Shown: in pieces, positions 1-64,000 of the stretch | How the letters are laid out: each line of letters starts with the position of its first letter | Position numbering within the stretch: the first letter of the stretch is position 1 | Virus record (IMG/VR): IMGVR_UViG_3300010413_000019 | Coordinates: 7,682 to 71,681 of that record | From: a virus | Direction: 5' to 3' (one strand) | Length of the DNA: 64,000 nt | Position numbers and translations under genes: made by a program | The notes under the pieces: generated by a model | What the model was told of the DNA's origin: nothing | The model's database searches: none | The model's input: the letters and a program-made list of their open reading frames with translations, nothing else

Positions 1-2149
1 ACTCCAGCTCTTTTTTCGTGACAGCTTTTGTGACAGAGATCATCACAGTGGAGTTGATCTCCTCTTCCGGGACCCCGTCAGGGATCTTGGCATTGAAACT
101 CAGCAGTGCGCTGCGGATCTGTTCAAGGTTGTAGTTGCTGTCGACAAGGGCCATTGCATACTTGTGCATCATGTTGTTGCGGTTACCCTCACCGGTATTG
201 TTCATGAACCAACGCTCAAGATTGGTAAGAGAACCAATCCGATCATTCTTGGCTCGCTGATCATCAGACTTTTTGGTCTGTGGGATGAACAACATCGCGT
301 CAAGCATCTCACCCTCGTTATAGTGATATTCACCTGGGTGGGACATCCATTTACGTGCCGGGTCTTTGGTCGCCGTATCTACTTCGAATGGGAGCCACTC
401 AAAGACATTCTGCATAAATGCGGAGTAGTCTTTGGCATTGAGTTTCAATGTATGGCTCAGTGGGAAGATGATGCGGAACCGGTTGTGGGCTTCCGTATGG
501 CGTTTGGTCGTAGCGAACAGACAGGTGTAATCTTTCAGCAGCAGCTTGGCTGTGTCCAGGGATACACCGGAGTCGATATCAAGGATCACAAGATTGAATC
601 CCTCTATCACCTTCTCTCCAGATCGGTGGCCATCACGGAAGTGGTGTGCCGTATAGTGGAGGTCCGGGGTACATGTCAGGACATGCATCTCATCCCACCG
701 GGCGATCTGCGGCTGATAGTTGTAGGCGATATCATCGCTGTACGAGAACATCAGCTCGTTGAGATTGGTCTCCTGTAGGGATTCACCCCGGAGGAACTCG
801 ATACCGTCACTGTATGACTTCTTGATAACGATGTTGTTCTTGTAGCCATAGGCGATAGCCAGACTCATCATATCTCTACGCTGGGCCTCTGAACCTTTAT
901 AGAAAGGTAAATCCTCTACCAGGTCCACTTGCGTGACCTCACGGCCAACGCTGGAGATATATTTGGCCAGTTTCACGTATGGCTTGTCTCGAGTCAGGAT
1001 CTTGCGGAATGCTTCACCTGAATCTTCGACCAGTTTGATGGCACAGTGAAGGTGATCCATAGAGATCTCCGCACTTCCATCGATGAAGGCATAGGTGCCA
1101 GCCAGTTTAAGCGCACGGAAGTAGCGGTGGCTCAGTTCAGCTTTCAAGACCTCCTCATGCTCTTGCATGGTCTCGGCCTCTTTGACACACTTGAGCTGGT
1201 AATCGATCAGTTCAAGACTTACATCTTTAGTCATCGTCAGCTCTTTACCGAAGTTCTTCGGATCGGCCAAGTCTTCGAGTCTTGCAGCAGCCGTATCCAG
1301 ATGCAGCGAAGATGTCGTATCGGTGAGCATGTCGTACATCTCTTCCGGAGTGAGGTCGGCTTTCTTGGATACCCTGTCTGTGTAACCGAAGAGTAAGCGT
1401 CTGGCATAACCAGTCTCGAGCATCTGGAAGAATTCCTGCTCAAGCCGGCTGCCGTCCAGAAGTTTTGTCGGTGTACCGAATAACATCATGTTGGTCGGGG
1501 TACGGCCGGTGATCTCTTCGTTACGCTTGTTTTCTTGAGTGTTCTTGGTAAGTTTCTGTTTGATCTTACCCACATCGTACAGCTCGATAAAGGTGTTCAG
1601 TACTTCGAGGTTGTTGGCAAAGTTCGATCCGACTTCATCCATCTCGAAACACATCGAACCTGCATCAGCCATTAACAGTTTGTGGCGCATCTGCTTGATT
1701 GCTGCAGGGGTACCGCTGTCAAATGAGAATGCCAGGGCGCCAAGAGCATGGAACTCTTTCTGTACCTCTACCAGTTTCTCATCGGGATCGGTAGAAGCTT
1801 TCTTGGCTCGGGCCACTGCTATCTTTGTCAGATTGTCATTTGCCATCAAGGGGAAAGTCTCGGACATGAATCTATCACGGAATCGACCAAGGACTTGATC
1901 CTCGAGGATGTTTGTGGATAGACCTTTACCGAAACCACTTGGAGCCAGGTTCAGAGCATAGATGTTGATCGGGATAGGTCCGCGGTCATGGGTAACGATA
2001 CTGGCTCGCATCATGGATGCTACCTTGGCCATGTAATAGGCCACCATCACCCGGAATACCAGCGGATTGTCGCTCTGTGTCTTTTTGACGAGTACTTTTA
2101 CGAGTTGCTCAGATATGGGGTAATAATCCATATCGGCTACATTTTTCAT
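1..2149 (-). CDS. N4 gp43-like DNA primase (partial, runs off left edge)
   Basis: Not in ORF track. ATG at 2149 (ATGA overlap with the upstream gene) reads MKNVADMDYYPISEQLVKVL...IPINIYALNLAPSGFGKG (P-loop). The frame is still open at position 1 (>=716 codons). Position downstream of DNA polymerase and gp42-like nuclease matches N4 synteny. Confidence 0.85.
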   Translation of the reverse strand, partial: MKNVADMDYYPISEQLVKVLVKKTQSDNPLVFRVMVAYYMAKVASMMRASIVTHDRGPIPINIYALNLAPSGFGKGLSTNILEDQVLGRFRDRFMSETFPLMANDNLTKIAVARAKKASTDPDEKLVEVQKEFHALGALAFSFDSGTPAAIKQMRHKLLMADAGSMCFEMDEVGSNFANNLEVLNTFIELYDVGKIKQKLTKNTQENKRNEEITGRTPTNMMLFGTPTKLLDGSRLEQEFFQMLETGYARRLLFGYTDRVSKKADLTPEEMYDMLTDTTSSLHLDTAAARLEDLADPKNFGKELTMTKDVSLELIDYQLKCVKEAETMQEHEEVLKAELSHRYFRALKLAGTYAFIDGSAEISMDHLHCAIKLVEDSGEAFRKILTRDKPYVKLAKYISSVGREVTQVDLVEDLPFYKGSEAQRRDMMSLAIAYGYKNNIVIKKSYSDGIEFLRGESLQETNLNELMFSYSDDIAYNYQPQIARWDEMHVLTCTPDLHYTAHHFRDGHRSGEKVIEGFNLVILDIDSGVSLDTAKLLLKDYTCLFATTKRHTEAHNRFRIIFPLSHTLKLNAKDYSAFMQNVFEWLPFEVDTATKDPARKWMSHPGEYHYNEGEMLDAMLFIPQTKKSDDQRAKNDRIGSLTNLERWFMNNTGEGNRNNMMHKYAMALVDSNYNLEQIRSALLSFNAKIPDGVPEEEINSTVMISVTKAVTKKELE

Positions 2150-2361
2150 GAGCATCCTTTTAATTTATGTTGTGCTAGTTGGAAATCCAGCTCATCGCGA
2201 AACTGCTCAGCCAGTTCAGCGTTTTCTTTAATGAAATGGTTAATAGCTAAGTGCATGTTCAGGAAAGTGATGTTGGGGAGGCTTACGGAATCCACCGCAG
2301 CCCCCGGAGGGGGTGTTTGTTCATCTGCCTGAGGGTAGGCAAGATCTTCTACTGTTTGCAT
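2146..2361 (-). CDS. hypothetical protein (71 aa)
   Basis: ORF fills the gap between the vWA gene and primase and is translationally coupled to primase. Confidence 0.6.
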   Translation of the reverse strand: MQTVEDLAYPQADEQTPPPGAAVDSVSLPNITFLNMHLAINHFIKENAELAEQFRDELDFQLAQHKLKGCS

Positions 2362-2364
2362 GAC

Positions 2365-3717
2365 TTATCCTTTCAGACCGATCCGTACAAGCAGATCGAC
2401 CATGTCTTTGAGGTTCTGACGTACAAGGGAGTGGGTGAACCACTTATCCAGTTTGCCGGAGTAATCCAGTACGTTTGTCAGACCCTTGTTGATATAGACA
2501 CCCGTTGACATGATCTTGTTTTTGTACCAGAACTCCTTCTTGATAGGGGTATCTGTGATATCCCCGTCAGTGATACAGATCAGGTTGGTGTTTTTCAGGA
2601 TGTCCTGGTAGTGTTGGACAGTGTCTGCAAGACCTTCCGCACTCTGGGTTGTGTGCAGTGACAGGATCTCTGCATCCGATACCGGCATGGTGATTTTGTA
2701 GTGGTAATTGGTGGTGCTGTATAGGATGTGGCCTGTGACAAATCCCTGCTGGGCCAGTTTGTTAAACAGATACAGCAGTGACACTGCGTTTTTCATCGGG
2801 GATCCGCTCATTGAACCAGACATATCGACGACCAGGTTGAACTTGATGTGCTTACCCTTCGGAGCTTTCTTCGTGATATAGATACGGTCGGTATCCATAG
2901 ACAGACCCTTGGCATTGATATGCTTTTTCGGGGTTACTGTCTTGTCTTTGGATCGGCTTCCGCGGAAGGCTTTTAGCAGGCTGTTGACCATACTGTTAAG
3001 CTCTGCCAGATCTTCGGCACTCAGCATCGAGTAATCCGAGCTGAAACGTGACTGGTTCTGATACTGTGGTATATTGTCCAGTGCCTGCTCGATCTCCTGC
3101 ATTTGGGGAACGATCGTCTTCTTGGTCTCTTCGGAGGTAGAAGTAGCAGGTTTCTCCGGGCCCATGCCCATAGCAGATGAGAGAGACTCGAGTTCTTCGG
3201 TAATGTCCTCGGACTCTTCGAGTTCCTCTTTTTCGCTTGCCTCCTCTTTTGCCTTCTCTTCCGGATCCGTGCTGTAAGTAGAGAAGACTTTTGGTGCGAT
3301 AGGCACTTTCTCTCCGACATACTCGCGGAACTCGTTCATTTCTACAAGTTCTGAGTCTGCCAGGTCTTCTCCGGTCCAAGTTTTATACTCTTCGACTCCG
3401 TCAGAGATGATTTCTGGGAGTTCACGGATCTCATCCGGATCAGTATCCTCAGAGTGTGAGAAGTCATCGATGGAGAGCATCAGTTTAAGGAGGTCTGTCG
3501 TGAGTGCTTCAGCATCGTCACCGAAGGCTTCCAGATCCCCAGAGTTGATGCGGATGTACTTGGTCCCCTTCAGATTGAACACCTGGGTAGGGTACTGTTC
3601 GGAGTGAAGGATCTGCGTACCGGAACGGAGGTTCTGTCGCAGTACCGGATCACCGTTGTAAATCAGCTCTCTGGTAGATTGTTTGAGGAGGCTTTTAGTG
3701 TCGATAGATTCAGACAT
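2365..3717 (-). CDS. von Willebrand factor A (vWA) domain protein, partner of the adjacent AAA ATPase
   Basis: MIDAS motif VVDMSGSM, later ICITDG, acidic linker; directly downstream of a MoxR-type ATPase. Confidence 0.85.
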   Translation of the reverse strand: MSESIDTKSLLKQSTRELIYNGDPVLRQNLRSGTQILHSEQYPTQVFNLKGTKYIRINSGDLEAFGDDAEALTTDLLKLMLSIDDFSHSEDTDPDEIRELPEIISDGVEEYKTWTGEDLADSELVEMNEFREYVGEKVPIAPKVFSTYSTDPEEKAKEEASEKEELEESEDITEELESLSSAMGMGPEKPATSTSEETKKTIVPQMQEIEQALDNIPQYQNQSRFSSDYSMLSAEDLAELNSMVNSLLKAFRGSRSKDKTVTPKKHINAKGLSMDTDRIYITKKAPKGKHIKFNLVVDMSGSMSGSPMKNAVSLLYLFNKLAQQGFVTGHILYSTTNYHYKITMPVSDAEILSLHTTQSAEGLADTVQHYQDILKNTNLICITDGDITDTPIKKEFWYKNKIMSTGVYINKGLTNVLDYSGKLDKWFTHSLVRQNLKDMVDLLVRIGLKG

Positions 3718-3726
3718 GATAGGTCC

Positions 3727-5040
3727 TTATTTGATGATAGATTTGATGACATGTTTAAATGTCTTTTCCTCCACCTCATTGATTTTCCCGTCAGTAGTAC
3801 GGGAGCAGATGTTCGGCATGAGGTCGAAGAAGTAGCTGGTGAGCTCACGAGGATCTTTACACATCTCGATGATCTCACACAGGTAACGCACGTTCATTGT
3901 GTTCGTAAGCTCTTTGCTCTGAACCAATGTGTCTATCGTGGTATAGACTTTCATCAGCTGCTCGATGACAGCTTCACTGAAGTGACCATCATTACAGGCG
4001 TCAAGGATCTGGCGGACCGAAGATGCAGATACGTTCATATCGATCATGCGGAAACGGTCTGGGAGAGCCAAGTCCATATCCTCTGTGTCATACTCAGCAC
4101 CGATATTGGTGGTTGATACGACCCACAGGTTGCTCTTAGGCACAGATAGAGTCTCTGATACACCGAGACCTGTCTCAGTGTTGATAACACGGTTGGTTCT
4201 GAGGTTGTAGTTACCGGAGCTGTCTGGTGTCAATGCACCGATCAGGATGTGAAGCTCACGCGTCGGGATACGGAGGATCTCATCGATGAACAGGACCGAC
4301 TTATCCTCTTGAGCCGCGCGGAAGGCAGCAGATAGCGGACCATCCATCCATACAAGACCGCCGCTCTCATCCTTGACATAGTAGCCAAGAAGGTCAACAC
4401 TCTCGATACCTGTGTGACCGGCGAGAAATTCGGTGTGGTAACCCTGCTGCTCGCAGCGCTGGGATACGGTATAAGTCTTACCCGCGCCGCGGCCACCGAG
4501 GATCATGATGTGCTTGCGGAACTCATAACGCTCGATGAAGTCGTGTACGCCCACATTGGCATACTTCTTCTTTTCGACCTCAATCTCGCTGAGCATGACA
4601 TCGAATGTCTCAAGCAGTTCAGGGGCCAAGGCCGACAGTACTGGATCGCTCCCCAGCAGTTCTTCGAACTCCTCTCCCTCGAGAACGTGAGCTGTATCGC
4701 CTTTGTAGATGGCTTTGATATCGTTCAGTGATGAGATGATGTTCTTCTGAAGTGACTCAGGGTAGCTGTCAAGGTTGACCGACTTCATCTTACCTGTGAG
4801 CCAGGCGTGAGTAGATTCAGCCTGCTTGATCTTTTTAGATGATGGATCCACATAGACGTATGTGTTTACAACACGCTCATCTGCAGAGTCTGATACATTT
4901 GTCGGGTTGAGCACCGATGACAGAGACTTTCTGCTTGACGGGTCCCCGAGTACGCCCTGGATGTGGGCACCATAAGATAGGGCACCCTGAGGTGTGATGA
5001 AGATCGACTGACGGATCTTTGAATTGATTAATTGTGACAT
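3727..5040 (-). CDS. MoxR/CbbQ/CobS-type AAA+ ATPase
   Basis: Walker A GGRGAGKT, motif W.DGPL, Walker B LFIDE, sensor TTN, DLALPDRF arginine finger. Confidence 0.88.
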   Translation of the reverse strand: MSQLINSKIRQSIFITPQGALSYGAHIQGVLGDPSSRKSLSSVLNPTNVSDSADERVVNTYVYVDPSSKKIKQAESTHAWLTGKMKSVNLDSYPESLQKNIISSLNDIKAIYKGDTAHVLEGEEFEELLGSDPVLSALAPELLETFDVMLSEIEVEKKKYANVGVHDFIERYEFRKHIMILGGRGAGKTYTVSQRCEQQGYHTEFLAGHTGIESVDLLGYYVKDESGGLVWMDGPLSAAFRAAQEDKSVLFIDEILRIPTRELHILIGALTPDSSGNYNLRTNRVINTETGLGVSETLSVPKSNLWVVSTTNIGAEYDTEDMDLALPDRFRMIDMNVSASSVRQILDACNDGHFSEAVIEQLMKVYTTIDTLVQSKELTNTMNVRYLCEIIEMCKDPRELTSYFFDLMPNICSRTTDGKINEVEEKTFKHVIKSIIK

Positions 5041-5363
5041 GGTTCGTCCTTCGTTAATGTTACAGTTATTGGCTCACCCTCAGGCAAGTCGCGGTGGTCA
5101 TAGTCGCCGGCAAGAATGCGGCAGATGACGGAGTAGCTTTTATCCATACCGAGTAAGTCATTGATGTACTCAGTGAACTCTTTACGGTTACGGCACTTGT
5201 GGATCTCGATGTGATCTTCGTAGACCTCTTTGATAAACTCGACCATGTGCACGGTGACAAGTGTTTTATCATACGGTTTATGGTCTTTTTTACGTTCGAC
5301 TTTAGGGCTTCCGCCATGCACGTCAGACATGAGGAATTCCCAGATTACTTTTAGTAGATTCAT
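5028..5363 (-). CDS. hypothetical protein
   Basis: 111 aa ORF with AAGGA RBS, co-oriented with neighbours. Confidence 0.65.
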   Translation of the reverse strand: MNLLKVIWEFLMSDVHGGSPKVERKKDHKPYDKTLVTVHMVEFIKEVYEDHIEIHKCRNRKEFTEYINDLLGMDKSYSVICRILAGDYDHRDLPEGEPITVTLTKDEPCHN

Positions 5364-5375
5364 GATCTATCCTTT

Positions 5376-5657
5376 TTATAGTTCTTCATACCCGGCGGAT
5401 GCCGGTAGGCCGATTGATTCCATCTGAGAGATGATCTCACGGGCGTCTTCAAGAGTAGTCAATCCTGATATTTCCCACTCACCAAGAATGTCATCGTTAT
5501 CTTTTACATAGACAAGGACATCGTAGTACTCGGGCTCTGCATTCAGTTCAGAAGCAGGGATATACTCGTTCTTGTTTTCAGGGTTCTGGATCATTCCGAT
5601 CACCTGAACCTCTGTTGCGTTTTTGACCAGATCGGTCTGTAATTCAGTGAATTCCAT
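5376..5657 (-). CDS. hypothetical acidic protein
   Basis: 93 aa ORF with AAGGA RBS. Confidence 0.65.
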   Translation of the reverse strand: MEFTELQTDLVKNATEVQVIGMIQNPENKNEYIPASELNAEPEYYDVLVYVKDNDDILGEWEISGLTTLEDAREIISQMESIGLPASAGYEEL

Positions 5658-5665
5658 GATGGTCC

Positions 5666-6664
5666 TTATGCTGCGAGTTGGAGCTTACCGGTGGCTTTGT
5701 ACTTCTTGGCCTGCTCGCAGATCTCTGCTACGGCGCAATAGCGGCAGGCAACGACTTCACCTTTGACCTCGACCACTTCACCGACAAACCCGTCTTTAGC
5801 CAGGCGAGCCTGGGCATCGACCTGGTTGTCAAAGTTTTTAGTGGCACGAGTCTTGTTGGCAGGGTTCTTGTAGTACTTCCACACTGTCGGTTTTTCCCAC
5901 AGTTCATCAGGGGTACAGTCAGGAAGCTTGTCATCCGGGAGAGACATGTATTTATCGATCTCCATGACTCTGCCTTTGATCCAGCGATCGGTATTTTCGA
6001 TAGGCATGAGAGGGAACTCTTTAGGGATTACCCGTTCCTGTGGATAGCGGGCAGGGTCTTTGACAGCATCCATCTTGCGCCAGTCTGTAAAGACATACTC
6101 GATCTGCATGATGTCATCGGTGATCTTTTCCGGGTTGGCCCAGCGGTAGATTGACCCCTGTTTGATGTAGTCATCATGTTTGGAGCCAAAGATATGAGTC
6201 CACACCGATGTTGACTTGACATCGATGACACGCCCGTCAAGTACCATGTCAAACTTGCCTGTGATCTTGTAGTCTTTAAAGCCTACTTCTTTGATCACAC
6301 GCTGTTCTACATAGACCGGGATCGTGTCTTCCTCCAGCTCTTCTGGTTCAGGGTTGACCTTGATACGGTCGAACAGGTTCTCTACGCCGAGCATCTTCAG
6401 AGCTACTTTGAGGTTTTCCGGATCTTTCCAGGCTACCTCTACACCCGAGTGAATTGCCGTACCCATGCGGGAGTTGACCAGGGTGGAGATATCCACACGT
6501 TTGTCAAGCTTGTTGTTTTTACGGGCCAGTACGATGGCTTTGATCGGTTTGAGCAGTGTTGTGGCGCTGATAACGGTCGGATCATCAATGTAATCATAGT
6601 CATCGTGCACGAGCCATACAGCCATTGCCAGACTTAGGTTTTTGTTATTGGTATAGATGGTCAT
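5666..6664 (-). CDS. PD-(D/E)xK (Cas4/RecB-like) nuclease, N4 gp42-like
   Basis: ISATTLLKP, MGTAIH, GKFD-MVLDGRVIDVKST catalytic motif, C-terminal CRYC-x5-C. Confidence 0.85.
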   Translation of the reverse strand: MTIYTNNKNLSLAMAVWLVHDDYDYIDDPTVISATTLLKPIKAIVLARKNNKLDKRVDISTLVNSRMGTAIHSGVEVAWKDPENLKVALKMLGVENLFDRIKVNPEPEELEEDTIPVYVEQRVIKEVGFKDYKITGKFDMVLDGRVIDVKSTSVWTHIFGSKHDDYIKQGSIYRWANPEKITDDIMQIEYVFTDWRKMDAVKDPARYPQERVIPKEFPLMPIENTDRWIKGRVMEIDKYMSLPDDKLPDCTPDELWEKPTVWKYYKNPANKTRATKNFDNQVDAQARLAKDGFVGEVVEVKGEVVACRYCAVAEICEQAKKYKATGKLQLAA

Positions 6665-7233
6665 TCATCATCCTTTTTTATGTTTGGGCCTCTTTTTAAG
6701 ATCTCAACAGCTCGATCCAGTTGGCTTTTAGTGATAGTAGAATCTGAGGCGGGGATAGTTTCACTTGTGCTATGCGGGGATTTCAAGTCATCCAGATAGA
6801 TTTCATTAGGGGTTATACCTTTGATTGTAACCCCATAATCAGAGTTACGCATCATAATGCGACCATCTCGGAATGTTTGTCTAGCCAGCTCGTCAGCTAC
6901 CTGCAGCTGTACACGGTGAGCTTCCATACTGCGCTTCACGTAAATATCATCTATGTCCGCAAGGGATAGCTTAGCTGCCGTAGTCTTGCTGACTGCACGT
7001 GCAGAGGGGGCAGTAGTGAAGCTCATTGGATCGTCATAGACACTGGTATCAAAGAAAGATTTGACGGTGCGGTACAGTTGAGCCAGTTCATCACGGTTAA
7101 AGATAAAGATGGGGATCACTTTTACAGAATCAAGATGATCCTGGGCATCGCTTAGGTTTACAAACTCACCGATATGCTCGACTTCGCCGGACATATTGAG
7201 GATGTAATAAGATTTTGCATCTGCCATAGTCAT
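6661..7233 (-). CDS. hypothetical protein
   Basis: 190 aa ORF with ATGA overlaps on both sides. Confidence 0.65.
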   Translation of the reverse strand: MTMADAKSYYILNMSGEVEHIGEFVNLSDAQDHLDSVKVIPIFIFNRDELAQLYRTVKSFFDTSVYDDPMSFTTAPSARAVSKTTAAKLSLADIDDIYVKRSMEAHRVQLQVADELARQTFRDGRIMMRNSDYGVTIKGITPNEIYLDDLKSPHSTSETIPASDSTITKSQLDRAVEILKRGPNIKKDDE

Positions 7234-7586
7234 CCCTTACGCAGTATGTAGTTGTCGTACTCTACGCGGGTATCCAGTGTGATGTACTGGCCCTCGTCTT
7301 TATTGAATACAACGAACTTCTCTGGATCAAAGTTATTGATGTTGCCGGCCTTTTCTTTGATCTCTGCAACGACTAGATCCAGTTTTTCTTGGTCACATTC
7401 ACCCTCTACGAGGTCCCATGTGTAGCTGTACTTTTGACGACCGCTGTGGTCGGAGATTCTGATACTCCCGATACGGGTATCACGGAACTTGATGTAGGCT
7501 GAACGGAACTGGCTTGTGTGCCAGTGCAATGCCCCGTAGGGCTTCAGCTCTGTCATTAGGTGTTTGAATATCTGTTGGATTTTCAT
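7230..7586 (-). CDS. hypothetical protein (IRISDH motif)
   Basis: 118 aa ORF coupled to the DNA polymerase stop. Confidence 0.7.
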   Translation of the reverse strand: MKIQQIFKHLMTELKPYGALHWHTSQFRSAYIKFRDTRIGSIRISDHSGRQKYSYTWDLVEGECDQEKLDLVVAEIKEKAGNINNFDPEKFVVFNKDEGQYITLDTRVEYDNYILRKG

Positions 7587-10189
7587 TTTTTATCCTTTTC
7601 TTCATTTAGTCCATGCTCTATAAGGAACTCTTCGATCTCTTTAACCGACAGGTGGTTTTTGAGCGTGTACTGCTTGTCCCAGGACTTACCGATATCAAGT
7701 TCGGCTTCCATGAGGACCTCTTCACTGTAGATGCTCGGATGAGCATTCCAGCGCATCTCTTCGGTGAGAGTGTCATTGAGCCACTTGATCACTTCTGGTT
7801 CATTCTTGATGATGAAGTATCCGGCATCGTGGATTGTGTTGGCAGCGAAGATCTTGTCCTCGAAGCCTGAACCCTTGAGGCGCTTCTCTGTGGCGATAAG
7901 AGCACGGTTCATCAACTGTCCCCAGGACTGGGTCACAGCATTTGAAGCACTGCGTCCCTCAGAGGCAGCTTCGTAAGGTGTGGACTCTTTCCCTACCAGT
8001 GTTTTGGCGAGGATGGGGGTGCGAAGGCGTAAGCCGAAAGCACACTCGACGAAGCCGTGCTCAGATCCGAATTCAGTGTTCTTCTTGGTGAAGTCACCCA
8101 GACCGCTGTATAGCTCGTGGTATCCGATCTCGATGGCTCTGGCCACATCTTCCGGTAGACCGATGTTCGTGACAAGGGTTTTCCATGTCCCTCCGTACTG
8201 GAGAGCAAAGGATGGGGCTTTAGCCTGGTCTCGGATATCTTTCTGCTCTTTCTTGAACCGATTGATGTCTTCGACCGAGTTGATGTCGTACTGGCGCACA
8301 ACTTCAGGGTCGATGTAGACACCTTTTACTGTTACCGGTTCCTTGAGTTTGGAGAAGAATGCGATGGCTCTGAGTGAGTGGCCGTCAGCACCTTCGGAGA
8401 ACTCTTTGGTCTTCATCGGGTCACCTGACAGGATCGCACCGATACGGTCTTCAAGTGCAGCAAAGTCTGCCCCGGCAATGAGCCACCCATCGGGAGCCAC
8501 GAAGCAGGACTTGATCAGCTTGGCATACGTGGAACCGGAAGGGATGTTCTGCATGTTCGGGCTGTTTGATGATAGGCGGCCGGACTGGGTACCCCCGAGT
8601 TTGAGGTTACCGTTGAGCCAGACCGTACCGTCATTACGTGTGAAGGCCATCTCCTCAAAGTTCTTGATGAAGTTATCGAGGATGATGTCCACTTTGGAGA
8701 TATCGATCAGAGCGTTAAGCACTATCTCCTGCTCCTCCGTTTTGGCGAGGACCTTCAATTTGGCAAGTGTCTTGGCTCCGGTAGCAGGCTCTTTTGAATC
8801 TGTCTTGTCTATGACCGGAAAATCCCAGAACTCATACAGCAGCTTCTGCTTCTGTTTGGTGGATCCAGGATTGAAAGTGACATGTCTGAACTCATCGATG
8901 GATTTCATCTTCTTCTTGAGCTTGTTGTTGGCAGTCACCATTGCTTCGCGCTGCAGTAAAAAGTTGAAGCGCTTGATCGCCGGGGTATTCTCGAGGTCGT
9001 ACATTGCGTTGTAGCGGATGACCTCCAGTTGATCTCGAGTGCTCTTGACCTTGTTCAGATCCATCGGCAGACCGATGAGCATCATCTTGAGCAGCACATT
9101 GAGGGACGGCTGCATGATCTCTTCGTAGATCTTCAACTGATCATCGGCTATCACGGTCGGCATGTACTTGTCATGCACATACCATGTAGCCAGACTGTCA
9201 ACGAGGTTGTACTCGAGTAGGGTATCCATCTCGATCTTGGTGATATCGTTGATGTCCTCCAGGGCATAGTTCCCGGTGAACTCAAATGCGTTCTCTTTGA
9301 GACCCAGCTTGACATCTGCCGTGGAGTTTAGAGCCAGATAGGTGAGCAGCATTGTGTCCTGCACATCTTTGAACACCTCAAGGCCGTGGTGCATACCGAC
9401 GTAATCGGTAGAGTGCTCCATGAAGAGGGTGTAGATCAATACCTTGACATCATAGAGAGAGTTGTGGAACCATACCTTACCCTTGTAGGTCTCGAAGAAG
9501 ACCTTGAGTACTTCTTTGATTGGTTCGGTGATGGGGAAAGCCACACCGTTGTGTTGATCCCAGGCAAAGGAGATGGTTCCCAGCTCGGCCCTCTCGAATC
9601 TCAGACTGGTCGCTTCGATATCACTGGTGAGTGCCGGGATGTCCAGAAGTGAGAGTAGGGTGGTTGCAATAGCTTCAGGTTCTCTCGGATAGTATGCAGA
9701 GTGTATAATGTCTTTACCGAGTTCTTTGAATGTCCCGGCTTTATGCTGAACCAAAGTGTAAAGAGACATGTCGATCTTCTCTTGGACCACCGGGTTATAG
9801 AAGACCGCTTGATAGTTTGAAGATAAGATCACTTTGATATGTTCGTATCCGGGAAGCTTACAGCTCTTGACATAACCGAAATGTGGTTCGGCCTTACGTT
9901 CACCGGTAAGAACTTTGAAGTAGTTACCGTCTGCAACTAAGATCGTATCAATACCGAGATGTTCGATAGATTTAAGTAGAGTTGCGAGGTACTCCTTGAT
10001 AGTTGACACTTTTACTTTCTTGGCATCATCATATTTCAGAGTGAAGGCCACGATCTGATCTTTTGAGATGTCACTCTCTATCGGCTTGACGTAAGTGTCG
10101 TACAAAGGTTGCATCTTAAAGCTGGACTCTTTGATAAGCAGAGCAATCGAGAGATTGTCCGAAGAGTCACCAAATAGAATATGTCGCAT
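7583..10189 (-). CDS. family A DNA polymerase (N4 gp39-like)
   Basis: Exo I SDIEAT, Exo II FHNSLYD, Exo III YNLVD, SGRLSS.PNMQN, motif A DFAALE, motif B RDQAKAPSFALQYGG, motif C IHDA. Likely start is MRHILF at 10189 rather than 10270. Confidence 0.95.
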   Translation of the reverse strand: MRHILFGDSSDNLSIALLIKESSFKMQPLYDTYVKPIESDISKDQIVAFTLKYDDAKKVKVSTIKEYLATLLKSIEHLGIDTILVADGNYFKVLTGERKAEPHFGYVKSCKLPGYEHIKVILSSNYQAVFYNPVVQEKIDMSLYTLVQHKAGTFKELGKDIIHSAYYPREPEAIATTLLSLLDIPALTSDIEATSLRFERAELGTISFAWDQHNGVAFPITEPIKEVLKVFFETYKGKVWFHNSLYDVKVLIYTLFMEHSTDYVGMHHGLEVFKDVQDTMLLTYLALNSTADVKLGLKENAFEFTGNYALEDINDITKIEMDTLLEYNLVDSLATWYVHDKYMPTVIADDQLKIYEEIMQPSLNVLLKMMLIGLPMDLNKVKSTRDQLEVIRYNAMYDLENTPAIKRFNFLLQREAMVTANNKLKKKMKSIDEFRHVTFNPGSTKQKQKLLYEFWDFPVIDKTDSKEPATGAKTLAKLKVLAKTEEQEIVLNALIDISKVDIILDNFIKNFEEMAFTRNDGTVWLNGNLKLGGTQSGRLSSNSPNMQNIPSGSTYAKLIKSCFVAPDGWLIAGADFAALEDRIGAILSGDPMKTKEFSEGADGHSLRAIAFFSKLKEPVTVKGVYIDPEVVRQYDINSVEDINRFKKEQKDIRDQAKAPSFALQYGGTWKTLVTNIGLPEDVARAIEIGYHELYSGLGDFTKKNTEFGSEHGFVECAFGLRLRTPILAKTLVGKESTPYEAASEGRSASNAVTQSWGQLMNRALIATEKRLKGSGFEDKIFAANTIHDAGYFIIKNEPEVIKWLNDTLTEEMRWNAHPSIYSEEVLMEAELDIGKSWDKQYTLKNHLSVKEIEEFLIEHGLNEEKDKK

Positions 10190-10268
10190 AAGAAATCTTT
10201 CAGAAATGTGAGTTATGGTTGAGGGGTTTGAATGTTGATCCATGAGAGAGCACGGAAGTGCTTTGAAC

Positions 10269-10518
10269 AATTACAGTACAAATTACAGTACAAAATCGAG
10301 CTTAAAAAAATATGGCCCTATACAGTGGATTGAGTGGTGGACTGAGGACCCACCACACCACTATTTCTTAAAGTCCGATAAAGTCCGAAAACTAAGTCCC
10401 CATAGACATTTACCCCGCATTTATAATCCAACGTAGTCCAGCTTAATCCGGATGAATCCAGAAATAATTACAGTACATATTGCAGTATAAAAGTTTTATG
10501 CCGTATAATTACAGTATA
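10269..10518. mobile_element. attP-like site: integrase arm-type repeats and ~10-bp-periodic accessory-factor repeats
   Basis: AATTACAGTAYA at 10269, 10281, 10466 and 10507, plus a variant TATTGCAGTATA at 10478. AAGTCC x3 at 10371-10399 and a(a/g)tcc every 10 nt at 10425-10460. Lies immediately upstream of the integrase. Confidence 0.7.
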
Positions 10519-10535
10519 AAACTTGGAGGTGTAGC

Positions 10536-11759
10536 ATGGGTCGCACAACAAAACCTCTCAGCGATGCGGAGGTCCGCAAAGCAAAATCCCTCGAAAAGAT
10601 GTATAAGCTCTTTGACGGAGCGGGGCTCTATCTCGAGGTGAAGACAAATGGCCGTAAGGTATGGCGTACCGACTTCCGATGGGAAGGCAAGACCAAATCA
10701 TACACGATCGGAGACTATCCGACAGTGACTCTCTCTTCGGCCCGTATAACGTCCCAGGAGGTCCGTGAGGATGCCAGGAATGGCATTGATCCAGTACAGA
10801 AGAGAAAAGGCTCTGAGGGCTCTGAGAATGCTGTATCCATACAGACCTTTAAACAGGTTGGAGATGAGTTCATGGAACTCAAATCATACACGTACAGTCT
10901 GTCACACTACATGAAGCAGCACGGCCGGTTGAACAACTACGTCTACCCCTACATCGGATCCAGGGATATCAGGGAGATCACCAAGCAGGACATCATTGAT
11001 CTGATCAAGAATGTCCAGAAGGTAGAGACTAAGACCACCCGGCAGACTCAGAAGCATGAGACAGCCAAGAGAGTCTTTCAGTTGATCTCACAGATCTACC
11101 AGTACGCGGTGCACCATGACATCGTCATTGATGACATCCCCCGGAGGATAGAGTTCAGTTCAGTCATCCCCAGGATCACCCCGCAGAAGCTAAAGGCGAT
11201 CGTTGAACTCAACGGGGTCAGGATGATGTACGGGATGCTCTCGGAGTACCAGGGAGACTTCACAACGAGGAACGCATTGAAGTTCCTGGCTCTATCTGCA
11301 CTGCGGCCGGGGAACATCCGGAACATGAAGTGGGAGTACATCGACTTCCAGAATGATGTGGTCAACTTCCCAGGGGAAGCTATGAAGATGAAGGAGTCAT
11401 ACAGACTCCCTCTCACTTCCACACTGATCCAGTTGATCGATGAGATGAAACCCCTCACCCGGTACCATTCCGAGTATGTCTTCTGCTCGCCTATCGCTCC
11501 GAGCAAGCCGATGTCCGAGAACACTCTGAACTACGCCCATAAAAGAATTGGGATCGCAGACCATAATGCCCACGGCTGGAGAAGCTCGTTCTCAACCCTC
11601 TGTTATGAGAAGCAGAAGGATCACGGCTTCGGAGCTGAAGTAATAGAGAGCCAGTTGGCACACTCACTGGGGAATGCGGTGAAGACTGCCTATCTCAGGA
11701 GTGATTTCATCGTTGAGAGGCAGCTGCTGCTCCGATGGTGGGAGAAACTGATCACGTAA
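10536..11759 (+). CDS. int: tyrosine integrase, P4/IntA type with N-terminal arm-binding domain
   Basis: PLSDAEVRKAK...KLFDGAGLYL arm domain; catalytic residues R (ALRPG), K (MKMK), HGWR, LAH, AY; GGAGG RBS. Confidence 0.95.
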   Translation: MGRTTKPLSDAEVRKAKSLEKMYKLFDGAGLYLEVKTNGRKVWRTDFRWEGKTKSYTIGDYPTVTLSSARITSQEVREDARNGIDPVQKRKGSEGSENAVSIQTFKQVGDEFMELKSYTYSLSHYMKQHGRLNNYVYPYIGSRDIREITKQDIIDLIKNVQKVETKTTRQTQKHETAKRVFQLISQIYQYAVHHDIVIDDIPRRIEFSSVIPRITPQKLKAIVELNGVRMMYGMLSEYQGDFTTRNALKFLALSALRPGNIRNMKWEYIDFQNDVVNFPGEAMKMKESYRLPLTSTLIQLIDEMKPLTRYHSEYVFCSPIAPSKPMSENTLNYAHKRIGIADHNAHGWRSSFSTLCYEKQKDHGFGAEVIESQLAHSLGNAVKTAYLRSDFIVERQLLLRWWEKLIT

Positions 11760-11964
11760 GGTTTAGGGTAATTGACCAGTGAGACGCAGCATACCATTCC
11801 ATCCAGATACCCAGCACGAACATCGTAATAACAAATAGTCGCTCCAACCATTGTATGGTACCCCCAAAGGCAGTCCAGATAGTGACTGTAACTATGGGCT
11901 GTATGATTAGGTAGAGGCCTAATAGATGAACAACAAGTAACCCTATGATAATAAGAAATGTCAT
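11752..11964 (-). CDS. small membrane protein
   Basis: 70 aa with two hydrophobic segments. Confidence 0.6.
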   Translation of the reverse strand: MTFLIIIGLLVVHLLGLYLIIQPIVTVTIWTAFGGTIQWLERLFVITMFVLGIWMEWYAASHWSITLNLT

Positions 11965-12282
11965 TTATGTCTCCTTGTCTTTCATAAAACTAAATTGTAC
12001 CTGCGGCACTGAGTACTGGTTTACCGCATATTTGATGAGAAATTCCGTGTAACTTATCTGCGTACAATTAGAGAAATTTTTTACTTTAGACTGATAAGCC
12101 CACATGTGCATAAACTTGCTAGTATCTCCGTCATCAAAGATGTACTTTTTATTGGCATCATCCGGCTCAATTTCCCATAAATTTGCTGGATGACCATCTT
12201 CGCACATGTTCGAAATGATGTCGTATTCCTCCTGAGTCCAAGGTCTGCCATCATCTTTATAGATTGCTAGATTACGGAGCAT
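11965..12282 (-). CDS. hypothetical protein, tandem paralog 3
   Basis: Shares RN.A.YK.DG..WTQ.EY, KYIFD.G and Y(S/T)VPQVQFSF with the next two genes. Confidence 0.8.
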   Translation of the reverse strand: MLRNLAIYKDDGRPWTQEEYDIISNMCEDGHPANLWEIEPDDANKKYIFDDGDTSKFMHMWAYQSKVKNFSNCTQISYTEFLIKYAVNQYSVPQVQFSFMKDKET

Positions 12283-12284
12283 GA

Positions 12285-12605
12285 TTATTCCTTTTTGTCT
12301 TTCATAAAGCTGAACTGCACCTGCGGCACTGAATACTCTGGCTCTTCCTCATTATCTCGGAAGAACCCCTCAAACGTATATAATTTACAGTTATGGAAAT
12401 TTTCGTTGTTTTCTTGATCATCCCACGGAAACATGAAATATTGAAAGTCCCCATCATCAAAAATATATTTCTGTATTTTATCGGTTTTGGAAAGTTGCAT
12501 ACCATGCACATCTTCAAAATACAGAGCAATCTTTTCATATTCTTCTTGGGTCCAAAATGAGCCATCCTCCTTATAGAGAGCTATGTTACGAAGTGGTTTT
12601 GTCAT
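12285..12605 (-). CDS. hypothetical protein, tandem paralog 2
   Basis: Same motifs as its neighbours. Confidence 0.8.
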   Translation of the reverse strand: MTKPLRNIALYKEDGSFWTQEEYEKIALYFEDVHGMQLSKTDKIQKYIFDDGDFQYFMFPWDDQENNENFHNCKLYTFEGFFRDNEEEPEYSVPQVQFSFMKDKKE

Positions 12606-12928
12606 GATTTGTCCTTGAAAAAACTAAATTGAACCTGCGGTACTGTGTAGACCTCCTCGACTTCTTGCTCATCCACAAAGTAATTGTTGTACTCGAATAT
12701 TATACAATTCTTGAAATTTGGGTCTTTTTCTTGTTGTAGCCAGGGGTGCATAAACCCCTGTGGGTCATCTGTCCCATTATCAAAGATGTATTTTTCTGCT
12801 AACTCCTCATCGATGGGCTCAAATTCAGCATCTGGACCTTCGCAGAATTTAATAATCTTGCGATACTCTTTTTGGGTCCAGGGTTTACCATCCCGTTTAT
12901 AGAATGCTCTATTACGGCGTTGTGTCAT
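12602..12928 (-). CDS. hypothetical protein, tandem paralog 1
   Basis: Same motifs as its neighbours. Confidence 0.8.
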   Translation of the reverse strand: MTQRRNRAFYKRDGKPWTQKEYRKIIKFCEGPDAEFEPIDEELAEKYIFDNGTDDPQGFMHPWLQQEKDPNFKNCIIFEYNNYFVDEQEVEEVYTVPQVQFSFFKDKS

Positions 12929-12993
12929 GACCGATCCTTTCTATTCTTGGTTCCATTGAACCAACGATACAAATGAACGGGGAGATCCCCGTA

Positions 12994-13224
12994 TTACGCA
13001 GCCAACAGCTTGGCAATGTTCTTGTTGATAGCGCGGGCACGCTGAACATCAGTCTCGTGATCTTTGATCTCAGTATGGAGATCAGCAAGCTGTTCTTTCT
13101 TATCATCGATCATGACACTCTGCTGCTCAATAAACGCGTCAAGCTGTTTCTTTGTCTTATCGAAGTTTGAGACGATAGATGACAGAGATGGTGTTGACTT
13201 GAACCAGGCAATGATACTTTTCAT
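12994..13224 (-). CDS. small coiled-coil protein
   Basis: Likely start MKSIIAW at 13224 after AAAGGAGG; heptad pattern. Confidence 0.65.
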   Translation of the reverse strand: MKSIIAWFKSTPSLSSIVSNFDKTKKQLDAFIEQQSVMIDDKKEQLADLHTEIKDHETDVQRARAINKNIAKLLAA

Positions 13225-13264
13225 CCTTCCTCCTTTCTGGCTGGCGCCAAAGATAAGGGACCGG

Positions 13265-13438
13265 TCAGGCACTCTGCCTGTGCTCCAGCACCCAGTTGAC
13301 CACTTCTTCGTAGACCCAGCGGGTACATCGAGGAGTGAGTTGTACTTTTGAGGGGAAGCCCTCGAGTTTTACGAATTCCCAGGCGGTAGACTTGCTCACT
13401 TTGAGCATCTCCGCGATCTCTTTGATTGATATAAGCAT
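13265..13438 (-). CDS. AlpA-family excisionase / recombination directionality factor (57 aa)
   Basis: Below the ORF-track cutoff. Translates as MLISIKEIAEMLKVSKSTAWEFVKLEGFPSKVQLTPRCTRWVYEEVVNWVLEHRQSA, with the AlpA pattern (HTH, FP, RW, EV..W). Confidence 0.85.
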   Translation of the reverse strand: MLISIKEIAEMLKVSKSTAWEFVKLEGFPSKVQLTPRCTRWVYEEVVNWVLEHRQSA

Positions 13439-13641
13439 TATTCTCTCAAAAGTGTTTCATTGTGTTTGATGGCTCTGAGGATCTCAGATATCCGGTAGTT
13501 CTGCCGGCGCTGCCACTTGACGCTCTGGAGTTTCAGGACAAGCTCGAAGGCCAGTCTGTTCTTCTCCAGCAGAGCTTCATCATAGGGCATGTCATGCCAT
13601 GTCGCCTTATTGACACCGTAGTAGTACTTACAAGTCTTCAT
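13438..13641 (-). CDS. hypothetical protein
   Basis: Likely start MKTCKYYYG at 13641; TAATG coupling to the excisionase. Confidence 0.6.
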   Translation of the reverse strand: MKTCKYYYGVNKATWHDMPYDEALLEKNRLAFELVLKLQSVKWQRRQNYRISEILRAIKHNETLLRE

Positions 13642-14047
13642 ACAGCTCCCACTTTTTGGTTTTAGGGTTGTAGTACTCGATCCGGTCGAAGTAATCAAGG
13701 GGGACATCTTGTATCGCCACATGCCATTCATCCGGGTTAGAGCCTACTGATAAAGCACTGAAGCACAGACCGTCCCAGTTAATTGTGAATTGTTTGTACT
13801 CTGAGGCAGGAGGTATATGAAGACCTTTCCCCCAGTTATAGCGCAGTCGGATACGGCCGACAGTGTCCAGCTCTTCATGGGTATTGAGCATGAAGCATGT
13901 CTCTTCCCACTCTTCATTTGAGCTGAACCATACAAAAGGCATCTCATACGGTAGTAGTTTACTTCTATCGTGAGGAGATCTTTTTACGATCCCCGACTCT
14001 TTGATCATAATGAGCTTGGGAACCAAGGTGTAATGATAGAGGTTCAT
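13628..14047 (-). CDS. hypothetical protein
   Basis: 139 aa; begins LYHYT...VWFS, weakly reminiscent of ADP-ribosyltransferase-like folds. Confidence 0.65.
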   Translation of the reverse strand: MNLYHYTLVPKLIMIKESGIVKRSPHDRSKLLPYEMPFVWFSSNEEWEETCFMLNTHEELDTVGRIRLRYNWGKGLHIPPASEYKQFTINWDGLCFSALSVGSNPDEWHVAIQDVPLDYFDRIEYYNPKTKKWELYEDL

Positions 14048-14497
14048 TCACTGCTCCTTCAGGATCCGCTGGACCTTGTTGTAATAGGTATAGTTTTTGG
14101 TTCCACCGTTGTATCTGCTGATGGCCCCGAAGTAGCCGTGACGTTTACGGTGGTACTCGAATAGTTTGCACCCGACCATAACACAGAAAGCCCGGTTGTG
14201 GGTCAGGATATGCTTGAGTGCTTTATCCGGTACGTGCTTGACCCATCTGAGTGACTGCTCTTTCGTAGCGAGCCATCTCAGTGTAGGGATCTGCACCTGC
14301 ATAACACCGTGGCTCTCCCCATCGTCTCCGGTCACATTACGGCAAGAGGTCTCGGCCTTTGCCATAGCCAGGATGGTGGAAGGGTATTCAGTGTACTTCT
14401 CGGCTTCCTTGTAGACTGTCTGCACACACTCTTTATCGTATGCTGCGGCCTGTATGGAGAGCCAGCAAGCACATAAGAGTGCGAGCAGTAATCTCAT
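14048..14497 (-). CDS. secreted lytic transglycosylase (SLT domain)
   Basis: Signal peptide ending AAA, catalytic AET(S), GVMQV, AISRYNGG. Confidence 0.85.
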   Translation of the reverse strand: MRLLLALLCACWLSIQAAAYDKECVQTVYKEAEKYTEYPSTILAMAKAETSCRNVTGDDGESHGVMQVQIPTLRWLATKEQSLRWVKHVPDKALKHILTHNRAFCVMVGCKLFEYHRKRHGYFGAISRYNGGTKNYTYYNKVQRILKEQ

Positions 14498-14498
14498 G

Positions 14499-14801
14499 TC
14501 AATCCTTTGGTTTTAGCTGTTCGAATCTTTCGTGCAGGTACGCTACAGCACGTTCTGTCAAATTGATCTCTGCCCAGGTCTCGTTGAGCGAGAGGTATGC
14601 GCGTAATCGGATCATTAATGCAGTAAGTTCTTCGATGTTATCTGTAGCCTCGGCTTGTTCGATGATTTCATCCACAGCATCCTGGATGGAAGTCTTTATC
14701 GATTGTTCGTGCTTGTGGTTTTGGTACAAACCTACAAGTATGAGCAGCACAATGGCCAGGATAACTACACCTAACCCATAGATCATGTATTTTGGTTCCA
14801 T
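14499..14801 (-). CDS. membrane-anchored hypothetical protein
   Basis: N-terminal transmembrane helix. Confidence 0.65.
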   Translation of the reverse strand: MEPKYMIYGLGVVILAIVLLILVGLYQNHKHEQSIKTSIQDAVDEIIEQAEATDNIEELTALMIRLRAYLSLNETWAEINLTERAVAYLHERFEQLKPKD

Positions 14802-14810
14802 GTGAACCTC

Positions 14811-15368
14811 CTATTCGTAGACATCTGCCTGTTCAAGGATCTCGAGTACCTTTGCCTCAAGTTCAGCCAGGGTGCCAGTGTTTTGGATACGGTAGTCGTA
14901 AGGGTAGAAGTTCATCGCAGTCTCACTCACGTGAGTATCCGTTGACTCTGCACGACCCGTAACATTGATAGAGAAAGACCCTTTGATATACTCGGACGGG
15001 AATCGGAAGTCCGGGATGATCACTGTCGTGCCACCCTCCATCTGGTATGCCTGGATCTCTCGGATAACGACATCACGCCATACCTTTGCACCGAAGTGGT
15101 GTTTCATCTGCCCGCTGCCGAAGCGCTGCAGGAATACGCGGAAGTCCACTACAAGGAACACCAGTTGTCGGTACTTGAGGAATGCTTTGATGCGACCGCT
15201 GTTTTTGGCATACTCGAGTTGCTCAAGGGAAATACCGAATGCATCGGCTACGATATCCTTCATTGCATCAGCAAATCGGATGATTCTGCCACCGGTTGCC
15301 TTCTGAATGATGTCGGCTGCAGTGTCTTTTCCTTGGCGTTTTTGATGCCCGATCATGATTACGTTCAT
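14811..15368 (-). CDS. deoxynucleoside monophosphate kinase
   Basis: G.KRQGKDT P-loop, FADAMK, RVFLQ.FG, DFRFPSE, HVSE, NTGTL. Confidence 0.9.
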   Translation of the reverse strand: MNVIMIGHQKRQGKDTAADIIQKATGGRIIRFADAMKDIVADAFGISLEQLEYAKNSGRIKAFLKYRQLVFLVVDFRVFLQRFGSGQMKHHFGAKVWRDVVIREIQAYQMEGGTTVIIPDFRFPSEYIKGSFSINVTGRAESTDTHVSETAMNFYPYDYRIQNTGTLAELEAKVLEILEQADVYE

Positions 15369-15455
15369 TAAAAAATTTCCTTGATAAGGTTTAGGGTGTG
15401 TTTAGTGCAAATGGGTGGATTTTGGAAAAATAGTCTTTAGGTTTGACCCTTTTTG

Positions 15456-15686
15456 TTAAGGGTTCATACCTGCCGCTTTGATACGGTTTTCGAGCTTCTC
15501 TTCCAGCTCCTTGGTTCGGATCTGGCGATCTACATCCATCTCTTTTTTCATCAGGTCGATCTCGTTGTCAGACATGGTCTTACCAAAGTCGACCCAATCA
15601 CCTAAGATGTTCACCGAGTTGGTGATAACATCCATTGTCCGGCCAAGTGCTTCAAACACCTTGCCTATTGCTGTGAATGGTTTCAT
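15456..15686 (-). CDS. small helical protein, paralog of 29456..29692
   Basis: M.PF amphipathic N-terminus and coiled C-terminus; follows a hairpin promoter candidate. Confidence 0.65.
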   Translation of the reverse strand: MKPFTAIGKVFEALGRTMDVITNSVNILGDWVDFGKTMSDNEIDLMKKEMDVDRQIRTKELEEKLENRIKAAGMNP

Positions 15687-15799
15687 TGTTGACTCCTATC
15701 AGATTTGCAGTATTAAAAAGTCAATGTCATTAAAGCTCTCATCGAGCTCACCTGTACTCATTTGCAGTCCTTTACGTAGCCCGGATGGGCTGGTCTTCC

Positions 15800-17323
15800 T
15801 CAGGCTGCTTCCCCAAAAGCACGAAATACTTTCAAGTTCCGCACATGTCTCAGGCCATATTTAATACGGCCGTCATGTCGGTAGGGTTCTACCCTTGCGG
15901 TGAACTGGACGGTATCCCCTGGTTTTGCTTTTTCCCAGCGTTTGCTGTACTTGACAAAGGTGTGGTCACGCCAGTAGATACCTTCGATGAACAGGTCACC
16001 GAGAAGCATTTTGTACTTGAATCGGTAATGGGTATCGAGCTTCTCTCTGAGGAGGCACTCTACTTTTACGGTCTTACCTACGTGTTCTGACATGTCCATA
16101 TCGATACCTTTACCTGTGCCCACCTTTGAGTAACTCGACAAGGTATTGCTCTTTTGTCTTACCCTCCATCAAAGCCTTGTCTTTGATAGCCAGACCGGCA
16201 AGTAAGGCCTGTATGGTCTTTGGTTCAAGGGCGTGTAGGAGGTACTCTGCGAGGTGGGTTGATTTTGTGAATCTCTGCCCGGTAAGGTTCTCGAGTATAA
16301 ATGCGACCATCCCGTCTTCAGTTTTGTAGACTCTTTCGGACATATACAGAATACCGGTAAGGGTATTTCGATCATCCATATTTTCAATATGGTCGACGGC
16401 TTCCCCGAAAGTACGACCTTCATGGTTGAAGGTGTATTCCATCGGATCTTTGGTTAAAAATTTCATAGGGTGTCCTTAATCTGAGGGTTCCCACACATCA
16501 GTGGACTCCCCTGAGTTGATCTCGCCCTGTTCGATCATGGCAAAATCACGTTTACGTTTTTCGAGCATCTCGATCATCTGTTTTTTGTAACCTGTTGGTA
16601 GTGCATCATGGTTCTTGATGATCTCGATCTCTGTGTTGATATCAGCGATTTGCTGTTTGGGATTCATAGTGTTCCTCCTCAATGATTTTTAATACTCGTG
16701 TAAAGTAGTAATCCATCCCCCCTATGTGTAGGAAGTAGAAGGACGCTAAGATAGTGTAACCGTAAAAGACCAGCAGGAATGTGACTACGATGTCATAGAA
16801 GATATCGAACCAACGAGGTATTGATCGGACCGGTCTTTGTGGGTGGGATTTGATGACTTCATCTTTTACTAAGTAAAGGAGTACACCATATACAGCAGCA
16901 AGCCAGTAGAGAAATACCGAGAATGCCATAAAGCCTTCATGCATATACTCATGGCTGTAAACAAACATGAATAGGATTCCGAAGTTTACAATGAACCATC
17001 GTGTGGCAGAGGAGAACATATCAGATCTCCGTCAGCTCGTAGCATGGAGCGTCAAAGGTTACACCCCTGTAGCTGATAACGATTGTAGGTTCATTGTCGA
17101 ACAAGTGATAGACCACCGGATTACCATTAACGTGTCCGAAGAAACCGTTGATCTGTTGGTTCCATTCAGCCGGGTACTTACCAAAAAATACCATATCGGC
17201 TGATACGATTGTGACGTTGACAGGTGTGCCACCTACATCACATGAGTAGGCTTTACCCACGTTGAATTCCGCTGAGATAGCGGATATCGCAAGTGCGATG
17301 AGTAATAGGATTTTCTTGATCAT
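15800..17323 (-). CDS. cluster of five small hypothetical genes (15800-16141, 16110-16466, 16476-16682, 16642-17019 membrane, 17021-17323 secreted)
   Basis: Tightly packed co-oriented ORFs with RBSs; hydrophobic segments or signal peptide in the last two. Confidence 0.6.
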
Positions 17324-18129
17324 GAGATCTCCTTTTCGATGAGAGCTGCGAGGTCACGCATCTCTTTCTGAGTGTGGGCGTCCTTGAGACGCTGGTTGAT
17401 GAAGTGTGGCCATGCGTTGGGGTTGTTGGTGTACCCGCCCAGCGTGTATACGCGGTAAGCAAGCATGTCTGAACCACGGGCATATACCTCACGGCGCTTG
17501 ATGCCGAGGACTTTGTTCATGAACACTTCCAGATCCTCTGGAGCTGATCTTTGAACACGCTTATTCCAATGGATTTGAGCTGCTTCCTCTGTTGCCAGGT
17601 AGGGCACACTGTAAACGTACTCAAGATACCCGGGAGGCATCCAGTAACCGAGACCGGCTTCGGTATAACGGTTGGAGTGTGAGACCGATGTGATCTGGTT
17701 ATGTGTAGAGGCTTGGCCGTACAAGAAGTATGGTGCCTTGATCTGCACTGCACGGTAGTGGGTGAAGTCAATCACTTCCAATACTTCTTCCCAGGCCCAG
17801 CCCCATGCTAGTAGCTCGCGGGCATTGGTACAGTACAGGGTGGCGTCTTGTGAAAGAAAACCAAAGAACTGTCTTAATGCTCCACCCTCAGCTTTCCATT
17901 GCATAAATACCTCGGGTTGCGGGATGGTACACGGCACATACTCGAAGACACGGCTTGGCTTGCCGCCGTAGCTCTCTTTCAGCAGTCTGTCAAAGAGCTT
18001 GTCGTTGTCTTTGGGTGCTTTGTTACGGACTACCATGACACAGTCAGCCAGGTACTGCTTGATAGAAGCATCGGTGATCTCTGTAGGGATCTTGATTTTA
18101 GTTACCTGCATTGTCTGGTTTCTCCTCAA
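17320..18129 (-). CDS. thyX: divergent flavin-dependent thymidylate synthase (ThyX-like)
   Basis: STHNQITSVSHSNRY aligns with the ThyX RHRx7SxRY motif; C-terminal QRLKDAHTQKEMRDLA aligns with LRxxxHAQxEIRxxA. Confidence 0.7.
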   Translation of the reverse strand: MRRNQTMQVTKIKIPTEITDASIKQYLADCVMVVRNKAPKDNDKLFDRLLKESYGGKPSRVFEYVPCTIPQPEVFMQWKAEGGALRQFFGFLSQDATLYCTNARELLAWGWAWEEVLEVIDFTHYRAVQIKAPYFLYGQASTHNQITSVSHSNRYTEAGLGYWMPPGYLEYVYSVPYLATEEAAQIHWNKRVQRSAPEDLEVFMNKVLGIKRREVYARGSDMLAYRVYTLGGYTNNPNAWPHFINQRLKDAHTQKEMRDLAALIEKEIS

Positions 18130-20937
18130 TAGTGTTCAGGACACACACCACTGTATCTCGGTTCATATCTGCGAAACCTATAATAGTTTCCTCAATAGAG
18201 GAACCCTCTTCCGGGAATACTCCCCCATCGTCAAACACATAGGTGTTGTAGGAGATCTCTCCGTCTTGATTGATATAGCCGACAGCGATCTTATCACCGT
18301 CTTCTACGATGATGCATCTGTCCGGGAGTGTGTATTCATCAGGCATCGATTCCCTCCAACTCATCAGGAATTTGGACAATACCCTGAGCAATCAGGATTT
18401 CCATACCAAGTTCGATATCTTGTTGTGTTGGTTCGAAACCTTCGATAAGTTTGAGGCCGTCTTCTTGGATCTCCATTACACGGTCTGTAACAATGCCCTT
18501 GTCAGCGAGCTCATTTAGTGTTTTGATGCAGTGGACGACACACTTAGCGGCGTGTAGTTCTTCCGGTGTCATCTCTTCAAGTGATTTAATTTCCATTTTT
18601 TGGTCCCTTTTGTTTGAAAGTTTTTATAGCAAGTAATGCAAGTATTGTAAGTATGGCCGCGATTGTGAATGAACAAGCAAATAGATCTCCGCTGCATACT
18701 TCAAAATCGGGTGTGTCTACAGGTGAGTAGAGTTGCATCACTCAGTCCCTGTTCTTGGATCGGTTTTTGAGGCATGTGTCCATTTAGATGTGAAGCTTTT
18801 ATTGTGGGAAGTAAAAGAGGTACACCCGGAATCCCATGCCATAGGATACCCGTCATGAATACCCGCAAAATGCCTTTTCAGAGCAGCCTTAGGGTTAGAC
18901 TCCCAGACCCAGATAGGGTCATCGATCTTCCAGTCATCATACGGCTTTACTTCGACGAGGTCATAATCACTGGCCCCGCGAGATTCGTAGAAACGCCCGT
19001 CTTTTTGATGTACGAATAAAGCACCGTCACTGCGCATTGAAACAACTGACATAGTTGAATTCCTATCAACACATAGAACTCTTACAGGCTCACCGTTGCG
19101 GTAACGGTACTCCTTATCCATTGAGATTGATTCAGACATGTTAATCCTTTTCTATCCCCCAGGCTTCCGCCAGGGACATCTGTATATTTGGTTGATTGAT
19201 TGATTTGAGGTACTCGTAGGCTCCGGCGCACATCTTTAGTGCTTGGTTCGAGCCAGAGGTATTCATGTCAGTATCGAGGTCATACACTGTTTTATGGCAG
19301 TTGAATGAGTTCATCGAATCTGATCGGAGCATCTCTTTGAGCTGGTCTACTCTCCCTTCCTTGAGATGCATGGCTTTACCATTATCTCTGAAGGGGCAGT
19401 TACTGCACATTTTTAGTACGCGGTATTCATTTGATTCTACGAGTTCCATGTATCCACCTATTGTTTATCTTTATAGCTGTCTTCTTCGGTGACTGCAGAC
19501 CATACCGCGGCAGCAAGAAAGAGTGCTGCAATTAGATATATCCAGTCCATGTTAACACCCGGATGGGTGCTTGAGGGCAAAAATCTTTGCCGCTCTGCGG
19601 GCAATACGCGCCCAGCGGGTATCATAGTTGATCTTCATGTTCTTCCTTTCTGCCAGGGTGGTGGTGGCAGCATGTCTTTGATATGCTCGAGTTCTTCATC
19701 GAAGTCTCGGCCACATAGATGGCATAGTCGTTGTAGTTTTTCTAGGGCTTCAAAGATCCCTGTAGCTCCTTCGAGCTCACCCTCGTAAAATGAGGAGTTG
19801 GCATCGCACATCTGGCGATCGTACTTTCTGTCATCAAGTGTGTCCATCTTGAGATCTCCTCTTTTTAATGTCGATCAGTTCAGCAGTAAAGCCATTTACG
19901 ATCTGCTTCATTGATTCTCTGGCGAACTCTAAGGCACGCTCTGCAGACTCTACGCTGCCGTCAGCTGCTATGTTCTTCATGTCCTCTATGACTTTTTCAG
20001 ACATAGCTTCGAAATCTATTTTGACTTTGTCCACTTCATCCATGCCGTCTCCTTTAGAGTTTTTCATAGAGCGCATTTGCTCTGTATGCTAAAGAGGTCT
20101 TCCCCCAAATAATGGTCTCGCACCATTCAATGCACCCTATGAAAAGCTCGGAGGTAGCCGAAGCTACCATGATTACATCGGTTTTGAGATGACCGGGATA
20201 TCTGTTTTAAGCTCAGCTGTGCACTTGAAGAGGCGCATTGTCTTGCCGAGATGTACCGGCTGTTTCATAGCCTCGTGTGCTTGTTTTTCAGATTTGAATT
20301 CGAGGGTGTCGAAGAAAGAACCATCCGCGTTGAATACGAGTCCACGGTAATTTTTAGTTACCTCAAGATCTGTTTTTTCACGCTGTGGCTTTGATGATGT
20401 TACGACTTTACCGTCGATACGGATCTCTACTGATGATTTTGTTAGTGACATTGGTGTTTCCTGTTTTGGGATTTCGATTTCTTGGCACAGGTTGGTCTGT
20501 ACTACGGTTGGCTCTTCGCAGAGCGATTCTGGTGGTGTTGGTTCAGGTTTAAGGCGCAATCGTACCCCTGAGGTGAATCCGCGGACATCCGTTTCTGGGT
20601 GTACGAATTCCCATTCCGGGTTGCCTGCCTCAAGTCCGTAGTCCATAGTCCATTCAAATTCCGCACCGGCATTTTCATGGAGTTTGTAGACGTAAGCCTC
20701 AATAGGGGTGAAGATTCTTGATTTAGCTGTTGGGGCACCTTTTGGCTGGTGAATACGGAAGATTATTTTGTTAGAGATTTTTGAAATGTCGATATCATCC
20801 GGAACTTTGTCCCAGTTGGCTGTATTTTCATTTTTGTCATACAGCAATTTGACACACCAGTCAAACTCTACGTTACCGTCACCCGATACAAGAAGCTCAT
20901 AGGCCTCTTTAGGGGTATAGATTTTAAAATCAGCCAT
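18098..20937 (-). CDS. cluster of small hypothetical genes (18098-18391, 18339-18596, 18738-19139, 19141-19449 Cys-rich, 19635-19847, 19834-20076, 20173-20937)
   Basis: Co-oriented ORFs; 19141-19449 has CSNCPF, FNCHKT and CAGA as probable metal ligands. Confidence 0.6.
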
Positions 20938-20939
20938 GA

Positions 20940-22004
20940 TTATGCCGCGTATTGAGCGTAGTCAGTATAGACTGTTTCCATCGGCTCACAGACCAGGATG
21001 TAATCACCGTTGTCATAGACAATACGTTGATCATCACTGAACTTGATCTGGCTCATACCGAAGCCTGTAATATCTTTGTACTCTGTACCTGCCTCATCTT
21101 TTTGGGCATAATTGATATAGAGGTTGCGGCGATGACTTGGTTTGTGGATCACATTTTCTGTGATATCCATGTGTTCACCGGTCTCTTTATCGATAAGGGC
21201 ACTGATCAGGATCTTCTCTTCAGACTCGCGGATGAAGCCGATGTTCAGGTCTTCAGCGAGTTCTTCGACATCTCCCCCATAGCGCATGTATTCATCTACG
21301 ATTGCTTTGAGGATATCAAAGCTGAAGGTGAGCATACCGGAGCTCATTTTGACGATGGCAGCAGTTGTATCCGCGTCAACACCGACACTTTCACAGTACT
21401 CACGTGTAGTCTCGCTGTCAAGCTTGTCATAACGGAAGTGATAGAAGATACGGCCTGGACGCTTGAGCATATAGTCGTTGATCATGTGCTCCTTGTTCTC
21501 TGTCAGGATCACCAGGCGTTTCTGCTTGCTGAGACCATCGAACATAGTCAGAAGACCGTTCTGCTGATCATCTTCATCGGTGATCTGGTAAGTTTTACCG
21601 AACTCATCGAAGATAAGTACACACTCACCGATAGAGTCGATGAAGCTTGTGAAATCATCACCATTGAATGATTCATTGATAGTGATTACGGGAAGCCCTT
21701 GGTCGATCATACGGTTAGCGATGACAGTGCTCAGCATTGTCTTACCCGAACCTTTGGTCCCAGTAAGAAGGATCCCTGTTGAGTTCTCACGAGATTCGTA
21801 TGTGCTGATCACTTTTTCAGCTCTACGGTTGATTGAACCATACAGCTCTTTTGGCGTTTCGAAACGGTCTTTGACCGCTGTAAGGTACATGCCAAACATG
21901 TTCACGCCGACTGTATATACCTTTGCCGGCAATCTGTCCAGTACTGTACTTTCATCAATATTACCGATCTTTACAGTGTTTCCACTTACAAAGAATTTTT
22001 TCAT
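20940..22004 (-). CDS. AAA+ ATPase
   Basis: GTKGSGKT, IFDEFGK, RPGRI. Confidence 0.88.
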   Translation of the reverse strand: MKKFFVSGNTVKIGNIDESTVLDRLPAKVYTVGVNMFGMYLTAVKDRFETPKELYGSINRRAEKVISTYESRENSTGILLTGTKGSGKTMLSTVIANRMIDQGLPVITINESFNGDDFTSFIDSIGECVLIFDEFGKTYQITDEDDQQNGLLTMFDGLSKQKRLVILTENKEHMINDYMLKRPGRIFYHFRYDKLDSETTREYCESVGVDADTTAAIVKMSSGMLTFSFDILKAIVDEYMRYGGDVEELAEDLNIGFIRESEEKILISALIDKETGEHMDITENVIHKPSHRRNLYINYAQKDEAGTEYKDITGFGMSQIKFSDDQRIVYDNGDYILVCEPMETVYTDYAQYAA

Positions 22005-22041
22005 AGATACCCTCTTTTAATTTTGGTTTGGTTTGACAGCT

Positions 22042-22233
22042 TTACGCTGCCAGTGCTCTTTTAGCTGCACGTTTACGTGCTCCGCGGCCTACTTTGTTCT
22101 TTGGTTCTGAACGGACCCAAGTACCTACCGATGCAATGATAGGTTTATCCAACGTACCAGCATTTTTAAAGTGTGGTTTGACTACCTTGTAGCCCATAGC
22201 CGCTGCGTATTTTTCATACTGTTTCAGATTCAT
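22042..22233 (-). CDS. small basic hypothetical protein
   Basis: Likely start MNLKQYEK after AAGGG RBS. Confidence 0.5.
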   Translation of the reverse strand: MNLKQYEKYAAAMGYKVVKPHFKNAGTLDKPIIASVGTWVRSEPKNKVGRGARKRAAKRALAA

Positions 22234-22275
22234 GATTTCCCTTTTGTTGATGGTGGTCGTAGACCATATTTGTGG

Positions 22276-22351
22276 TGGCCAATGCGGGTGGACTCGAACC
22301 ACCAACCTTCGGATTTGGAATCCGGTGCTCTACCAGTTGAGCTACGCAAAG
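22276..22351 (-). tRNA. tRNA-Trp (CCA), atypical
   Basis: CTTTGCG-TA-GCTC-AACTGGTA-GAGC-A-CCGGA-TTCCAAA-TCCGA-AGGTT-GGTGG-TTCGAGT-CCACC-CGCATTG-G-CCA. Has a C27.A43 mismatch and two U.U pairs in the acceptor stem. Confidence 0.9.
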
Positions 22352-22401
22352 ATTTTGAAGGCCCCTATCTCTTCAGTGAGAACCACTTCAGGGCCTATGT
22401 T

Positions 22402-22496
22402 CACCATCCCGGACTCGAACCGGTGACGCCCTAACGGGATAAGTCATAACCCCGATGTTGACTTTTTTGAGCCGCTGTCCATACAGCTTATGGTGC
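22402..22496 (-). ncRNA. tRNA-like RNA or degenerate tRNA
   Basis: CACCAT/ATGGTG closing stem, D-like hairpin GCTG-TATGGA-CAGC, T arm CCGG-TTCGAGT-CCGG; no canonical anticodon arm. Confidence 0.45.
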
Positions 22497-22775
22497 ATAC
22501 TAAGACTTGGTTCCCAATTTCTACCGTGCCGCTTGGGGCGTCTCTTGTAGTTCCAAGTCTCATACGATTCGTATTGTTGTCTGTACCATGCCCGGTACAG
22601 TGGGTTTGGAGTATTAATGAATTTTACATTTCGAGGCTGATCCACCCCTACTGGCCGAGCTTAATCGGAGTCCTAGTTAACCACTCAAAGTTAGGACTGC
22701 ATACTTACCTCCAATGAGATAACTATGCAATATAAGATTGATTGTGTATTTTCCAGAGCAGAGAGGGGATCCTCT

Positions 22776-24197
22776 CTACTTCTTGACTGATAGGTCAAGA
22801 TCAAGGTCTTTGGCAGCCTTGAGGCCCATCATAGTGAGCATAGTGTTGGCATAAGATGCACCTCCGCCGACTGAACCCTTGTCCCCACCGCCGATAACGG
22901 TAGCAGGTACATTGATTTTAGCCATAGCATCGGCACGGTATTTCTCAGCCTGGAGCCATGTATCAAGCTTTTGCTGCAGGGCGTTGTCCGCCTGCAGGAT
23001 CACACGTTTTTTGTGTGCCTGAGCATCAGCAAGGGCTTTGATTTTCTTGGCTTCGATAAGAGAGCGCTCATAGCGTTCCTGCTCAGCTTTCTTCTCTAGT
23101 TTTGCAACTTCGAGGTTCTTCTGGGCTTCGATGGTTTGCTTTTTCTTTTCAGTCTCAGCGATCGTTGTCTCTTTGATCTGGTTCACAAGTTGCTTAGCTT
23201 CAGCCTCGGCTACGAGTTTTTGACCGTTTGCCTTGGCAGCTTCAGCTTCCAATAGGGATTTACGGCGATCGTTCTCTGCAAGTGCAGCAGCTGCTTCCGC
23301 ATCACGTTGTTTACCGATCAGGGTACGGACCTTTTCTTCTGGGTTCACGTATGTGACGCGGGCAGTAACGACTTTCAGGTTGTAGTTCTCGATATCATCA
23401 AGACCTTGACGCACCGGTTGGCCGTTCTTATCCATAACAAGTTTGACAACTTCATTGATCTGATCAGATTGCTCTGTCTTGGATCCATCACGGTTAATGA
23501 TCTCACCATCGACTACCATCTTGTTGCCCTGGCGTGCACCAGTGCTGTTTTGAACTTCCTGTGTCACTTGAGTCTTATACAGACCGTTCATGAACTGGTC
23601 AGAGAAGTATTCATCGAAGTCTGAACCACGTTTAGTGATGTACTCTTGGATCGACATCAGACGAGCTGAGTTGATGGCTGCAGAGTAGAAAGTAGACTTG
23701 AGCAGGTTGTTGACAAGAGCTTCATCCGATCCGAACTCTTTATGGATCTTCAGCATCCCGTCACGACTTGTAGGCAGTTCCACACGGGCGATACCGTAGA
23801 AGTCTGCTTTCGCTGCATCAGAGAAGCGGATAGTCGGAGATGCGATATGATCAGCAGTTGATACCCGCTCTTCGTTACCGCCATCTTGTCCCGCACGTTC
23901 GCCAGTGAACATAGGAGTAGACACGGCTACGACTTTGTCATATTCATACACATTACCGAGAGCGCTTAACTTAATACCTGGGTCGGTGATAACAGATAAA
24001 TGCCCTGTAGGGTACTGCACAACGTAGTTCTTATCTGAATCGGCAATGAACACGATCGAAGTGATCATAAACAGTGCACCGATTGAGATACCGATTATTT
24101 TGAATGTCTTTTTGTATGCTTCACTGATAAAAGAAATCAGTGGGATAACAAATACCGCTAAAGCAATAACGATAAGACCAAAAATAAATGTTCCCAT
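22776..24197 (-). CDS. SPFH/band-7 (flotillin-like) membrane protein
   Basis: Two N-terminal TM helices, SPFH-like core, long Ala/Glu coiled coil; start MGTF at 24197 after AAGGA. Confidence 0.85.
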   Translation of the reverse strand: MGTFIFGLIVIALAVFVIPLISFISEAYKKTFKIIGISIGALFMITSIVFIADSDKNYVVQYPTGHLSVITDPGIKLSALGNVYEYDKVVAVSTPMFTGERAGQDGGNEERVSTADHIASPTIRFSDAAKADFYGIARVELPTSRDGMLKIHKEFGSDEALVNNLLKSTFYSAAINSARLMSIQEYITKRGSDFDEYFSDQFMNGLYKTQVTQEVQNSTGARQGNKMVVDGEIINRDGSKTEQSDQINEVVKLVMDKNGQPVRQGLDDIENYNLKVVTARVTYVNPEEKVRTLIGKQRDAEAAAALAENDRRKSLLEAEAAKANGQKLVAEAEAKQLVNQIKETTIAETEKKKQTIEAQKNLEVAKLEKKAEQERYERSLIEAKKIKALADAQAHKKRVILQADNALQQKLDTWLQAEKYRADAMAKINVPATVIGGGDKGSVGGGASYANTMLTMMGLKAAKDLDLDLSVKK

Positions 24198-24224
24198 TTT
24201 TTTCCTTGGGTGTTGGGTTTGTTT

Positions 24225-25065
24225 AACCCCGGAGTGATCAGCGTGGATCCTCACACACCGGGTTGATTCCGACCTGCGGTATTGACTTGCATCGAAACAG
24301 ATTGGTCATCTGCATTAGGTTCAAGTGGGTTTCCCCTCCCTGATACAAGCGGTGCATTAAACCGGCAGGAACCAGAAGAGTTCTCCCTCCTTTACCATTC
24401 AGAGGGCTAGATTCGTAGTTGTCTTTGCCCGTTGGCTACGTCCACAACTATCTCGATCTATCGGTTTTAAAAACGGGTGGATTAATAGTTACCACCATTA
24501 CCCATGTCTCGGACGCATGGTTGACCACAACTGCCTATCGAGTTGCCAGACTAAGGAGTTGGTAAGGCTCCAAGGAACACACCGCACCTGTGGCGGATAC
24601 ACCTTGCTATCGTACATAGCAAGTCCAGTTAAGCAGCTTCATACATGTACGACATTTGGCTGCTAGATGTGCTCACTGGAACCTTATGGCGCCCGCACAA
24701 GGGTTTGAACCTCGTGCCTATCGGTAGCGTGGTCGATAGGATTGTCGAGCCTCTTCGGAAGAGCTACGCTGCCCCTATTCCAAGGGATGCTCTCTACGAC
24801 AACAACGCAAACGTGGCAATACCGTTCCGATTCAGATTGATCAACATCTTTCACGTATTAAGCTACCACTGGGATTGTTGAGCCGTCCTACTATACTCTA
24901 CGGGCATATACATACTCCCGGTAACCGACCGGGCTTGGTTCATTTGATATCGTTCAATAGAGGTACCTTACCAATAACTAAAACGTCCTATCTATCCTCA
25001 AGGAAGGGTGTTGGTCCGAAGACCTCAAAGGCTGGTAAGACCTCTATGAACCTGGGTCACCAGTC
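24225..25065 (-). ncRNA. large, densely structured non-coding RNA region (~850 nt)
   Basis: No minus-strand ORF of 60 aa or more; more than 15 hairpins and long-range stems, including a C(UUCG)G loop and an embedded tRNA-like 3' end. Confidence 0.65.
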
Positions 25066-25080
25066 AGGCTCATAGCGACC

Positions 25081-25449
25081 TTACAGGCCACATATAAGTG
25101 ACAGAGATCCCCTTTCAGTGATCTTGATCTGCCACAGTGCTTTTGCGTACCCCATCATAAAGATGAGTTGTTTCTCCGACTTATGCACATACTTGGGGTT
25201 AACTGAGTAAACCCGTACAACATAGTCGTTCTCACGGAGAATAACGCGCTCTTGTTTGCTAAACCAGGCGCGCAGCTGTCTCTTGCTCTTGAATCCAAAG
25301 AAATAGCGGTAAGCATCGGCACTCTCCAAGATATCTTCGAAGTCTTCCCCGAAAGTTGGGTGTTCGGCGTCTGCATGATTGAAGAGCGCAACTTTATCGG
25401 CATAAGGACCATATCCATCTGTCCTATGTTCGACACGGTAGATCAGCAT
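25081..25449 (-). CDS. hypothetical protein
   Basis: 122 aa (YRVEH...GPY...HP...FGF...WF), typical small phage gene, with RBS. Confidence 0.7.
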   Translation of the reverse strand: MLIYRVEHRTDGYGPYADKVALFNHADAEHPTFGEDFEDILESADAYRYFFGFKSKRQLRAWFSKQERVILRENDYVVRVYSVNPKYVHKSEKQLIFMMGYAKALWQIKITERGSLSLICGL

Positions 25450-25596
25450 TCAAATCCTTTGTTTAGACTCTCTCGAGATGGCTACTATCTAGCATTCGCA
25501 AGAAGGCCCAAGCCAAAGGCTCGGGTGAGGAGAAAATTTGGAGAGTTCTGAGGAGAAATTGTGGTGAACAGGTTGTTTATTCCCTGTTGCATTTAA

Positions 25597-25612
25597 GGGC
25601 GCGGATGCGCCC
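25597..25612 (-). promoter_or_regulatory. hairpin promoter candidate (template-strand GGGCGC-GGAT-GCGCCC)
   Basis: One of seven C-GGAT-G hairpins; preceded by TGCATTTAA at the same spacing as the 25736 copy. Confidence 0.65.
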
Positions 25613-25735
25613 AGAGGTTATTTAACAGTCCGCTGGACTGCTACCGAAACCTGATTTCATAGGGCACCTCCTAGAAAAAAAATCGTGGACAAGCCTCACA
25701 CCCTCTTTTGGGTGCTATCTTGTCCTGCATTTAAA

Positions 25736-25749
25736 CCCACGGATGTGGG
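25736..25749 (-). promoter_or_regulatory. hairpin promoter candidate (CCCAC-GGAT-GTGGG)
   Basis: Same motif and spacing as the 25597 copy. Confidence 0.65.
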
Positions 25750-25751
25750 CG

Positions 25752-25964
25752 TTAGTCGCCGTGTAGGTGTGCATAATCATCATCATTCTGATAATCTTTG
25801 TTAAGTTCCATCTCTTGGATGCCGAACCACTCGTATTCCCAAGCTGTTCGGCCTTCATGATCGATGGAGGCTACTGCGGCCTCTCGGGTGTCGTAGACAC
25901 CTACGATGTAACCGCCCTGTTGGTCGTACTCATTGACAAATCGTAGTACCGCGAATAACTGCAT
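25752..25964 (-). CDS. hypothetical protein
   Basis: 70 aa, AAGGAG RBS; NEYDQ.G.Y..GV motif. Confidence 0.7.
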   Translation of the reverse strand: MQLFAVLRFVNEYDQQGGYIVGVYDTREAAVASIDHEGRTAWEYEWFGIQEMELNKDYQNDDDYAHLHGD

Positions 25965-25973
25965 TGGTTCTCC

Positions 25974-27002
25974 TTATGATAACATGTATTCACTCTTACG
26001 GATGTCCTCCGCAAGGTCATAACTGAACTTCTTCAACTGAACATCTGTACCGGTAATCTCGCTGATGATATCGCTGAGCAGGTTGCTCTCTGCAATTTCA
26101 GCCAAGATGTCACGGTAGAAGTCCATCACCTTTGGCATGTGGTTCGGATGGCATGTGAAGGCATCATGGATATGTGCTACTTCAAAGTCTGCACGTCTGA
26201 TAATCTCACGTGCGACATACCCGTCAATGCTGTGGATGATGTTGGGCGCCAAGGATGTTTTACGGTCACTTGGTTGGTTCGGGTAGAAGCGGTATGTGAA
26301 CTGCATGTGATTGAGTTCATCCACTTCAATACGTGCATCGACTTGGTCGACTACGTTTACCTTTGCCACGTGACCGTCTGGCAATGTCCACTGGTGGAAG
26401 TATGCGAACGGGTCCCAAGCATTGTTGATGACCTGCATGACAGCCTCTGCACCCGTGAACTTCTCCATGAGAATCTCGTAGAACATGTTAAGCTCCATCG
26501 TATCCTCACCAAGTAGCTCTTTAGGCTTGGCCTTAGAGTTATAGTAGTGAGTCATGATAGGCTTTTTGATGTAGCTACGGGTGAACATAGGGTTCTCGCC
26601 GGCTTTAGCGATAAGTGCGTCCGATACGGCTGTATAGGCGTCATTACGCTGGCCGTTGTTGATAAGGTTTACAGCTTCGGCTGTCTTCTTACACCCTGAG
26701 AGTGCGGCCATGATTTGTAGCCCACTTGCAGTGGCATCCATGAACATGTTGTGGTTGATAGGCTTACCGTCTACCGCATCGGCAAAGGCATAGCAGGCCT
26801 TGCGGAACATCAAAGGCTCTTCAGCCTGAGATGCCCACTCATCAAGATTGTTCAGGATATCTGTTTGGTTCTGGTTTACCCACTGGATGCGGGTTTCGAA
26901 CAACTCTTTGTCAAGGCCGTAGGTATTGGCCATATCGATTTTCAACATGTCGAAGCCTGTGAAGCGCTCCGCGAATGAGATAGGTTTTGGTATTGCTGAC
27001 AT
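25974..27002 (-). CDS. RNA polymerase II subunit 2 (N4 gp16-like, T7-type catalytic half)
   Basis: DATASGLQ (motif A), R..IKKPIMTHYY (motif B), PNIIHSIDG, IHDAF (motif C). Confidence 0.95.
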   Translation of the reverse strand: MSAIPKPISFAERFTGFDMLKIDMANTYGLDKELFETRIQWVNQNQTDILNNLDEWASQAEEPLMFRKACYAFADAVDGKPINHNMFMDATASGLQIMAALSGCKKTAEAVNLINNGQRNDAYTAVSDALIAKAGENPMFTRSYIKKPIMTHYYNSKAKPKELLGEDTMELNMFYEILMEKFTGAEAVMQVINNAWDPFAYFHQWTLPDGHVAKVNVVDQVDARIEVDELNHMQFTYRFYPNQPSDRKTSLAPNIIHSIDGYVAREIIRRADFEVAHIHDAFTCHPNHMPKVMDFYRDILAEIAESNLLSDIISEITGTDVQLKKFSYDLAEDIRKSEYMLS

Positions 27003-27164
27003 AGGTGGTGACCTCTTTCTTTTGTTGGTTCGGGTTAGCTAAAGATATAAGCAACTACGATGAGACTATAGATGTCGAACATAAATCCGAACAGCTTGGT
27101 CAAATCATCCATTGGATTACCATCAACATATTTGTTGATGAGAGACAATATGATGGTCATCATG

Positions 27165-28073
27165 CTATGCTACCCCTGTAAGTATCTCTGCTTTGGCAAA
27201 CTGTAGGATTGCCTTCTTGTACTCCGAGCCCTGAAGGTTGATATCATAGCCCTGTGAGTACTGGCGCCCGCGCTTGTCGAACTTCCACACGAAATAGAAC
27301 TGGTTCTCATTGTCCAGTTCATACTGGTATACACGGTCTGATTGAGCACACCGCGCATTGTGCTGTTCGATTTTACGCAGTTCGACAGGATCCGTGATGT
27401 CTCCAGTCTCCTTGGGAAGTTCCTTCTCCGCGAGCATACATGTATTGAGTTCCCAAGCAATGCTTTGGAGTTTGTTCAACACATCAAGACTCTGTTTCAT
27501 ACCGTGGTAGTTCTGCTCGCCGAGGATGGCTGAGCTGTCTTCGAGAAGTAGTCCCCCATGTCTGTTGTCTGTCCAAGGACGTGGTTCACACGTCATCGGT
27601 GGCAGGTACATAGCCATGTGGATTTTCTGAAGAGTCTCATCTTCGAGTTTGAAGAATGGTTTGATGACTGCCGTATCATGGTCGTGCTCCGGACTGAAGG
27701 CATGAAGTATCTCATACACTCCGGCATCCTTGCACACTGCAAGTATCTCTGCACCACACTTGACTGCATCAAGTTGCTCGAGACCGATACGGTGACCTAA
27801 CATCGTGGCTACCGCCTGGATAGGCGTGACACTGTCTAACGTACTGAGGACCGAATAGAACAGCTCAACAGCTATCTCTTCTGGTTCCATAGATATCTTG
27901 GCGATACGCTCATCCTTGGATTTGAAATACTCCTTACCAAGGTACTCACGCACTGCAACTACACATTGCTGATAGTTCGGGTTACCGTTAAGGTCTCCGA
28001 TGTCCTGTTTAATCCACACTGGGATATTCTTTTTACTGTAAGTCTCTTCGACTGTTAATTGAGTTTGATACAT
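27165..28073 (-). CDS. RNA polymerase II subunit 1 (N4 gp15-like)
   Basis: LPPM.CEP, FDKRGRQYSQGY.INLQG..YKKA. Confidence 0.93.
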   Translation of the reverse strand: MYQTQLTVEETYSKKNIPVWIKQDIGDLNGNPNYQQCVVAVREYLGKEYFKSKDERIAKISMEPEEIAVELFYSVLSTLDSVTPIQAVATMLGHRIGLEQLDAVKCGAEILAVCKDAGVYEILHAFSPEHDHDTAVIKPFFKLEDETLQKIHMAMYLPPMTCEPRPWTDNRHGGLLLEDSSAILGEQNYHGMKQSLDVLNKLQSIAWELNTCMLAEKELPKETGDITDPVELRKIEQHNARCAQSDRVYQYELDNENQFYFVWKFDKRGRQYSQGYDINLQGSEYKKAILQFAKAEILTGVA

Positions 28074-28096
28074 GAGGATGTCCTTTTCGAGGTTGT

Positions 28097-28172
28097 ATCA
28101 TAGTTCATTGGCATAGGGTAAGTTAATACATGCATAGACATACCGGAACTATTTGTCCGAATTTGTTACAAT
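28097..28172. promoter_or_regulatory. divergent sigma70-like promoters (RNAP II operon leftward, RHH gene rightward)
   Basis: TATGAT on the minus strand at 28097-28102; extended -10 TGtTACAAT on the plus strand at 28164-28172. Confidence 0.45.
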
Positions 28173-28197
28173 AGCACATCCAAAAAAAGGACATCCT

Positions 28198-28482
28198 ATG
28201 AAACACAAAAAGAAGATACCACTCTCTGCCAAGGTCTCCGAAGAGACCACTGAGCAGTGACAGGACCTGCATGAATGGCTTGGCCTATCGAAGGCCGAGA
28301 TATTAACTCGAGCGATCTACCAGTACTACCAAGTCACCGAGAGAACATCATTTAAACTGATGTCACTGCAGAGACCGGATGATAGATTGTTCTTTATGAA
28401 CACTGCCCGAGAGTTATGTTATGAAGCACTCGATAAGACTATCGAGAAGCTCAACGAGAGATTGAATGAGAAGTCTGAATGA
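28198..28482 (+). pseudogene. ribbon-helix-helix (CopG/Arc/MetJ-like) repressor interrupted by an in-frame UGA at codon 21 (pseudogene or readthrough gene)
   Basis: AAAGGA RBS; MKHKKKIPLSAKVSEETTEQ*QDLHEWLGLSKAEILTRAIYQYYQ...NEKSE*. The same frame stays open for 73 codons after the TGA at 28258-28260. Confidence 0.8.
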
Positions 28483-28613
28483 CTGTGAGACACGTCATCA
28501 ATGTACCACGTCCGTACATCGCTCTGAGTCATAGACTAATTGTAGGGTGACCTACTCACTACTAAAAAGAATCCTGAGCAGATCGGAGTTAAGAGAATTT
28601 GCGTTGGGAAGGA

Positions 28614-28650
28614 AAAAAATAAGGGAGTATCGGGATAAACCCGATAGTCT
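28614..28650 (-). terminator. intrinsic terminator after the gp2-like gene
   Basis: TATCGGG-TTTAT-CCCGATA hairpin followed by a T run on the minus strand. Confidence 0.6.
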
Positions 28651-28905
28651 TTAGGCTGTCTTTAGATATTGGTCAAGACCGGTTGTATCGATTTCACGAG
28701 AACCGAATTCTTCAACAGTAACATCTTTCAGCATTTTTGCAAGTGCCTCTGGAGTGATACGTTCTTGAACAGCTTTTGGAAGACGTTTGTTGATGATGAC
28801 ATATCCAAGATAAGTATCACCGATGGAGAGAGAGAAACCTTTCGCGTCATCTTTCGGTTTCGGAGTTTGGTTTGCCTGATTGTTGTTATTCAGTGCTTCG
28901 GTCAT
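28651..28905 (-). CDS. N4 gp2/Drc-like ssDNA-binding RNAP II coactivator
   Basis: Asn/Gln-rich N-terminus then KDDAKGF.L....LG; lies just upstream of RNAP II; start at 28905. Confidence 0.5.
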   Translation of the reverse strand: MTEALNNNNQANQTPKPKDDAKGFSLSIGDTYLGYVIINKRLPKAVQERITPEALAKMLKDVTVEEFGSREIDTTGLDQYLKTA

Positions 28906-29048
28906 GAGGATGTCCTTAAAGTTATGTAATGAGATGCATTGCACTCACCCATCACTAAAAAGAAAAATAGAAAAATAAAGAGGTCTCCCCTCTTATGTAT
29001 TTCCTATCTATAAGTGTAGGTGTAGTGTAATATAAGTATCTTCATTAT

Positions 29049-29068
29049 CAGTGCACGGATGTGCACTG
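29049..29068 (-). promoter_or_regulatory. hairpin promoter candidate (CAGTGCAC-GGAT-GTGCACTG)
   Basis: 8-bp stem upstream of the gp2-like gene. Confidence 0.65.
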
Positions 29069-29455
29069 TATATGTATAATATATATATCCCCAAGTGGAA
29101 TTATAAGAGCATATACTTAGAAAAAAATAAAATGACAGCTTATGCTGTCTTGACTGCTGTGACCACATAACGTAGTAGATAGAGCAGATGAATGAGGTTG
29201 GCAGTATTACTGCAACTGGTTCGGATGGTATGGAACGTAGTCCCATTGAAGTACTTGATGACCATTAGAAGATAGCCTTCAGGATTTTAGGGCTTAGTAT
29301 CAGCCCGATACAGATAGCTCCTAGTTGTAGAGTCTCTGTTGTGATGAAATCAGGCATGATAGCCTCCTTTGTTTATTTGTTTAGCTCACGGTTGTAAGCC
29401 TGCGCTTCTTGAGCGTTGAGTGGTTGGACTGTACCGTCCGCTAGTATGATGTAGT

Positions 29456-29692
29456 TCATGATGCTTCTCCTGCTGTATGCTTAGCCATACGTGCTTTGAG
29501 CTCCTCGTTACGAAGAGAGTTCTCGAACTTCATCTCATCGATGAGTTGTACTGATGCTACCTCTGATGCCTGATGTGCTGTATCAGCCCATAGGTTTACG
29601 ACATTAGCCGTAGTCTCAATAGCACCGAGTGATGCAGTAATTGCTTTGGCTGAAGAGCCGAAGATAAGTGATAAGAATTTGAATGGACCCAT
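29456..29692 (-). CDS. first early gene, small helical protein
   Basis: Start MGPFKF after AAGGAG; followed by three micro-ORFs of about 28-43 aa down to ~29140. Confidence 0.65.
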   Translation of the reverse strand: MGPFKFLSLIFGSSAKAITASLGAIETTANVVNLWADTAHQASEVASVQLIDEMKFENSLRNEELKARMAKHTAGEAS

Positions 29693-29699
29693 TGTGGTC

Positions 29700-29900
29700 T
29701 CCTTGAGTAATGTGATAACTGTCGACAGATATCCAGCTCTATAAAGAACGTAGAGGTATGTAGAACGCACGATCACAGCTCACGAAGGTCAAAGTACCAC
29801 TGAGAGAAACGAGGGCTAAAAAGGGACGTTATGAGAAGCTACCGGGGGGGTATCCGTCGAACGTAGTGAGATCTGGGAGTATACTGCTCTCATAGGTATT
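29700..29900. other. probable genome terminus / terminal-repeat junction
   Basis: Strand switch between early (-) and late (+) genes, non-coding, with an ACCGGGGGGGTA run at 29841-29852. Confidence 0.5.
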
Positions 29901-30038
29901 TTTCATTTTTTCCAAAAAGTTGACTTACCCGAACCTTAACCGTTATTTTCTGTGATATAATTTCATCATGTTAAGTTTCGCTCCTGCTGTTGCCCGCTAT
30001 TAGATCGCGGGATTTCCAGCGTTGATGAAACATCCGAT

Positions 30039-30113
30039 TGCGCTGTAGCTCAGAGGCAGAGCAGCTCCCTGTTAAGGAGATGGTCGGAGGTTCGACCCCT
30101 CCCAGTGCAGCCA
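30039..30113 (+). tRNA. tRNA-Asn (GTT)
   Basis: TGCGCTG/CAGTGCA acceptor, CT-GTT-AA loop, GGAGG-TTCGACC-CCTCC T arm, encoded CCA. Confidence 0.92.
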
Positions 30114-30133
30114 TTTAAACAAAAAGAAAATAG

Positions 30134-30334
30134 ATGAAACCTTCTGTAACTGCGTGGGTATCCCTCGGAATTGCTATTATCGTCGGCGGATCACTGATTG
30201 CCATTGGTGCAAATAAGATGACCAAGAGGCATAAGCACCTTAAAACAGAATGTGCTGAAACAACTTATTATGTTATCGGTGACCGTGGGCATATCCAACA
30301 AATCTATGAGTGCCCTGAAAGTTACCGGAAATAA
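30134..30334 (+). CDS. small membrane protein between tRNAs
   Basis: N-terminal TM helix and a Cys pair. Confidence 0.6.
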   Translation: MKPSVTAWVSLGIAIIVGGSLIAIGANKMTKRHKHLKTECAETTYYVIGDRGHIQQIYECPESYRK

Positions 30335-30345
30335 CTGCTTAATAC

Positions 30346-30420
30346 TGCGTCTTAGCCAAGTGGTAAGGCAGCTGGTTTTGGTCCAGTCATTCCCAGGTTC
30401 GATCCCTGGAGACGCATCCA
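30346..30420 (+). tRNA. tRNA-Gln (TTG)
   Basis: TGCGTCT/AGACGCA acceptor, TT-TTG-GT loop, CCAGG-TTCGATC-CCTGG T arm, CCA. Confidence 0.92.
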
Positions 30421-30550
30421 TCCCTTTCCCCATTCCTATCCCATTTTATGTCTTGATCTAGTGAGCCGTGCCGTGTGACAAGTGAGCCTGCGAACGCCAG
30501 TCACGGAAGGCAAAGGCGAGCGGTAGGTTCTTTGCTGTTTGGTTCACGTC

Positions 30551-30580
30551 CTGTTAAATGCTGTTAAATAATGTTATAAT
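30551..30580 (+). promoter_or_regulatory. late promoter, extended -10 TGnTATAAT with periodic CTGTTA upstream
   Basis: Similar elements at 29940-29961, 33364-33394, 41528-41561, 52883-52905 (minus) and 54739-54747. Confidence 0.7.
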
Positions 30581-30612
30581 TTCGGAAACAGTACGAACAA
30601 AGGACATCCTCA

Positions 30613-31314
30613 ATGGCCCTCACGATAGACATGCTGAAACAAGCTGTACCCAAATCCCTCAAGAACTCTGTAACCGAGGAGATGGTGAAGCGCGTAAATG
30701 ATATTACGACCGATCCAATGCTCAGAGAGAGTTTCAGAGATAACCTCCTCAGCTATACCGGAGTACTCCAGGATGGCAAGTATAAGGTCGAAGACTACAT
30801 CAACGCCGTCAAGTATGTGAGCTACAAGCTTCTTGGAGCCACGAACAGTGAGGCTTATCAGAAGACCTTTCCCGATCGGTTCAAGCGACTGGTCGATGAA
30901 GGGGCCGATGGTAAGACCATAAGCGCCTACTCCACTGCCTACAACAAGAACAAGCTGGTAAACAAGATCATGGAACAGACACTTGTTCCGAGTTATGTGC
31001 TCAATGCCGATCTGTATCAGCGGGCCCTGAATGTCCAGGCCGATCTGATGATGACTGCCAGGAGTGAGAAGGTGCGGTCCGATGCTGCCAACTCTCTTAT
31101 GACTGCACTGAAGATGCCTGAGACTGCCAAGGTTCAGATGGATATCAATGTCAAAGAGGATAAGAGTATCGATGAACTCCGCAGAACTACGATGGAGCTG
31201 GTAGCGCAGCAGAGAATGGCAATGCAGTCCGGAGCCATGAAGCCTGTAGAGATCGCCCACAGTCAAATCATTAAACCCGATGTCATAGATGTCGAGATCG
31301 GGGAAGGAGAGTGA
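30613..31314 (+). CDS. N4 gp69-like protein (probable terminase small subunit)
   Basis: AVKYVSYKL, AY.KTFPDR, SEKVR.DAANSL; upstream of terL. Confidence 0.8.
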   Translation: MALTIDMLKQAVPKSLKNSVTEEMVKRVNDITTDPMLRESFRDNLLSYTGVLQDGKYKVEDYINAVKYVSYKLLGATNSEAYQKTFPDRFKRLVDEGADGKTISAYSTAYNKNKLVNKIMEQTLVPSYVLNADLYQRALNVQADLMMTARSEKVRSDAANSLMTALKMPETAKVQMDINVKEDKSIDELRRTTMELVAQQRMAMQSGAMKPVEIAHSQIIKPDVIDVEIGEGE

Positions 31315-31780
31315 GTATGCAAAAAGCACATAAGTACAGCTGTATCGTGATCAGCGATAACCCGAATATTGATGGGACCGAGGTGCTGATCGCGCCGGGG
31401 ACCAAGAAACACCACTACAAGTTCAGCTGGGTAGAGCCCGTCCGGGAGGATGCTCCGCAAGAGGAGATCAACTGGCACGAGCGCGTGCTGCAGTCGCATG
31501 TGGTGAGGGGTGTGTGATGGAAGAGGTTGTAAAGATCACTTATCCCGATGGAACCAGTGTTGTCAAAGAGGTTGTGGCGCTCATCAAGATATGGCGATCA
31601 GTGCGCAGACATCCAAAGAGTATGCTCCGGCCGGTGAAGGCGGAGTTCACAACTAAGCGTGAAATTACCCCGGAGGATGCCAAAGCGCTCTTCTGGATGT
31701 TCCATCCGACCAAGACAGACTATGATAATGCCCTGTTTCTGAATGGGGAAGTGATCCCGCATAAGGCCGCCCGTGAGTGA
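31311..31780 (+). CDS. two small hypothetical genes (31311-31517, 31514-31780)
   Basis: Overlapping start/stop coupling between the gp69-like gene and terL. Confidence 0.55.
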
Positions 31781-33359
31781 ACCGTTAAAGAAGACGGTTG
31801 AGGATTGGCTGAACGAGGTCATCTACGACAATGAAGATGATACCTATATCCCCTCCGACTTTGCCCTGGAGTTTGTCAACTTCATCAAACTGGTGAACGG
31901 ATCGGAGGGCGAGGAGAACAAGACTCCGGTACTGCACTATAAGATGCTTGACCAGGTGGCCGGGCCGCGCCAGAATATATGTAACATGGTACACCGGGGC
32001 GGGGCCAAGACCACGATCATGGGCGAGTACCTATTCTTGTACCTTGCTGTCTACGGTTCGCTGCCAGGGTTTGGCGAGGTGCCGCTGGCGATCTATGTCT
32101 CTGACTCCATCGAGAATGGTGTCAAGAATATGCGTAAGAACTTGGAGTACCGCTGGGAGAACAGTGAGTTCCTCCGCCACTATGTTCCGAAGATCCGTTT
32201 CACCGATGTCCGTTGGGAGTTTACCAACATCGATGGTAAGACATTGATCGTAAAGGGGTACGGTGCGAAGACCGGCGTGCGTGGGGCCAAGGAGATGGGT
32301 AAACGTCCGTTTCTGGCCGTACTTGATGACTTGATCTCGGATGAGGATGCAAGATCAGCTACAGTCATCGCAAGTATCGAGGATACTGTCTATAAAGCGA
32401 TCGACTATGCGCTACACCCTACAAGAAGAAAGATCATCTGGTCGGGTACTCCGTTCAACTCGAGGGACCCTCTCTACAAAGCTATCGAGTCCGGCGCCTG
32501 GTATGTCAATGTCTACCCAGTGTGTGAGCAGTTCCCCTGCAGCCGTGAAGATTTCCGCGGATCCTGGGAAGACCGTTTCACCTATGACTTTGTCAAGGCC
32601 CAGTACGACAAGGCGGTCAAGGCCGGGAAGGTCGATACCTTCAACCAGGAGCTTATGCTGCGGATCATGTCTGATGAGGATCGTCTGATCCTTGATACGG
32701 ATATCCCGGAGTATAGCCGGGCGCTCGCCATGCGGAACAAGGGGCGCTACAACTTCTACATCACGACCGACTTTGCGACCAGTGAGAAGACCAGTGCCGA
32801 CTACTCGGTGATCAGTGTGTGGGCCTACAACAACAACGGCGATTGGCTATGGGTGGACGGCATCTGTAAACGGCAGCTGATGGACAAGAACATCGATGAC
32901 CTATTCCGTTTGGTTCAAGAGTATGATCCTCAGGCGGTCGGCATCGAGGTCACAGGGCAGCAGGGCGGTTTCATTCAATGGATCCAGAACGAGATGATCA
33001 ACCGTAATATCTACTTCTCTCTGGCAAGTGAGAACAACAGCTCGAATCCGGGGATCCGGCCGAACACCAATAAGATGGTGCGCTTCAATGTTGTTGTCCC
33101 TTGGTTCAAGGCCAAGAAGATCTGGTTGCCAAACGATGTTAACAACGCGGCTCTTACAGAGATGTGGGCCGAACTGCGTCTGGCCTCGGCCGGCGGGTTC
33201 AAGAGTAAGCATGATGATGCGATCGATACGATCAGTATGCTGGCATCCCTCAACCCGTGGAAACCTAGCGAAGAAGCGGTCTACCGTAACGAGAACAACA
33301 CGATGTGGGAAGACGACCTTGATGAGGAGGTGGGAGCCTACGCCTCATATATAGTCTAA
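31773..33359 (+). CDS. terL: terminase large subunit (N4 gp68-like)
   Basis: HRGGAKTT Walker A, AVLDD Walker B, GTP coupling motif, nuclease TTDFA...DYS...HDDAID. Confidence 0.95.
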   Translation: MSEPLKKTVEDWLNEVIYDNEDDTYIPSDFALEFVNFIKLVNGSEGEENKTPVLHYKMLDQVAGPRQNICNMVHRGGAKTTIMGEYLFLYLAVYGSLPGFGEVPLAIYVSDSIENGVKNMRKNLEYRWENSEFLRHYVPKIRFTDVRWEFTNIDGKTLIVKGYGAKTGVRGAKEMGKRPFLAVLDDLISDEDARSATVIASIEDTVYKAIDYALHPTRRKIIWSGTPFNSRDPLYKAIESGAWYVNVYPVCEQFPCSREDFRGSWEDRFTYDFVKAQYDKAVKAGKVDTFNQELMLRIMSDEDRLILDTDIPEYSRALAMRNKGRYNFYITTDFATSEKTSADYSVISVWAYNNNGDWLWVDGICKRQLMDKNIDDLFRLVQEYDPQAVGIEVTGQQGGFIQWIQNEMINRNIYFSLASENNSSNPGIRPNTNKMVRFNVVVPWFKAKKIWLPNDVNNAALTEMWAELRLASAGGFKSKHDDAIDTISMLASLNPWKPSEEAVYRNENNTMWEDDLDEEVGAYASYIV

Positions 33360-33430
33360 GCATCCTGTTATTTTCTGTTAAATTATGTTATCATACGATA
33401 TTGAAACACCGTAGGGCATAAGGAGGGGAT

Positions 33431-34015
33431 GTGACAGTAGCAGACGTTATCAGATACGCCAAGTCCAGTGTTCTTAACCAATTAGCTGTTAAGGACAATG
33501 ATAACACCCTGATTGACTATATCAATCTTGCTGTAGAGGCCCTGAACCAACGGTACCAGCTCCGTACAGAAGAGCAGGTGATCAACCTGGTCAACGGACA
33601 GATGCTCTACGCTCTGCCGGCAGAATCCATTAAAGTCCTGGCTGTCTATGACGAGGCCGGTGATGAGATCCCTTTGAATGACGAGAAAGCTGAAGGAGGG
33701 GTATTTACCCCGAGCCACACTACCTTGCAGGTCCCTTGGGCCGATGACAATCTAACCATCTCTCTCCTTTATCTCAGTACTCCGGAACCGGTTGCACTTC
33801 CTGAGGACACTGTACCTGTACCACCACAGATGCTTTACCCCATTCTTGAGTACATGGGGTTCATGGCACACTCGGCCATTGATGGAACCCTACAGACTGA
33901 AAACAATGTCCATTACCAGCGGTTTGAGGCTGCGTGTAATGATCTTGAGAGATTTGGACTGCTGCAGGAGGATGTTACACCGGACGATAAGTTCAGTATT
34001 CGTGGATTCTGTTAA
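33431..34015 (+). CDS. head-tail adaptor (N4 gp67-like)
   Basis: Position after terL; IPLND...FTP motif; C-terminal KF..RGF. Confidence 0.75.
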   Translation: MTVADVIRYAKSSVLNQLAVKDNDNTLIDYINLAVEALNQRYQLRTEEQVINLVNGQMLYALPAESIKVLAVYDEAGDEIPLNDEKAEGGVFTPSHTTLQVPWADDNLTISLLYLSTPEPVALPEDTVPVPPQMLYPILEYMGFMAHSAIDGTLQTENNVHYQRFEAACNDLERFGLLQEDVTPDDKFSIRGFC

Positions 34016-34443
34016 TGAAAAGAGCTAATACCCTCCAGTCACCGGACGCTCTGCTCCGGACTATGATCGACCCTTCGGTCTTTGATGAACTCCTACGCCT
34101 CGCAAGAAACTCCGATGCCCTGCTCGCAATCAACAACTTTACGGACGCAGACCGGATCAAGCTTGACGAGATAGAGGAGGGCGCTACTGCTGATATGACC
34201 AGGGATGAGCTTCTTGTCCTCTTGGCTCTAACGAAGGCTGATATCGGTCTGGATCAGGTTGACAACACGAGCGATCTGAACAAGCCGATCAGTATAGCTA
34301 CGCAGGCGGCGATAGACGCGGTAGGTGCTCAAAGTTCATTGACCCCTTACACAATGAGTGACGGGTCGAGTAGTGGTGAGGTCACTATTCAGCAAGCTCT
34401 TGAGCTTGAACAGGAGAAAACAATATTTGGAGGTAACTTTTAA
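34015..34443 (+). CDS. tail fibre-associated protein
   Basis: KLD.IE.GATAD and GLDQVDNTSDLNKPIS.ATQAA fibre repeats. Confidence 0.7.
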   Translation: MKRANTLQSPDALLRTMIDPSVFDELLRLARNSDALLAINNFTDADRIKLDEIEEGATADMTRDELLVLLALTKADIGLDQVDNTSDLNKPISIATQAAIDAVGAQSSLTPYTMSDGSSSGEVTIQQALELEQEKTIFGGNF

Positions 34444-36194
34444 TGGCAAATCAGATTGTTATAAAACACAGAACATCGACAACCGGTGAACCAACACTCG
34501 TAACGGGGGAGATTGCTGCCAATATCTTCGATAAGTTCCTCTTTGTCGGTACCGGGGCAGGTAACCTTGTCTTCCCGGACAAGGCCTATGTAGATAACCT
34601 TGTGGCTACGGCCGGGGTAGCTTCGGGGACATCTTTCGATAACACTGCCAGCGGTCTCACCGCGACAGACGTACAGGGTGCGATCGATGAAGTAGAAGGT
34701 CGTGTAGATACGATCGAGACAAACATGGTGCAGACCGGGGACAGCGTAACACTTACAGGTGATGTCACTGGATCAAGTACGTTCCAGGCTGATGGCTCGG
34801 TATCCGTTAATACGACTGCTTCGGCAGACTGGGCGAACGTCTACAACAAACCCTCCACGGTTGCGGGGTTCGGTATCACCGATGCCTACACCAAGACTGA
34901 GATCGATACAGCTATTAACAATGCACAGCTCGCTCTGGGAACCAACTACTCTGTTGCAGATCTCACCGCCAGGTCAGCATTGACAGATCTCACTGTAGGT
35001 GACAATGTATTCGTAGCGGATGATGGGGATACAAAGTGGGCTATTTATAAGGTCACTGCGATCACAGACGGATCTGGATCAACGTCCACGTTCGAAAAGA
35101 TAATGGATGAGGACGTATACCTCAACGCTCAGTCTGCCACTGCTATTCTCACATCGATAAAGACAGTTGCATCAACACTTAATGATTACGGTATCACGGA
35201 TGCTACCCCATCCTCGCACATAGGTACTGGCGGGGCCTCACACGCTACAGCCACCCCAACTGTTCACGGTTTTATGTCATCAGGTGATAAGAGCAAACTT
35301 GACGGGATAGAGGCGGGAGCCACAGCAGATCAGACCAAAGGGGACATTGATGCACTGGGTGTAGACGCTGCCACGCTGGGAACTAATGCCCCTTCCTATT
35401 ATCTGTCATGGTTGAACTTTACAGGGCTGCCTACCACACTATCCGGGTACGGGATAACAGATGGTGCACCATTGAGCCACGTAGGATCCGCAGGAGCAGC
35501 ACACGGAACAGCTACAGTATCCTCAAATGGATTTATGTCGTCATCAGACAAGACAAAGCTTGATGGCCTCGATGGGAACTACACACGAAAGAACACAGCG
35601 AGTATATCCGGATTCAATACGGTCAGTTGGACGACAATATGTAAGGTAGTATCAAGTCATATCGCATCATCTGTGAGGATATCCCTTGCAGGAACCGGAT
35701 CAACAAGCGCCGTCACTACTACAGCGGAGATCCATGTAAGTGATATCAGCGACTGGATACATGTAGAAGCTACAAACGGGAACACTAATAGGGTTACGTT
35801 CAAAGTCCTGTACGATGGTGTTAGCACATACTATGTGCAGGCTCTTGTGCAGTCTGCCGAGACCCTAACACTTACTGTGGATGTTGAAAGCCTATCAAGT
35901 GACACTGTGACTGTTGCTGATCTAGCGGCAAGTGGTACTCTTGAGCATCAGCATATCGCCTATAAGGGGTCGAAGTCAATATCATCCAATGCAACGGTTA
36001 CAGACATGTACGTTAAGAACTTTCCTGTATGGACGGAGGGTACCCTGGCTTTCGGTACAGGAAATAGCAATATGGCCCGTGGTGACCACATTCATGCCTT
36101 TGCGGATATAGCATCGAAACCAACAACGGTAGCTGGGTATGGAATAACCGATGGACTTACTACCAGCTCTGATATTGATGGGGGCACCTATTAA
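34443..36194 (+). CDS. tail fibre protein
   Basis: GEIA.N...KLF.G N-terminus; repeated YGITD and GFMSS.DK.KLDG units; ends IDGGTY. Confidence 0.85.
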   Translation: MANQIVIKHRTSTTGEPTLVTGEIAANIFDKFLFVGTGAGNLVFPDKAYVDNLVATAGVASGTSFDNTASGLTATDVQGAIDEVEGRVDTIETNMVQTGDSVTLTGDVTGSSTFQADGSVSVNTTASADWANVYNKPSTVAGFGITDAYTKTEIDTAINNAQLALGTNYSVADLTARSALTDLTVGDNVFVADDGDTKWAIYKVTAITDGSGSTSTFEKIMDEDVYLNAQSATAILTSIKTVASTLNDYGITDATPSSHIGTGGASHATATPTVHGFMSSGDKSKLDGIEAGATADQTKGDIDALGVDAATLGTNAPSYYLSWLNFTGLPTTLSGYGITDGAPLSHVGSAGAAHGTATVSSNGFMSSSDKTKLDGLDGNYTRKNTASISGFNTVSWTTICKVVSSHIASSVRISLAGTGSTSAVTTTAEIHVSDISDWIHVEATNGNTNRVTFKVLYDGVSTYYVQALVQSAETLTLTVDVESLSSDTVTVADLAASGTLEHQHIAYKGSKSISSNATVTDMYVKNFPVWTEGTLAFGTGNSNMARGDHIHAFADIASKPTTVAGYGITDGLTTSSDIDGGTY

Positions 36195-37150
36195 TGGCTA
36201 ACGCAGTCAGGCCTCTCAGAGGTACAGCAGCAAATCGTACCAATGTCACACCTAAGTCAGGTGAGATCCAAATAACCACGGATACCAATAAGGTATTCAT
36301 CGGTGATGGCGCCACTGCTGGTGGTAATGAGATAGCGTACCTCGGAACGGAGCTTACGGTAACACCGGCGTCACCTACAAATAAGATCATTACCGAAGGC
36401 CAAATGGTCAGTCTCAATGCTGCCACCCTCGGCGGAAAACTCCCTAGTGACTACGTCAGGACAACTGATGGTCTGGCGCAGACAATCACGGGGATAAAGA
36501 CCTTCAGCACAAGCCCGGTGGTTCCCACACCCACAGGCAGCACCGAAGCTGCAAACAAGGGGTATGTAGACAGTGCTGTTGCTGTAGGTGCAGGACTCGA
36601 GGCGTATGTCACTGGTTCGTATGTAGAGGGACAGATCATTGGTACATTCGAGACAGCTTCGCAGACACCTGTAGAAGTCTGTTCCATCCGAAACGGTCTT
36701 CGTGGCGGGAATGTCACGATCACGGGTGAGATCCGGACAAGTGAAATTGGAAGTAATGGTGATGTGAAGATGTATCTGAACGGTGTATACGCTTCCAAGA
36801 TATTCATCACTACCGGCACTGATACCAACTATGAACCTTTCTCATTCACTCTAGGGATATCCCCGGGTGACCTGATCCAGTTCTATGTCTCTTGCTACGA
36901 CACACTCATGACCGTGGCTATCCGGGATCCAAAGATCAAGTGCGGTAACCCAACATCATTGGATAAAGAGGATGAACTCTATGGGCCACGAGGGGGCGGT
37001 AGTGATCATGTCTTCTACGAGAACGACCAGGTCATCACAAGTGACTACACGATCACAGAGGGTAGAAGCGCATATTCAACAGGACCGATCACGATCGCAG
37101 ACGGGGTTACAGTCACCATACCAGACGGATCGAGATGGGTAATCCACTAG
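36194..37150 (+). CDS. tail fibre protein with C-terminal adaptor motif
   Basis: LRGT...GEI..TTDT....GDG.T.GG N-terminus; QTITGIKTF, AANKGYVD; C-terminal FYEN...I..DYTI.....A.S.GPITI..GVTVTIP.GS.WVI. Confidence 0.8.
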   Translation: MANAVRPLRGTAANRTNVTPKSGEIQITTDTNKVFIGDGATAGGNEIAYLGTELTVTPASPTNKIITEGQMVSLNAATLGGKLPSDYVRTTDGLAQTITGIKTFSTSPVVPTPTGSTEAANKGYVDSAVAVGAGLEAYVTGSYVEGQIIGTFETASQTPVEVCSIRNGLRGGNVTITGEIRTSEIGSNGDVKMYLNGVYASKIFITTGTDTNYEPFSFTLGISPGDLIQFYVSCYDTLMTVAIRDPKIKCGNPTSLDKEDELYGPRGGGSDHVFYENDQVITSDYTITEGRSAYSTGPITIADGVTVTIPDGSRWVIH

Positions 37151-37157
37151 GAGGTAA

Positions 37158-39163
37158 TTGATGGCAACAGGCGTATTGGAACTTGGGGTCTTATCGGACG
37201 GAATCAACACAGCACCTATGTCGGATGTGGTCAATGGCAGTGCTAGAGCTTGGGTCACATTTAATGGTACATTAGTAAATGCTACAGGAGATTTAACAGG
37301 TGTAACCAGTTCGTATAACATATCAAGCGTTGTTGATAACGGTACTGGTGATTACACTATAAATTTTACAAACCCATTAGCTGATGCCTACTATACATGG
37401 TGCATAGGAAGAAACGGCAATGCTACAGATATTAACAGGGTTCATGCCCCCTACCTTGTGTCAAGGAGTAATGTCCATATTAGGATAGCAATGCCTGTTG
37501 ATAATAGTGCATCATACAGTAGAGATGATGCTACTGCTATATCTGTAACAATTTTTAGATAAAAGGAAATAAAATGAACCAAAGAATAGTATTCACTCAA
37601 GATGGTGGGGCAACCATCGCAGTTGTCCACCCAGCACCAGGTGTACCAATCGAGGAGGGTGTTAAGAGTGTTCCTCTCGGTGCTCAATACAAAGTGATCG
37701 ATGTCTCAGATATACCTGCTGACCGTATGTTCAGGGATGCATGGGAGATGACTGTCGATGAGACTTGGTTCCGTAAAGGGTTGGTATAGATGGCTGGTGA
37801 TTTAACTGTAGGTGATCTGACTGCAAATGCGTGGCTGAACCCGGATGGCAGTGAGAACTATAGAGTACGTGCATGGGTAAGTTTTAACGGGACGGGGACA
37901 CTGGCAATAAAAGCCAAAAGTATAAATGTCTCTAGTGTTACTGACTTAGGTACTGGGCAGTATCGGGTCAATTTTTATCCAAATCTGCCGGACACAAATT
38001 ATGTTGCCCTGTTCAGTGGGGGGGATACCAACAACTTCCTGAATGTCGTCAGCATACAAGTAACGCATTGTGACTTACATGTAAGAGAGTACAACAACAC
38101 TTACCAAGACCAAGCAATAAATAGTGTAGCAATTATCTACTAAGGAGAGGGCATGATACAAATCAATGAATTAAAAGCACAAGAGATAACCAAAGAGCGG
38201 ATCAGACGCTATAGAGACCCACTCTTAGCGGAACAAGATGTTCTGTTCCAGCGCGAGATGGAGAAGGGTCCTGCAGCGGATACCGCAGCAATCGTTGCCA
38301 AGAAGCAAGAACTCCGAGATCTACCGGCTATGGCTGACGGCAAGACAGTCGAAGAGCTGAAGCAGATCCACATCGATTTGGGACTGTAGTATGCCATCGG
38401 TTGTTAGAGGTAACGATGACTTCGATAGCGCAACAAGCTACCTGGGTCTCGGTGAGGGCCAGACATGGTCGGATGTAACGGCTTCCAGAACTATGGGTAC
38501 AACCTATACAAACTCGACAGGTAGACCAATTGCCGTAAGTATCAATCCGAATCTCCCGCAGGCTACAACCTGGCATGGCGTTGGGTTTAGAATCAACGGT
38601 GCAGAGGTTGCAACATCCCGATGTTATGGCAACTATGGTACGTTTGCTGAGAGGCCAAATATGTTTATTGTTGTTCCCGATGGAGCTACATACAGTCTTA
38701 ATATTATCGCCGGAAGTCCAACTATTATTTACTGGCGTGAACTACGGTAGGAGCATACATGAAATACTATAAAGACCTATTAACCTTTGAAGTCTTCGCC
38801 TACAGCGAGGACGGTTCACAAGACCATCTGATCGGAGACAAGGTAGAGATGACAGCCGAAGAGATTGATCTACATCTCAACCCACCGAAGACCCAAGAAC
38901 AGATGCAGCAGGATATCTCCAATGCTATCCAGGATCGACTTGACACCTTCGCCCAGTCCTACCGCTATGACAACATCAATGCAATCGGTAAGTACCTTGG
39001 GTATGACAATGTGTTCCGCGCTGAGTGTGAGGCTATGGGTGCGTGGGCTGCTGCGTGCTGGGATACAGCCGGCCAGATCGAAGCTGATGTACTGGCAGCA
39101 CTTCGTCCATTCCCGACCCCAGAAGAAGTCCTCGCTGAACTTCCGGCAGCACCGGTGATCTAG
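37158..39163 (+). CDS. six small tail-tip / fibre-assembly genes (37158-37562, 37574-37789, 37790-38143, 38153-38389, 38391-38750, 38759-39163)
   Basis: RAWV.FNGT...SSV.D.GTG.Y modules x2; GQTW.DVT.SR.....YTN.TGRPI.V tip module; assembly-chaperone-like partners. Confidence 0.7.
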
Positions 39164-39247
39164 CCATGATCCGACACTTAACTACTCCAGCAACTTGGTT
39201 CAAAGTTGAACTTAATAAGCTGAAAAATAGTTAAGCAAGGGGGGCGA

Positions 39248-39577
39248 ATGGCCGAAGAAGAAATCGATGGACGGGTCAAAAAGTTGGAGGACACTACGAT
39301 GTTGATCCACTATGACCTCAAAGGTATCAAAGATAGTCTGGGAGGTATCTCGACAGCACTCAAGACATTGGCTGACGTACAGACAAAGCAGATGGTCATG
39401 GAGGAGCGATATGAGAACCGCCACAATGAGCAGAAGAAGATCAATGCCCAGCTGCATGAAGAGAATGTTGAACGGGTCAATGACATCGCGAAGATCAATG
39501 GTGTCTTCACACGTATCTCATGGACGGTGATCACGATCATCATCGGTGCGATCATGGTAAGCCTGGGGTTCAAGTAA
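39248..39577 (+). CDS. coiled-coil protein with C-terminal TM helix (holin/antiholin-like)
   Basis: Heptads plus one TM segment; first gene of the lysis cassette. Confidence 0.6.
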   Translation: MAEEEIDGRVKKLEDTTMLIHYDLKGIKDSLGGISTALKTLADVQTKQMVMEERYENRHNEQKKINAQLHEENVERVNDIAKINGVFTRISWTVITIIIGAIMVSLGFK

Positions 39578-39762
39578 TGGGTTGGCTCAGATCTAAGACC
39601 ATCTGGTTCGGGCACCTGTTAGCGATTGTCGGGATAGTTGAGGCCAATATCGGTCTCCTACGTGAGAGTCTGGGTGAGTACTACGGCTATACCTTCATTG
39701 GTATCGCAGTGATCACCTACATACTCAGAGCAGTTACGGATAAACCGTTAAAGGATAAATGA
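39577..39762 (+). CDS. holin
   Basis: Start MGWLRSKT.W, two TM segments, basic tail LRAVTDKPLKDK. Confidence 0.7.
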   Translation: MGWLRSKTIWFGHLLAIVGIVEANIGLLRESLGEYYGYTFIGIAVITYILRAVTDKPLKDK

Positions 39763-40064
39763 TGGTGATGTTGAAAGAAGGCGTAAAGATCGTAGGTCTG
39801 AAACCGGAAGCTGTTCTGGGGATCATGATCTGTGATGGCGTCTACTCAAAGCACGGTATTGACTGTGTGGTCACAAGTGCGACCGACAGTAAACACGGCA
39901 GGGGTTCATTCCATTACCTCGGTATGGCATTCGATCTCAGAACCAGAGACATGGACTCGAATCTAAAGCAGGAGATCGTTATCGAACTCCGTATTGCTCT
40001 TGGTTCAGAGTTTGATGTCGTTCTGGAGTCGGATCACATCCACGTTGAATGGAATCCAAAATAA
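39759..40064 (+). CDS. endolysin, peptidase M15-like zinc peptidase
   Basis: VTS..D.KH...SFHY.G.AFD.R and DHIHVE zinc ligands. Confidence 0.82.
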   Translation: MMVMLKEGVKIVGLKPEAVLGIMICDGVYSKHGIDCVVTSATDSKHGRGSFHYLGMAFDLRTRDMDSNLKQEIVIELRIALGSEFDVVLESDHIHVEWNPK

Positions 40065-40294
40065 TGTTTGCCCAGTTGAAAGCCTATTTGTTGGCGGCCG
40101 CAGGTATAGCAATCGCTGTATTTGCCGCTGTGTTCAAGTACCGGGGCATGAAGATCGACAAACTCGAGCACGAAGTCAAAGAGCATGAGGCCAAAGACAA
40201 GGCCCAGGACTTCGTGGCAGACAACAGAGAAGCAGCAGCAAGAGCGGAGGCTAAAGATCATGAAGTCATTACTGACGGCACTTATACTTTTTAG
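40064..40294 (+). CDS. i-spanin (Rz-like)
   Basis: N-terminal TM helix then coiled coil; directly after the endolysin. Confidence 0.65.
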   Translation: MFAQLKAYLLAAAGIAIAVFAAVFKYRGMKIDKLEHEVKEHEAKDKAQDFVADNREAAARAEAKDHEVITDGTYTF

Positions 40295-40502
40295 CTTTGC
40301 CGGCTGTAGCTACAAGTCTGTGGTTCCACCCCCGATAGCAACACTTGACAAGGTCGAGCACGCATCGATCGATGTATCGAAAGGTTGTATCTGCGGTGAG
40401 GACGTGCAGAAGGTCTACGACATCAATCAAGAGTTGAGAAAGCACGAGGACTACTACTTCGAGCAAGTCTCCAAATACAACAAAGAGTTCGCGGGCGAGT
40501 AA
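40260..40502 (+). CDS. o-spanin lipoprotein (Rz1-like)
   Basis: MKSLLTALILFSFAGC lipobox, Pro-rich, overlaps the i-spanin end. Confidence 0.7.
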   Translation: MKSLLTALILFSFAGCSYKSVVPPPIATLDKVEHASIDVSKGCICGEDVQKVYDINQELRKHEDYYFEQVSKYNKEFAGE

Positions 40503-40533
40503 CGCTCGATCGGACCAAAGACAAAGGATAAGT

Positions 40534-41499
40534 ATGACTGAACTGCTTGACTGGTGTGTCGACAAAGAACACTACAACAAAGTTAAAGCACGTATTGAAT
40601 ATGGCACCAATGTAGCCGCAGCCAGAGCTTTGGGGATCTCAGAGGCCTCCATACGCCGGGCGGTAAAGAAGGCTCGTTATATCATGAAGCAAGCCAGCGG
40701 TGTAGAGATAGCAGTCGCCGGGGATCTACCGAAGATCCTGATCATCGATATCGAGACCTCGCCAACCAAGGCATTCATCTGGCGGATGTGGAAAGAGAAC
40801 ATCGGTAATAACCAGGTGATCGACCACAGCTACATCATGTGTTTCTCTGCCAAATGGTTCGGTGAGGATGAGATCATCTACAGCGAGACCCGCACGGAAG
40901 ATGACTCATCAATAACCAAGCAGATGATTGAGCTACTGGATCAGGCTGATTTTGTCGTGGCTCACAACGCCTCGAGATTTGATGTCCCCCGGATCAATGC
41001 CGCTGCGATCATCAATGGTATGAAGCCACCATCTCCTTATCGTGTCATCGATACACTGAAGGTCGCCAAGAAGCACTTCAAGTTCGAGAGAAACACCCTT
41101 GAGCATATAGCGGAGATCCTCGGGTGTACTCCGAAGAGTTCCCACGCTAAGTTCAACGGGTTCGAACTCTGGAAAGAGTGTCTCGATGGTAACGAGGAAG
41201 CCTGGGAAGAGATGAGAGACTACAACATCCAGGATGTCCATACACTTGAAGAGGTGTACCTCAAACTGCGTCCGTGGCATAAAGAGCATCCAAACCTTGG
41301 TTCCAAGATGGAGTCTGATGTACCGGTATGTTCGAGATGTGGTAGTCCTAACCTCAAACAAAAAGGTTACACCTACACAGATGTTTCCAAGTTCCCCCTA
41401 TTCCACTGTAAAGACTGCGGCAGCTATAGCAGAAGCCGTTACAGCGAGTACCCTAAAGAGATCCGCGCCTCACTACTTACTACCGTAAGAGCTGCATAA
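40534..41499 (+). CDS. DnaQ/RNase H-like 3'-5' exonuclease with N-terminal HTH and C-terminal zinc ribbon
   Basis: AAARALGIS HTH; DIET, HN...FD, YN.QD; CSRC and CKDC. Confidence 0.85.
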   Translation: MTELLDWCVDKEHYNKVKARIEYGTNVAAARALGISEASIRRAVKKARYIMKQASGVEIAVAGDLPKILIIDIETSPTKAFIWRMWKENIGNNQVIDHSYIMCFSAKWFGEDEIIYSETRTEDDSSITKQMIELLDQADFVVAHNASRFDVPRINAAAIINGMKPPSPYRVIDTLKVAKKHFKFERNTLEHIAEILGCTPKSSHAKFNGFELWKECLDGNEEAWEEMRDYNIQDVHTLEEVYLKLRPWHKEHPNLGSKMESDVPVCSRCGSPNLKQKGYTYTDVSKFPLFHCKDCGSYSRSRYSEYPKEIRASLLTTVRAA

Positions 41500-41617
41500 C
41501 TCCACTTTGCAACAGGTTCTAACAAAACCTGTTGTATTTTTCTGTTAAATTCTGTTATAATTCGTTAAATGAGTCACAGGTTTGATTAAAACCTCACTCG
41601 ACCTCTACATAAGGGTG

Positions 41618-43612
41618 ATGATGGATAACAACGAAGAACTTGACTTTACACAGATCAAGTTGACCGAATGGGCCAACGAACCATCTGTCAGTGATCTCAA
41701 AAAAGATGCTGAAGAGGCTCGTGGTGATCATGACACCCATGTAACCAATGTATCGACTTGGCTTGATAACCTTAATGGTGTTCAAGCCGGTCTCGATAAA
41801 CTTCCGAAGAACAGATCACGTGTCGTACCGAAACTTATCCGGAAACAGGCTGAGTGGAGATACGCCGCACTGAGTGAGCCTTTCCTCAGTACCGAAGATG
41901 TGTTCAACGTCGAACCGGTCACCTACGAAGACAAACCTGCTGCTGAGCAGAACTCCCTGATCCTCAATAACCAATTCAATACCAAGCTTGACAAGGTCAA
42001 CTTCATTGATGAGTATGTCCGTACCGCAGTAGATGAGGGTACAGTCATTGTCCGTGTCGGTTGGGAGTACGAGGATGAGATTGAAGAGATCGAAGTACCT
42101 AAGTATATGGCCGGAGCTACGGGTGAGCAGATCTTAATCGGGACTGAGACTGTAGAGCAGACCAATGTTCTGAAGAACCAGCCGACCTTGGAAGTGTGCG
42201 ACTACCGCAATGTGATCATCGACCCGACCTGTAAAGGCGATCTCAACAAAGCCGAGTTCATCATATACAGTTTCGAGACATCGTTCTCCGAGCTCCAGAA
42301 AGACGGCCGTTACAAAAACCTCGATAACATCAATGCCGATGACAACAACCCTCTGAATGATCCGGACCACTCACCAAGTACTACCAACTTCCGATTCAAA
42401 GACAATCCTCGTAAAAAGCTGATCGCTTTCGAGTACTGGGGTTACTGGGATATCGATGGCAGCGGTATTGTCAAACCGATCGTAGCTACCTATGTCGGTA
42501 ACACTATGATCCGCCTCGAAGAGAACCCTTTCCCAGACCAGAAACTCCCATTTGTCCTGGTTCAGTACCTCCCGGTACGCAAGGCTATCTATGGTGAGCC
42601 GGACGGACATCTGCTTGAGGATAACCAGAAGGTTGTAGGTGCGGTTACCCGCGGTATGATCGATATCATGGGTCGTTCTGCAAACAGCCAGATCGGTTAC
42701 CGTAAAGGTACTTTGGACATCACCAACAAGCGCAAGTTTGAACTTGGTCTTGACTACGAGTACAACAACAATGTCTCTGATCCACGTCAGGCATTCCACA
42801 TGGGTACATTCCCTGAGATCCCTCGCAGCGCTATGGAAATGATCCAGCTGCAGAACACAGATGCCGAGAGTCTTACCGGTGTTAAAGCATTCAGCTCAGG
42901 ACTCAGCGGTCAAGCTCTTGGTTCCACTGCAACAGGTATTCGTTCAGCTCTTGATGCCACATCAAAACGTGAGCTGGGAATCCTCCGCAGACTTGCACGT
43001 GGTATGGAAGAGATCGGCCGTAAGATCATCTCTATGAATGCAGAGTTCCTCAGCGAAGAAGAGATCGTCCGGGTGACCAACGAAGATTTCGTGACCATCC
43101 GCAGAGATGACCTCAGAGGTGAACTTGACCTACGCCTTACGATCAGTACTGCAGAGACCGATAACGAGAAAGCACAGGAGCTCAGCTTCATGCTTCAGAC
43201 AGGTCAGCAGTCTATGGATCCGGGTGAGGTAAGAATCATCCGTGCTGAGATCGCCAAGCTCCGTAAGATGCCGGCTCTTGCCAAACGCATCGAAGAGTAT
43301 CAGCCTGAGCCAGATCCACTAGCAGTCCAGGAGGCTCAACTGAAGATAGCTCTATTGGAGGCGCAGATCCAGAACGAGCGTAACAAAGCTCTTGAGAATC
43401 AGGCTGACATCGGCCTCAAAGAGGCTAAGACCGAGACAGAACTTGCCAAGGGTCGTAACCTACACAGCAAGTCTGATCAACAGGATCTTGACTTCCTTGA
43501 GAAAGAAAGCGGTATGGATCACGCCAAAGAGATGGAGAAACGTGAGTTTGACCGTGGCGCCAACCTTGATCTTAAAGCAGCTGAGAAGCTCTTCGGAGAA
43601 CCGAAGGCATAA
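41618..43612 (+). CDS. portal protein (N4 gp59-like)
   Basis: KLTEWANEP, PKLIRKQAEWRY.ALSEPFL, AESLTGVKAFS. Confidence 0.93.
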   Translation: MMDNNEELDFTQIKLTEWANEPSVSDLKKDAEEARGDHDTHVTNVSTWLDNLNGVQAGLDKLPKNRSRVVPKLIRKQAEWRYAALSEPFLSTEDVFNVEPVTYEDKPAAEQNSLILNNQFNTKLDKVNFIDEYVRTAVDEGTVIVRVGWEYEDEIEEIEVPKYMAGATGEQILIGTETVEQTNVLKNQPTLEVCDYRNVIIDPTCKGDLNKAEFIIYSFETSFSELQKDGRYKNLDNINADDNNPLNDPDHSPSTTNFRFKDNPRKKLIAFEYWGYWDIDGSGIVKPIVATYVGNTMIRLEENPFPDQKLPFVLVQYLPVRKAIYGEPDGHLLEDNQKVVGAVTRGMIDIMGRSANSQIGYRKGTLDITNKRKFELGLDYEYNNNVSDPRQAFHMGTFPEIPRSAMEMIQLQNTDAESLTGVKAFSSGLSGQALGSTATGIRSALDATSKRELGILRRLARGMEEIGRKIISMNAEFLSEEEIVRVTNEDFVTIRRDDLRGELDLRLTISTAETDNEKAQELSFMLQTGQQSMDPGEVRIIRAEIAKLRKMPALAKRIEEYQPEPDPLAVQEAQLKIALLEAQIQNERNKALENQADIGLKEAKTETELAKGRNLHSKSDQQDLDFLEKESGMDHAKEMEKREFDRGANLDLKAAEKLFGEPKA

Positions 43613-43683
43613 CAGCTCAGCCCAAATAGCAGTGAGGGCGGTATAAATAACCTACTAGAAATCTTACTTTTAAGGACACATGT

Positions 43684-44031
43684 ATGAACCCTGTAGATCA
43701 ACAGATCGACGAACTGGAAATTGGTATTGAAGTAGCGCGTAAAGCCGTTGACAGAGCAAAAGCTCTCGATGAACTATCGCGTAACCGTAACTTCAAAAAA
43801 ATCATCCTCGAAGGTTATTTCGAAGAAGAAGCACAACGCCTGGTTCTGTTGAAATCTGATCCGAATATGCAATCTGATGAGCAGCAAAAAGCTCTCGATA
43901 ATGCAATCATCGGTATCGGCCAGCTACGCCAACACTTTATTACGATTAACCAGTTTGGTCGTATGGCTGCACAGTCTATCGCAGAGGATGAAGAGACTCT
44001 TGATGAACTGCGCGAAGAAGCAGTAGCGTAA
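43684..44031 (+). CDS. N4 gp58-like protein
   Basis: FKKIILEGYF..EA.RLV; synteny after the portal. Confidence 0.75.
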   Translation: MNPVDQQIDELEIGIEVARKAVDRAKALDELSRNRNFKKIILEGYFEEEAQRLVLLKSDPNMQSDEQQKALDNAIIGIGQLRQHFITINQFGRMAAQSIAEDEETLDELREEAVA

Positions 44032-44048
44032 CTGGAGGCGTATAAACA

Positions 44049-45230
44049 ATGGAAGTAGAAGACACAGTAACTCCTACAGAGGAGACACAGGAACTTGAAA
44101 ACACTCCAGATATGCTCGATATGTCCGATGAGGAATTCGAGCAGTTTATGGCAAGTGAAGCCGATACAGCTATGAGTGAACCTGAAGAGGATCCCGAACC
44201 TGCTGAAGAAGCTGAAGACACGGAAGAATCCGACGAGTCTGACAATGAGGACACTGATGAAGCTGAACCTGAGGATGAAGTAACTGAACCTGAGGGTGAC
44301 GATCCACAGACAGATGAAACATCTGATGATGAAGCTGATACAGAATCTCATGAAGACCCGGAGAGTGAAGAAGGTCAAACTGACACAGATGGTAAGCCCA
44401 CGGAAACAGCAGAGATCGATTACAAAGCCGAGTACGAAAAGCTTCTTGCCCCATTCAAGGCAAATGGGAGAGATATCAAAGTTGACAGTGTTGATGACGC
44501 GATGACCTTGATGCGTATGGGTGCCAACTACAACAAAAAGATGGCAGCCCTGAAGCCAAACATGCGCGTGCTGAAAGCACTTGAAAACAATGGTCTTCTC
44601 GATGAAACCAAGGTGAACTACCTTGTCGACCTGGCTCAGAAGAAACCAGAAGCGATCGCTAAGCTCATCAAAGAGTCTCAGATTGATCCGCTGGATATCG
44701 ACACTGAACAGGCTGACTCGTATGTTCCAACAAGTCACGGGCCAAGTGACCAAGAACTCGCCATTGATGATGTCCTGGACAGCATTAAGGATAACGAGTC
44801 ATTCGGTAGAACAATGAAAGTTGTTACTGACGAGCTGGATGCAGAAAGTAGAGCTTTATTGGTTCAACAACCCGATGTGATCAGTGCACTGGATCAACAT
44901 ATTCAGAACGGCATCTATGATCAGATCATGGGGGAAGTTGAGAAAGAACGCATGTTTGGGCGGCTAAAAGGTGTATCAGACCTTGAAGCCTATAAGACAG
45001 TCGGTGACCGTCTCCATGCACAGGGTGCGTTTGGTACTGAGCCAACAGTAAACCAAGAGCCTACTATACCAGAACCTGTCAGTAAGAAACCTGATCCAAA
45101 AGTGGTAGCAAAGAAAAAAGCTGCCGGATCAGTGAGAAGCAGACCTGCCAAGAAGCAACCTGAATTCGATCCACTCTCTATGAGTGATGAAGAGTTCGAG
45201 CAGCTGGCAGGGTCCGGTCTCTACTCTTAA
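44049..45230 (+). CDS. N4 gp57-like scaffold protein
   Basis: MSDEEF at both ends, acidic linker, PFKANG, MGANY.KKM. Confidence 0.85.
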   Translation: MEVEDTVTPTEETQELENTPDMLDMSDEEFEQFMASEADTAMSEPEEDPEPAEEAEDTEESDESDNEDTDEAEPEDEVTEPEGDDPQTDETSDDEADTESHEDPESEEGQTDTDGKPTETAEIDYKAEYEKLLAPFKANGRDIKVDSVDDAMTLMRMGANYNKKMAALKPNMRVLKALENNGLLDETKVNYLVDLAQKKPEAIAKLIKESQIDPLDIDTEQADSYVPTSHGPSDQELAIDDVLDSIKDNESFGRTMKVVTDELDAESRALLVQQPDVISALDQHIQNGIYDQIMGEVEKERMFGRLKGVSDLEAYKTVGDRLHAQGAFGTEPTVNQEPTIPEPVSKKPDPKVVAKKKAAGSVRSRPAKKQPEFDPLSMSDEEFEQLAGSGLYS

Positions 45231-45244
45231 CAGGAGAATGTTGA

Positions 45245-46423
45245 ATGATTTATAACGAAGGTACAGTGGCTAATCCGTCATCTGTCGGATCACAGCTATC
45301 GCAGTATTATTACTACAAAAAGGCTCTTATTGACATCGTCAAAGAGCAGTACTTCACGCAGTTGGCAGATGTTCGCGCAATGCCTAAAAACATGGGTAAA
45401 ACCATTAAACAGTACCACTATGTTCCGCTACTTGATGACCGAAACGTCAATGACCAGGGTATCGATGCAACAGGTGCTGTGATCGCTGACGGTAACCTAT
45501 ATGGTTCAAGCAAAGACATCGGTACTATTACCGGCAAAATGCCTACACTGTCTGAGTCTGGTGGTCGTGTTAACCGCGTTGGTTTCAAGCGTATTGAACT
45601 AGAGGGTACGATCGAGAAGTTCGGTTTCTTCGATGAGTATACGCAAGAGTCAATGGATTTCGATTCTGATTCTGAGCTTGAGATGCACATCACTCGTGAG
45701 TCACTACGTGGTGCGAATGAGATCACTGAAGATGCTCTGCAGATCGACCTTCTTAACGGTGCTGGTGTTGTCTACTACGGTGGTGTCGCAACTGCAACGA
45801 ATGAGGTCACAGGTGAGCAAGGTGCTACAGCGTCTGTCGCTACATACGAAGACCTTATGAAGCTTGACATCGAGCTTGATAACAACCGCTGTCCGAAAGC
45901 TACGAAGATTATCACTGGTTCTCGTATGATCGATACTGCGACTATCAGCTCAGCTCGCTATATGTATGTTGGTTCTGAACTGCGCCCTACACTGAAGCGT
46001 ATGAAAGACCTTCACAACAACCAGGCGTTCATCCCTGTTCACAAGTATGCTAACGCAGGTACTGTTGCTCGCGGTGAGATCGGTTCGATCGATAACTTCC
46101 GCTTCATCGAGGTCCCTGAGATGCTTCACTGGGAAGGTGCTGGTGCTGCTGAAGTAACCAACGATGGCTACCGCGCAACTGGTGGTGCATACGATGTCTT
46201 CCCAATGCTTGTTGTTGGTTCTGGCTCATTTACTACTATCGGTTTCCAAACTGACGGTAAGACAGTGAAGTTCAAGATCACTCACAAGAAGCCGGGTAAA
46301 GAGACTGCGGACCGTAACGATCCATACGGTGAGACTGGATTCTACTCAATCAAGTGGTACTACGGGACTATGATCCTACGCCCTGAGTGGTTGGCAGTAA
46401 TGAAGGTGGTTGCAGAGCTGTAA
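45245..46423 (+). CDS. major capsid protein (N4 gp56-like)
   Basis: [51 protein letters not shown]. Confidence 0.96.
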
Positions 46424-46500
46424 TGGCTCTCTGACCCAATCTGAGTAACCCAGGAAGGTTCCACCCTTCCTGAATAAACATATAAAAGGAAAGACCTTAA

Positions 46501-47058
46501 ATGGCTGAAAAAAGTGAAAAAGATCTGTTGATCGAACGTCTTACAAAGATGAATGTTGATTTCCATCCAAATAACAGTGTTGACACATTGCGCAAGAAAC
46601 TTGCTGATGCATTGAATGAAGATGAGAATTCTGGGAATGAACCAGAAGGTGATACTACCGAAACTAAGGGTGAGGAGAAACCTCTTACTAAAGGACAGCA
46701 AAAAGCACTACTGAAAAAAGAAGCTGCCAAGCTGGTCCGTGTACGTGTCTCATGTATGAATCCCAACAAGAAAGAGTGGGAGGGTGAGATGTTCACTGTC
46801 GGTAACAGCTCTATCGGTTCATTCCGTAAGTATGTCCCGTTCAACAACGATGAGGGATGGCATATCCCTAACATCCTCTATAAGCACCTCAAAGAGCGTC
46901 AATGCCAGATCTTTGTGAATGCCAAGGATGACCGCGGTAACAAGATCCGCAAAGGTAAATTGATCAAAGAGTTCAGTGTAGAGAAGCTTCCGGATCTGAC
47001 GGAAGAAGAGATCAGCGAGCTTGCTAAAAAGCAGGCTATGGCTAACTCTATCGATTGA
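46501..47058 (+). CDS. N4 gp55-like protein
   Basis: KLVRVRVSCMNP.K....GE.FTVGN, KYVPF, GWHIP. Confidence 0.85.
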   Translation: MAEKSEKDLLIERLTKMNVDFHPNNSVDTLRKKLADALNEDENSGNEPEGDTTETKGEEKPLTKGQQKALLKKEAAKLVRVRVSCMNPNKKEWEGEMFTVGNSSIGSFRKYVPFNNDEGWHIPNILYKHLKERQCQIFVNAKDDRGNKIRKGKLIKEFSVEKLPDLTEEEISELAKKQAMANSID

Positions 47059-47111
47059 TATATCGAGTCAACCTATACGGTTGGCTCCATTATGTCAAAT
47101 AAAGGGAGAAA

Positions 47112-47483
47112 ATGGACAGCACTAAATTTACGATCCCCAAGGGGACAGACTTCAGTTTTACTGTTACCGTGACTCAGGCCGATTCATTTTTGGCCCAAGA
47201 TCTTACGAACATGTCCAGCGCTGTGCTGGTAGTCATGGGCTTGGCCGATCAGCTCACAGAGTTCACAAAGAACTTGACGGTGCAGGATGCCCTGAACGGT
47301 GTTCTCGCCGGTACGATTCTTGGTACTGACTCAGCCAATATGGTTCTCTCCAGGGGAGCAGCTGAAGACCGATACTACCTCAAGCCTAATTACCAGGCTA
47401 CGATCGATATCACTTTCAGCGATGGGACACTGCCTATTCATGTCCTCATTGAAGAAGTCTACGTTTCTCCGACTGGTGCTTAA
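47112..47483 (+). CDS. virion structural protein (beta-rich)
   Basis: I.KGTDFSF.V pattern; late operon. Confidence 0.6.
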   Translation: MDSTKFTIPKGTDFSFTVTVTQADSFLAQDLTNMSSAVLVVMGLADQLTEFTKNLTVQDALNGVLAGTILGTDSANMVLSRGAAEDRYYLKPNYQATIDITFSDGTLPIHVLIEEVYVSPTGA

Positions 47484-49834
47484 TGTCAGATATCGAAGTC
47501 CAGGTACCTGACGGGTCTACCGCAGAGGGAACCAATGTAGACATCACCACCGGTGAAGCTATCGTTCCGGAAGTAGTCGAGCCTGCCTACCGTGTTGGGA
47601 TCCAACCGCGTAACTTCGTTATCTCTACCCACGGTCTATACTCCGGAGCTGGGGCAAGTATTCCTGCTTGGCTCTCTGAAGCTCTTGCCAGCGAGATTGC
47701 CAAAGGTACCGATGATATCAATGCTCTCTCCACTGAACTTGATACCACAATCAACAACTATCAAACCGGTGTCAATCAGCAGGTAGCACTCCTGCAGGCC
47801 GAGGACCTGAGACAGGATGGTCTGCTCACTACGGTCAATACCAAGGTGGACAACAATCATACAGCTGTAGTCAATGAACTGGCGACAAAGACAACGTCGG
47901 CAGAAGTGGAAGCTACAGCCTCTACCCTGATCGCCGCACAGTTCAACAACGGTGATTCATCATCTTGGTTCGCAAGTCAGATCCAGACATACTCCGATGA
48001 CATCCAAGCACATGCTTCTGATATCAGCGCTCTTGTCAGCACTGTCAATGATCCCGTTACCGGTGTTCCAGCTACAGGTATAAGACTTGATTCGGTTGAT
48101 TCAACTTTAGCAGGACACTTCCATGTATGGGATGGTATTGAAGCAGTTAAAATCGGTATGATCAAGTTTATCGGTAGTATTCAGTATCAGTACCTCGGCG
48201 GAAACCTTGGTGAGGGTGGTGATGGCTGGGTCCGTACTGACTATCAGGCAAGCCAGGATATCTCTGCCCTGTCAGCAGCGGTAACCGCGGATATTGACGC
48301 ATTGCAGGCCCAGATCGATAATGCTATCACTACTTGGTTCGATGACTATACGCCCGATAATACAACTGAGCCTTGGCTCACATGGTTGAACACCGATACC
48401 ACGAATGGTGACACAGTAGAGCAGGATAACCACACTGGAGATATTTTCTATGACACTAGTACTGGTTATGGTTATCGATTTACCAAGGTAGCCAGTGTCT
48501 TCTCATGGGAGTTGATCACAGACAATGCCATTACACAAGCTTTGGCTGCAGCATCAAATGCACAAACCACTGCTGATGGTAAGGCCACTGTTTACTACCA
48601 AGCTACGGCACCGACCGGTCTTACTGCCGCCGATACAGGTGATCGCTGGATCAATAGTGATACCGACCTGGAAAGAGCATGGGATGGTACAACCTGGATC
48701 GATATAACGAATGCCACTGCGGATCAAGCATCGGGATGGGCAGCCGGGGCATCCAAGATGATCACCGACGTAGATGGTAATGTAACTGGTTGGTCTTTCG
48801 GGGATGGTTCGAATGTCAATTCGACCTTCAAAATTGCTGCGGACAAGTTTGAGATCGGTAATGGTTCAGCCAATCCAGTTGTGCCATTCCAAGTCAATAT
48901 TACAGACCCGCTCAATCCAATCATTACCTTTACTGGTGTGACCCTGTTTAATGATTACCTAACAGCAGGACAGACCACTATTGACGGATCCAAACTCACA
49001 ACTGGTACAGTTACAGCCGATGTCGTTGTTGCTAATGCCTCTATAAGTGCACCGGTGATCAGCGGTGGTACTATTGCCGGCGCTCGAATTGAAGGTGTTA
49101 ACATTATCGGGTCGGTTATCAAAAGTTCCTGGATCGACTATACCACATCCGGTGAGCTGACAAACTGGCAGCAGTATACCTTGGCTGACTACCCGACAGC
49201 CTATGAAGCCAACTTTGCTCATGATAATGCTACAGGTACACTGGTTGAAGATGCTCAGGGTTATGTCCGTCTACAAGGATTCCTTACGGTCTATTCCCAG
49301 AATAACCCAGAGACAATCCGGGTAAACAGCTCCGCAACGTATTCATTTACAAACGGGGATTTGGTATCAAGTTACGATAACTATTTGACCGATAACACAA
49401 ACCGTACAGTTAACCAAACTGCCCGTTTTGAGTGCGACACTCTCGGAACTTTTAGGAGCTATACATATAACAACGGTAGTAGTAATAACTATGCCTTTGG
49501 TCCTGCAACTGAGACCTTCGTATGTAATGGACATGCTGTTTCGATATATATGTGGTATGACGGCACCAATCATTATCAAGTAAGTGTGGACTCTGTCCTA
49601 AAGATCGACCATTCAGGCAGTGCCTTATGGTCACAAACTCTGGTGATCGGTGGTATTACCGTTCAGTTTGGTAGTAACGGTGTTCAGCTACCTGTTCAAA
49701 ATGTCGTTATAACTAAGGCAAGCCAGGAGAACTCTATTTTCCATTCATGGACATGGCAGACTGACGGCCTGGGTGCTGATTATGACGTGAACATGAAAAT
49801 AGAGTTCCCATTATTCAAACTGACACCACCTTAA
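47483..49834 (+). CDS. tail / host-specificity protein
   Basis: Coiled coil, AQTTADGK...Y....P.....GD.W repeats, F.I.ADKF.I (gpJ C-terminal-like), variable AT-richer C-terminus. Confidence 0.75.
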   Translation: MSDIEVQVPDGSTAEGTNVDITTGEAIVPEVVEPAYRVGIQPRNFVISTHGLYSGAGASIPAWLSEALASEIAKGTDDINALSTELDTTINNYQTGVNQQVALLQAEDLRQDGLLTTVNTKVDNNHTAVVNELATKTTSAEVEATASTLIAAQFNNGDSSSWFASQIQTYSDDIQAHASDISALVSTVNDPVTGVPATGIRLDSVDSTLAGHFHVWDGIEAVKIGMIKFIGSIQYQYLGGNLGEGGDGWVRTDYQASQDISALSAAVTADIDALQAQIDNAITTWFDDYTPDNTTEPWLTWLNTDTTNGDTVEQDNHTGDIFYDTSTGYGYRFTKVASVFSWELITDNAITQALAAASNAQTTADGKATVYYQATAPTGLTAADTGDRWINSDTDLERAWDGTTWIDITNATADQASGWAAGASKMITDVDGNVTGWSFGDGSNVNSTFKIAADKFEIGNGSANPVVPFQVNITDPLNPIITFTGVTLFNDYLTAGQTTIDGSKLTTGTVTADVVVANASISAPVISGGTIAGARIEGVNIIGSVIKSSWIDYTTSGELTNWQQYTLADYPTAYEANFAHDNATGTLVEDAQGYVRLQGFLTVYSQNNPETIRVNSSATYSFTNGDLVSSYDNYLTDNTNRTVNQTARFECDTLGTFRSYTYNNGSSNNYAFGPATETFVCNGHAVSIYMWYDGTNHYQVSVDSVLKIDHSGSALWSQTLVIGGITVQFGSNGVQLPVQNVVITKASQENSIFHSWTWQTDGLGADYDVNMKIEFPLFKLTPP

Positions 49835-49869
49835 TAACAGGCTGGGTTAATTAAACATAAGGAGTTTTA

Positions 49870-50715
49870 ATGGCAGTACAAACATACGTTAAAGAAGCCA
49901 GCGTTAACCCGCTGGAGGTGATTAAACATTACAATACTTTGATGCAGGAGTCGGCTGGAGCTGACAGCCTTTATATCAGAACCAAAGAGACACTGGATGC
50001 GTTCCTAGCCAAGTCGACCATTCCTATGAATGAGCGTGCCAACATCCTGAGTCAGGCACTGGTACAGATGACTACGAGCATCACGGCTCAGGCTATGACC
50101 ACAGCGGTTGCCATTGCCCGTGAAGATCGTGTCGGTGTATACGAGCTGACCAAACTCCGTGAGGATACTCTCTTGGTTCAAGCACAACGTGACAAGCTCA
50201 ACCGGGATGAGCAGGACGATCATGATCTTAAAGCAGCTCAGATCCAGGATATGGTCATCAAAGGCTGGAAGATCCAGTCTGATATGAGAAGTGAGAATGG
50301 TACCACTGTTGTTGGTCTTACGACTACAGCCAATGCGATCCTTCCTGCGAACGCATTCCAGAGTCAAGGTATCAAGTACGAGCAAGAGCAGCAAATCAAA
50401 GCATCTGTCTATGCTACCTTCGCCAAGTCTTACCGTGAGTCTGGCGTTATCTCTTGGACACTCGATGGTGTTACCGGTAAAGTCACTGCGATGACTGATC
50501 TCGATAACACTAATCCGGGTCTTACCAAAGCCCAGGAGAATGTGGCTATCCGTCAAGAGAAAGCATTCGATGACAACATGGTTCAGCACTCTGCGAACAG
50601 CTCGGCCAACATGATCGGTCTACTGTTGAGCGCAGAACAAGCAGGTGTCCTTACAGCAGCGGATGCTGATCGCTGGAGAACTGCACTGACTTACCTAAAC
50701 ACTCCGACAATCTAA
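49870..50715 (+). CDS. virion structural protein (gp54-like position)
   Basis: Helical late protein; synteny. Confidence 0.6.
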   Translation: MAVQTYVKEASVNPLEVIKHYNTLMQESAGADSLYIRTKETLDAFLAKSTIPMNERANILSQALVQMTTSITAQAMTTAVAIAREDRVGVYELTKLREDTLLVQAQRDKLNRDEQDDHDLKAAQIQDMVIKGWKIQSDMRSENGTTVVGLTTTANAILPANAFQSQGIKYEQEQQIKASVYATFAKSYRESGVISWTLDGVTGKVTAMTDLDNTNPGLTKAQENVAIRQEKAFDDNMVQHSANSSANMIGLLLSAEQAGVLTAADADRWRTALTYLNTPTI

Positions 50716-52445
50716 TGTATCTAGTCTTTGACCTGGCAGCCCCCCTTGCCGGGGCATATTGGACGAATACAAGGATGAAGAATAAGATCCTCATGCATTG
50801 GCCACGTAAGACTGTAGATGATGTAGAGGTCTTCGATAAGCTCTACTACTACAACGGTTCAGTTATAGACGATAATGCCCACCGCCAGCTCTATGCCCTA
50901 TTTGGAACCAGTGTGGCTCAATTTCAGTCAGCTGACTATAGCGGAGTTGATAAGGCCTGGATTGCCCTTGAATGGCTCGGCACTCCTGGGCAGGATGCAT
51001 CTGTCTCGGATGCGATCGGGTATGTTAATGCCAACTCAGTACTGAACGAGACTTATACCATTGATATGAGATACACCCGGACCGTTAAAAATGTGTCCTC
51101 CGCATTGACATCGGCTGAACTTGAGTCTTTGGTTCTTTCTGGGCATGAGGCTGTCGAGCCTGACACCGGGACAAAACTGTACTTCAGTACGAATGGTGGT
51201 ATCGAGTATGAACACGCAGATTACCCTCTCGGGTTCATGGCTATCATGGACAGTAGTAATGTGCTGTTTGACCGTACTGCAAGGGTTCTTTCACGTAGTG
51301 TAAATAGGGTGAGCAACCGTAGTAATGTTAAATACGCTGTTGAAGCTAATATCCGATTCGAGTTTACTCGTAAGATAGATCCGGCTGACCCGGCAGTGGA
51401 TGCTTTTTTGAGCATGGTGGCTGCCTATGCCTCCGATCGGTATCGGTCTCTTTATACAATTAGCAACACAAAGCAGAAGCAGCCAGTTGTAATTGCCAAT
51501 TTTACCTTTGACAAGAACATGCTGACCTTCGCCCAATACAGTATGAACTTTGCTGATGATGGACTGTCGTATAAAGGTGATGTCACTGTCGCTGGTTTCA
51601 CGAGCCTGAAAAAGAAACAACTCCCCGAATTCATGCGTAAAGCTGTGAAGAGTGATTACTCCGAGACAGGTGATGATGGGTGGTCAATGTTCCTGACCTT
51701 TGTGGTATTCGTTATAGCGATGATCGTTGCCGCGTATTCCGGAGGTACTTCTCTTGTGGCTTTCCTCAAAGCGTTCTCTTACACCTTAACAGTGAGCACT
51801 CTGATCCTATCGGCTGCAGCGTATGCGTTCCAGCGGAACGGGTATACTGGTTACGCGATGATCATTGGTAGAGCTGTCGTGACCCTCATGCCGATACTCA
51901 CCGTAGTAAGCTTTATTCTGATGCTTAGCGGACTTGTTTCCGCGATTACAGCGATCAAGGAGAGTGCACAGAAGATTGCGGCCGAGGCTGCTGCGGAGAC
52001 TTCCGCCCAAGTCGGTACTGAAGCTCTGACAGATGCTGCTACTAATACAGTGATGTCATCAACTCTTGAGACCTTGGCTACAGTTGCACCTGAACAGGTG
52101 GCTCCATCATTCTCGGATTACGCGACGGCTATCATTGAGAAAGTGAGTGTCGGTACTGGAAGTCTCTTTACAGAGTTGAGTACCACTGAGCTGCTGACTA
52201 AAGCGATGAATGCTCTGAATACTGCGTTCAACATCTATGCTAAGTATATTGCCCCGGTAGAGAGCCCAGGAACCCCACCAGAGGAGGTACCACCGGACAA
52301 TGTAGATACACCTGAGCTGGTACAGGCTGATTTTGACAGTTATATGTTCTTGGAGTTGAATGAGAGGATGGACTCAATGCCTGATGCATTGACCCAGGGG
52401 CTGATAGACAATACTTTCAACAAGTACTACCACGGGGCAGCCTAA
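50715..52445 (+). CDS. virion protein with multiple TM segments (gp53-like, possible ejection channel)
   Basis: Three hydrophobic segments in the C-terminal half; synteny upstream of the ejection proteins. Confidence 0.6.
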   Translation: MYLVFDLAAPLAGAYWTNTRMKNKILMHWPRKTVDDVEVFDKLYYYNGSVIDDNAHRQLYALFGTSVAQFQSADYSGVDKAWIALEWLGTPGQDASVSDAIGYVNANSVLNETYTIDMRYTRTVKNVSSALTSAELESLVLSGHEAVEPDTGTKLYFSTNGGIEYEHADYPLGFMAIMDSSNVLFDRTARVLSRSVNRVSNRSNVKYAVEANIRFEFTRKIDPADPAVDAFLSMVAAYASDRYRSLYTISNTKQKQPVVIANFTFDKNMLTFAQYSMNFADDGLSYKGDVTVAGFTSLKKKQLPEFMRKAVKSDYSETGDDGWSMFLTFVVFVIAMIVAAYSGGTSLVAFLKAFSYTLTVSTLILSAAAYAFQRNGYTGYAMIIGRAVVTLMPILTVVSFILMLSGLVSAITAIKESAQKIAAEAAAETSAQVGTEALTDAATNTVMSSTLETLATVAPEQVAPSFSDYATAIIEKVSVGTGSLFTELSTTELLTKAMNALNTAFNIYAKYIAPVESPGTPPEEVPPDNVDTPELVQADFDSYMFLELNERMDSMPDALTQGLIDNTFNKYYHGAA

Positions 52446-52822
52446 CGGAGGTTGACATCGTAGTTCTTGGTGGAGTAGGTCTTCTGCATCTCAACGCCTG
52501 ATCCGACCATCGCTCTGTTGAGTGATCCGATCGAGGCTTTGCGTTCGGCTTTTTGCTTTTTGATATACGCTACCTGTTCCGGGTGCAATGGTTTAAACAC
52601 TTTGGGGGTGTACGGGTCCGACTCACTGGTCACCCAGATACCATCACTGTTTTTACACACCACTCCAGGATATGAGGGATGCGCACGGTTTTGGATAGTG
52701 TAACTGACGGCACACTCTTCAGAAAGGTTGTAGTAATACCCATCGTTTCCGACAGTAAGTTCGGGTCCGGTGGCACAACCAATCAGAAGCAGTGCCGGCA
52801 GTGTCATAATGATCCATTTCAT
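52442..52822 (-). CDS. lipoprotein, counter-oriented moron (superinfection-exclusion candidate)
   Basis: MKWIIMTLPALLLIGC lipobox, AAAGGAG RBS, own TGnTATAAT promoter at 52883-52891 on the minus strand. Confidence 0.75.
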   Translation of the reverse strand: MKWIIMTLPALLLIGCATGPELTVGNDGYYYNLSEECAVSYTIQNRAHPSYPGVVCKNSDGIWVTSESDPYTPKVFKPLHPEQVAYIKKQKAERKASIGSLNRAMVGSGVEMQKTYSTKNYDVNLR

Positions 52823-52914
52823 ATAAACTCCTTTTCCTGATTATACTGTAAAAAATTTGATTACAGGTTGGGTTAAGGTATAATTATAACAGAAAATAAC
52901 AACGGAGGTGAACA

Positions 52915-53331
52915 ATGAGTGGACAGTACAGCACTCTTGATAATCTGAATCTAGTCAACGGGCAGACACCGATGATTTCCTACGACTCTCTTATGGGCTA
53001 TGGTCCTAAGCCGGTAGCTTCGACCGGGACTAATCTTGGTCCGACAGTAGCGAATCTGGATGCTGCCAAGAATCTGGGTATCGACCTGAATAACCCGAAT
53101 CCTAATACCAACGGGATGGATTGGGGGATGAACGGCTATGGCGGTCTGGCTCTCGGTGGCGGTCAACTGGCTCTCGGTTTGCTAAGCTATCTCGACAACC
53201 GTAAGATGGCCGGGCAGCAACGTAAACTCATGGACCAGCAGATGTCCAACAATGACTATGTCATGAGTAAGCGTCGTGCCAATGATGCTGCACTGGCTAA
53301 AGCCTTTGGCAGCTACAACCCTAAGCTCTAA
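52915..53331 (+). CDS. internal virion/ejection protein (gp52-like)
   Basis: Gly-rich hydrophobic helix GGLALGGGQLALG then a Gln/Asn coil; no Cys. Confidence 0.65.
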   Translation: MSGQYSTLDNLNLVNGQTPMISYDSLMGYGPKPVASTGTNLGPTVANLDAAKNLGIDLNNPNPNTNGMDWGMNGYGGLALGGGQLALGLLSYLDNRKMAGQQRKLMDQQMSNNDYVMSKRRANDAALAKAFGSYNPKL

Positions 53332-53339
53332 GGTAGACT

Positions 53340-54698
53340 ATGTCCGGATTGCAATTAAACTTTAACCGGGGTGCACAGGTTGATCCTTACAAAGGTATCA
53401 GTGATGCTCTTGGTTCAAACGGGGGTATTGCCAGAATGCTCATGGCTCGAGACGCTAAGATTGCCGCAGACAAGGCAGCAGCGGATCGTGCTAAAGAGAT
53501 CCTGTCAAACCGCGAGTTCCAGATGAACCAGAACGCGCTGAACCGGGAACAGCAGCTCACCCTGTCGAACAACCAGATCGATGCCGCTAACCTACGTCAT
53601 GCAGAAAGCATTGATCAGATGCGTGAGTCGGAGGCCAACAGAGAGAGGCAGCGTGGTTTTGAGCGTGGTCAGATCTACCTGAATGACCAGGCTGATGCTG
53701 CGGCTGAACGCACAAAGCAAGCTCTTCTGTCTACACCAAACTACACGACCACTGAAGAAGTATCTACTGTGGCCGGTCCTGACGGCAGTGCACTGCGTAC
53801 TTTCAGAAACGATGGTGAAGCCCTACGGAACCTTGATAATCTTGGTTCACAGGCAGGTAACGAGTACAACGCCATCGAGAAGAAAGCTCAGGCACTTGGC
53901 TATGGTCGTAATGCTGATGGGAGTTATGCTCTACCTTCCAACGATGCTCTGAAGCTTGCGTTCAATAAGAAGATGGGTTACGGTAATACCTCCCTGATCC
54001 AGGATGTCAAAGGTGTGGCGGGTGAAGCTGGTCAGACTATGCTGAGACTTCCTACCTTGGCTCCAAGAGTAGTATCTACCGCGGCCAAAGATGCATACGA
54101 TACTGTCAACATGACAGAGAATGAAAAGCTGCAGGCTGCGCTGAACCCTAAAGCTGAACCAAAAGGTCCTATGACTTTCGAGGATTATAAGGCGCAGCAA
54201 CAGGCTGATGTTGATAAGCTCAATGAGTCTCTCAGCCGGTTCTATAACCGCTACGATGACCGGGGGCTCTTGAAGAACGACAAGGTAGCCCAGGATGTCA
54301 CCGCTACCGCGGAGAAGAAGAATTACATGAGTGATACCGAGTATGCGGGTCTTGCAAAGAACATGGTTGATGAGCAGATCGCAAACTATAAGAAAAACCA
54401 TAAGGGTCGTATCTCCAACAGGGTTGAGACCAGAATCCGTAAAGCAGCGAATACTCAGGTTGATAAACTTGTAGCTGAGAGAAAAGCATCTGAAACAGCA
54501 TCTGCAGCTCTTAAAGGTAAGATCACCTATGAAGCAGCGGTCAAGTCTATCGATGCCAAGATCAAAGCTGCCCAGGGTCAAGAGAAACAGGAGTTTGAAC
54601 TTGAGAAACTTGCCCTCGAGAATGAGTTCAAGAAGCAGCAAGAGCTATTCAAGCAGAGTACCAAGTACGATATGGCCCATAAGGATGACTGGTTTTAA
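53340..54698 (+). CDS. internal virion/ejection protein (gp51-like)
   Basis: Ala/Gln-rich helical, no Cys, directly upstream of vRNAP. Confidence 0.65.
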   Translation: MSGLQLNFNRGAQVDPYKGISDALGSNGGIARMLMARDAKIAADKAAADRAKEILSNREFQMNQNALNREQQLTLSNNQIDAANLRHAESIDQMRESEANRERQRGFERGQIYLNDQADAAAERTKQALLSTPNYTTTEEVSTVAGPDGSALRTFRNDGEALRNLDNLGSQAGNEYNAIEKKAQALGYGRNADGSYALPSNDALKLAFNKKMGYGNTSLIQDVKGVAGEAGQTMLRLPTLAPRVVSTAAKDAYDTVNMTENEKLQAALNPKAEPKGPMTFEDYKAQQQADVDKLNESLSRFYNRYDDRGLLKNDKVAQDVTATAEKKNYMSDTEYAGLAKNMVDEQIANYKKNHKGRISNRVETRIRKAANTQVDKLVAERKASETASAALKGKITYEAAVKSIDAKIKAAQGQEKQEFELEKLALENEFKKQQELFKQSTKYDMAHKDDWF

Positions 54699-54776
54699 TC
54701 AGCATCTTCTAAATAACAAGATTTAACATAATCTAACATGGTATAATTCTATTAATAGACTAATAGGATTGTACTC

Positions 54777-57700
54777 ATGCCAGACCCTTTTCTACCAGAA
54801 CTCGATATCACTGTAGCCAAGGCTATTGCCGATGCCGATCAGATGCTTAAAAACAGCGGTTTTGATGTCCCTTCGATCGCTACTCCCAGTCCTGTCATCC
54901 AAGATGGCGATACCATTGATAACAAGCGTATCATGGGTTACGACACAGCCGAGTCCTTCAAATCTGATAAGGCCCAGCGTATCCTAGACCAGTACGGTCT
55001 GGACCTTGATCAACAGAAGGCTCTCGGTCTTGCCGGTAAGGATCACCTGAAGGAACTGCTCAAGAACCCGGAATACTCCCAGTTTGAAGACAAGGGTTTC
55101 GGTGCGATGGGTCGTAGACTCACGCAGAACGATCCACTTGCAGAGAAGATGATCTCTGACGGGTTCGCGGTTCCTACCGATCGCTATGATCCAAAGAAGC
55201 AGGAACTCTATCGTAGAGCGGTGGAGAAAGAGACCAACCTATTTGGAACCAACCGGGAAGAGATGGAATCCCTTCGTCAATACAACATTGACCGACAGAA
55301 GCCGGGATACCTATCACGTACAGGTGAGTCGGTCGATGCATTCCAGTCCGGTGCGGTCCAAGCGGTAGGTAAGCTCGGGGACTTCGTAACAGATGTCGTG
55401 GCATGGGGAGCTGATAAGACTGGTTCCAAGAAGTTTGCCAAGTTCATGGATGAATCCTTCGAAAAGATGTCATCCAGTGAGTACGCCGATAAAGTGACCG
55501 GGTTCGATAGACGTGAGGCCAACTTTGCTATGGCCGAAGCCACACACCAGTGGAAGACCGGTGACTACGCAGGAGCGCTGAAGACAGCCCTGACAACTCC
55601 TGAGGTTGTTGCCGAGTCACTCCCTCTCATGATAGAGATGATGGTAGGTGGCGGTAAAGCCAAAGAGGGTCTTACCGGTGTCAAGCGTCTGGGCAGTTAC
55701 CTCAAAGCCAACTCCGGTCTAGCAGCGGTAATCGGTCAAGAGACCAATGCCCAAGCAGAAGAGTACGAGACTCTCCACGGTGAGAAACCAAATGCTGTCA
55801 AGCTGGCTCAGATGACTGCGATGAACACTGTGATGTTCAGCCTTGACCGTCTCACATTCAAACAGATCACCGGACTAAAAGACGGACTCAAGAGTGCAGC
55901 TCAAGCATTGCCCGACTCCACCAAGATGGAGATCATGAAGAAGGCGATAGCTCTAACTGCATCTACTGGTTCGGCTATGGCAAAAGAGGGTGCACAGGAG
56001 TATGTCCAGACATGGGGTGAGATCCTCAATGTCCAAGCCGGTACAGACCTCGACTCATACATGAAAGTCCTCAACGATGAGGAAGCACAGCGTGAGGCTC
56101 TTACTGGAGGTATCATGGGTGCCGGAGCCGGTGGTCAGATACATCTCGGAGCCAAGGCAGTCAAAGGTACTGTTGATACCGTATCCCAGAAGGTCGATGA
56201 AACTGTCAAGGAGATCGAGAACACTGATAAGCAAGTGACCGGTACGGCGCCAAGCTATGACCCGGTAACCTCTATGACTCCATTCCTTGATGCAGACCCA
56301 AAGACAATGTCATCTGTAGAGAAGACACAGTTTGTAGCAGCAGGTCAAGAGGAGCTGGGTAAGGCACTCGACTACTACGATACCATCGTTGATGATAACC
56401 CGGAGCTTGCCCAGGAGATACTGACCAAAGCCCAGGACCTGATGAAGGTCACCCAGGATATCGCCGAAGTAGACAATGTGACCAAAGAGGCAGTAGCACA
56501 GGATGACAAAGAGGCTGTAGATCGTACCTTTGGTTCTATCCAGTTGAACATGAACGTGCCGGTCGATACCGCGGAGACAATGCTCAACAGTAGCCACCTC
56601 GATGAATCGCAGAAGGCATCACTCAGCAACTACATCGAGCGCAAGAACATCTACGAGCGACTCAAAGGTATGGGTGCTGTAAGTGAAGAAGTCATGAGTG
56701 GTAAAGACAGCCACTTCAAAGGACTTGACCGTTTCATCCCGGATATCCAGAACGCACTCAAGTATTCGGACGGACCGGAGAAGGCTGCATCACTGGCCAA
56801 CAAGTTTGCCACGTTTGCCGAGCAGCGTGTCCGTAAGTACAACGCAGTCAAAGACCTGTATGAAAAATCCAAGACAGAAGGACCACAAGTATATGAGCAA
56901 AAAGGCTTCAAACCTCTCGTTATCTCGGCTGTTGCAGACACTGCGCAAGGCATCAAGAACAGTTCTAAACTGGTTGAGCAGATCAAGCTCGAGATGGAAT
57001 ACTCTCAATCGATTAAAAAAGAGATTGACCGAATTGTACCGGATGCGTCAAAAGCTGGTGCGGGAGATAACCAACCGCATCTTCCAGAAGTAGACTTTGC
57101 CGGTCTTGACTCTACCAAAGAGTACAAGGCTGCAGATATCCGCGGCACCGTAGAAGATCTACTCCGCAACCCTTCCAAGTATCCTGACAGTCCTACCAAG
57201 ACCCAGTTCATCCAGAACAACAGTAAAGTGATCAATGAGATCGCCCGCGATATGAAGAAGTCACCTGAAGCCGATACGACCGGAAACCCTGCGAAGGAGC
57301 CTGCGACTGAAGCAAAGGGTGAGACGGGAGTGGAGGCGAAGGCAGAGACCAAAAAAGAAGCCTCTAAGAAGCCCGTAGAGCCTCAGAAAGCTCCACAGGA
57401 GAAAATGGTCGAGGAGAAAGTTTCTGAGCCTTCTGAGCCTGTCTCTGAGCCGGAGGTTAAGGCTAAGCCTTCCGTTGGAAGTAAGCTCCTGACAAACACG
57501 ATGAAGAATACCGGTGTGAAGGGTGGAGCAGAGATTGCCATCACCAACTGGTTCGAACCAAAGAACAGGGAGTCCAAGTTTGCCGAGGGTGATAACATCT
57601 TTGCCGTTGACTCTCTGGATCCGCAGTTGCAGAACACAATGCTCAAACAGTTCAACATGTTCAAGAACACCTTCAACAACCGTGTTGCTGCGGTGCTTCA

Positions 57701-60700
57701 TCCAAAGGCCGGCAATAACAAGGGCACGTTTATCGGTACCCAGTTCTTCAACCAGAAGTCTGATGCAGTGGCCAGTGCCCTTACGCACTCTCCGATGTCC
57801 CTACTTGTCAAATCAAACGGTGACCCAAAGGTAGGTGCCAACAGATACTTCGATGACGAGTTGATCGGAGCCATGATGCTGAGCTCATTTGATTGGTTGG
57901 CTCAGAACTACCAGTCTACGCTGATCAAGACACCTGAGGATATCAACAGATTCCTCGGCCGCGAAGAGGGGACACAGGTTACTGACCGTGAGATGGACCT
58001 GCTTGCTGAGAAGGGTACCTACAAGAACCTGATTGTCAGTGAACTCGGTAATGCTATCTATAAACAGCTCGGTATGAAATTGAAAGAGGGTGTGGATGGC
58101 AATGCCGAGGGAAGACTTATCAATGACCTGGGCGCCAATGCATTGCGTGTTATGGAGGAGATGGGACTTCTTGTTGAGCACAGCGTTCCGACCAAAGAGC
58201 TGACTGAGCTGAAGAAGGGTACCGCCTTTGACATAGATGAAGCTACGGCCGAGAAGAAGGTTACCTTTGTCCGTGTCGCATCTACGGGAGACCTTACCAC
58301 ACTCAAAGAGGTTCCCACAACCAGAGCCAAAAGTTTCATTGACTTCTACAAAGGGAACGGCAAACAGATCGCCGAGTCATTCGGTGTTGAGTCCTTCACG
58401 ACCGGTCCGACCTTCGAGAAGCCGACAAAGGTTGTCAAGCAGGTTCAGCGCTCTACACTGGGCGTGCCCCAGAAGAACCGTGATGCTATCAAGAAGCAGC
58501 AGGAGACACCTTGGATCGTAAGAACCAAGAACATGGAAGTACTTCGTAAGCTTCCGGCCAAGATGGTCTATAAGATCGCTGGTTATGTGGAAGACCTGGA
58601 CACAGTCCATGCCGCGCGTATCAAAGCGGTCAAGGGTAAGAACGGTGCTATCGAACGTGAGTATGAGCAGTTGATGCAGTTCGCTGAAGGCGCGGAGGCG
58701 GACAAGCCGTTCTACTTCAACTATGTCTTCTGGAAGAATGGGCGTTACGGTGTTGACAGCAATACAGTGAACCCTCAGTCCAAGAAGCTGCACCGCCACA
58801 TGATCGGTATCAAGAGCCATGATATCACCATCAAGCCCGGCAGCAAAGAACTCGAGCAGTTCAAACTCGCTGTCTCTATGGCATTCGGAGGAAAGGTCGA
58901 TAAGTGGTCAAAGCAGCGCTCACTCGATCACTTCGATACAGTGGTGAACGACCCGGATGTGCAGGAGGCACTTGGTGTTGTTGATATGATGCTCAAGAGT
59001 GACAAAGAGCTGAGCAGCAAAGAGCTTGATCCGATCTTCAAAGCGGTGGACGGCCACGAAGAGTTCCATACTCTCGATGCACTGATCGCCCTGCACGGGT
59101 GGGCCGTTGAAGGTAAGAACGGGACTGAACCGTTCAAGACCGGGCTGGCAATGGAGACCGATGCGGTAACCAGTGGTTTCATTCTGACTCTTATGCAGGC
59201 ACCGCTGGTCAACGATGTTATGGGTTGGCTCAACAAAGGCGGTATCTATAAGGGGCGCGACTTCGACAACTTCGGTGACTGGTCGGAGACTCCGGGACAC
59301 CTTGACAGTTACCAGACCCTGGCGAAGAACGTCCATGAGAGAATTGCGAACCACCCTAAGATGGAGATCCTCAAAGATCTCGTTGGTTCCCTCGCAGATG
59401 AGAAAGGTATTACCGGCTTCGGTCGTAGTTTTATGAAGGCACCGTTCATGACTTTCATCTATGGTTCGAGTATCAACAATATCGTTGAAAGCATCGGTGA
59501 GAACGCGCTGGAAGATCTCTATAAAAAGATCGAGAAAGTTGTCATGGAGAAAGACCGTGAGGGTCTGATCTCTATCCAGAAGCAGTTGAGAGACCTGGGG
59601 ATCCCGGCAGTGATCTACAAGGATCCGCTCAAGCGCATGGATAAGAGGTCCGAAGAGATGTATAAGGACATCATCAAAGAGACCTACGGCAAGGGTGTGA
59701 AAGAGTATCTCGAGACCGAGTTCGAAGGTGTGGTCAACTACCGCAAGCAGACCAACAAGGCATTCAAGGTTATGTTCGAAGCCTTCGATGTGGTCTTCAA
59801 AAAAGAGGTGGCAAAAGCCAAGGAAGCAAAGGGTGGATTGGAGCTGACCAGGGGTGAGATCGATGATATCGTCAAATCACTCCACAGCATGTTCCCCGGT
59901 ATCAAGCCGATCTTCGGTAAGAGTGCTGATGAGAAAGTCTCGGTCATCGACAGGTTCAAGGACCTTAACATCGAGGATCCAAGCAGAAAAGTAGAGAGCC
60001 AGTTTGTCAGCCGTATCAAACCGAAGCAGGGTGATGTGCTACCGCAGCAGTCTACCTCATGGTCATACGACTACTCGTTCCAGGCGTCTGCCGCAGCCGG
60101 CCCGGTTGTCACGATCCACTATATCGATGGTTCGATCATCACAAGTCCGCTGATGGATTTCGATTCACTGGGTGTGCATGATGCGGTGAACCACAGCCTG
60201 AGCAATGTCGTGGAAGGTACGCGCTCTTATAACCGTTCAACCCTGAGGACATCTGCCTCATACAGTGTCTCGGCTGAAGTACTAAAAGCACTGAAGGCAA
60301 GTCTCGGTTCGCTGTCTACAGATGAGATGAAGACCCTCAACAAAAGTCTCGGCAAACTGAGTGCAGCGGAGGTCTACAAGAACTATATGGACATGGCCAA
60401 AGAGATCCAGCAGAAGCGTAAAGAGATCTTCTCCGGTGTCATGCGTGTGGCTCACTCCTCCCACCCAGACACTATGGTCGAGTTTGACTTTGCCGGCGAC
60501 AAGAAGTTCAAAGATGTGGATAGCACGGTCAATGAGGAACCAGCTCCGGCTGTACCGAAGGTAGAGACCGACCTTGATGCCAAGGACACAGTGGTCTTCA
60601 GTTCTAACGGCCGGGACTTCAACAGAGATGAGTTCAAGGCTGAGTTCGAGAACGAGGTGCAGTCAGAAAATGTGCTGAACATCTTCGAAGCGCTGGATGC

Positions 60701-63700
60701 CCATGAGAATACCAAGGTTGAACCTGAGTTCAGAGCACACATGAAACACGTCCTTTCTTCTTTGGTTCAAAAAGCCATGAAGCCGGCCGACAAGGTCTCA
60801 CTGAAGATCCGTAAAGAGGGTGATGAGAACTTCGGTGCCGAGGTAGGGCAGGACATCTTTATCAATGTCGCCGACACCAAGCCGAACGCTGCGGTCAAGC
60901 AGAGTGTCCAAGAGGTTTATACCCACGAGATGCTTCACCACGTACTCAAGTATGGTGTGGATGAAGTGTGGCAGAACCGCAGACATCTCGAGGATATGTT
61001 CGAACACGCCAAGAAGCATGTGACCGCTGAGGACTTCCTGCTCAAGGATGCTGACGGTAAGGTGATCTTCACTCATGATGAAGTGACAGAGCGTGCTGCT
61101 GCCCAGGAGATGTATGACTATATCTTCAACAACAGCGAGACTACGGCAACTTCCTCTGGGGAGTTGGTGAGCAATCACCTTCATGAGTTTCTGGTCTATG
61201 GTCTCTCCAACCCGCAGCTGATCAAGAAGCTCAAGTCCATCCCTGTTCTGGACAAGCGTGTCGACCCTGATGCATCGTTCTTCAGGCAGCTGTTGAACAA
61301 GTTTATGGATCTGCTCGATGTGATCATGAACAAGATCGAGGGAACCAAAGGGAAGAACTCATACGAGGCTCTCTATAACCTGTCCCAGACCATCGCCGGT
61401 GTGAATGCCAAGAAGACCAATCTGCTAAAGAGAGTAACGGTCCCTGCATTCAAAGGTGTGGAGAAACTCAACGACGTTATCAAAGAGGCGGTGAGCAAAG
61501 GCTCCGGGAAGGTCTTCAAGTATGTCGAGAGCAATCCGAACAACGTGGTGACCAAGTCGCTCAAAGCTGTGCGTAACATCCCGGTGATCACAGAGAACCC
61601 TGAGGTGATGGCAGCGATTAAACAAGTAGCCCGCAAGTTCGGGTTTATCGAAGATGGCGTCTTTGCGCAGATCGCCAAAGAGATCACAGGTGACCGCGAC
61701 AAGTACGGTGAGTGGTATGCACTGCTGCGACAGTCAAAGAAGATGATCGACCAGGCCCGTATGAATACGTCAACGCTCATGTCCAAGCAGATCAATGACA
61801 TGTTCTCCCAGCCGCTGGAGGATATCGAAAGACGTGCTCTCAACTCGATCTTCCTGGAGGCAGACCTTGAGGTTCTTGTCGGGGACTACAGCATGGAGGA
61901 CATCAGACTCATGCTCACCAGTGATACGATGATGGAGACAAACATCGATGTCCTTGAGGCAAAGCTGGCCAAGCTACCGGACAGCAAGTATTACATCAGC
62001 CGCGCGAGAGGTCTTGGTAACTATATGGCCCACAATACCAATTACCTGCGCACTCTGCCGATGAATGCATACACCATTGCTCAGATGCACGGTACGGGCT
62101 TAAAGCCTTCAGGCGACCCAGAGGTTGCCGAGAAGCTTATTGACCAGCTGGCAACGCTCTATGCCCTCAAATACTCAACACCAGAGATGAAGGCTATCAC
62201 AGCAAAGGTGATCAAGCGCGAGTACGACAGCGATCCGGCGGAGAACGGTGTGGCATTTATGCTCGGTACGCACAAGGCGTTCAAACAGAAGTCACTCGAT
62301 ACACTCTTCCGCGGGAAGAAAAACCTGATGATCAAAGGGTATACACGTGAGATCTTCGACCAGGACATCTACGTGCAGGTTGCTCCGTTGGATCATGAAG
62401 AGGATATGCTGCGTAAAGGCTTCAAGAAGCATAAGGTGTTGAACAAGCATCCTGAAGATAAGAGCCCTACACCTATGGCGCTCTATATCTCCAAAGACGG
62501 TATGGTGACACCTTGGATGAAGAGCATTGTCTCTACTACGGACCAGCAGGCCCGCGGTACCACACTGACAAAGATGCACATGGCCAGCAACGATCCGTTC
62601 AACAAGATCCATGCATCGGTGAACATCGATAAGATGCGTGAATTCAACCAGAAGGTTACCCAGCGCGAGATCAAGGGAGCCAAGATCGATAAGGTCAGTG
62701 ACTACCCGATCCCTCTCTGGGATGAGCACGGCAACATCGTTGATTACCGCTACACCATGACCAAGTACACCAAGGTCAACCTGATGGGTAAAGAGGACAG
62801 GGCGGATGTCATCCTTGGCCGTATGTATGGTTCACTGGTGGATAAAGAGGCAAGTAAGGATGTAAACAGCAAGGTCATGGACATGTTGTTCAAAGATTAC
62901 GAGGACAATTATAAGAAGGACCCGGAGGCATTTGTAAGGATTGCACCTGATGCGGACAAGAAGTACAAAGAGATCTACGACGTATTGCCTGATCAGATGA
63001 GATATGAGATGGAGAAGATGTGGGGAGGCAAGGAGCTTTATGTAAGAAGAGACATTATCGACCTGGTATTCGGATACCGTAAGATCGCTCTGGCGAACAG
63101 CAAGTTCTTCCAGGACAAGCATACTCTGCAGCGCATGGTGAAACTGACAGGTAAGATCTGGACAGAGTTCATTAGTATCGTGAAGGTGCGTATTGCGATC
63201 CTGACACCGGATGTCCTTATCGACAACATCATCAGTAACATGATCACGAGTATGTACTATGGTGTGCCGGCGGGATACATGATCCAGAAACAGCATGAGG
63301 CATTGACAGCACTCAAGCAGTATAAAGAGAAGTCCGAACAGCTGCAGCGCTTGAAGAACAAGCAGGAGGCAGGACTGCCGTATAGCAGAGCCAAAATGGT
63401 TCAGCTCGAGGAGCATATCCGTAACAACCCGGTCAAAGACCTGATTGATGAGGGTGTGTTCCAGTCTATCGTTGAAGATGTCGATACGAAGAACTTCCAG
63501 CATAGAACCAAGACGGGCCAATATGTGGATACCCTCGCTAAGAAGACTCTACCGGATGCTGCGGTACAGGTCGGTAAGCAGGCCTATATGACAGAGGATA
63601 CTGCATCGTTCCAGTTCATGCTGAAGGCTACACAGTTCAGTGACTTTGTTGCGCGATACGCTATGTATCACTATGAGGTTGATAAGAAGGGGACGCCTAA

Positions 63701-64000
63701 GGACAAGGCTCTTGAGAAGATCATTGAGACGTTCATCGATTACGATGCTCCGACCAATAGATATTTGCAGTGGATGAATGATATGGGTCTGGTGATGTTT
63801 ACGAAGTACTTCCTGCGCATCCAGCGGGTCATCTTCAAGATCCTGAAGTCTAATCCGGGACATGCGATGGCAGGTATCGTGGCTCAGGAGCTGTTGGGGG
63901 ATCTGAGTGACTCGATGGATTCAGGCCTGATGGATACCAACCTGGTGGATAAGATCCACCTAAGTCCGCTGCCTTATTTCGAGGAGTTCCTGTCGCCTCC
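54777..64000 (+). CDS. virion-encapsidated RNA polymerase (N4 gp50-like vRNAP), partial, >3070 aa
   Basis: Not in ORF track because it runs off the edge. ATG at 54777; motif A ETDAVTSG (~59154, frame checked against the ATG), motif B RSFMKAPFMTFIYG (~59424), motif C GVHDA (~60171), HEMLH at 60924 (frame checked). Confidence 0.95.
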   Translation, partial: MPDPFLPELDITVAKAIADADQMLKNSGFDVPSIATPSPVIQDGDTIDNKRIMGYDTAESFKSDKAQRILDQYGLDLDQQKALGLAGKDHLKELLKNPEYSQFEDKGFGAMGRRLTQNDPLAEKMISDGFAVPTDRYDPKKQELYRRAVEKETNLFGTNREEMESLRQYNIDRQKPGYLSRTGESVDAFQSGAVQAVGKLGDFVTDVVAWGADKTGSKKFAKFMDESFEKMSSSEYADKVTGFDRREANFAMAEATHQWKTGDYAGALKTALTTPEVVAESLPLMIEMMVGGGKAKEGLTGVKRLGSYLKANSGLAAVIGQETNAQAEEYETLHGEKPNAVKLAQMTAMNTVMFSLDRLTFKQITGLKDGLKSAAQALPDSTKMEIMKKAIALTASTGSAMAKEGAQEYVQTWGEILNVQAGTDLDSYMKVLNDEEAQREALTGGIMGAGAGGQIHLGAKAVKGTVDTVSQKVDETVKEIENTDKQVTGTAPSYDPVTSMTPFLDADPKTMSSVEKTQFVAAGQEELGKALDYYDTIVDDNPELAQEILTKAQDLMKVTQDIAEVDNVTKEAVAQDDKEAVDRTFGSIQLNMNVPVDTAETMLNSSHLDESQKASLSNYIERKNIYERLKGMGAVSEEVMSGKDSHFKGLDRFIPDIQNALKYSDGPEKAASLANKFATFAEQRVRKYNAVKDLYEKSKTEGPQVYEQKGFKPLVISAVADTAQGIKNSSKLVEQIKLEMEYSQSIKKEIDRIVPDASKAGAGDNQPHLPEVDFAGLDSTKEYKAADIRGTVEDLLRNPSKYPDSPTKTQFIQNNSKVINEIARDMKKSPEADTTGNPAKEPATEAKGETGVEAKAETKKEASKKPVEPQKAPQEKMVEEKVSEPSEPVSEPEVKAKPSVGSKLLTNTMKNTGVKGGAEIAITNWFEPKNRESKFAEGDNIFAVDSLDPQLQNTMLKQFNMFKNTFNNRVAAVLHPKAGNNKGTFIGTQFFNQKSDAVASALTHSPMSLLVKSNGDPKVGANRYFDDELIGAMMLSSFDWLAQNYQSTLIKTPEDINRFLGREEGTQVTDREMDLLAEKGTYKNLIVSELGNAIYKQLGMKLKEGVDGNAEGRLINDLGANALRVMEEMGLLVEHSVPTKELTELKKGTAFDIDEATAEKKVTFVRVASTGDLTTLKEVPTTRAKSFIDFYKGNGKQIAESFGVESFTTGPTFEKPTKVVKQVQRSTLGVPQKNRDAIKKQQETPWIVRTKNMEVLRKLPAKMVYKIAGYVEDLDTVHAARIKAVKGKNGAIEREYEQLMQFAEGAEADKPFYFNYVFWKNGRYGVDSNTVNPQSKKLHRHMIGIKSHDITIKPGSKELEQFKLAVSMAFGGKVDKWSKQRSLDHFDTVVNDPDVQEALGVVDMMLKSDKELSSKELDPIFKAVDGHEEFHTLDALIALHGWAVEGKNGTEPFKTGLAMETDAVTSGFILTLMQAPLVNDVMGWLNKGGIYKGRDFDNFGDWSETPGHLDSYQTLAKNVHERIANHPKMEILKDLVGSLADEKGITGFGRSFMKAPFMTFIYGSSINNIVESIGENALEDLYKKIEKVVMEKDREGLISIQKQLRDLGIPAVIYKDPLKRMDKRSEEMYKDIIKETYGKGVKEYLETEFEGVVNYRKQTNKAFKVMFEAFDVVFKKEVAKAKEAKGGLELTRGEIDDIVKSLHSMFPGIKPIFGKSADEKVSVIDRFKDLNIEDPSRKVESQFVSRIKPKQGDVLPQQSTSWSYDYSFQASAAAGPVVTIHYIDGSIITSPLMDFDSLGVHDAVNHSLSNVVEGTRSYNRSTLRTSASYSVSAEVLKALKASLGSLSTDEMKTLNKSLGKLSAAEVYKNYMDMAKEIQQKRKEIFSGVMRVAHSSHPDTMVEFDFAGDKKFKDVDSTVNEEPAPAVPKVETDLDAKDTVVFSSNGRDFNRDEFKAEFENEVQSENVLNIFEALDAHENTKVEPEFRAHMKHVLSSLVQKAMKPADKVSLKIRKEGDENFGAEVGQDIFINVADTKPNAAVKQSVQEVYTHEMLHHVLKYGVDEVWQNRRHLEDMFEHAKKHVTAEDFLLKDADGKVIFTHDEVTERAAAQEMYDYIFNNSETTATSSGELVSNHLHEFLVYGLSNPQLIKKLKSIPVLDKRVDPDASFFRQLLNKFMDLLDVIMNKIEGTKGKNSYEALYNLSQTIAGVNAKKTNLLKRVTVPAFKGVEKLNDVIKEAVSKGSGKVFKYVESNPNNVVTKSLKAVRNIPVITENPEVMAAIKQVARKFGFIEDGVFAQIAKEITGDRDKYGEWYALLRQSKKMIDQARMNTSTLMSKQINDMFSQPLEDIERRALNSIFLEADLEVLVGDYSMEDIRLMLTSDTMMETNIDVLEAKLAKLPDSKYYISRARGLGNYMAHNTNYLRTLPMNAYTIAQMHGTGLKPSGDPEVAEKLIDQLATLYALKYSTPEMKAITAKVIKREYDSDPAENGVAFMLGTHKAFKQKSLDTLFRGKKNLMIKGYTREIFDQDIYVQVAPLDHEEDMLRKGFKKHKVLNKHPEDKSPTPMALYISKDGMVTPWMKSIVSTTDQQARGTTLTKMHMASNDPFNKIHASVNIDKMREFNQKVTQREIKGAKIDKVSDYPIPLWDEHGNIVDYRYTMTKYTKVNLMGKEDRADVILGRMYGSLVDKEASKDVNSKVMDMLFKDYEDNYKKDPEAFVRIAPDADKKYKEIYDVLPDQMRYEMEKMWGGKELYVRRDIIDLVFGYRKIALANSKFFQDKHTLQRMVKLTGKIWTEFISIVKVRIAILTPDVLIDNIISNMITSMYYGVPAGYMIQKQHEALTALKQYKEKSEQLQRLKNKQEAGLPYSRAKMVQLEEHIRNNPVKDLIDEGVFQSIVEDVDTKNFQHRTKTGQYVDTLAKKTLPDAAVQVGKQAYMTEDTASFQFMLKATQFSDFVARYAMYHYEVDKKGTPKDKALEKIIETFIDYDAPTNRYLQWMNDMGLVMFTKYFLRIQRVIFKILKSNPGHAMAGIVAQELLGDLSDSMDSGLMDTNLVDKIHLSPLPYFEEFLSP

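What the first reader, a model, noticed from the sequence alone, without database searches (positions are those of the whole stretch)
5392..29068. Seven strand-specific C-GGAT-G DNA hairpins spread over the whole early/middle arm
Seen: perfect 5-8 bp stems with variable sequence but an invariant C-GGAT-G cap on the + (template) strand at 5392, 7731, 15778, 19556, 25597, 25736 and 29049. Most lie at gene ends or in intergenic gaps, and two share TGCATTTAA at identical spacing. I saw none with a 5 bp or longer stem on the other strand or in the late arm. A rough chance expectation is about 0.03 per 30 kb. Known: N4 vRNAP uses template hairpins with a 3-nt loop (C-GDA-G), and only three, near the genome end. 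Inference: this is a new tetraloop promoter class reaching ~24 kb into the middle genes, read by vRNAP or RNAP II.
Basis: partly seen in the sequence, partly recalled or inferred. Interest (0 to 1): 0.7.

Follow-up and report, generated by a model that had tools for sequence, protein, structure and literature searches.

The report
Tetraloop hairpin promoters in N4-like phage

Summary
All seven perfect hairpins capped C-GGAT-G are at the stated places, all on the + strand, which is the template strand of the minus-strand early/middle genes. There are none on the other strand or in the late arm. No cap reached 5 copies in 300 genome shuffles (range 2-4), against 7 observed.

They also share A at 11 and 15 nt and G at 13 or 14 nt beyond the loop, whatever the stem length.

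The phage is a divergent schitovirus from a marine sediment metagenome. Its closest relative found (G001) has three template-strand C-GGAT-G hairpins with different stems, one just after the RNAPII large-subunit gene. More distant relatives carry N4-type C-GGA-G hairpins at that site and deeper in the middle genes.

My scan recovers the three known N4 promoters and the published LUZ7 tandem pair. LUZ7 middle promoters are reported as GC-rich hairpins with 3-4 nt loops.

Best reading: single-stranded DNA hairpin promoters, a d(cGNABg) tetraloop variant of the N4 d(cGNAg) triloop. Which polymerase reads them, vRNAP or RNAPII, stays open.

"New promoter class" is overstated; this is a new variant of a known kind.

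The parts
29049..29068 (+). Hairpin H7, CAGTGCAC-GGAT-GTGCACTG (8-bp stem) on the template strand. It is the only one upstream of the RNAPII genes. It lies in an AT-rich stretch, probably near the physical left end of the genome. Predicted RNA start is leftward, at about G 29043.
   Evidence: Synteny with the N4 gp69 / gp70-72 / genome end / P1 layout.
25736..25749 (+). Hairpin H6, CCCAC-GGAT-GTGGG. It starts 3 nt after the stop of the DUF7336 gene (25752-25964) and 225 nt after the RNAPII large-subunit stop. It is the first of a tandem pair. Predicted start is at G 25728.
   Evidence: Relatives carry a hairpin at the same site.
25597..25612 (+). Hairpin H5, GGGCGC-GGAT-GCGCCC, 138 nt downstream of H6. 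It shares TGCATTTAA with H6 at the same distance from the loop. Predicted start is at G 25590, about 140 nt before gene 25081-25449.
19556..19569 (+). Hairpin H4, CACCC-GGAT-GGGTG, in the gap between ORFs 19635-19847 and 19141-19449. A terminator-like hairpin (19576-19591) lies directly before it in mRNA sense. Predicted start is at G 19548.
15778..15791 (+). Hairpin H3, AGCCC-GGAT-GGGCT, intergenic, 9 nt after the stop of ORF 15800-16141. It lies upstream of ORF 15456-15686 and of the dNMP kinase gene. Predicted start is at G 15770.
7731..7746 (+). Hairpin H2, ATGCTC-GGAT-GAGCAT, embedded in DNA polymerase codons 842-847 of 895, 146 nt before its stop. It lies upstream of genes 7230-7586, 6661-7233 and the exonuclease gene. 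Predicted start is at G 7723.
5392..5405 (+). Hairpin H1, CCGGC-GGAT-GCCGG, in the last codons of ORF 5376-5657. It lies upstream of the Shine-Dalgarno sequence and ATG of gene 5028-5363 and of the AAA ATPase gene. Predicted start is at G 5384.
2301..2313 (+). Candidate eighth promoter of a second type: template-strand triloop hairpin CCCCC-GGA-GGGGG, 146 nt upstream of the primase start. GGTG at p10-13 is also found at the triloop hairpin at genome 6678-6690 (outside the window, upstream of the SSB homolog) and in relatives.
   Evidence: CGGAG occurs 41 times on the template strand of the arm, 2 with a stem of 5 or more; on the other strand 33 times, none.
25887..25901 (+). Uncertain extra template-strand triloop hairpin GGTGTC-GTA-GACACC inside the DUF7336 gene, 73 nt after the RNAPII large-subunit stop. 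A second C-GTA-G hairpin lies at 22254-22266. Neither shares a clear downstream motif with the seven.

Best explanation
The seven elements are single-stranded DNA hairpin promoters for the phage's own T7-like RNA polymerases.

Inferred mechanism: negative supercoiling, with a single-strand binding cofactor, extrudes the inverted repeat. On the template strand the arm folds into a compact mini-hairpin. The C:G closing pair, the loop G and the loop A are those of the very stable d(cGNAg) loop that N4 vRNAP recognises. The extra T makes it a d(cGNABg) tetraloop.

The polymerase reads the loop and closing pair and measures a fixed distance from the loop, not from the stem base. It then starts the RNA leftward at the conserved G, 13-14 nt beyond the loop. 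This cuts the 24-kb early/middle arm into seven transcription units.

Shown: the anatomy, strand bias, spacing, non-randomness and conservation in relatives. Inferred: extrusion, the start point, and the enzyme.

I put about 0.75 on 'hairpin promoter'. Within that, RNAPII for the six hairpins downstream of the RNAPII genes is somewhat more likely (about 0.5) than vRNAP for all seven (about 0.25). H7, at the probable left end, may serve vRNAP.
For: 1. Non-random and strand- and arm-specific.

2. Variable GC-rich stems (31 of 40 stem pairs are G:C, read) with an invariant cap. This fits recognition of the loop rather than of the stem sequence.

3. Aligned on the loop, A at p11 and A at p15 are found in 7 of 7. 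G is at p13 in 5 of 7 and at p14 in the other 2, whatever the stem length, 5-8 bp. With A at 0.293 on this strand, one invariant A column has chance 0.293^7 = 2e-4 (my arithmetic).

4. Controls. The same scan finds exactly the three N4 promoters. In LUZ7 it finds a tandem C-GTA-G pair 32 nt apart before gp14, matching the published tandem early start sites 33 nt apart before Drc.

5. In LUZ7 I find four template hairpins with stems of 6 bp or more and cap C-GGA(C)-G. One is a tetraloop, at 18106-18123. This equals the published number and description of middle promoters: stem 6 bp or more, loop 3-4 nt, G start about 15 bp downstream.

6. Relatives. 17 of 19 loci have a template-strand C-GGA-G hairpin 11-105 nt after the RNAPII large-subunit stop, with 6 distinct stems and one tandem pair. 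More lie 1.5-8.4 kb downstream. Of the other two loci, one holds only 23 nt downstream and L021 has none.

7. The closest relative, G001 (RNAPII-L 53% identical, GC 36% against 48%), has three template-strand C-GGAT-G hairpins with other stems. One is 23 nt after RNAPII-L. There are none on the other strand, and a C-GTAT-G hairpin lies after the DNA polymerase gene.

8. Across 18 distinct C-GGA(B)-G hairpins of relatives and LUZ7: T12 in 12 of 18, G13 in 14 of 18, A14 in 13 of 18. This fits the LUZ7 G start 13-15 nt from the hairpin centre.

9. None of the seven is followed by a U run in mRNA sense, and two lie inside coding sequence. Both points argue against terminators.

10. Loop chemistry. 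The d(GNA) triloop with a C:G closing pair is unusually stable (PMC3201870, abstract and passages). d(cGNABg) is named as a stable DNA tetraloop motif in the title of Nakano et al. 2002, seen only in that paper's reference list. The N4 promoter is described as a GCGGAGC mini-hairpin (PMC13037366, passages).
Against: There is no transcript data. No RNA run holds this phage, so no start site has been seen.

The phage is uncultivated and its host is unknown.

Strand bias alone cannot separate a template-strand DNA hairpin from an RNA hairpin in the mRNA.

Several N4 vRNAP determinants are absent: the loop has 4 nt, not 3; -8G is present in only 2 of 7; and the N4 start position p10 is variable.

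A11 and A15 are not conserved in G001.

The N4 review argues that supercoil-dependent hairpin promoters are confined to the left genome end. That speaks against vRNAP use 24 kb in.

Short terminator-like structures lie 50-70 nt downstream of H6 and H7. Transcripts from these two may therefore be short or attenuated.

The coordinates of the LUZ7 middle promoters are in a supplement I could not open, so my match of four hairpins to PM1-4 is inference.
Confidence: 0.75

Rival explanations
1. The hairpin acts in the RNA. The mRNA-sense stem-loop c(AUCC)g would be bound by a phage or host protein, acting as a translational operator, a stabiliser or a processing mark at gene junctions of polycistronic early/middle transcripts.
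For: The elements are equally strand-specific when read as RNA. Most sit just before a start codon or Shine-Dalgarno sequence. Nearest-neighbour folding gives the same energies for both strands, so energy does not decide between them.
Against: AUCC is not among the stable RNA loop types I know of (recalled). This genome has c(UUCG)g hairpins in RNA sense at 20153 and 28233. The complementary loop is exactly the N4/LUZ7 DNA promoter loop plus one base. Related hairpins in LUZ7 lie upstream of mapped primary 5' ends. The conserved A11/G13-14/A15 lies at a fixed distance from the loop, as expected for a polymerase ruler.
Confidence: 0.08
2. They are transcription terminators, or pause sites, for the phage polymerases at the ends of transcription units.
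For: Several lie at gene ends. In some relatives the hairpin after RNAPII-L is followed by four or five T in mRNA sense, so a double role there is conceivable.
Against: None of the seven is followed by a U run. H2 lies 146 nt and H1 14 nt before the stop codon of the gene they sit in. Terminators do not need an invariant loop. N4's proven promoters also have T after the stem in mRNA sense.
Confidence: 0.04
3. They are DNA-level signals of another process that is also strand-oriented. One possibility is single-strand initiation or priming sites for the phage primase. Another is that the polymerase makes replication primers there.
For: cGNAg mini-hairpins occur at primase-dependent origins of phage G4 and at ssiA (PMC13037366, passages). 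The elements lie in the replication-gene arm.
Against: They are absent from the late arm in both orientations. Their orientation follows the local genes. One sits at the syntenic post-RNAPII site, where LUZ7-type promoters lie. The fixed downstream G fits the transcription starts mapped in LUZ7.
Confidence: 0.05
4. Sub-rival on the enzyme: all seven are read by the injected vRNAP alone, so that early-type transcription runs about 24 kb into the genome.
For: H7 has the same cap and the same A11/A15 as the other six. It is the only such hairpin upstream of the RNAPII genes, at the probable left end. No N4-type triloop hairpin with a stem of 4 bp or more is on the template strand between 27000 and 30000. 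Ceyssens et al. state that vRNAP transcription pulls the next 10-40 kb of N4 DNA into the cell (PMC3715699, passage).
Against: In G001 all GGAT hairpins are downstream of RNAPII and none is in the early region. In relatives and in LUZ7, loops upstream of RNAPII (GAA, GTA) differ from those downstream (GGA). The N4 review argues that four vRNAP molecules and supercoil dependence restrict vRNAP promoters to the left end.
Confidence: 0.2

Closest known systems
Coliphage N4 early promoters P1-P3, read by the virion RNA polymerase
   Same: A template-strand hairpin with a variable 5-8 bp stem, a C:G closing pair and a loop that begins G and has A at the third place (GGA in P2 and P3). The start point is measured from the loop. 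One copy lies near the genome's left end.
   Different: The loop has four bases (GGAT), not three. G at -8 is present in 2 of 7. The N4 start position (p10, GG) is not conserved; the conserved G is at p13-14. There are seven copies over 24 kb against three within 4.6 kb.
Pseudomonas phage LUZ7 middle (RNAPII) hairpin promoters, mapped by ONT-cappable-seq
   Same: GC-rich hairpins in the middle-gene region with 3-4 nt loops and a G start about 15 bp downstream. By my scan LUZ7 has C-GGA-G hairpins directly after RNAPII-L and one C-GGAC-G tetraloop, with ATG or TTG at p11-13 as in H4-H6.
   Different: In LUZ7 the tetraloop is one case among triloops; here all seven carry GGAT. Stems here are 5-8 bp, against 6 bp or more. 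No Drc homolog is detectable here. The published coordinates are in a supplement I could not read.
d(cGNAg) mini-hairpin and d(cGNABg) stable DNA tetraloop motifs
   Same: C:G closing pair, G first, A third and a non-A fourth base. C-GGAT-G fits the motif letter for letter.
   Different: Those are thermodynamic motifs defined on oligonucleotides. Stability of these particular hairpins was not measured, and the folding tool has no special term for such loops.

Membership tests
N4-type vRNAP hairpin promoter | Inverted repeat forming a 5-7 bp stem on the template strand | tested here: met
   Stems of 5, 6, 5, 5, 6, 5 and 8 bp, all on the template strand of the local genes.
N4-type vRNAP hairpin promoter | Three-base loop with a central purine (-11) | tested here: not met
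   The loop has four bases, GGAT, in 7 of 7. The first three bases equal the GGA loop of N4 P2 and P3.
N4-type vRNAP hairpin promoter | C:G loop-closing pair, 5' G and 3' A of the loop (needed for extrusion and stability in N4) | tested here: met
   C-G..A(T)-G in 7 of 7. The requirement is as stated in PMC4496689.
N4-type vRNAP hairpin promoter | G at -8 in the stem and template C at +1 (RNA G at p10) | tested here: not met
   The stem base next to the closing C is G in 2 of 7. p10 reads G, C, A, C, A, A, T.
N4-type vRNAP hairpin promoter | Location at the left genome end, ahead of the early genes | tested here: inconclusive
   Only H7 is upstream of the RNAPII genes. The genome end is inferred from synteny with N4 gp69-72 and was not observed. 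Six of the seven lie beyond the RNAPII genes.
N4-type vRNAP hairpin promoter | Recognition by vRNAP through the -11 element and the specificity loop | tested here: inconclusive
   The N4 numbering was verified. The regions around K114, R119, W129, D901 and R904 do not align reliably among 31 vRNAPs.
LUZ7-type middle hairpin promoter | GC-rich hairpin, stem 6 bp or more, loop 3-4 nt, in the middle-gene region | tested here: met
   The loop is 4 nt. 31 of 40 stem pairs are G:C. Stems are 5-8 bp, and four of the seven have only 5. Six of the seven lie downstream of RNAPII.
LUZ7-type middle hairpin promoter | Primary 5' end, preferably G, about 15 bp downstream of the hairpin | not testable with these tools
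   The sequence is compatible: G at p13 or p14 in 7 of 7. No RNA run is available.
LUZ7-type middle hairpin promoter | Dependence on RNAPII with a single-strand binding cofactor (Drc, or gp2 in N4) | tested here: inconclusive
   Both RNAPII subunits are present. No Drc, gp2 or gp1 homolog was found by tblastn (all E above 1). Dependence itself cannot be tested here.
d(cGNABg) stable DNA tetraloop | C:G closing pair; G at loop position 1, A at 3, non-A at 4 | tested here: met
   C-GGAT-G in 7 of 7. The motif name comes from the title of Nakano et al. 2002, seen in a reference list. That paper itself was not read.

The most novel reading that the evidence does not exclude
Loop length is the switch between two polymerases. 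Under this reading the seven tetraloop hairpins, running from the probable left end through the DNA polymerase and exonuclease genes, are read by the injected vRNAP. The vRNAP would thereby transcribe, and help draw in, about 24 kb. The two triloop C-GGA-G hairpins that share GGTG at p10-13, before the primase and SSB genes, would be the RNAPII promoters. The converse assignment is also possible. Either way, one phage would carry two hairpin codes that differ by a single bulged base.
Probability: 0.15. Interest if true: 0.65.

Novelty: new variant of a known kind. Interest (0 to 1): 0.4.

Why it matters
Middle promoters of N4-like phages were long elusive. The only published map that I found of hairpin-type middle promoters is LUZ7. 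Other genome papers seen in those searches look only for three early hairpins with 3-nt loops.

Here a purely sequence-based scan shows three things:
- Template-strand cGNA(B)g hairpins with a fixed downstream T-G are spread along the early/middle arm in several schitovirus subfamilies.
- A marine lineage, the window phage and G001, has fixed a GGAT tetraloop.
- The hairpin directly after the RNAPII large-subunit gene is conserved in position.

This gives a simple rule for annotating transcription units in uncultivated schitoviruses. It also offers natural loop variants for testing what vRNAP and RNAPII actually recognise.

Tried and rejected
Leaderless mRNAs. ATG lies at p11-13 in H4, H5 and H6 (p12-14 in H7). 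The ORFs that would follow are tiny, 13 and 19 codons for H7 and H6 as read. ATG or TG at the same distance recurs in LUZ7 and in relatives. I therefore read it as part of the initiation region and not as a start codon.

Close DNA relatives. Megablast of two window stretches against phage records found nothing.

RNA evidence. No RNA holder is listed for window 19400-29300.

Natural variants. Laying contigs of two DNA runs showed no variation in or near the five hairpins covered. The second run holds the same phage in fragments.

Energy. Folding with DNA parameters gives -5 to -9 kcal/mol for either strand, so it does not tell the strands apart.

vRNAP residues. phmmer of the polymerase region against solved structures found nothing. 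BLAST to N4 gp50 aligns only from about residue 1328. A 31-sequence alignment is unreliable at the recognition elements.

Degenerate copies. None of the other nine CGGATG sites on the template strand of the arm forms a usable imperfect stem.

Other shared motifs. A direct-repeat search of the arm gave no further promoter-like family.

The closest vRNAP homolog, P0001 (44% identical).

Sigma-70-like sites are fewer than in shuffles, 16 against a mean of 26.

Earlier findings of the scan were not open.

Supplementary tables of the LUZ7 and other papers, which hold promoter coordinates, could not be read.
Full report
**What the window is.** The window is bases 7682-71681 of a 71,681-bp IMG/VR virus record, estimated 97% complete. 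DNA runs that hold it are from a marine sediment metagenome.

It is an N4-like phage (Schitoviridae):
- On the minus strand, from about 29.7 kb down to base 1: both RNAPII subunits (27165-28073 and 25974-27002), an AAA ATPase, dNMP kinase, DNA polymerase (7583-10270), exonuclease and primase.
- On the plus strand: terminase and an open frame of more than 3074 codons that aligns with N4 vRNAP.

So the + strand is the template strand of the early/middle arm.

No close DNA relative exists among deposited phages. The best RNAPII large-subunit matches there are about 43% identical.

**The observation.** They have perfect stems of 5-8 bp around C-GGAT-G.
- In the whole record CGGATG occurs 49 times, 32 on + and 17 on -. 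Only these seven have a stem of 5 bp or more. Two have 4 bp.
- C-GGAT-G is the commonest cap among 335 perfect hairpins, 7 against 3 at most for any other.
- In 300 dinucleotide-preserving shuffles no cap exceeded 4 copies. CGGATG-capped hairpins averaged about 0.13 per genome.
- No degenerate extra copies exist.

Chance is excluded.

**A second shared feature.** I aligned the seven on the loop in mRNA sense, taking p1 as the first base after the loop. A at p11 and A at p15 are invariant. G stands at p13 (5 of 7) or p14 (2 of 7). This spacing holds although the stems differ by up to 3 bp. A distance measured from the loop is what the N4 literature describes for vRNAP (PMC4496689, passages).

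**Controls of the method.**
- N4: the same scan returns only the three known early promoters, at 90-102, 557-573 and 4546-4562, with the RNA start G at p10.
- LUZ7: it returns a tandem C-GTA-G pair 32 nt apart before gp14. The published ONT-cappable-seq study reports two strong early starts 33 nt apart driving Drc.
- LUZ7 also has four template hairpins with stems of 6 bp or more and cap C-GGA-G or C-GGAC-G. One lies 9 nt after the RNAPII large-subunit gene. One, at 18106-18123, is a tetraloop.
- The paper describes four middle promoters as GC-rich hairpins with stems of 6 bp or more, 3-4 nt loops and a G start about 15 bp downstream. Their coordinates are in a supplement I could not read, so the match is inferred.

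**Relatives.** Relatives were fetched through the RNAPII large subunit, at 44-53% identity.
- 17 of 19 loci from the first two scans have a template-strand C-GGA-G hairpin 11-105 nt after the gene's stop. There are six different stems and one tandem pair. Further copies lie up to 8.4 kb downstream.
- Loops upstream of RNAPII are GAA or GTA instead.
- Of 19 further loci scanned, out of 32 fetched, 12 have such a hairpin 20-282 nt after the gene. One of these (L028) looks like a terminator. Seven have none there.
- The closest relative, G001 (73,023 bp, GC 36%), carries three template-strand C-GGAT-G hairpins with stems unlike those of the window. One is 23 nt after RNAPII-L. It also has a C-GTAT-G hairpin after the DNA polymerase gene, and no GGAT hairpin on the other strand.

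The GGAT cap is therefore conserved across two quite different genomes while the stems are free.

Over 18 distinct C-GGA(B)-G hairpins of relatives and LUZ7, T12, G13 and A14 dominate: 12, 14 and 13 of 18.

Named phages show the same spread along the arm. Counts are template strand against non-template strand:
- FSL SP-076: 8 against 0.
- Ab09: 5 against 0.
- Presley: 4 against 2.
- LUZ7: 7 against 3.
- N4: 3 against 1, and N4 is the only one confined to the left end.

**Why DNA and not RNA, and why not terminators.**
- The cap is the N4 promoter loop plus one base. The N4 loop is a d(cGNAg) mini-hairpin with a sheared G:A pair.
- C-GGAT-G fits d(cGNABg), which is named as a stable DNA tetraloop motif in a title I saw only in a reference list.
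- In RNA sense the loop is AUCC. This genome does have c(UUCG)g hairpins in RNA sense elsewhere.
- None of the seven is followed by a U run. H2 lies inside DNA polymerase codons 842-847 and H1 lies 14 nt before a stop codon. That placement suits internal promoters better than terminators.
- Folding energies do not separate the strands.

**Which polymerase.** This stays open.

For RNAPII:
- The LUZ7 precedent.
- The different loops upstream and downstream of RNAPII in relatives.
- G001, where all GGAT hairpins are downstream of RNAPII.
- The N4 review's argument that vRNAP promoters are tied to the left end.

For vRNAP:
- H7 has the same cap and the same A11/A15 as the other six.
- It is the only such hairpin ahead of the RNAPII genes.
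- It sits where N4 has P1. The N4 gp69 homolog is at 30613-31314. Small rightward-type genes follow, then a terminator-like hairpin and an AT-rich stretch.

The vRNAP recognition residues could not be aligned.

The genome also has two triloop C-GGA-G template hairpins sharing GGTG at p10-13. One is before the primase gene (2301-2313). The other is before the SSB homolog (genome 6678-6690, outside the window). They may form a second class.

**Verdict.** The feature is real and functional. It is best read as a set of hairpin promoters. It is a lineage-specific tetraloop variant of a kind already known from N4 and LUZ7, not a new class. Confidence in the promoter reading is 0.75. Interest is moderate.

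Noticed in passing
window 10536-11759 (+), with repeats at 10266-10307 and 10451-10492: A complete tyrosine integrase (Arm-DNA-bind_3, Phage_int_M and Phage_integrase domains) lies antisense inside the replication module of an N4-like phage. That is unexpected for a family I know as lytic (recalled). Four copies of an ATTACAGTACA-like repeat lie between it and the DNA polymerase start.
   Followed up: partly
window 11965-12928 (-): Three tandem paralogous genes of about 105 codons each. They appear as direct-repeat families spaced 314-326 nt apart.
   Followed up: no
window 22276-22351 (-), 30039-30113 (+), 30346-30420 (+): Three tRNA genes. tRNA-Trp lies in the middle arm. tRNA-Asn and tRNA-Gln lie on the + strand ahead of the late genes, so the ORFs on the minus strand across them are spurious.
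   Followed up: partly
window 20153-20168 and 28233-28248; G001 near 15459: Hairpins whose loop reads c(UUCG)g in mRNA sense, the classic stable RNA tetraloop (recalled). In both the window and G001, one lies shortly upstream of the RNAPII small-subunit gene.
   Followed up: no
window 25613-25735 (-): Between H6 and H5 the RNA would fold strongly (z-score -4.7) into a stem-loop followed by eight U. After that come AGGAGG and a 12-codon mini-ORF. This could be a short RNA or an attenuator. A similar terminator-like hairpin lies 55-70 nt downstream of H7, at 28978-28994.
   Followed up: partly
genome 6678-6690 (outside the window, about 1 kb before its first base), + strand: A template-strand triloop hairpin GAGCC-GGA-GGCTC lies about 110 nt upstream of the N4 SSB homolog. 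T12-G13-A14 follow the loop, as in the relatives.
   Followed up: partly
G001 32727-34301 and 34755-35852: The DNA polymerase of the closest relative is in two open frames about 450 nt apart. Both match the single gene of the window.
   Followed up: no
L002-L007 (8257-10032 in L003) and L009 (6925-8703): In these relatives the open frame that holds the RNAPII large-subunit match is about 590 codons long. The two RNAPII subunits may be fused there.
   Followed up: no

Follow-up and report, generated by a model that had tools for sequence, protein, structure and literature searches.

CP4-57 is a cryptic prophage of E. coli with IntA and AlpA at ssrA, P4 is a satellite phage, and the family PF05930 is named after the AlpA of CP4-57; proteins of the AlpA family can be regulators rather than excisionases. 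In an attP of the lambda type, arm-type sites are found on both sides of the core, and the integrase has a separate arm-binding domain. N4-like phages have linear genomes with terminal repeats, and their early transcription depends on a polymerase injected from the virion. They are commonly regarded as strictly lytic, and phage therapy favors them partly for that reason. What makes the case interesting is the question of how lysogeny would be entered and left by a phage that needs an injected polymerase for its early genes. Passages of a 2023 paper in mSystems (PMC10654107) count 54 N4-like genomes with lysogeny marker genes (which may include the record examined here), 14 of them marine, and 40 integrated N4-like proviral contigs. 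Integrase-bearing members are also described among the T7-like podoviruses, in passages on LUZ100 (PMC10134795) and on pelagiphages (10.1101/410191).

The locus considered here occupies positions 10270-13438 of the window, meaning the whole 64-kb stretch of DNA that was analyzed. On balance it is probably an integration and excision module of the CP4-57/P4 kind in an N4-like phage, seen as an unintegrated attP. The module is compact and well delimited, with about 270 bp of attP and two genes. Given an intact integrase, an att array that matches it, and a small partner gene of the AlpA type, the phage can probably integrate into a host. Such a module is plausible rather than proven, and we infer lysogeny, the position of the core, the target, and the role of AlpA.

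The record and its N4-like relatives

The window is part of a 71.7-kb record of an uncultured virus from marine sediment, and it carries the N4-like hallmarks of a virion RNA polymerase, a two-subunit RNAPII, and a family A DNA polymerase. With regard to membership in Schitoviridae, the giant virion RNA polymerase matches phrog_2206 at E = 0, the RNAPII subunits match phrog_2051 (E = 8.2e-112) and phrog_2166 (E = 4.5e-57), and of the N4-type structural genes TerL and the major head protein are found. No match resulted when positions 7000-15000 were compared by megablast with 50,697 phage records. The left neighbor of the att region is

7583-10270, minus strand: family A DNA polymerase (Pfam DNA_pol_A, E = 5.5e-46)

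Relatives of this polymerase at 38-48% identity are encoded by 44 N4-like viral contigs. The TTG at 10270 is probably not the true start, which would be below it (10243 or 10189, for example), since most of the alignments to these relatives begin no earlier than query residues 17-28.

An integrase is carried by 15 of these 44 relatives (9 of 23 among the records at least 90% complete), and passages of PMC10654107 report such genomes, so the surprise that an earlier note on this DNA attached to an integrase in an N4-like phage was overstated. With the idea published and integrases frequent among the relatives, the discovery is incremental and its novelty is low; a member with the full set of int, attP, and AlpA adds to the evidence for integrating lineages in the N4-like family. 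Two integrase-bearing relatives (G012 and G034) are flagged as proviruses, and the integrase of G034 is at the very end of its record. The nearest integrase among the sampled N4-like relatives has 25% identity to the one in the window, and theirs fall into at least 7 other lineages.

Phage genes flank the att site, with DNA polymerase A on the left and middle genes on the right, and the contig is without host flanks, in agreement with the view that this is the free or excised form. The record is a metagenome assembly, its sequence is present in one study only, and in run X2, which is from the same study as run X1, no contig covers 9874-10407; these are the grounds on which the junction between DNA polymerase and integrase might be called an assembly chimera. 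A single 44.9-kb contig of run X1, made by a second assembler, nevertheless spans 4000-20000 with no joint and 0 differences, although X1 may be the source of the record, perhaps with the same reads, and the contig is for that reason not independent support. In run X2 there are identical pieces of int and alpA, and their depth is comparable to that of the other phage pieces. The two genes are also alike in composition (GC 0.51, GC3 0.64-0.68), unlike the genes between them, and are within the range of the phage. We judge a chimera extremely improbable.

Integrase, arm-type repeats, and candidate core

The features to the left of and including the integrase gene are

10270-10292, plus strand: ATTACAGTACA, two exact arm-type repeats in tandem, which would form the P arm
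10332-10360, plus strand: candidate core, a 7-bp inverted repeat GTGGTGG/CCACCAC around 9 nt, by direct reading and placed tentatively
10369-10406, plus strand: TAAAGTCCGA twice and then the motif CCCCATAGA (direct repeat D3), a candidate accessory-factor site in the P′ arm
10467-10518, plus strand: three arm-type repeats (at 10467, 10479, and 10508), the proposed P′ arm, which overlap the int promoter elements
10480-10509, plus strand: promoter-like TTGCAG-18 nt-TATAAT for int, by direct reading
10536-11759, plus strand: tyrosine integrase of the P4/CP4-57 type, 407 aa, with arm-binding, core-binding, and catalytic domains

The integrase had been described as P4-type with all its catalytic residues, and it is. 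All six of R-K-H-R-H-Y are present, and the three domains are matched in Pfam by Arm-DNA-bind_3 (PF13356, E = 2.5e-22), Phage_int_M (PF22022, E = 1.4e-16), and Phage_integrase (PF00589, E = 6e-19). Residues 8-92 align with PDB ID: 3ju0 (E = 5.5e-17) and with 3jtz, a “CP4-like integrase” (E = 6.8e-10). R257, K284, and Y386 do not vary across an alignment of 23 homologues, in which H346, R349, and H376 show conservation of 90% or more. The nearest relatives are island integrases and not N4-like genes, and no names are on record for the close homologues. Among 31 metagenome loci with related integrases, ARAGORN places the end of a same-strand tRNA or tmRNA 176-212 nt before int in 15, an adjacency that belongs to the relatives and not to the phage itself, and by eye 4 further loci have partial tRNA or tmRNA 3′ ends at their contig starts. 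The closest relatives with upstream sequence (L065, L066, and L067) follow tmRNA 3′ ends.

The motif ATTRCAGTAYA has 5 exact copies on the plus strand, at 10270, 10282, 10467, 10479, and 10508, and none elsewhere in the 64 kb. Hence the attP-like array that was reported adjacent to the integrase is there, with arm-type repeats arranged 2 + 3 around 10293-10466. When one mismatch or fewer is allowed, there are 9 matches versus 3.68 expected, and 9 is reached in 0 of 100 shuffles. The arm-type repeats of integrated relatives also form two clusters, both on the int side of the tRNA, and because of this we only infer that the left pair in the window is a P arm.

The candidate core contains a string resembling a tRNA 3′ end, which ends with ACCCACCA at 10355. 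This end is 180 nt before the int ATG, as compared with 176-212 nt in the 15 relatives. Positions 10340-10355 agree with a tRNA-Met end at 13 of 16, the best among 13 tRNA ends flanking related integrases, but a match of this kind is weak alone, with 3 hits in the window versus 0.59 expected. ARAGORN calls no tRNA in the att region, the three phage tRNAs in the window all being outside it, and Rfam at E ≤ 10 over 10100-10700 returns noise only. Between +30 and +48 from the tRNA end, 10 of the 15 relatives have either TCCC(A/T)TAAA or TCCCAAAAA, and the motif in the window is at +43; the regular expression was chosen post hoc, and its shuffle fraction is 0.02.

The -10 element of int is bracketed by a 15-nt inverted repeat (10491-10505 and 10510-10524), and GGAGG is at 10525-10529. 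A consensus scan misses the int promoter because the first hexamer matches at 3 of 6 bases only, and promoter-like sites in 9800-14600 are not enriched, with 5 found versus 8.5 expected.

The word temperate in the earlier note goes further than the searches, which were narrow and turned up neither an integrated copy nor an attL/attR junction, an attB, or a host. Since the collections were searched narrowly, the missing integrated form is absence of evidence only. Prophages split at the att site and attL/attR junctions, which had been put forward as a check, are absent from the results of the genome, IMG/VR, and contig searches. The Int protein search of genome contigs yielded two distant relatives only, at 28-30% identity, in Desulfovibrio and Mailhella metagenome-assembled genomes. 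The 15-mer core ACTGAGGACCCACCA has 0 hits in those Desulfovibrio and Mailhella genomes and 0 exact matches in 401 Desulfobacterota genomes; with one mismatch it has 37 hits in 36 of the 401, comparable with a reversed-pattern control. Neither a T-loop-plus-core pattern nor the double arm repeat has an exact hit in IMG/VR. Neither joints nor loose ends are seen at the att site in the contigs of X1, X2, and X3, of which X2 has none over 9874-10407 and X3 gives essentially no cover, and contigs cannot show rare integrated forms.

A different job for the recombinase would be to resolve multimers or to circularize a plasmid-like prophage, in the manner of Cre or Xer, rather than to integrate into a chromosome. 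The lack of an attB among the search results would fit, and so would a linear N4-like genome whose circular stage might need resolution. An arm-binding domain together with arm-type sites is, however, a hallmark of directional integrases of the lambda/P4 type, and the relatives of this integrase adjoin tRNA genes, so a role like that of Cre or Xer appears very unlikely, and chromosomal integration is the reading that we carry forward.

AlpA, cargo, and the repressor question

Downstream of the integrase and on the opposite strand are encoded

11752-11964, minus strand: 70-aa membrane protein, cargo between int and alpA (phrog_25941 “membrane protein”, moron category, E = 4.2e-9; GC 0.423)
11965-12928, minus strand: three paralogous ORFs in tandem, of 105, 106, and 108 aa with 47-50% identity, AT-rich
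12994-13272, minus strand: 92-aa ORF (phrog_2380, E = 2.5e-11) sharing 8 nt with the end of alpA
13265-13438, minus strand: AlpA-family winged-helix protein, 57 aa, candidate recombination directionality factor and/or int regulator

The 57-aa gene in the middle operon is unannotated, and the AlpA type that had been proposed for it is borne out by matches to PF05930 (E = 1.8e-7, 31.3 bits against a cut-off of 21), to PDB ID: 8c3t, an “AlpA family phage regulatory protein” (E = 2.3e-4 over residues 2-54), and to phrog_66, “excisionase and transcriptional regulator” (E = 3.9e-8). The gene is convergent with int and 1505 nt downstream of it, with five ORFs between, and it is embedded in the minus-strand operon through overlapping stops and starts that interlock it with the neighboring phage ORFs. 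A terminator-like hairpin is found at 12992-12977 behind the 92-aa ORF.

Among 78 related-integrase loci with at least 400 nt of downstream sequence, 13 have AlpA homologues 18-1653 nt downstream of int, and 7 of those 13 have the orientation of the window, convergent with int within 18-314 nt. PF05930 is found in 1 of 45 N4-like records, namely this one, and is absent from the 44 relatives. The integrase relatives linked to tRNA or tmRNA, their AlpA neighbors, and the absence of AlpA from the 44 relatives together point to int and alpA as a co-acquired pair of the CP4-57/P4 kind. As for the earlier description of a complete kit, the parts are real and the relatives support one module, but the core is tentative and AlpA may be a regulator and not an excisionase.

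The three paralogous ORFs have GC of 0.36-0.40, which is under the range of 29 phage genes. A protein search with a paralog returned only the query and one of its two same-record paralogs, and no relatives outside the record; Pfam and PHROG gave weak or no matches, and the Atlas scores are below 0.9. Such cargo-like genes, absent from the N4-like relatives, together with an integrase family typical of tRNA/tmRNA islands, might suggest an independent small integrative element that has entered the phage genome, with the phage as its carrier. Against it, no flanking att duplicates were found around the 10270-13438 stretch, arm repeats on both sides of one compact site adjacent to int are the configuration of an attP and not of an attL/attR pair, and alpA is translationally interlocked with its phage neighbors. 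We consider an independent element quite unlikely, and prefer a module that serves the phage.

Integrase was one of three genes said to run against their operons, and all are located as claimed, the other two being

28199-28482, plus strand: ribbon-helix-helix (RHH) gene in the early/middle block, with an in-frame TGA at 28258-28260 in this record
52442-52822, minus strand: lipoprotein of 126 aa in the late block, with lipobox LLIGC

When read through its one TGA, the RHH gene matches RHH_1 with 15.5 bits, below the cut-off of 20.5, and an intact 94-aa RHH protein (P0135, PF01402) is encoded on a 44,900-bp contig from another assembly of the source run. An alternative genetic code does not explain this stop: TGA terminates 8 of 35 confident genes, and the other assembly has Leu at that codon. 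An RHH homologue occurs in 0 of the 44 N4-like relatives. No match to an HTH_3 or S24 (CI-type) repressor was found, and the counter-oriented RHH gene would be the only repressor candidate. The lipoprotein belongs to no Pfam or PHROG family, and a one-mismatch copy of the arm repeat is located near its gene, at 52842-52852 on the minus strand. A sigma70-like -10 had been attributed to each counter-oriented gene. Direct reading finds one for int and one for the lipoprotein (TTCACC-18 nt-TATAAT, preceded by TG, at 52912-52883), whereas for RHH the scan finds none upstream. The sigma-70 argument for a lysogeny gene set is weak.

These observations also bear on whether the cassette is idle, that is, whether int and alpA came from a tRNA-linked island by illegitimate recombination and now ride in a lytic phage that does not integrate. 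The island affinity of the integrase, the AT-rich ORFan genes inserted between int and alpA, the integrated form not being found in the collections searched, and the broken RHH allele in this record are all compatible with that. Yet every catalytic residue of Int is kept, the five arm repeats are all exact where decay would not have preserved them, a second sample contains int and alpA with identical sequences, and an intact RHH allele exists in the other assembly. An idle passenger is unlikely.

A proposed route and its comparison with known systems

In the route that we propose, Int would be made from its own host-type promoter, and its N-terminal domain would bind all five ATTRCAGTAYA arm sites, of which two are left and three are right of the core at about 10332-10360. 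Int would then recombine this core with a host tRNA-type gene at the 3′ end of the latter, leaving int some 180 nt downstream of the tRNA, the arrangement observed in the relatives. Int probably restrains its own expression, as the two arm sites nearest the promoter overlap its -35 and its -10/start region. AlpA, acquired with int, would likely be a factor for excision or directionality, or else activate int, and with alpA in the minus-strand middle operon, it would be made only during the lytic program, so that excision would be coupled to lytic growth.

A bolder version has the direction of recombination set by whichever polymerase is transcribing. The host-type, self-limited int promoter would favor integration, and AlpA, being wired to the phage-RNAPII middle operon, would allow excision only once the lytic program runs. 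Little or no classical repressor would be needed in an N4-like prophage, since its lytic cascade needs the virion-injected RNA polymerase in order to begin. This would be a new logic for the switch between lysis and lysogeny, and we put it forward as a long shot.

Like the genomes in the passages of PMC10654107, the phage is N4-like, from a marine habitat, and has a phage integrase; the word excisionase is absent from the main text of that paper, and the passages describe no attP, whereas the phage here has an AlpA-type gene and an attP-like array. It differs from the other 44 N4-like records in that AlpA is found here only and the integrase is from a separate lineage. With CP4-57 and P4 it shares an Arm-DNA-bind_3 N-terminal domain in the integrase and a small AlpA-family partner, but the carrier is an N4-like genome of virulent type and not an island or a satellite, and alpA is 1.5 kb off in a phage operon. 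By direct reading, the candidate core is without the ...CTCCACCA ending, and thus is not a tmRNA or tRNA-Ala end, unlike that of CP4-57. Compared with an attP of the lambda type, there are likewise 2 + 3 arm-type sites around a candidate core with an inverted repeat and an arm-binding domain to go with them, while the core and overlap are placed tentatively and the site is without defined IHF, Xis, and Fis sites. The T7-like podoviruses, as passages on LUZ100 and the pelagiphages present them, are similar in having their own RNA polymerase and in being a group long held to be strictly lytic, some of whose members have integrases. They are of another family, and the virion-injected polymerase of N4-like phages alters what the silence of a prophage needs.

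The integrase, AlpA and their relatives

The integration and excision kit proposed by the earlier note is borne out for the integrase, the AlpA-type gene and the attP-like array, which lie as follows.

7583-10270: family A DNA polymerase
10270, 10282, 10467, 10479 and 10508, same strand: five exact copies of the candidate arm repeat ATTRCAGTAYA, upstream of int
10536-11759, plus strand: int, encoding a tyrosine integrase (407 aa) whose domains are arm-binding, core-binding and catalytic
11965-12928, minus strand: three tandem paralogous ORFs of 105-108 aa, 47-50% identical, with C-terminal VPQVQFSF(M/F)KDK in common
13265-13438, minus strand: alpA, a 57-aa ORF

Int has all of its catalytic residues, R257, K284, H346, R349, H376 and Y386 being conserved in an alignment of 23 homologues, and its arm-binding domain matches solved N-terminal domains of CP4-like integrases. 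The best homologue is 61% identical and sits on a 3.7-kb contig; the named ones belong to vent Campylobacterota, with Nitratiruptor at 50% and Nautilia and Caminibacter at 43-46%. When the 11 closest sequences were aligned and used to scan metagenomes, 80 loci with related integrases came up, 31 of which were scanned for tRNAs. A same-strand tRNA or tmRNA (tmRNA, Val, Ser, Met, Leu, Thr, Glu, Ala) ends 176-212 nt ahead of the int start in 15 of the 31, and by eye the contigs of 4 loci beyond the 15 (L065, L066, L081, L086) begin within a tRNA/tmRNA 3' end. From these sequences, the layout of the relatives is the classical tRNA-island integrase arrangement.

The alpA product scores 31.3 bits against Pfam AlpA (cut-off 21), and also matches a solved AlpA-family protein and PHROG 66. 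Of the 78 related loci having at least 400 nt downstream of int, 13 have an AlpA homologue there by tblastn, at a distance of 18-1653 nt, and in 7 of those 13, including the close relatives L065, L071, L072 and L094, the homologue is convergent with int and 18-314 nt away. In the window the two genes converge as well, though they are 1505 nt apart. The family occurs in 1 of 45 N4-like records, that of the window. These comparisons place AlpA with the integrase.

Int and alpA are alike in composition (GC 0.51; GC3 0.68 and 0.64), and the four genes that follow int are AT-rich. One of them, for a 70-aa membrane protein, has a GC of 0.42; the tandem paralogues have 0.36-0.40, which is under the range spanned by 29 phage genes. 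The paralogues match no protein family, and a protein search with one copy finds nothing beyond that copy and one of its sisters in the same record. The simplest history would be that int and alpA were acquired together and that cargo genes were inserted between them later.

The attP-like array and its proposed use

Beyond the five copies upstream of int, there is no exact arm repeat in the whole 64-kb window. With one mismatch allowed, the window has 9 matches against 3.68 expected, a number reached by 0 of 100 shuffles. A string ending ACCCACCA at 10355, 180 nt ahead of the int ATG, falls inside a 7-bp inverted repeat, GTGGTGG-9 nt-CCACCAC. Among 13 flanking tRNA ends it is the best match (13/16), to the tRNA-Met of loci L072 and L076, which is only suggestive of a core because the window has 3 matches of that grade against 0.59 expected. 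A motif TCCC(A/T)TAAA, chosen post hoc as a regex, recurs in 10 of 15 integrated relatives (L067, where it reads TCCCAAAAA, L070, L071, L073, L074, L079 and L082-L085), 30-48 nt past the tRNA or tmRNA, and its window counterpart under the same post hoc regex is CCCCATAGA at +43. The arm-type repeats differ in all relatives sharing the motif, which may be the site of an accessory factor common to them. From the 180-nt spacing, the tRNA-end-like string, the inverted repeat and the motif offset, we infer a core near 10332-10360, flanked by two arm sites on the left and three on the right. No duplicated att sequence was found flanking the stretch, which therefore reads as an attP configuration rather than an element integrated in the phage.

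The earlier note had also argued from sigma-70-like -10 elements at the three counter-oriented genes (integrase, RHH and lipoprotein), and for this the promoter scans give no statistical support, calling a site, among these genes, at the lipoprotein only. Read directly, the int promoter has a perfect TATAAT and a poor -35. In the mechanism that we infer, Int would be expressed from TTGCAG-18 nt-TATAAT at 10480-10509. Two arm sites, 10479 and 10508, overlap promoter elements (the -35, and the -10/start region), and the -10 lies between the halves of a 15-nt inverted repeat; int is therefore likely autoregulated and/or controlled by AlpA. If a tRNA-type 3' end is the target, integration would leave about 180 nt between the tRNA and int, the kind of spacing seen in the relatives. 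The alpA gene overlaps stops and starts of its neighbors in a minus-strand operon and would be expressed together with the lytic middle genes, a timing that would fit a directionality factor acting after induction.

The N4-like genome and its accessory genes

By its gene content the window is N4-like, with these hallmarks.

54777-63998: virion RNA polymerase, at least 3074 aa (phrog_2206, E = 0)
Two subunits of RNAPII (phrog_2051, E = 8.2e-112; phrog_2166, E = 4.5e-57)
TerL and the major head protein, both found in the window

Up to roughly 30 kb the genes are on the minus strand, and beyond that point on the plus strand. The DNA polymerase has relatives on 44 IMG/VR contigs at 38-48% identity, many of 65-78 kb, and a search of phage records found no closer relative. 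The window covers 7682-71681 of an IMG/VR virus record of 71,681 bp, which is classed as linear and to which CheckV gives a completeness of 97%. Its virion RNA polymerase frame runs past the record end, two bases over, and at the opposite end an ORF at 2-253 (L049) is in the continuing frame, so the record resembles a complete, circularly permuted assembly without host flanks.

The phage encodes tRNA-Trp(CCA) at 22276-22351 (minus), and tRNA-Asn(GTT) at 30039-30113 and tRNA-Gln(TTG) at 30346-30420 (both plus), the latter two where the transcription blocks diverge. Genes of 492 and 122 aa flank an interval of some 830 bases (24254-25080) in which neither strand has a convincing ORF, possibly a regulatory or origin region. 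A 134-aa late-block protein (38759-39163, plus) has a 51%-identical stretch of 84 aa (4e-24) at 3265-3516 of metagenome locus L077, which also has a related integrase.

The other counter-oriented genes are present as the earlier note described.

28199-28482, plus strand: RHH gene
52442-52822: lipoprotein gene, lipobox LLIGC

In this record an in-frame TGA at 28258-28260 interrupts the RHH gene. Recoding was considered and rejected, TGA ending 8 of 35 genes as a normal stop. Moreover, a contig of 44,900 bp, equal in length to the run X1 contig described below, encodes an intact 94-aa RHH protein (P0135) in which the codon reads Leu and everything after it is identical; the stop is therefore an assembly variant or error. 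No RHH homologue was found in the 44 N4-like relatives, and the gene is accessory, as int and alpA are. Just upstream of the lipoprotein ribosome-binding site, a one-mismatch arm repeat (TTTACAGTATA, 52842-52852, minus) overlaps a TATAAT; with about 3.7 such near-matches expected by chance in the window, a regulatory link between lipoprotein and Int is only a lead.

Integrases in the N4-like family

A Phage_integrase match is found in 15 of the 44 N4-like relatives (13 over cut-off), and in 9 of the 23 records at least 90% complete. Two relatives are flagged as proviruses, and in one of them, G034 (75 kb), the integrase lies right at the record's end; it forms one lineage with that of the free-form G036, at 58% identity. 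The integrases of the relatives (G003-G043; L051-L061, L156-L159) fall into at least seven unrelated or distantly related lineages, one 395-aa integrase being common to six records at 90-99% identity. Given this number of lineages, and a mere 25% identity between Int and the closest of these integrases, integrases have been gained repeatedly in this part of the family. The relatives thus lend support to a temperate reading of the phage.

One marine sediment metagenome study only has the sequence, and an assembly chimera at the junction of polymerase and att region has to be weighed. No contig of sequencing run X2 crosses that junction; X2 does have identical short pieces including int (10788-11051) and alpA (13257-13483), and a 44.9-kb contig of run X1 covers 4000-20000 with no difference and no joint, although X1 may be the source of the record and so is not independent. 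A chimera is unlikely. Against a temperate lifestyle, no integrated copy, junction, attB or host was found in the searchable collections and contigs, the window has no HTH_3 or S24 repressor, and its RHH gene has the TGA noted above. The integration module is real and probably functional.

PMC10654107 describes 54 N4-like uncultured genomes and proviruses with an integrase, transposase or DGR, marine being the largest habitat group, and 40 integrated proviral contigs, mostly from Moraxella; the word excisionase is absent from its main text, and its supplements may already list the window's record. In the passages of PMC8224337 that mention them, N4-like phages appear solely as lytic roseophages. 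Going by titles and abstract starts, a literature search found no paper on an N4-like attP. What the window adds to these known systems is only a defined attP layout and an apparently co-acquired AlpA.

Follow-up and report, generated by a model that had tools for sequence, protein, structure and literature searches.

Mismatched stems in a phage-encoded tRNA-Trp(CCA) look more like protection from host tRNA-cutting enzymes than like a UGA-reading device

The phage and its tRNA-Trp gene

We analyzed a 64-kb stretch of DNA (the window) from a 71.7-kb IMG/VR virus record that is rated 97% complete. Judging by its matches to PHROG families, the record represents an uncultured, N4-like phage. These matches include a virion RNA polymerase, both subunits of an N4-type RNA polymerase, and a family A DNA polymerase (Table 1), as well as terminase, the portal protein, and the major head protein, which is 69% identical to its counterparts in N4-like phages of Vibrio and Klebsiella. 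At the DNA level, no cultured relative was found, as a Megablast search with positions 20000-26000 against cultured phages gave no match. The minus strand holds most of the genes up to about 31.3 kb (the early and middle genes), and the plus strand holds the later ones. Two sequencing runs contain most of the stretch; both are from one study and are labelled as marine sediment metagenomes, and the record may derive from one of them.

The whole record has three tRNA genes. ARAGORN and Rfam both confirmed the tRNA-Trp(CCA) gene that the initial annotation had reported, and placed it on the minus strand. As also reported, it is the sole tRNA on the early/middle strand; the genes for tRNA-Asn and tRNA-Gln are on the plus strand. 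The tRNA-Trp matches Rfam RF00005 with a score of 56.7 bits (gathering cutoff of 29, E = 1.5e-9) across model positions 1-71. Its full cloverleaf is the minimum-free-energy fold, and the energy of this fold is not better than that of shuffled sequences (z = -0.98).

Table 1. Features of the tRNA-Trp gene and other genes in the window. Positions are those of the window.
Feature	Position	Strand	Basis
tRNA-Trp(CCA) gene, 76 nt, CCA encoded	22276..22351	-	ARAGORN, Rfam
G73 discriminator	22279	-	sequence
U71 and U70, 3' side of the acceptor tandem U.U; no C at 69-71	22281..22282	-	cmscan, sequence
A43, 3' partner of the open pair C27.A43	22309	-	cmscan, sequence
Anticodon C34 C35 A36	22316..22318	-	ARAGORN, Rfam, sequence
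C27, 5' base of the open pair at the top of the anticodon stem	22325	-	cmscan
U2 and U3, 5' side of the acceptor tandem U.U	22349..22350	-	cmscan
tRNA-Asn(GTT), G27.A43, regular acceptor stem	30039..30113	+	ARAGORN, Rfam
tRNA-Gln(TTG), G27.U43, regular acceptor stem	30346..30420	+	ARAGORN, Rfam
Family A DNA polymerase	7583-10270		PHROG match
N4-type RNA polymerase, two subunits	25974-27002 and 27165-28073		PHROG matches
Virion RNA polymerase, >3074 aa, runs past the window end	54777-63998		PHROG match

In the Rfam alignment (cmscan), exactly three pairs are marked as non-standard: 2-71, 3-70, and 27-43. These are the irregularities that the initial annotation had described, namely, a C27.A43 mismatch that leaves an anticodon stem of 4 bp and two U.U pairs in the acceptor stem (U2.U71 and U3.U70). 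Read from the sequence, the acceptor strands are 5' CUUUGCG and 3' CGCAUUG, so that the U.U pairs lie between C1-G72 and the pairs U4-A69, G5-C68, C6-G67, and G7-C66. The anticodon stem is CCGGA/UCCGA, with C27.A43 above C28-G42, G29-C41, G30-C40, and A31-U39, and it closes a loop of 7 nt (UUCCAAA). The pairs of the D stem, the T stem, and the lower anticodon stem are intact, and the conserved residues of the D and T loops are all kept. Both classical UGA-suppressor changes are absent: position 9 is A, and position 24 is G, which pairs with C11. The CNG motif (C28-G29-G30 opposite C40-C41-G42) and A37 are also intact. If we compare the acceptor end to the bacterial type (G73, A1-U72, G2-C71, and G3-C70), then only G73 matches.

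The initial annotation had cautioned that the tRNA-Asn of this phage has a G27.A43 mismatch. This is correct, and with G27.U43 in tRNA-Gln, the 27-43 pair is weak or open in all three tRNAs of the phage.

The tRNA-Trp gene lies in the early/middle block and is probably transcribed with those genes; a scan for promoters and terminators around it gave nothing useful. We found no relative of the adjacent ATPase in viral contigs, and at 10 loci with relatives of the second subunit of the RNA polymerase (RNAP2; 47-52% identity), no tRNA was present (0/10). Contigs from three sequencing runs, one of which does not cover the gene, contained no informative variant of the core of the tRNA-Trp; the matches to this core were the probable source contig and tRNAs from other organisms. 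Just upstream of the gene, at about 22395-22440, is a degenerate stretch that resembles the remnant of a T arm. No tRNA is called there at E values of up to 10; the only match is a sub-threshold one to YrlA (17.1 bits versus 69), and its fold is no better than those of shuffled sequences.

Mismatches at 27-43 and in the acceptor stem of phage tRNAs

To count open 27-43 pairs, we scanned viral contigs with a tRNA-Trp-like pattern and kept the matches that ARAGORN called as tRNA-Trp(CCA). Each sample is defined by one fixed T-loop motif, and all of the counts are among the matches listed. For the anticodon stem, we considered unique sequences in which the four lower pairs are intact (Table 2). 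The IMG/VR contigs include proviruses, which may carry host tRNAs.

Table 2. State of the 27-43 pair in viral and bacterial tRNAs, among the matches listed.
Sample	Called/matches listed	Unique	Lower four pairs intact	27-43 mismatch	27-43 G.U
Viral Trp, sample 1	91/118	90	82	18	10
Viral Trp, sample 2 (other T-loop motif)	72/119	67	61	20	9
Bacterial Trp (sample 1 pattern)	114/120	102	99	5	11
Viral Asn(GTT)	106/122	103	103	16	21
Viral Arg(TCT)	106/119	98	93	5	3
Viral Gln(TTG)	108/121	101	100	5	

Among the matches listed, 38 of the 143 viral tRNA-Trp (both samples) have a mismatch at 27-43, versus 5 of 99 bacterial tRNA-Trp (p = 1.1e-5) and 5 of 93 viral tRNA-Arg (p = 2.2e-5). This rate is marginally higher than for viral tRNA-Asn (16/103, p = 0.043, among the matches listed). 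Mismatches in the anticodon stems of the listed viral tRNA-Trp are almost confined to the two terminal pairs: the three middle pairs are mismatched in 0/90 sequences from sample 1 and in at most 2/67 from sample 2. Cultured phages can have the open pair as well. It is present in 5 of 10 that we looked at (Vibrio phages KIT05 and D479, Pseudomonas phage XD2, Aeromonas phage Aes012, and Xanthomonas phage XAJ24), but these ten were picked by similarity and not at random. Overall, phage tRNAs often have an open 27-43 pair, tRNA-Trp most often of all, and the window tRNA is one case of many. That the pair is open in phage-borne tRNA-Trp at three to five times the bacterial frequency seems not to have been described.

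We also looked for close relatives of the window tRNA. Its exact anticodon-arm pattern had one match in viral contigs, which was an unrelated tRNA-Trp with G43. The same tRNA backbone had 118 matches in metagenome contigs, with a Watson-Crick pair at 27-43 in 116, G.A in two, and C.A in none. These matches are mostly cellular tRNAs rather than relatives.

The two U.U pairs in the acceptor stem were incidental in the initial annotation, but in these sequence comparisons, they are the more unusual feature and are both Trp-specific and phage-specific. We define the tandem signature as mismatches at both 2-71 and 3-70 while 1-72 and the pairs from 4-69 to 7-66 are intact. Among the matches listed, the signature is present in 9/90 viral tRNA-Trp from sample 1 and 6/67 from sample 2 (15/157 overall); some of these rows are near-identical, which leaves about a dozen distinct sequences. 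It is absent from the bacterial tRNA-Trp listed (0/102) and from the viral tRNA-Asn (0/103), tRNA-Arg (0/98), and tRNA-Gln (0/101) listed, or 0/302 for the other viral tRNAs together. Among the matches listed, the Fisher exact test gives p = 5.7e-4 versus bacterial tRNA-Trp and p = 2.9e-6 versus viral tRNA-Asn and tRNA-Arg. Rfam supports eight of the nine signature tRNAs from sample 1, with scores of 42-67 bits and with the same two pairs marked; the ninth fell below the cutoff.

In signature tRNAs, both bases of each mismatch are pyrimidines in every case, usually two U, and the mismatches are found on several quite different backbones of D arm and T arm. We aligned 18 signature tRNAs (the window tRNA-Trp and 17 others). 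G73 is kept in 18/18, and the CCA is encoded in all of them except for two whose ARAGORN-called sequence ends early. The window tRNA-Trp has the features of this class: a Watson-Crick pair at 1-72, pyrimidines opposite each other at 2-71 and 3-70, intact pairs from 4-69 to 7-66, G73, and CCA. The head protein of the window phage is absent from all five of the other signature records that we checked, so these tRNAs are carried by more than one phage lineage. In each of six phages with the signature, the tRNA-Trp is the only tRNA to have it, and none of the 18 other tRNAs in the stretches examined is mismatched at 2-71 or 3-70. The cultured Xanthomonas phage XAJ24 combines the signature with an open 27-43 pair. 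By a hand tally among the matches listed, the 27-43 pair is open in 9 of 15 signature tRNAs versus 33 of 142 other viral tRNA-Trp; because several signature rows are near-identical, this link is only suggestive.

The pairs that the signature replaces are highly conserved in bacteria. Among the 102 bacterial tRNA-Trp listed, 98 have G3-C70, 83 have G2-C71, 87 have A1-U72, and 92 have G73. Of the 157 viral tRNA-Trp listed, 81 have G3-C70, 49 have G2-C71, and 139 have G73. At least two Cs are present at positions 69-71 in 97/102 of the bacterial sequences versus 62/157 of the viral ones, and 44 of the viral sequences have no C at these positions (again among the matches listed). The signature recurs, occurs only in tRNA-Trp, has pyrimidines on both strands, and sits on several backbones, so it looks as if it was selected rather than having drifted. 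We found no description of an acceptor signature in phage tRNA-Trp in the literature that we searched. A Trp-specific and phage-specific tandem of pyrimidine-pyrimidine mismatches in place of the nearly invariant G2-C71 and G3-C70 therefore seems to be undescribed.

UGA codons and candidate explanations

In Blastocrithidia, a tRNA-Trp(CCA) whose anticodon stem has 4 bp reportedly reads UGA, and older work in E. coli is said to have found that decoding is relaxed if 27-43 is unpaired. The initial annotation had proposed this gene as a candidate UGA-readthrough tRNA. To examine the use of TGA in the window, we assembled a rough gene set from 83 ORFs; a few of the small ones may be spurious, and the open-ended polymerase is not included. 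The long genes of the window, including the 3074-aa ORF, are open under translation table 11, with no in-frame TGA. The 83 ORFs end in TGA (26), TAA (44), or TAG (13), and TGA ends 22 of the 53 ORFs on the strand of the tRNA-Trp (minus) and 4 of the 30 on the late strand. TGA is not avoided in this genome. The median in-frame run from the stop codon to the next stop is 11 codons for TGA, 10 for TAA, and 13 for TAG. With long genes open, TGA stops common, and extensions of similar length, nothing in the genome indicates that readthrough is in use.

A single pair of genes is in frame across a TGA (14048-14497 followed by 13628-14047). We rejected programmed readthrough for this pair, as neither half belongs to a family in which a fusion would be visible, and in-frame neighbors follow TAA as well. 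The sole sizeable late gene that ends in TGA (46501-47058) aligns end to end with phrog_2130.

The other phages with a 4-bp-stem tRNA-Trp that we sampled do not appear to be recoded, either. From each of ten viral records whose tRNA-Trp has a 4-bp stem, we took a single stretch of 17-20 kb and compared these to stretches of that size from ten records with a 5-bp stem. The coverage by table-11 ORFs was 0.80-0.95 in the 4-bp group and 0.70-0.96 in the 5-bp controls, and reading TGA as sense added nothing (median change of +0.002 versus -0.002). TGA ends 5-71% of the genes of at least 100 aa in these records, and this fraction tracks GC content. Its medians were 0.27 for the 4-bp group and 0.39 for the 5-bp group (Mann-Whitney p = 0.62), although with n = 10 in each group, a modest shift would be undetectable. 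None of the ten phages with a 4-bp stem looks recoded.

The proposal of a UGA-readthrough tRNA thus stands in one part: the tRNA has every sequence feature of the published 4-bp-stem class. Against it, the genome shows no sign of use, and the open 27-43 pair is special neither to tRNA-Trp nor to this phage. The open pair also has an alternative meaning that has been tested, which is resistance to the nuclease P2-OLD (as described in the available part of PMC12445682).

Two tRNA-cutting enzymes with Toprim domains act near the mismatched positions. According to the portion of PMC12445682 that was available, P2-OLD is a Toprim nuclease whose cuts in the anticodon stem follow nucleotides 28 and 40, at a paired CNG motif with A37. 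A phage tRNA-Thr escapes it when a change at position 43, by which the 27-43 pair is lost, is combined with a change in the CNG motif; either change alone is insufficient, and shortening of the stem is not protective by itself. As for the acceptor stem, the available text of PMC12916289 reports that the Toprim domain of the retron Eco2 nicks double-stranded, C-rich acceptor stems at 6-7 nt from the 3' end; in cell-free reactions, tRNA-Trp is among the tRNAs that it nicks, and tRNA-Gln is cut as well.

Our favored explanation, which we hold tentatively on the basis of the sequence and of these comparisons, is that this is a working tRNA-Trp of a phage-specific class and that its oddities most likely stem from protection against stem-cutting nucleases. 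It would be a phage-encoded tRNA that reads UGG and is presumably charged. It belongs to a recurrent, phage-specific class with a Watson-Crick pair at 1-72, the tandem of pyrimidines, G73, and an encoded CCA, whose members often have an open 27-43 pair as well. Both oddities would most likely protect against host defense nucleases that cut the stems of tRNAs, and such nucleases may have selected for them. At the Eco2-type site, the paired and C-rich 70-71 is replaced by unpaired U, and at the P2-OLD-type site, the top pair (27-43) is lost. If the 4-bp stem does add UGA readthrough, this would be tolerated as a by-product and would not be what was selected. The layout that makes a tRNA susceptible to P2-OLD (the CNG motif, A37, and a paired top) is found in 88/102 bacterial versus 69/157 viral tRNA-Trp among the matches listed. 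Furthermore, the 27-43 pair is weak or open in each of the three tRNAs that this phage encodes, and this suits a general cause better than one specific to UGA. Against the nuclease explanation, the CNG motif and A37 are intact in the window tRNA-Trp, and shortening alone is unprotective (available part of PMC12445682). Also, Eco2 cuts tRNA-Gln (available text of PMC12916289), yet 0/101 of the viral tRNA-Gln listed have the tandem, so Eco2-type pressure alone does not explain the restriction to tRNA-Trp. Finally, protection from nucleases leaves the choice of mismatches over A-U pairs unexplained. A broader claim, that many phage lineages have repeatedly evolved a dedicated form of tRNA-Trp(CCA) against a defense directed at tRNA-Trp (for example, Toprim cleavage), seems possible but doubtful to us.

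The mismatches might instead be tolerated variation, with relaxed constraint at 27-43, and perhaps in the acceptor stem, in fast-evolving and AT-biased phage tRNAs that top up the decoding of Trp codons. This accounts well for 27-43: the pair is weak in all three tRNAs of the phage, and the anticodon-stem mismatches of the viral tRNA-Trp listed lie nearly all at the two terminal pairs. Also, in the available part of PMC13092985 (a 2026 survey of 42,109 bacterial genomes), 4-bp stems were found in 8.9% of 38,615 tRNA-Trp(CCA) genes and in 5.6% of all bacterial tRNAs, and many species had only that form. It does not account for pyrimidines on both strands at 2-71 and 3-70, for the recurrence on different backbones, or for a signature that is confined to the tRNA-Trp of each phage (0/18 other tRNAs) and is absent from the 302 other viral tRNAs listed, and so we consider it unlikely. 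That the gene is decaying or non-functional is very improbable. In favor of decay, two stems have three mismatches between them, the folding energy does not improve on that of shuffled sequences, and a T-arm-like remnant lies just upstream; but the Rfam score is high, the conserved residues of the D and T loops, G73, and the CCA are retained, and the same mismatches recur in complete phage genomes in tRNA-Trp that are otherwise normal. Given the score and the recurrence of the pattern, a dead gene is not a likely explanation. Another idea is that the signature acts through translation rather than nucleases: recognition of the tRNA by TrpRS, another synthetase, EF-Tu, or a tRNA-Trp-sensing factor might be altered. 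The signature is Trp-specific, with G73 in all 18 cases, and the conservation of G3-C70 (98/102) and G2-C71 (83/102) in the bacterial tRNA-Trp listed suggests that these pairs are important to some Trp-specific partner. However, the published identity set of bacterial TrpRS comprises G73, 1-72, 5-68, A9, and the anticodon and is not known to include 2-71 or 3-70. Also, no synthetase, tRNA-repair, or tRNA-modifying gene was found among the window proteins scanned with Pfam (55) or PHROGs (39), and the 55 proteins scanned with Pfam include no Thg1-like, CCA-adding, or RNA ligase enzyme (most of the late-region proteins were scanned with PHROGs only). We view altered handling as quite unlikely.

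Selection for decoding of UGA is distinctly improbable. Under this explanation, the open C27.A43 pair lets the CCA anticodon read UGA (by C:A wobble), which would serve for programmed readthrough or would blunt termination at UGA in infected cells. In the available part of PMC13092985, 757 "Blastocrithidia-like" genes are defined by an open top pair and the absence of A9C and G24A. The window tRNA fits this definition, and its C:A mismatch is the type seen most often in the 757 (35%). In the same source, changes of G43 increased the flexibility of the anticodon arm in simulations, and an overexpressed C27A mutant of E. coli tRNA-Trp increased UGA readthrough by about 2.5-fold, although an earlier in vitro study that it cites saw no effect of C27A alone. 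In 13 of 19 bacterial orders, UGA stops are less frequent in genomes whose sole form is the 4-bp one (available part of PMC13092985). UGA decoding is also the sole rival that explains why the open pair is most frequent in tRNA-Trp (among the matches listed). The genome itself argues against it: long genes are open, TGA ends 26/83 ORFs, extensions after TGA are like those after the other stops, the in-frame pair at 14048-14497 and 13628-14047 lacks family evidence of a fusion, and the late gene at 46501-47058 matches its PHROG from end to end. In addition, the ten phage contigs with 4-bp stems have normal coding density and TGA stops, and the anticodon is CCA, not UCA.

Under the broader claim of a dedicated form that evolved repeatedly, the 4-bp stem of the window tRNA would make infected cells leakier at UGA too, the stop codon of 22 of the 53 ORFs on the early/middle strand. 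If the signature is an escape from a defense that is directed at tRNA-Trp, then there is an unrecognized arms race and a simple sequence marker for it. If the signature tunes decoding instead, then it is informative about the extent to which a virus can relax its host's reading of UGA.

Comparison with known systems

In phages that have recoded TGA, and in bacteria that use genetic code 4, a suppressor tRNA with the anticodon UCA inserts Trp at UGA. The window tRNA has CCA instead of UCA, and the window phage is not recoded.

Phage tRNAs that evade anticodon nucleases through changes in the anticodon loop are described in PMC10264068 (in the part available). The shared idea is that phages supply tRNAs that resist cleavage and stand in for those of the host. 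Only the anticodon loop is treated there, and the main text never uses "Trp," "acceptor," or "anticodon stem." For Eco2, the cut site is where the window tRNA-Trp has U.U pairs and no C; this link is only positional, and no phage escape tRNA is reported in the available part of PMC12916289. The P2-OLD-resistant phage tRNA-Thr(UGU) resembles the window tRNA-Trp in the loss of the 27-43 pair through position 43 and in the shortened stem, but it carries another amino acid, and the CNG motif is unchanged in the window tRNA-Trp (compared to the available description in PMC12445682).

The closest likeness in decoding is to the Blastocrithidia-like class of PMC13092985, as far as its available text describes it: the window tRNA-Trp shares the CCA anticodon, the open 27-43 pair, the 7-nt loop, A9 and G24, and even the C:A mismatch. 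It differs in that it is encoded by a phage, presumably beside the host's own tRNA-Trp, and in that the window genome shows neither reassignment nor avoidance of UGA. The word "phage" is absent from the main text of PMC13092985, and the acceptor signature of the window tRNA-Trp is not described for the Blastocrithidia-like class in the text available. Overall, the window tRNA-Trp is a textbook member of a kind that has been described in bacteria, and its carriage by a phage is new.

TGA between adjacent ORFs and stop-codon use

Two in-frame ORFs on the minus strand of the early/middle block (see table) are separated by nothing except a TGA, and an ATG follows it directly. Readthrough of this TGA is predicted to give a 289-amino-acid fusion protein. 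We found no family evidence on this pair, whether the ORFs were considered fused or separate. Across the window, stop-codon use depends on the strand: in a crude set of 83 ORFs (which lacks the open-ended polymerase), TGA ends 22 of the 53 ORFs on the early/middle strand; of the 30 late-strand ORFs, only 4 end in TGA and 21 in TAA, the dominant stop there.

Features of the window near the integrase, at the TGA-separated ORFs, and beside the tRNA-Trp gene
Feature	Position	Strand	Details
ATTACAGTAC-like repeat	10266-10492		4 copies, immediately upstream of integrase
P4-type tyrosine integrase	10536-11759	+	domains Arm-DNA-bind_3, Phage_int_M, Phage_integrase
Three paralogous small genes in tandem	11965-12928	-	105, 106, 108 aa
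AlpA-like regulator	13265-13438	-	near integrase
In-frame ORF pair	13628-14497	-	149 + 139 aa
T-arm-like hairpin	about 22395-22440	-	GGTTCGAGTCC core, acceptor-like tail; inside ORF 22388-22645
Gene upstream of tRNA-Trp	22776-24254	-	phrog_11908 match

Integrase region and tandem paralogues

Integration modules are uncommon among N4-like phages. The integrase gene lies inside the early/middle block, on the strand opposite to that of the block. The three small paralogues are spaced about 320 nt apart and are conserved at their ends and in one internal segment; no family match was found for them.

Surroundings of the tRNA-Trp gene

At the encoded 3' end of the tRNA-Trp (22270-22279, minus strand), G73-CCA is followed directly by a second CCA and then by CAAA. 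Between 40 and 90 nt upstream of this gene lies the T-arm-like hairpin, possibly what is left of another tRNA gene. This stretch received no tRNA call, and its sole match was to YrlA, below threshold (17.1 bits versus 69). Farther upstream, the product of the phrog_11908-matching gene resembles SPFH/band-7 (stomatin/prohibitin-like) proteins from crAss-like, Vibrio, and Sinorhizobium phages (26-35% identity by tblastn).

Comparison with other tRNA-Trp genes

In the GenBank record of the cultured Xanthomonas phage XAJ24 (KU197013.1), a 174-nt "tRNA-Trp" feature is annotated at 863-1036. This feature seems over-long, because ARAGORN identifies a normal 75-nt tRNA-Trp at the feature's 3' end (962-1036). 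We also compared two samples of tRNA-Trp loci from viral contigs (L012-L129 and L615-L733) with bacterial tRNA-Trp loci from genome contigs (L250-L369), among the matches listed. Within these matches, G2-C71 and G3-C70 are nearly fixed in the bacterial tRNAs and are largely lost in the viral group, and loss of the anticodon stem's paired CNG motif is far more common in viral than in bacterial tRNA-Trp.

What the first reader, a model, noticed from the sequence alone, without database searches (positions are those of the whole stretch)
24687..24905. 219-nt RNA capped by a canonical tRNA acceptor/T-arm but with ~180 nt of foreign structure inside
Seen on the minus strand: 5' GCCCGTA pairs with TGCGGGC (7 bp), followed by discriminator G and an encoded CCA, with T arm CGAGG-TTCAAAC-CCTTG. 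The inside has TCAACA/TGTTGA, TTGTCG/CGACAA enclosing CTCTT/AAGAG, and CCTATCG/CGATAGG, whose loop (ACGCT) could pair with AGCGT. It lacks the G3.U70 pair and A73 of tmRNA. Inference: RNase P could excise an aminoacylatable tRNA-like RNA (non-alanyl tmRNA analogue, intron-containing tRNA, or decoy).
Basis: partly seen in the sequence, partly recalled or inferred. Interest (0 to 1): 0.75.

Follow-up and report, generated by a model that had tools for sequence, protein, structure and literature searches.

The report
Orphan tRNA-like gene in a phage
A marine-sediment N4-like phage carries a single 219-base stretch whose two ends look like a transfer RNA while its middle does not, most likely a tRNA-derived RNA or a decayed tRNA gene rather than a new class of molecule.

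Summary
The tRNA-like ends are real and at the stated coordinates (minus strand, 24905 to 24687). They comprise a 7/7 end pairing, a canonical T arm, G73 and an encoded CCA, and U lies at -1. They sit in an 826-nt non-coding gap of a 71.7-kb N4-like phage whose three true tRNAs also encode CCA. A T arm followed by CCA and closed by a 5' strand occurred in 0 of 40 shuffled windows. I also found a D-arm-like hairpin next to the 5' strand if the acceptor/T helix is split 5/7, as the folding ensemble prefers.

The "~180 nt of foreign structure" is not supported. Only the 7-bp hairpin before the T arm is robust.

It is not a tRNA, tmRNA or intron-containing tRNA by ARAGORN, by Rfam, or by an exhaustive single-deletion scan (0 of 1575). 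No homologue was found, no RNA data exist, and the nearest relatives have no tRNAs. Best reading: a tRNA-derived, non-decoding tRNA-like RNA of the phage T4 RNAC kind. A dead tRNA relic is a close rival. Interest is modest.

The parts
24899..24905 (-). 5' acceptor strand GCCCGTA. Positions 1-5 pair with 24691-24695. Positions 6-7 (T,A) either complete a 7-bp acceptor stem or serve as a U8/A9-like spacer in the 5/7 register.
   Evidence: sequence; 7/7 closure, 1 G-T; pairs 1-4 P=1.00, pair 5 P=0.45, pairs 6-7 P=0.13 and 0.07 in the isolated 219-mer; U at -1.
24880..24898 (-). D-arm-like hairpin: GAGT (24898-24895) / GCTC (24883-24880), with an 11-nt loop ATAGTAGGACG that starts with A and contains GG.
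   Evidence: Read. It forms in the MFE of the variant that keeps 1-27 plus 166-219. Its ensemble probability in the full RNA is only 0.16-0.17. In the alternative 7/5 numbering, A14, G18 and G19 fall in canonical register but no D stem forms.
24741..24879 (-). 139-nt interior with no structure above chance.
   Evidence: z values and pair probabilities; repeat D6 is one of 8 comparable direct repeats in the 826-nt gap. One search gives the frame coordinates; no coding signal.
24717..24740 (-). 7-bp hairpin CCTATCG / CGATAGG with a 10-nt loop, placed where a tRNA has its anticodon arm or long variable arm. It is 2 nt (7/5 register) or 0 nt (5/7 register) from the T stem.
   Evidence: (P 0.80-0.99 for six of seven pairs, with and without flanks).
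24698..24716 (-). T arm: CGAGG-TTCAAAC-CCTTG, extendable by C-G and A-T pairs (24716/24696 and 24715/24697) to a 7-bp stem.
   Evidence: (5-bp stem P 0.87-0.99; the two extra pairs P 0.87-0.99).
24687..24697 (-). 3' acceptor strand TGCGGGC, discriminator G (24690) and encoded CCA (24689-24687).
24255..25080 (-). 826-nt non-coding gap that holds the element. It lies between a 122-aa ORF (25081-25449, phrog_1106) and a 492-aa SPFH/band-7 ORF (22776-24254), both on the minus strand.
   Evidence: no open frame with positive codon score; largest internal uncalled gap.

Best explanation
The locus is tRNA-derived. It most likely specifies a non-decoding tRNA-like RNA.

Anatomy. A tRNA 'top half' closes a roughly 139-nt, essentially unstructured insert. 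The top half is a 12-bp acceptor/T coaxial helix with a canonical T loop, a D-arm-like hairpin with GG, G73 and an encoded CCA. A 7-bp/10-nt-loop hairpin stands in place of a normal anticodon arm.

Inferred mechanism. It is transcribed with the minus-strand genes downstream of the phage's RNA polymerase II genes. Host RNase P cuts between 24906 (U, -1) and 24905 (G, +1), because the minihelix, T loop and GCCA are its recognition elements. The 3' end is trimmed to the encoded CCA at 24687. This would leave a 219-nt RNA that presents a tRNA-like acceptor end but cannot read a codon.

In kind it works like the phage T4 stable RNA RNAC (species 1 RNA), whose function is also unknown.

Shown: the sequence features and their non-random nature. 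Inferred: transcription, processing, stability and any function.
For: Ends beyond chance and in the right context:
- 5 T-arm hairpins in the window, of which 3 are true tRNAs, against 0.365 expected.
- Closure plus CCA in 0 of 40 shuffles.
- The element lies in a gap that shows no coding signal, on the strand of both flanking genes. By a crude call only about 14% of the window is non-coding.
- All 3 true tRNAs of this phage encode NCCA, and 2 of the 3 have U at -1, as the candidate does.

Top-half features kept together:
- In the isolated RNA the end pairing has P=1.00 for pairs 1-4, the T stem 0.87-0.94 and the hairpin about 0.81 for six of its seven pairs.
- The 5/7 split favoured by the ensemble frees T,A as a U8/A9-like spacer and allows a 4-bp D stem with a GG-containing loop.

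It is not simply a recently interrupted tRNA: 0 of 1575 single-deletion variants are called tRNA, although the same scan-1005 of 1575 variants of a true tRNA carrying the same insert.

Precedent:
- T4 rnaC has a canonical T arm, an imperfect acceptor-like closure and foreign structure inside.
- RNAC is expressed and its role is unknown (passages read in PMC9697503 and PMC3014915).
- RNAC has no Rfam family either; its best hit is tRNA-Sec at 17.5 bits, E 0.92.
Against: - Singleton. There is no homologue in 19 related loci (RNAP2 44-52% identical), and three exact-pattern scans of IMG/VR found 0. There is therefore no covariation test.
- No expression data.
- The interior is no more structured than shuffles, unlike T4 RNAC (z -4.57).
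- The D stem has only P about 0.17 in the full RNA.
- With 30-100 nt flanks the end pairing is predicted at P<=0.12. The true tRNAs also drop, to 0.00-0.34 in 8 of 9 flank tests; tRNA-Asn with 100-nt flanks stays at 0.85-0.88. So this test discriminates only weakly.
- The 5' partner by itself is only weakly significant, and U8 is absent in the 7/5 register.
- This phage's tRNA-Trp has two mismatches in its acceptor stem, and its nearest relatives have no tRNAs at all (0 of 3 records searched). That fits relaxed selection on a recently acquired tRNA set.
- No sigma-70-like promoter or clear terminator brackets it.
Confidence: 0.4

Rival explanations
1. Dead relic. A phage tRNA gene was broken by an insertion or rearrangement between its D arm and anticodon arm and is now decaying. 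Any transcript is a by-product with no function.
For: - The interior looks like random sequence.
- A 12/13 direct repeat lies at the borders of the insert (24872-24884 and 24739-24751). This could be the scar of an insertion or duplication.
- No canonical anticodon arm exists.
- tRNA-Trp in the same phage has a flawed acceptor stem.
- Relatives lack tRNAs (0 of 3 records), so the tRNA set is recent and dispensable.
- The phage has several other non-coding gaps of 300 nt or more.
Against: - Removing any single segment does not restore a tRNA (0 of 1575), so the break is not young.
- Yet every top-half determinant (7/7 pairing, perfect T-loop consensus, G53-C61, CCA, U at -1) is intact, which an old relic should not keep.
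- The repeat is no better than 7 other direct repeats in the same gap.
Confidence: 0.3
2. Chance. The T-arm-like hairpin, CCA and complementary 7-mer are a coincidence in non-coding DNA.
For: - A chance T arm does occur in this window, inside the terminase gene at 33100.
- 7/7 partners are easy to find; there are three within 500 nt.
- The scan as a whole read very many windows, so rare coincidences are expected somewhere.
- There is no fold-energy signal.
Against: - My own arithmetic gives a joint expectation of about 0.001-0.006 per window before asking for a non-coding location and the gene strand.
- 0 of 40 shuffles reproduce it.
- It occurs in a phage that has real CCA-encoding tRNAs.
- A D-arm-like hairpin with GG sits exactly beside the 5' strand.
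Confidence: 0.15
3. tmRNA-like rescue RNA charged with an amino acid other than alanine. A tRNA-like domain is joined to an internal tag frame, 24790-24764, which reads ASLGIGAA-stop and is followed by a small hairpin.
For: - A frame ending GCN-GCN-stop lies in the interior. By my estimate that is p about 0.04 for 219 nt, and I noticed it post hoc.
- The stop is followed at once by the CTCTT/AAGAG hairpin.
- The ends are tRNA-like and there is no anticodon arm.
- G73 plus a long hairpin before the T arm recalls serine identity (recalled knowledge, not tested).
Against: - No tmRNA family (standard, alpha, beta, cyano or mitochondrial) is hit at E<=10.
- ARAGORN -m gives 0 calls at the default, 90% and 80% thresholds. 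At 60% it makes 9 calls in 1.3 kb, one of which uses this 3' end with a different 5' strand and a different tag.
- C3-G70 and G73 replace G3:U70 and A73.
- No pseudoknot is supported, and that hairpin has P<=0.05.
- No SmpB gene was seen among the 37 ORFs scanned with Pfam. Not all ORFs were scanned.
Confidence: 0.03
4. A functional tRNA interrupted by an intron that is spliced out.
For: The variant that keeps 1-27 plus 166-219 folds as a cloverleaf, with a 5-bp acceptor, D arm, 7-bp arm and 7-bp T arm.
Against: - ARAGORN -i gives nothing at its default threshold, and 0 of 1575 deletion variants are called.
- 101 of the 1575 variants fold to a three-branch shape, so the cloverleaf is not special.
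- The arm has a 10-nt loop and no recognisable anticodon loop.
- The 138-139-nt insert is below the size of known self-splicing group I introns (recalled) and has no structure or Rfam intron hit.
- Its borders are direct repeats, not a bulge-helix-bulge.
Confidence: 0.03
5. A copy of the 3' end of a host tRNA kept as the phage attachment site (attP) for the phage's integrase.
For: The phage encodes a tyrosine integrase with an Arm-DNA-bind_3 domain (10536-11759). By established knowledge, such integrases commonly use tRNA 3' ends.
Against: - The element is 13 kb from int.
- 5 of the 6 copies of the arm-type repeat TTRCAGTAYA in the window lie at 10271-10518, right upstream of int (0.39 expected). 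The att region is therefore there.
- A scan of 185,579 species genomes for this T loop plus 3' acceptor strand gave 25 places, none in a tRNA.
- An attP fragment does not need a matching 5' strand or a D arm.
Confidence: 0.03

Closest known systems
Phage T4 RNAC (species 1 RNA, rnaC), a 139-nt stable RNA in the T4 tRNA cluster
   Same: - It is a phage-encoded, non-decoding RNA.
- It has a canonical T arm immediately followed by a 7-nt 3' strand that pairs imperfectly with the 5' end, and non-tRNA sequence in between.
- Its function is unknown (passages in PMC9697503 and PMC3014915).
- It is not covered by an Rfam family.
   Different: - There is no sequence similarity; the only shared words are 6-8 nt.
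- RNAC is strongly structured (z -4.57) and the candidate is not (z -0.50).
- RNAC abuts tRNA genes, while the candidate is 2.3 kb from the nearest tRNA.
- The candidate encodes CCA and has a perfect 7/7 closure. The annotated RNAC does not end in CCA, and its closure has two U-U mismatches.
tmRNA (SsrA) tRNA-like domain
   Same: An acceptor stem plus T arm joins the two ends of a longer RNA. There is no anticodon arm. There is an internal short frame ending Ala-Ala-stop.
   Different: - G3:U70 and A73 are absent.
- There is no hit to any tmRNA model or by ARAGORN -m.
- No supported pseudoknots.
- The candidate has a hairpin directly before the T arm where tmRNA has helix 2.
Ordinary phage tRNA genes and tRNA pseudogenes
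   Same: T arm, acceptor pairing, discriminator and encoded CCA are like the three tRNAs of the same phage. There is a D-arm-like hairpin with GG.
   Different: - No 5-bp/7-nt anticodon arm.
- A 139-nt insert.
- Not detected by ARAGORN or RF00005 even at E<=10.
- Not rescued by any single deletion.
tRNAs with non-7/5 acceptor/T partition (8/4 and 9/3 'novel cloverleaf' tRNAs; PMC5389517, search listing and start of abstract only)
   Same: The acceptor branch is 12 bp, divided other than 7/5. Here the ensemble prefers 5/7.
   Different: - The split goes in the opposite direction (shorter acceptor, longer T stem), and I know of no described example (recalled, not searched).
- Those are decoding tRNAs with normal anticodon arms.
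Group I intron-containing tRNA genes of bacteria
   Same: The gene is longer than a tRNA and has tRNA ends.
   Different: - The insert lies after the D arm, not in the anticodon loop.
- It is too short and unstructured.
- No Rfam intron hit, and ARAGORN -i is negative.

Membership tests
tRNA (RF00005 / ARAGORN) | Detected by the family model or finder | tested here: not met
   ARAGORN finds 3 tRNAs in the window and not this one. Rfam at gathering level gives the same 3. There is no RF00005 hit on it at E<=10.
tRNA (RF00005 / ARAGORN) | 7-bp acceptor stem, 5-bp T stem with a T-loop consensus, discriminator and CCA end | tested here: met
   The ensemble, however, prefers a 5/7 split of the same 12 bp.
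tRNA (RF00005 / ARAGORN) | D arm two nucleotides after the acceptor stem | tested here: inconclusive
   A 4-bp stem with an 11-nt GG-containing loop exists only in the 5/7 register. Its P is about 0.17 in the full RNA. In the 7/5 register A14, G18 and G19 are in place, but there is no stem and position 8 is G.
tRNA (RF00005 / ARAGORN) | 5-bp anticodon stem with a 7-nt loop | tested here: not met
   The only candidate arm is 7 bp with a 10-nt loop. 0 of 1575 deletion variants are accepted.
tmRNA | G3:U70 and A73 (alanine identity) | tested here: not met
   C3-G70 and G73.
tmRNA | Match to a tmRNA covariance model or ARAGORN tmRNA call | tested here: not met
   No hit at E<=10. ARAGORN -m gives nothing at the default, 90% and 80% thresholds.
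tmRNA | Tag reading frame with resume codon, preceded by pseudoknot 1 | tested here: inconclusive
   A frame ending Ala-Ala-stop exists at 24790-24764, but it is a post-hoc find at p about 0.04. No pseudoknot could be evaluated.
Intron-containing tRNA (group I, anticodon loop) | tRNA restored when the intron is removed; group I core present | tested here: not met
   The positive controls work.
T4 RNAC-type phage stable RNA | Sequence homology to rnaC | tested here: not met
   Only 6-8-nt word matches.
T4 RNAC-type phage stable RNA | Canonical T arm plus end-to-end acceptor-like pairing around non-tRNA sequence | tested here: met
   for rnaC; for the candidate.
T4 RNAC-type phage stable RNA | Accumulates as a discrete processed RNA | not testable with these tools
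   No RNA run holds the sequence.
Large ornate phage RNAs (GOLLD, ROOL) and other Rfam families | Match to the family model | tested here: not met
   There is no such hit in 21900-25900 at E<=10. 7 hits are listed. Only the tRNA-Trp hit reaches its gathering score, and none overlaps 24687-24905.

The most novel reading that the evidence does not exclude
The RNA is a processed, aminoacylatable tRNA mimic with an unprecedented 5/7 acceptor/T partition.

Either it is charged by a synthetase that ignores the anticodon and acts on the ribosome like a miniature non-alanyl tmRNA; G73 plus the long hairpin before the T arm would suggest serine, and the tag would be ASLGIGAA.

Or it serves the phage as a decoy that soaks up host defences aimed at tRNA acceptor ends.
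Probability: 0.05. Interest if true: 0.75.

Novelty: new member of a known kind. Interest (0 to 1): 0.3.

Why it matters
If the RNA is made and processed, it would add a second kind of example, from an N4-like marine phage, to the old and still unexplained observation that phages encode tRNA-like stable RNAs that cannot decode (T4 RNAC and RNAD). It would also offer a natural RNA in which the 12-bp acceptor/T helix may be divided 5/7.

If it is a relic, it merely documents gain and decay of tRNA genes in a phage lineage whose relatives have none. As a singleton with no conservation or expression evidence, it cannot at present bear a stronger claim.

Tried and rejected
Homologues
- The flanking SPFH protein in IMG/VR gave 0 relatives.
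- RNAP2 gave 10 loci in IMG/VR and 9 in metagenomes, all 44-52% identical.
- blastn and nhmmer of the gap against the 10 IMG/VR loci found only two chance words, and ARAGORN found 0 tRNAs in them.
- My closure scan over all 19 loci found nothing with CCA.
- Exact patterns of the 3' end, the 5' end and the hairpin/T arm in IMG/VR gave 0, 0 and 0.
- blastn of 24200-25500 against 50,697 phage records gave no match.

Sequencing runs
- No RNA holder is listed.
- Two DNA holders from one marine-sediment study are listed, and one of them may be the source.
- Laying contigs gave one difference, A>G at 24961, outside the element. A second run covered only 25302-25449.
- This gave no variation usable for covariation.

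Coding
- The three small ORFs over the element (24645-24881 +, 24875-25075 +, 24684-24854 -) have codon scores of -0.02, -0.28 and -0.16, against +0.19 to +0.51 for real genes.
- They have no PHROG hit better than E 0.099.

Split neighbouring gene
- The 122-aa ORF matches only profile positions 50-183 of 227 in phrog_1106.
- Its homologues are 141-159-aa proteins that align over almost all of it.
- I dropped the idea of an intron in that gene.

Other rejected ideas
- attP: rejected.
- Repeats: no tandem repeat. No copy of any part of the gap elsewhere in the window beyond 14-nt words.
- Promoter and terminator scan: 0 promoter-like sites and 1 terminator-like site on the other strand at 25699, which is at shuffle level.
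- Flank-dependent folding does not discriminate, because true tRNAs also lose their acceptor pairing in silico.

Not seen
- Supplementary tables of PMC10690425 (candidate structured RNAs in IMG/VR) and of PMC10654107 (N4-like genomes with integrases) could not be seen. They may list this contig or motif.

Full report
**Where it lies.**
- The window is bases 7682-71681 of a 71,681-base IMG/VR virus record, estimated 97% complete.
- It is an N4-like phage. It has a giant open frame of more than 3,080 codons running off the window (54759-63998). It has the two genes of a split T7-like RNA polymerase (27165-28073 and 25974-27002, minus strand). It also has a family-A DNA polymerase, ThyX and terminase.
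- The best cultured relatives are N4-like phages of Shigella, Salmonella and Pseudomonas, at only about 43% identity in the large RNAPII subunit.
- The finding sits on the minus strand in an 826-nt gap (24255-25080). The gap lies between a 122-aa ORF of PHROG 1106 and a 492-aa SPFH/band-7 ORF.
- No frame in the gap is both open and codon-biased like the phage's genes. It is the largest internal uncalled gap in the window.

**The observation: the ends.**
- Read on the minus strand, the ends are exactly as described. GCCCGTA (24905-24899) pairs 7/7 with TGCGGGC (24697-24691), with one G-T pair.
- Immediately 5' of TGCGGGC lies a T arm, CGAGG-TTCAAAC-CCTTG. After it come G and CCA (24690-24687). 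The base before 24905 is T.
- A scan for closed T arms finds five in the window: the three real tRNAs, this one, and one inside the terminase gene. The expectation from shuffles is 0.365.
- Asking also for NCCA seven bases after the T arm and for a 7/7 partner upstream gave 0 of 40 shuffled windows.
- The three real tRNAs all encode NCCA.
- The ends are therefore very unlikely to be a coincidence in this genome. They lie in non-coding DNA on the strand of the neighbouring genes.
- The 5' partner is the weakest part. Two other 7/7 partners with more G-T pairs lie within 500 nt (25088 and 24812).

**The observation: the interior.**
- The interior is a different matter. The whole RNA folds no better than its shuffles (z -0.50).
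- With the acceptor and T arm enforced, the interior is slightly worse than its own shuffles (z +0.41; 65% of 300 shuffles fold at least as well).
- 120-nt sliding windows across 24710-24949 have z from +0.13 to +1.20.
The 7-bp hairpin CCTATCG/CGATAGG is stable, at 0.80-0.99 for six of its seven pairs.
- So "about 180 nt of foreign structure" reduces to one hairpin plus about 139 nt with no detectable structure.

**Additional anatomy.**
- The ensemble does not prefer the 7/5 division of the 12-bp acceptor/T helix. It prefers 5/7. Pairs 6-7 of the acceptor have P 0.13 and 0.07, whereas C-G and A-T pairs extending the T stem have P 0.87-0.99.
- In that register T6 and A7 become a U8/A9-like spacer. 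GAGT (24898-24895) can then pair with GCTC (24883-24880) around an 11-nt loop that starts with A and contains GG. That is a D-arm look-alike, although its probability in the full RNA is only about 0.17.
- In the 7/5 numbering, A14, G18 and G19 fall in canonical register but no D stem forms and position 8 is G.
- Either way the 5' 27 nt look tRNA-derived. This raises my confidence that the two ends belong together.

**What it is not: a tRNA, or a tRNA with one insertion.**
- ARAGORN and Rfam find only the three tRNAs.
- At E<=10 nothing overlaps the element, either in 24400-25200 or in 21900-25900.
- ARAGORN with introns at its default threshold is negative.
- I removed every possible single segment so that 68-97 nt remained. 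None of the 1575 variants was called a tRNA, nor were the 1575 built on the alternative 5' strand at 25088.
- The same procedure on the phage's tRNA-Asn carrying 143 nt of this interior gave 403, 843 and 949 calls of 1575 with ARAGORN's -ss option, at insertion sites 17, 37 and 46 of the tRNA. Without -ss, the site-37 control gave 1005 of 1575.
- The negative result is therefore not due to a strict finder. It arises because the hairpin before the T arm is neither an anticodon arm (10-nt loop) nor an allowed variable arm.
- 101 of the 1575 variants fold to a three-branch shape. The neat cloverleaf obtained by keeping 1-27 plus 166-219 is therefore not evidence of an intron.

**What it is not: a tmRNA.**
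- Positions 3:70 and 73 are C-G and G.
- No tmRNA model is hit.
- ARAGORN -m is silent down to 80% of its threshold. At 60% it makes nine calls in 1.3 kb, which is noise.
- I noticed a frame ending Ala-Ala-stop (24790-24764) followed by a small hairpin. It is a post-hoc find at about p 0.04, and the hairpin has P<=0.05.

**What it is not: an attachment site.**
- The phage has a tyrosine integrase (10536-11759).
- Five of the six copies of an arm-type repeat lie directly upstream of that gene.
- The element is 13 kb away.
- No tRNA in one genome from each of 185,579 species ends with this T loop and 3' strand (25 places matched, 0 in tRNAs).

**Relatives and expression.**
- No homologue was found. 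The nearest phages (44-52% in RNAP2; 19 loci) have nothing similar near their polymerase genes.
- Three of their records that could be searched whole have no tRNA at all (0 of 3; two further loci were not held).
- Three exact patterns are absent from IMG/VR.
- Two DNA runs of one study hold the sequence and none is RNA.

**Comparison with what is known.**
- The closest thing I could examine is T4 rnaC. It is a 139-nt stable RNA with a canonical T arm, then a 7-nt strand that pairs imperfectly with the 5' end, and foreign hairpins in between.
- Passages of two papers say that RNAC and RNAD are expressed and that their roles are unknown.
- RNAC is not in Rfam; its best hit is tRNA-Sec at 17.5 bits. 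The absence of an Rfam hit therefore does not argue against this kind of RNA.
- The candidate differs from RNAC in four ways. It shares no sequence with it. It lacks a structured interior. It encodes CCA. It stands apart from the tRNA genes.

**Verdict.**
- The ends are real and tRNA-derived. The interior structure is not real.
- The intron-containing tRNA and tmRNA readings fail their tests.
- I favour a non-decoding tRNA-like RNA that RNase P and 3' trimming would release (confidence 0.40). All determinants of the tRNA top half are intact, although the body is beyond repair by any single deletion.
- A dead relic (0.30) is nearly as good. This phage's tRNA-Trp already has two acceptor mismatches, and the tRNA set is a recent, dispensable acquisition.
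- Chance stands at about 0.15.
- Interest is modest until a homologue or a transcript is found.

Noticed in passing
window 10271-11759: This N4-like phage carries a 407-aa tyrosine integrase (Arm-DNA-bind_3, Phage_int_M, Phage_integrase). It is the only plus-strand gene inside the minus-strand replication module. Five copies of TTRCAGTAYA lie in the 265 nt upstream, which is a likely attP with arm-type sites. Integrase-bearing N4-like genomes have been reported (passages of PMC10654107).
   Followed up: partly
window 22276-22351 (-): tRNA-Trp(CCA) has two T-T mismatches at acceptor positions 2:71 and 3:70. It is followed by CCACCA. It is either an odd or a decaying tRNA.
   Followed up: no
window 30039-30113 and 30346-30420 (+): tRNA-Asn and tRNA-Gln lie on the strand opposite to the surrounding minus-strand early genes. 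Both encode CCA.
   Followed up: no
G001-G003 (records behind L008, L007, L003): The nearest relatives that could be searched whole have no tRNA gene at all (0 of 3; one of them is 92% complete). The three tRNAs and the tRNA-like element are therefore specific to this lineage.
   Followed up: partly
window 25044-25075 (-): An 11-bp inverted repeat with a 10-nt loop follows the stop of the 122-aa ORF almost at once (pair I7). The surrounding 120-nt windows are the only ones in the gap with clearly negative fold z-scores (-2.4 on the minus strand, -3.3 on the plus strand). It may be a terminator or a processing hairpin.
   Followed up: no
window 27003-27164: A 162-nt spacer separates the two RNA polymerase II subunit genes (N4 gp15/gp16-like split). 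I did not examine it.
   Followed up: no
window 24961: This is the only difference between the window and the contig of run X1: A>G, 56 nt upstream of the element.
   Followed up: no
window 54759-63998 (+): An open frame of more than 3,080 codons runs off the window end. It is the expected N4-type virion RNA polymerase gene. I inferred this from size and context and did not search it.
   Followed up: no
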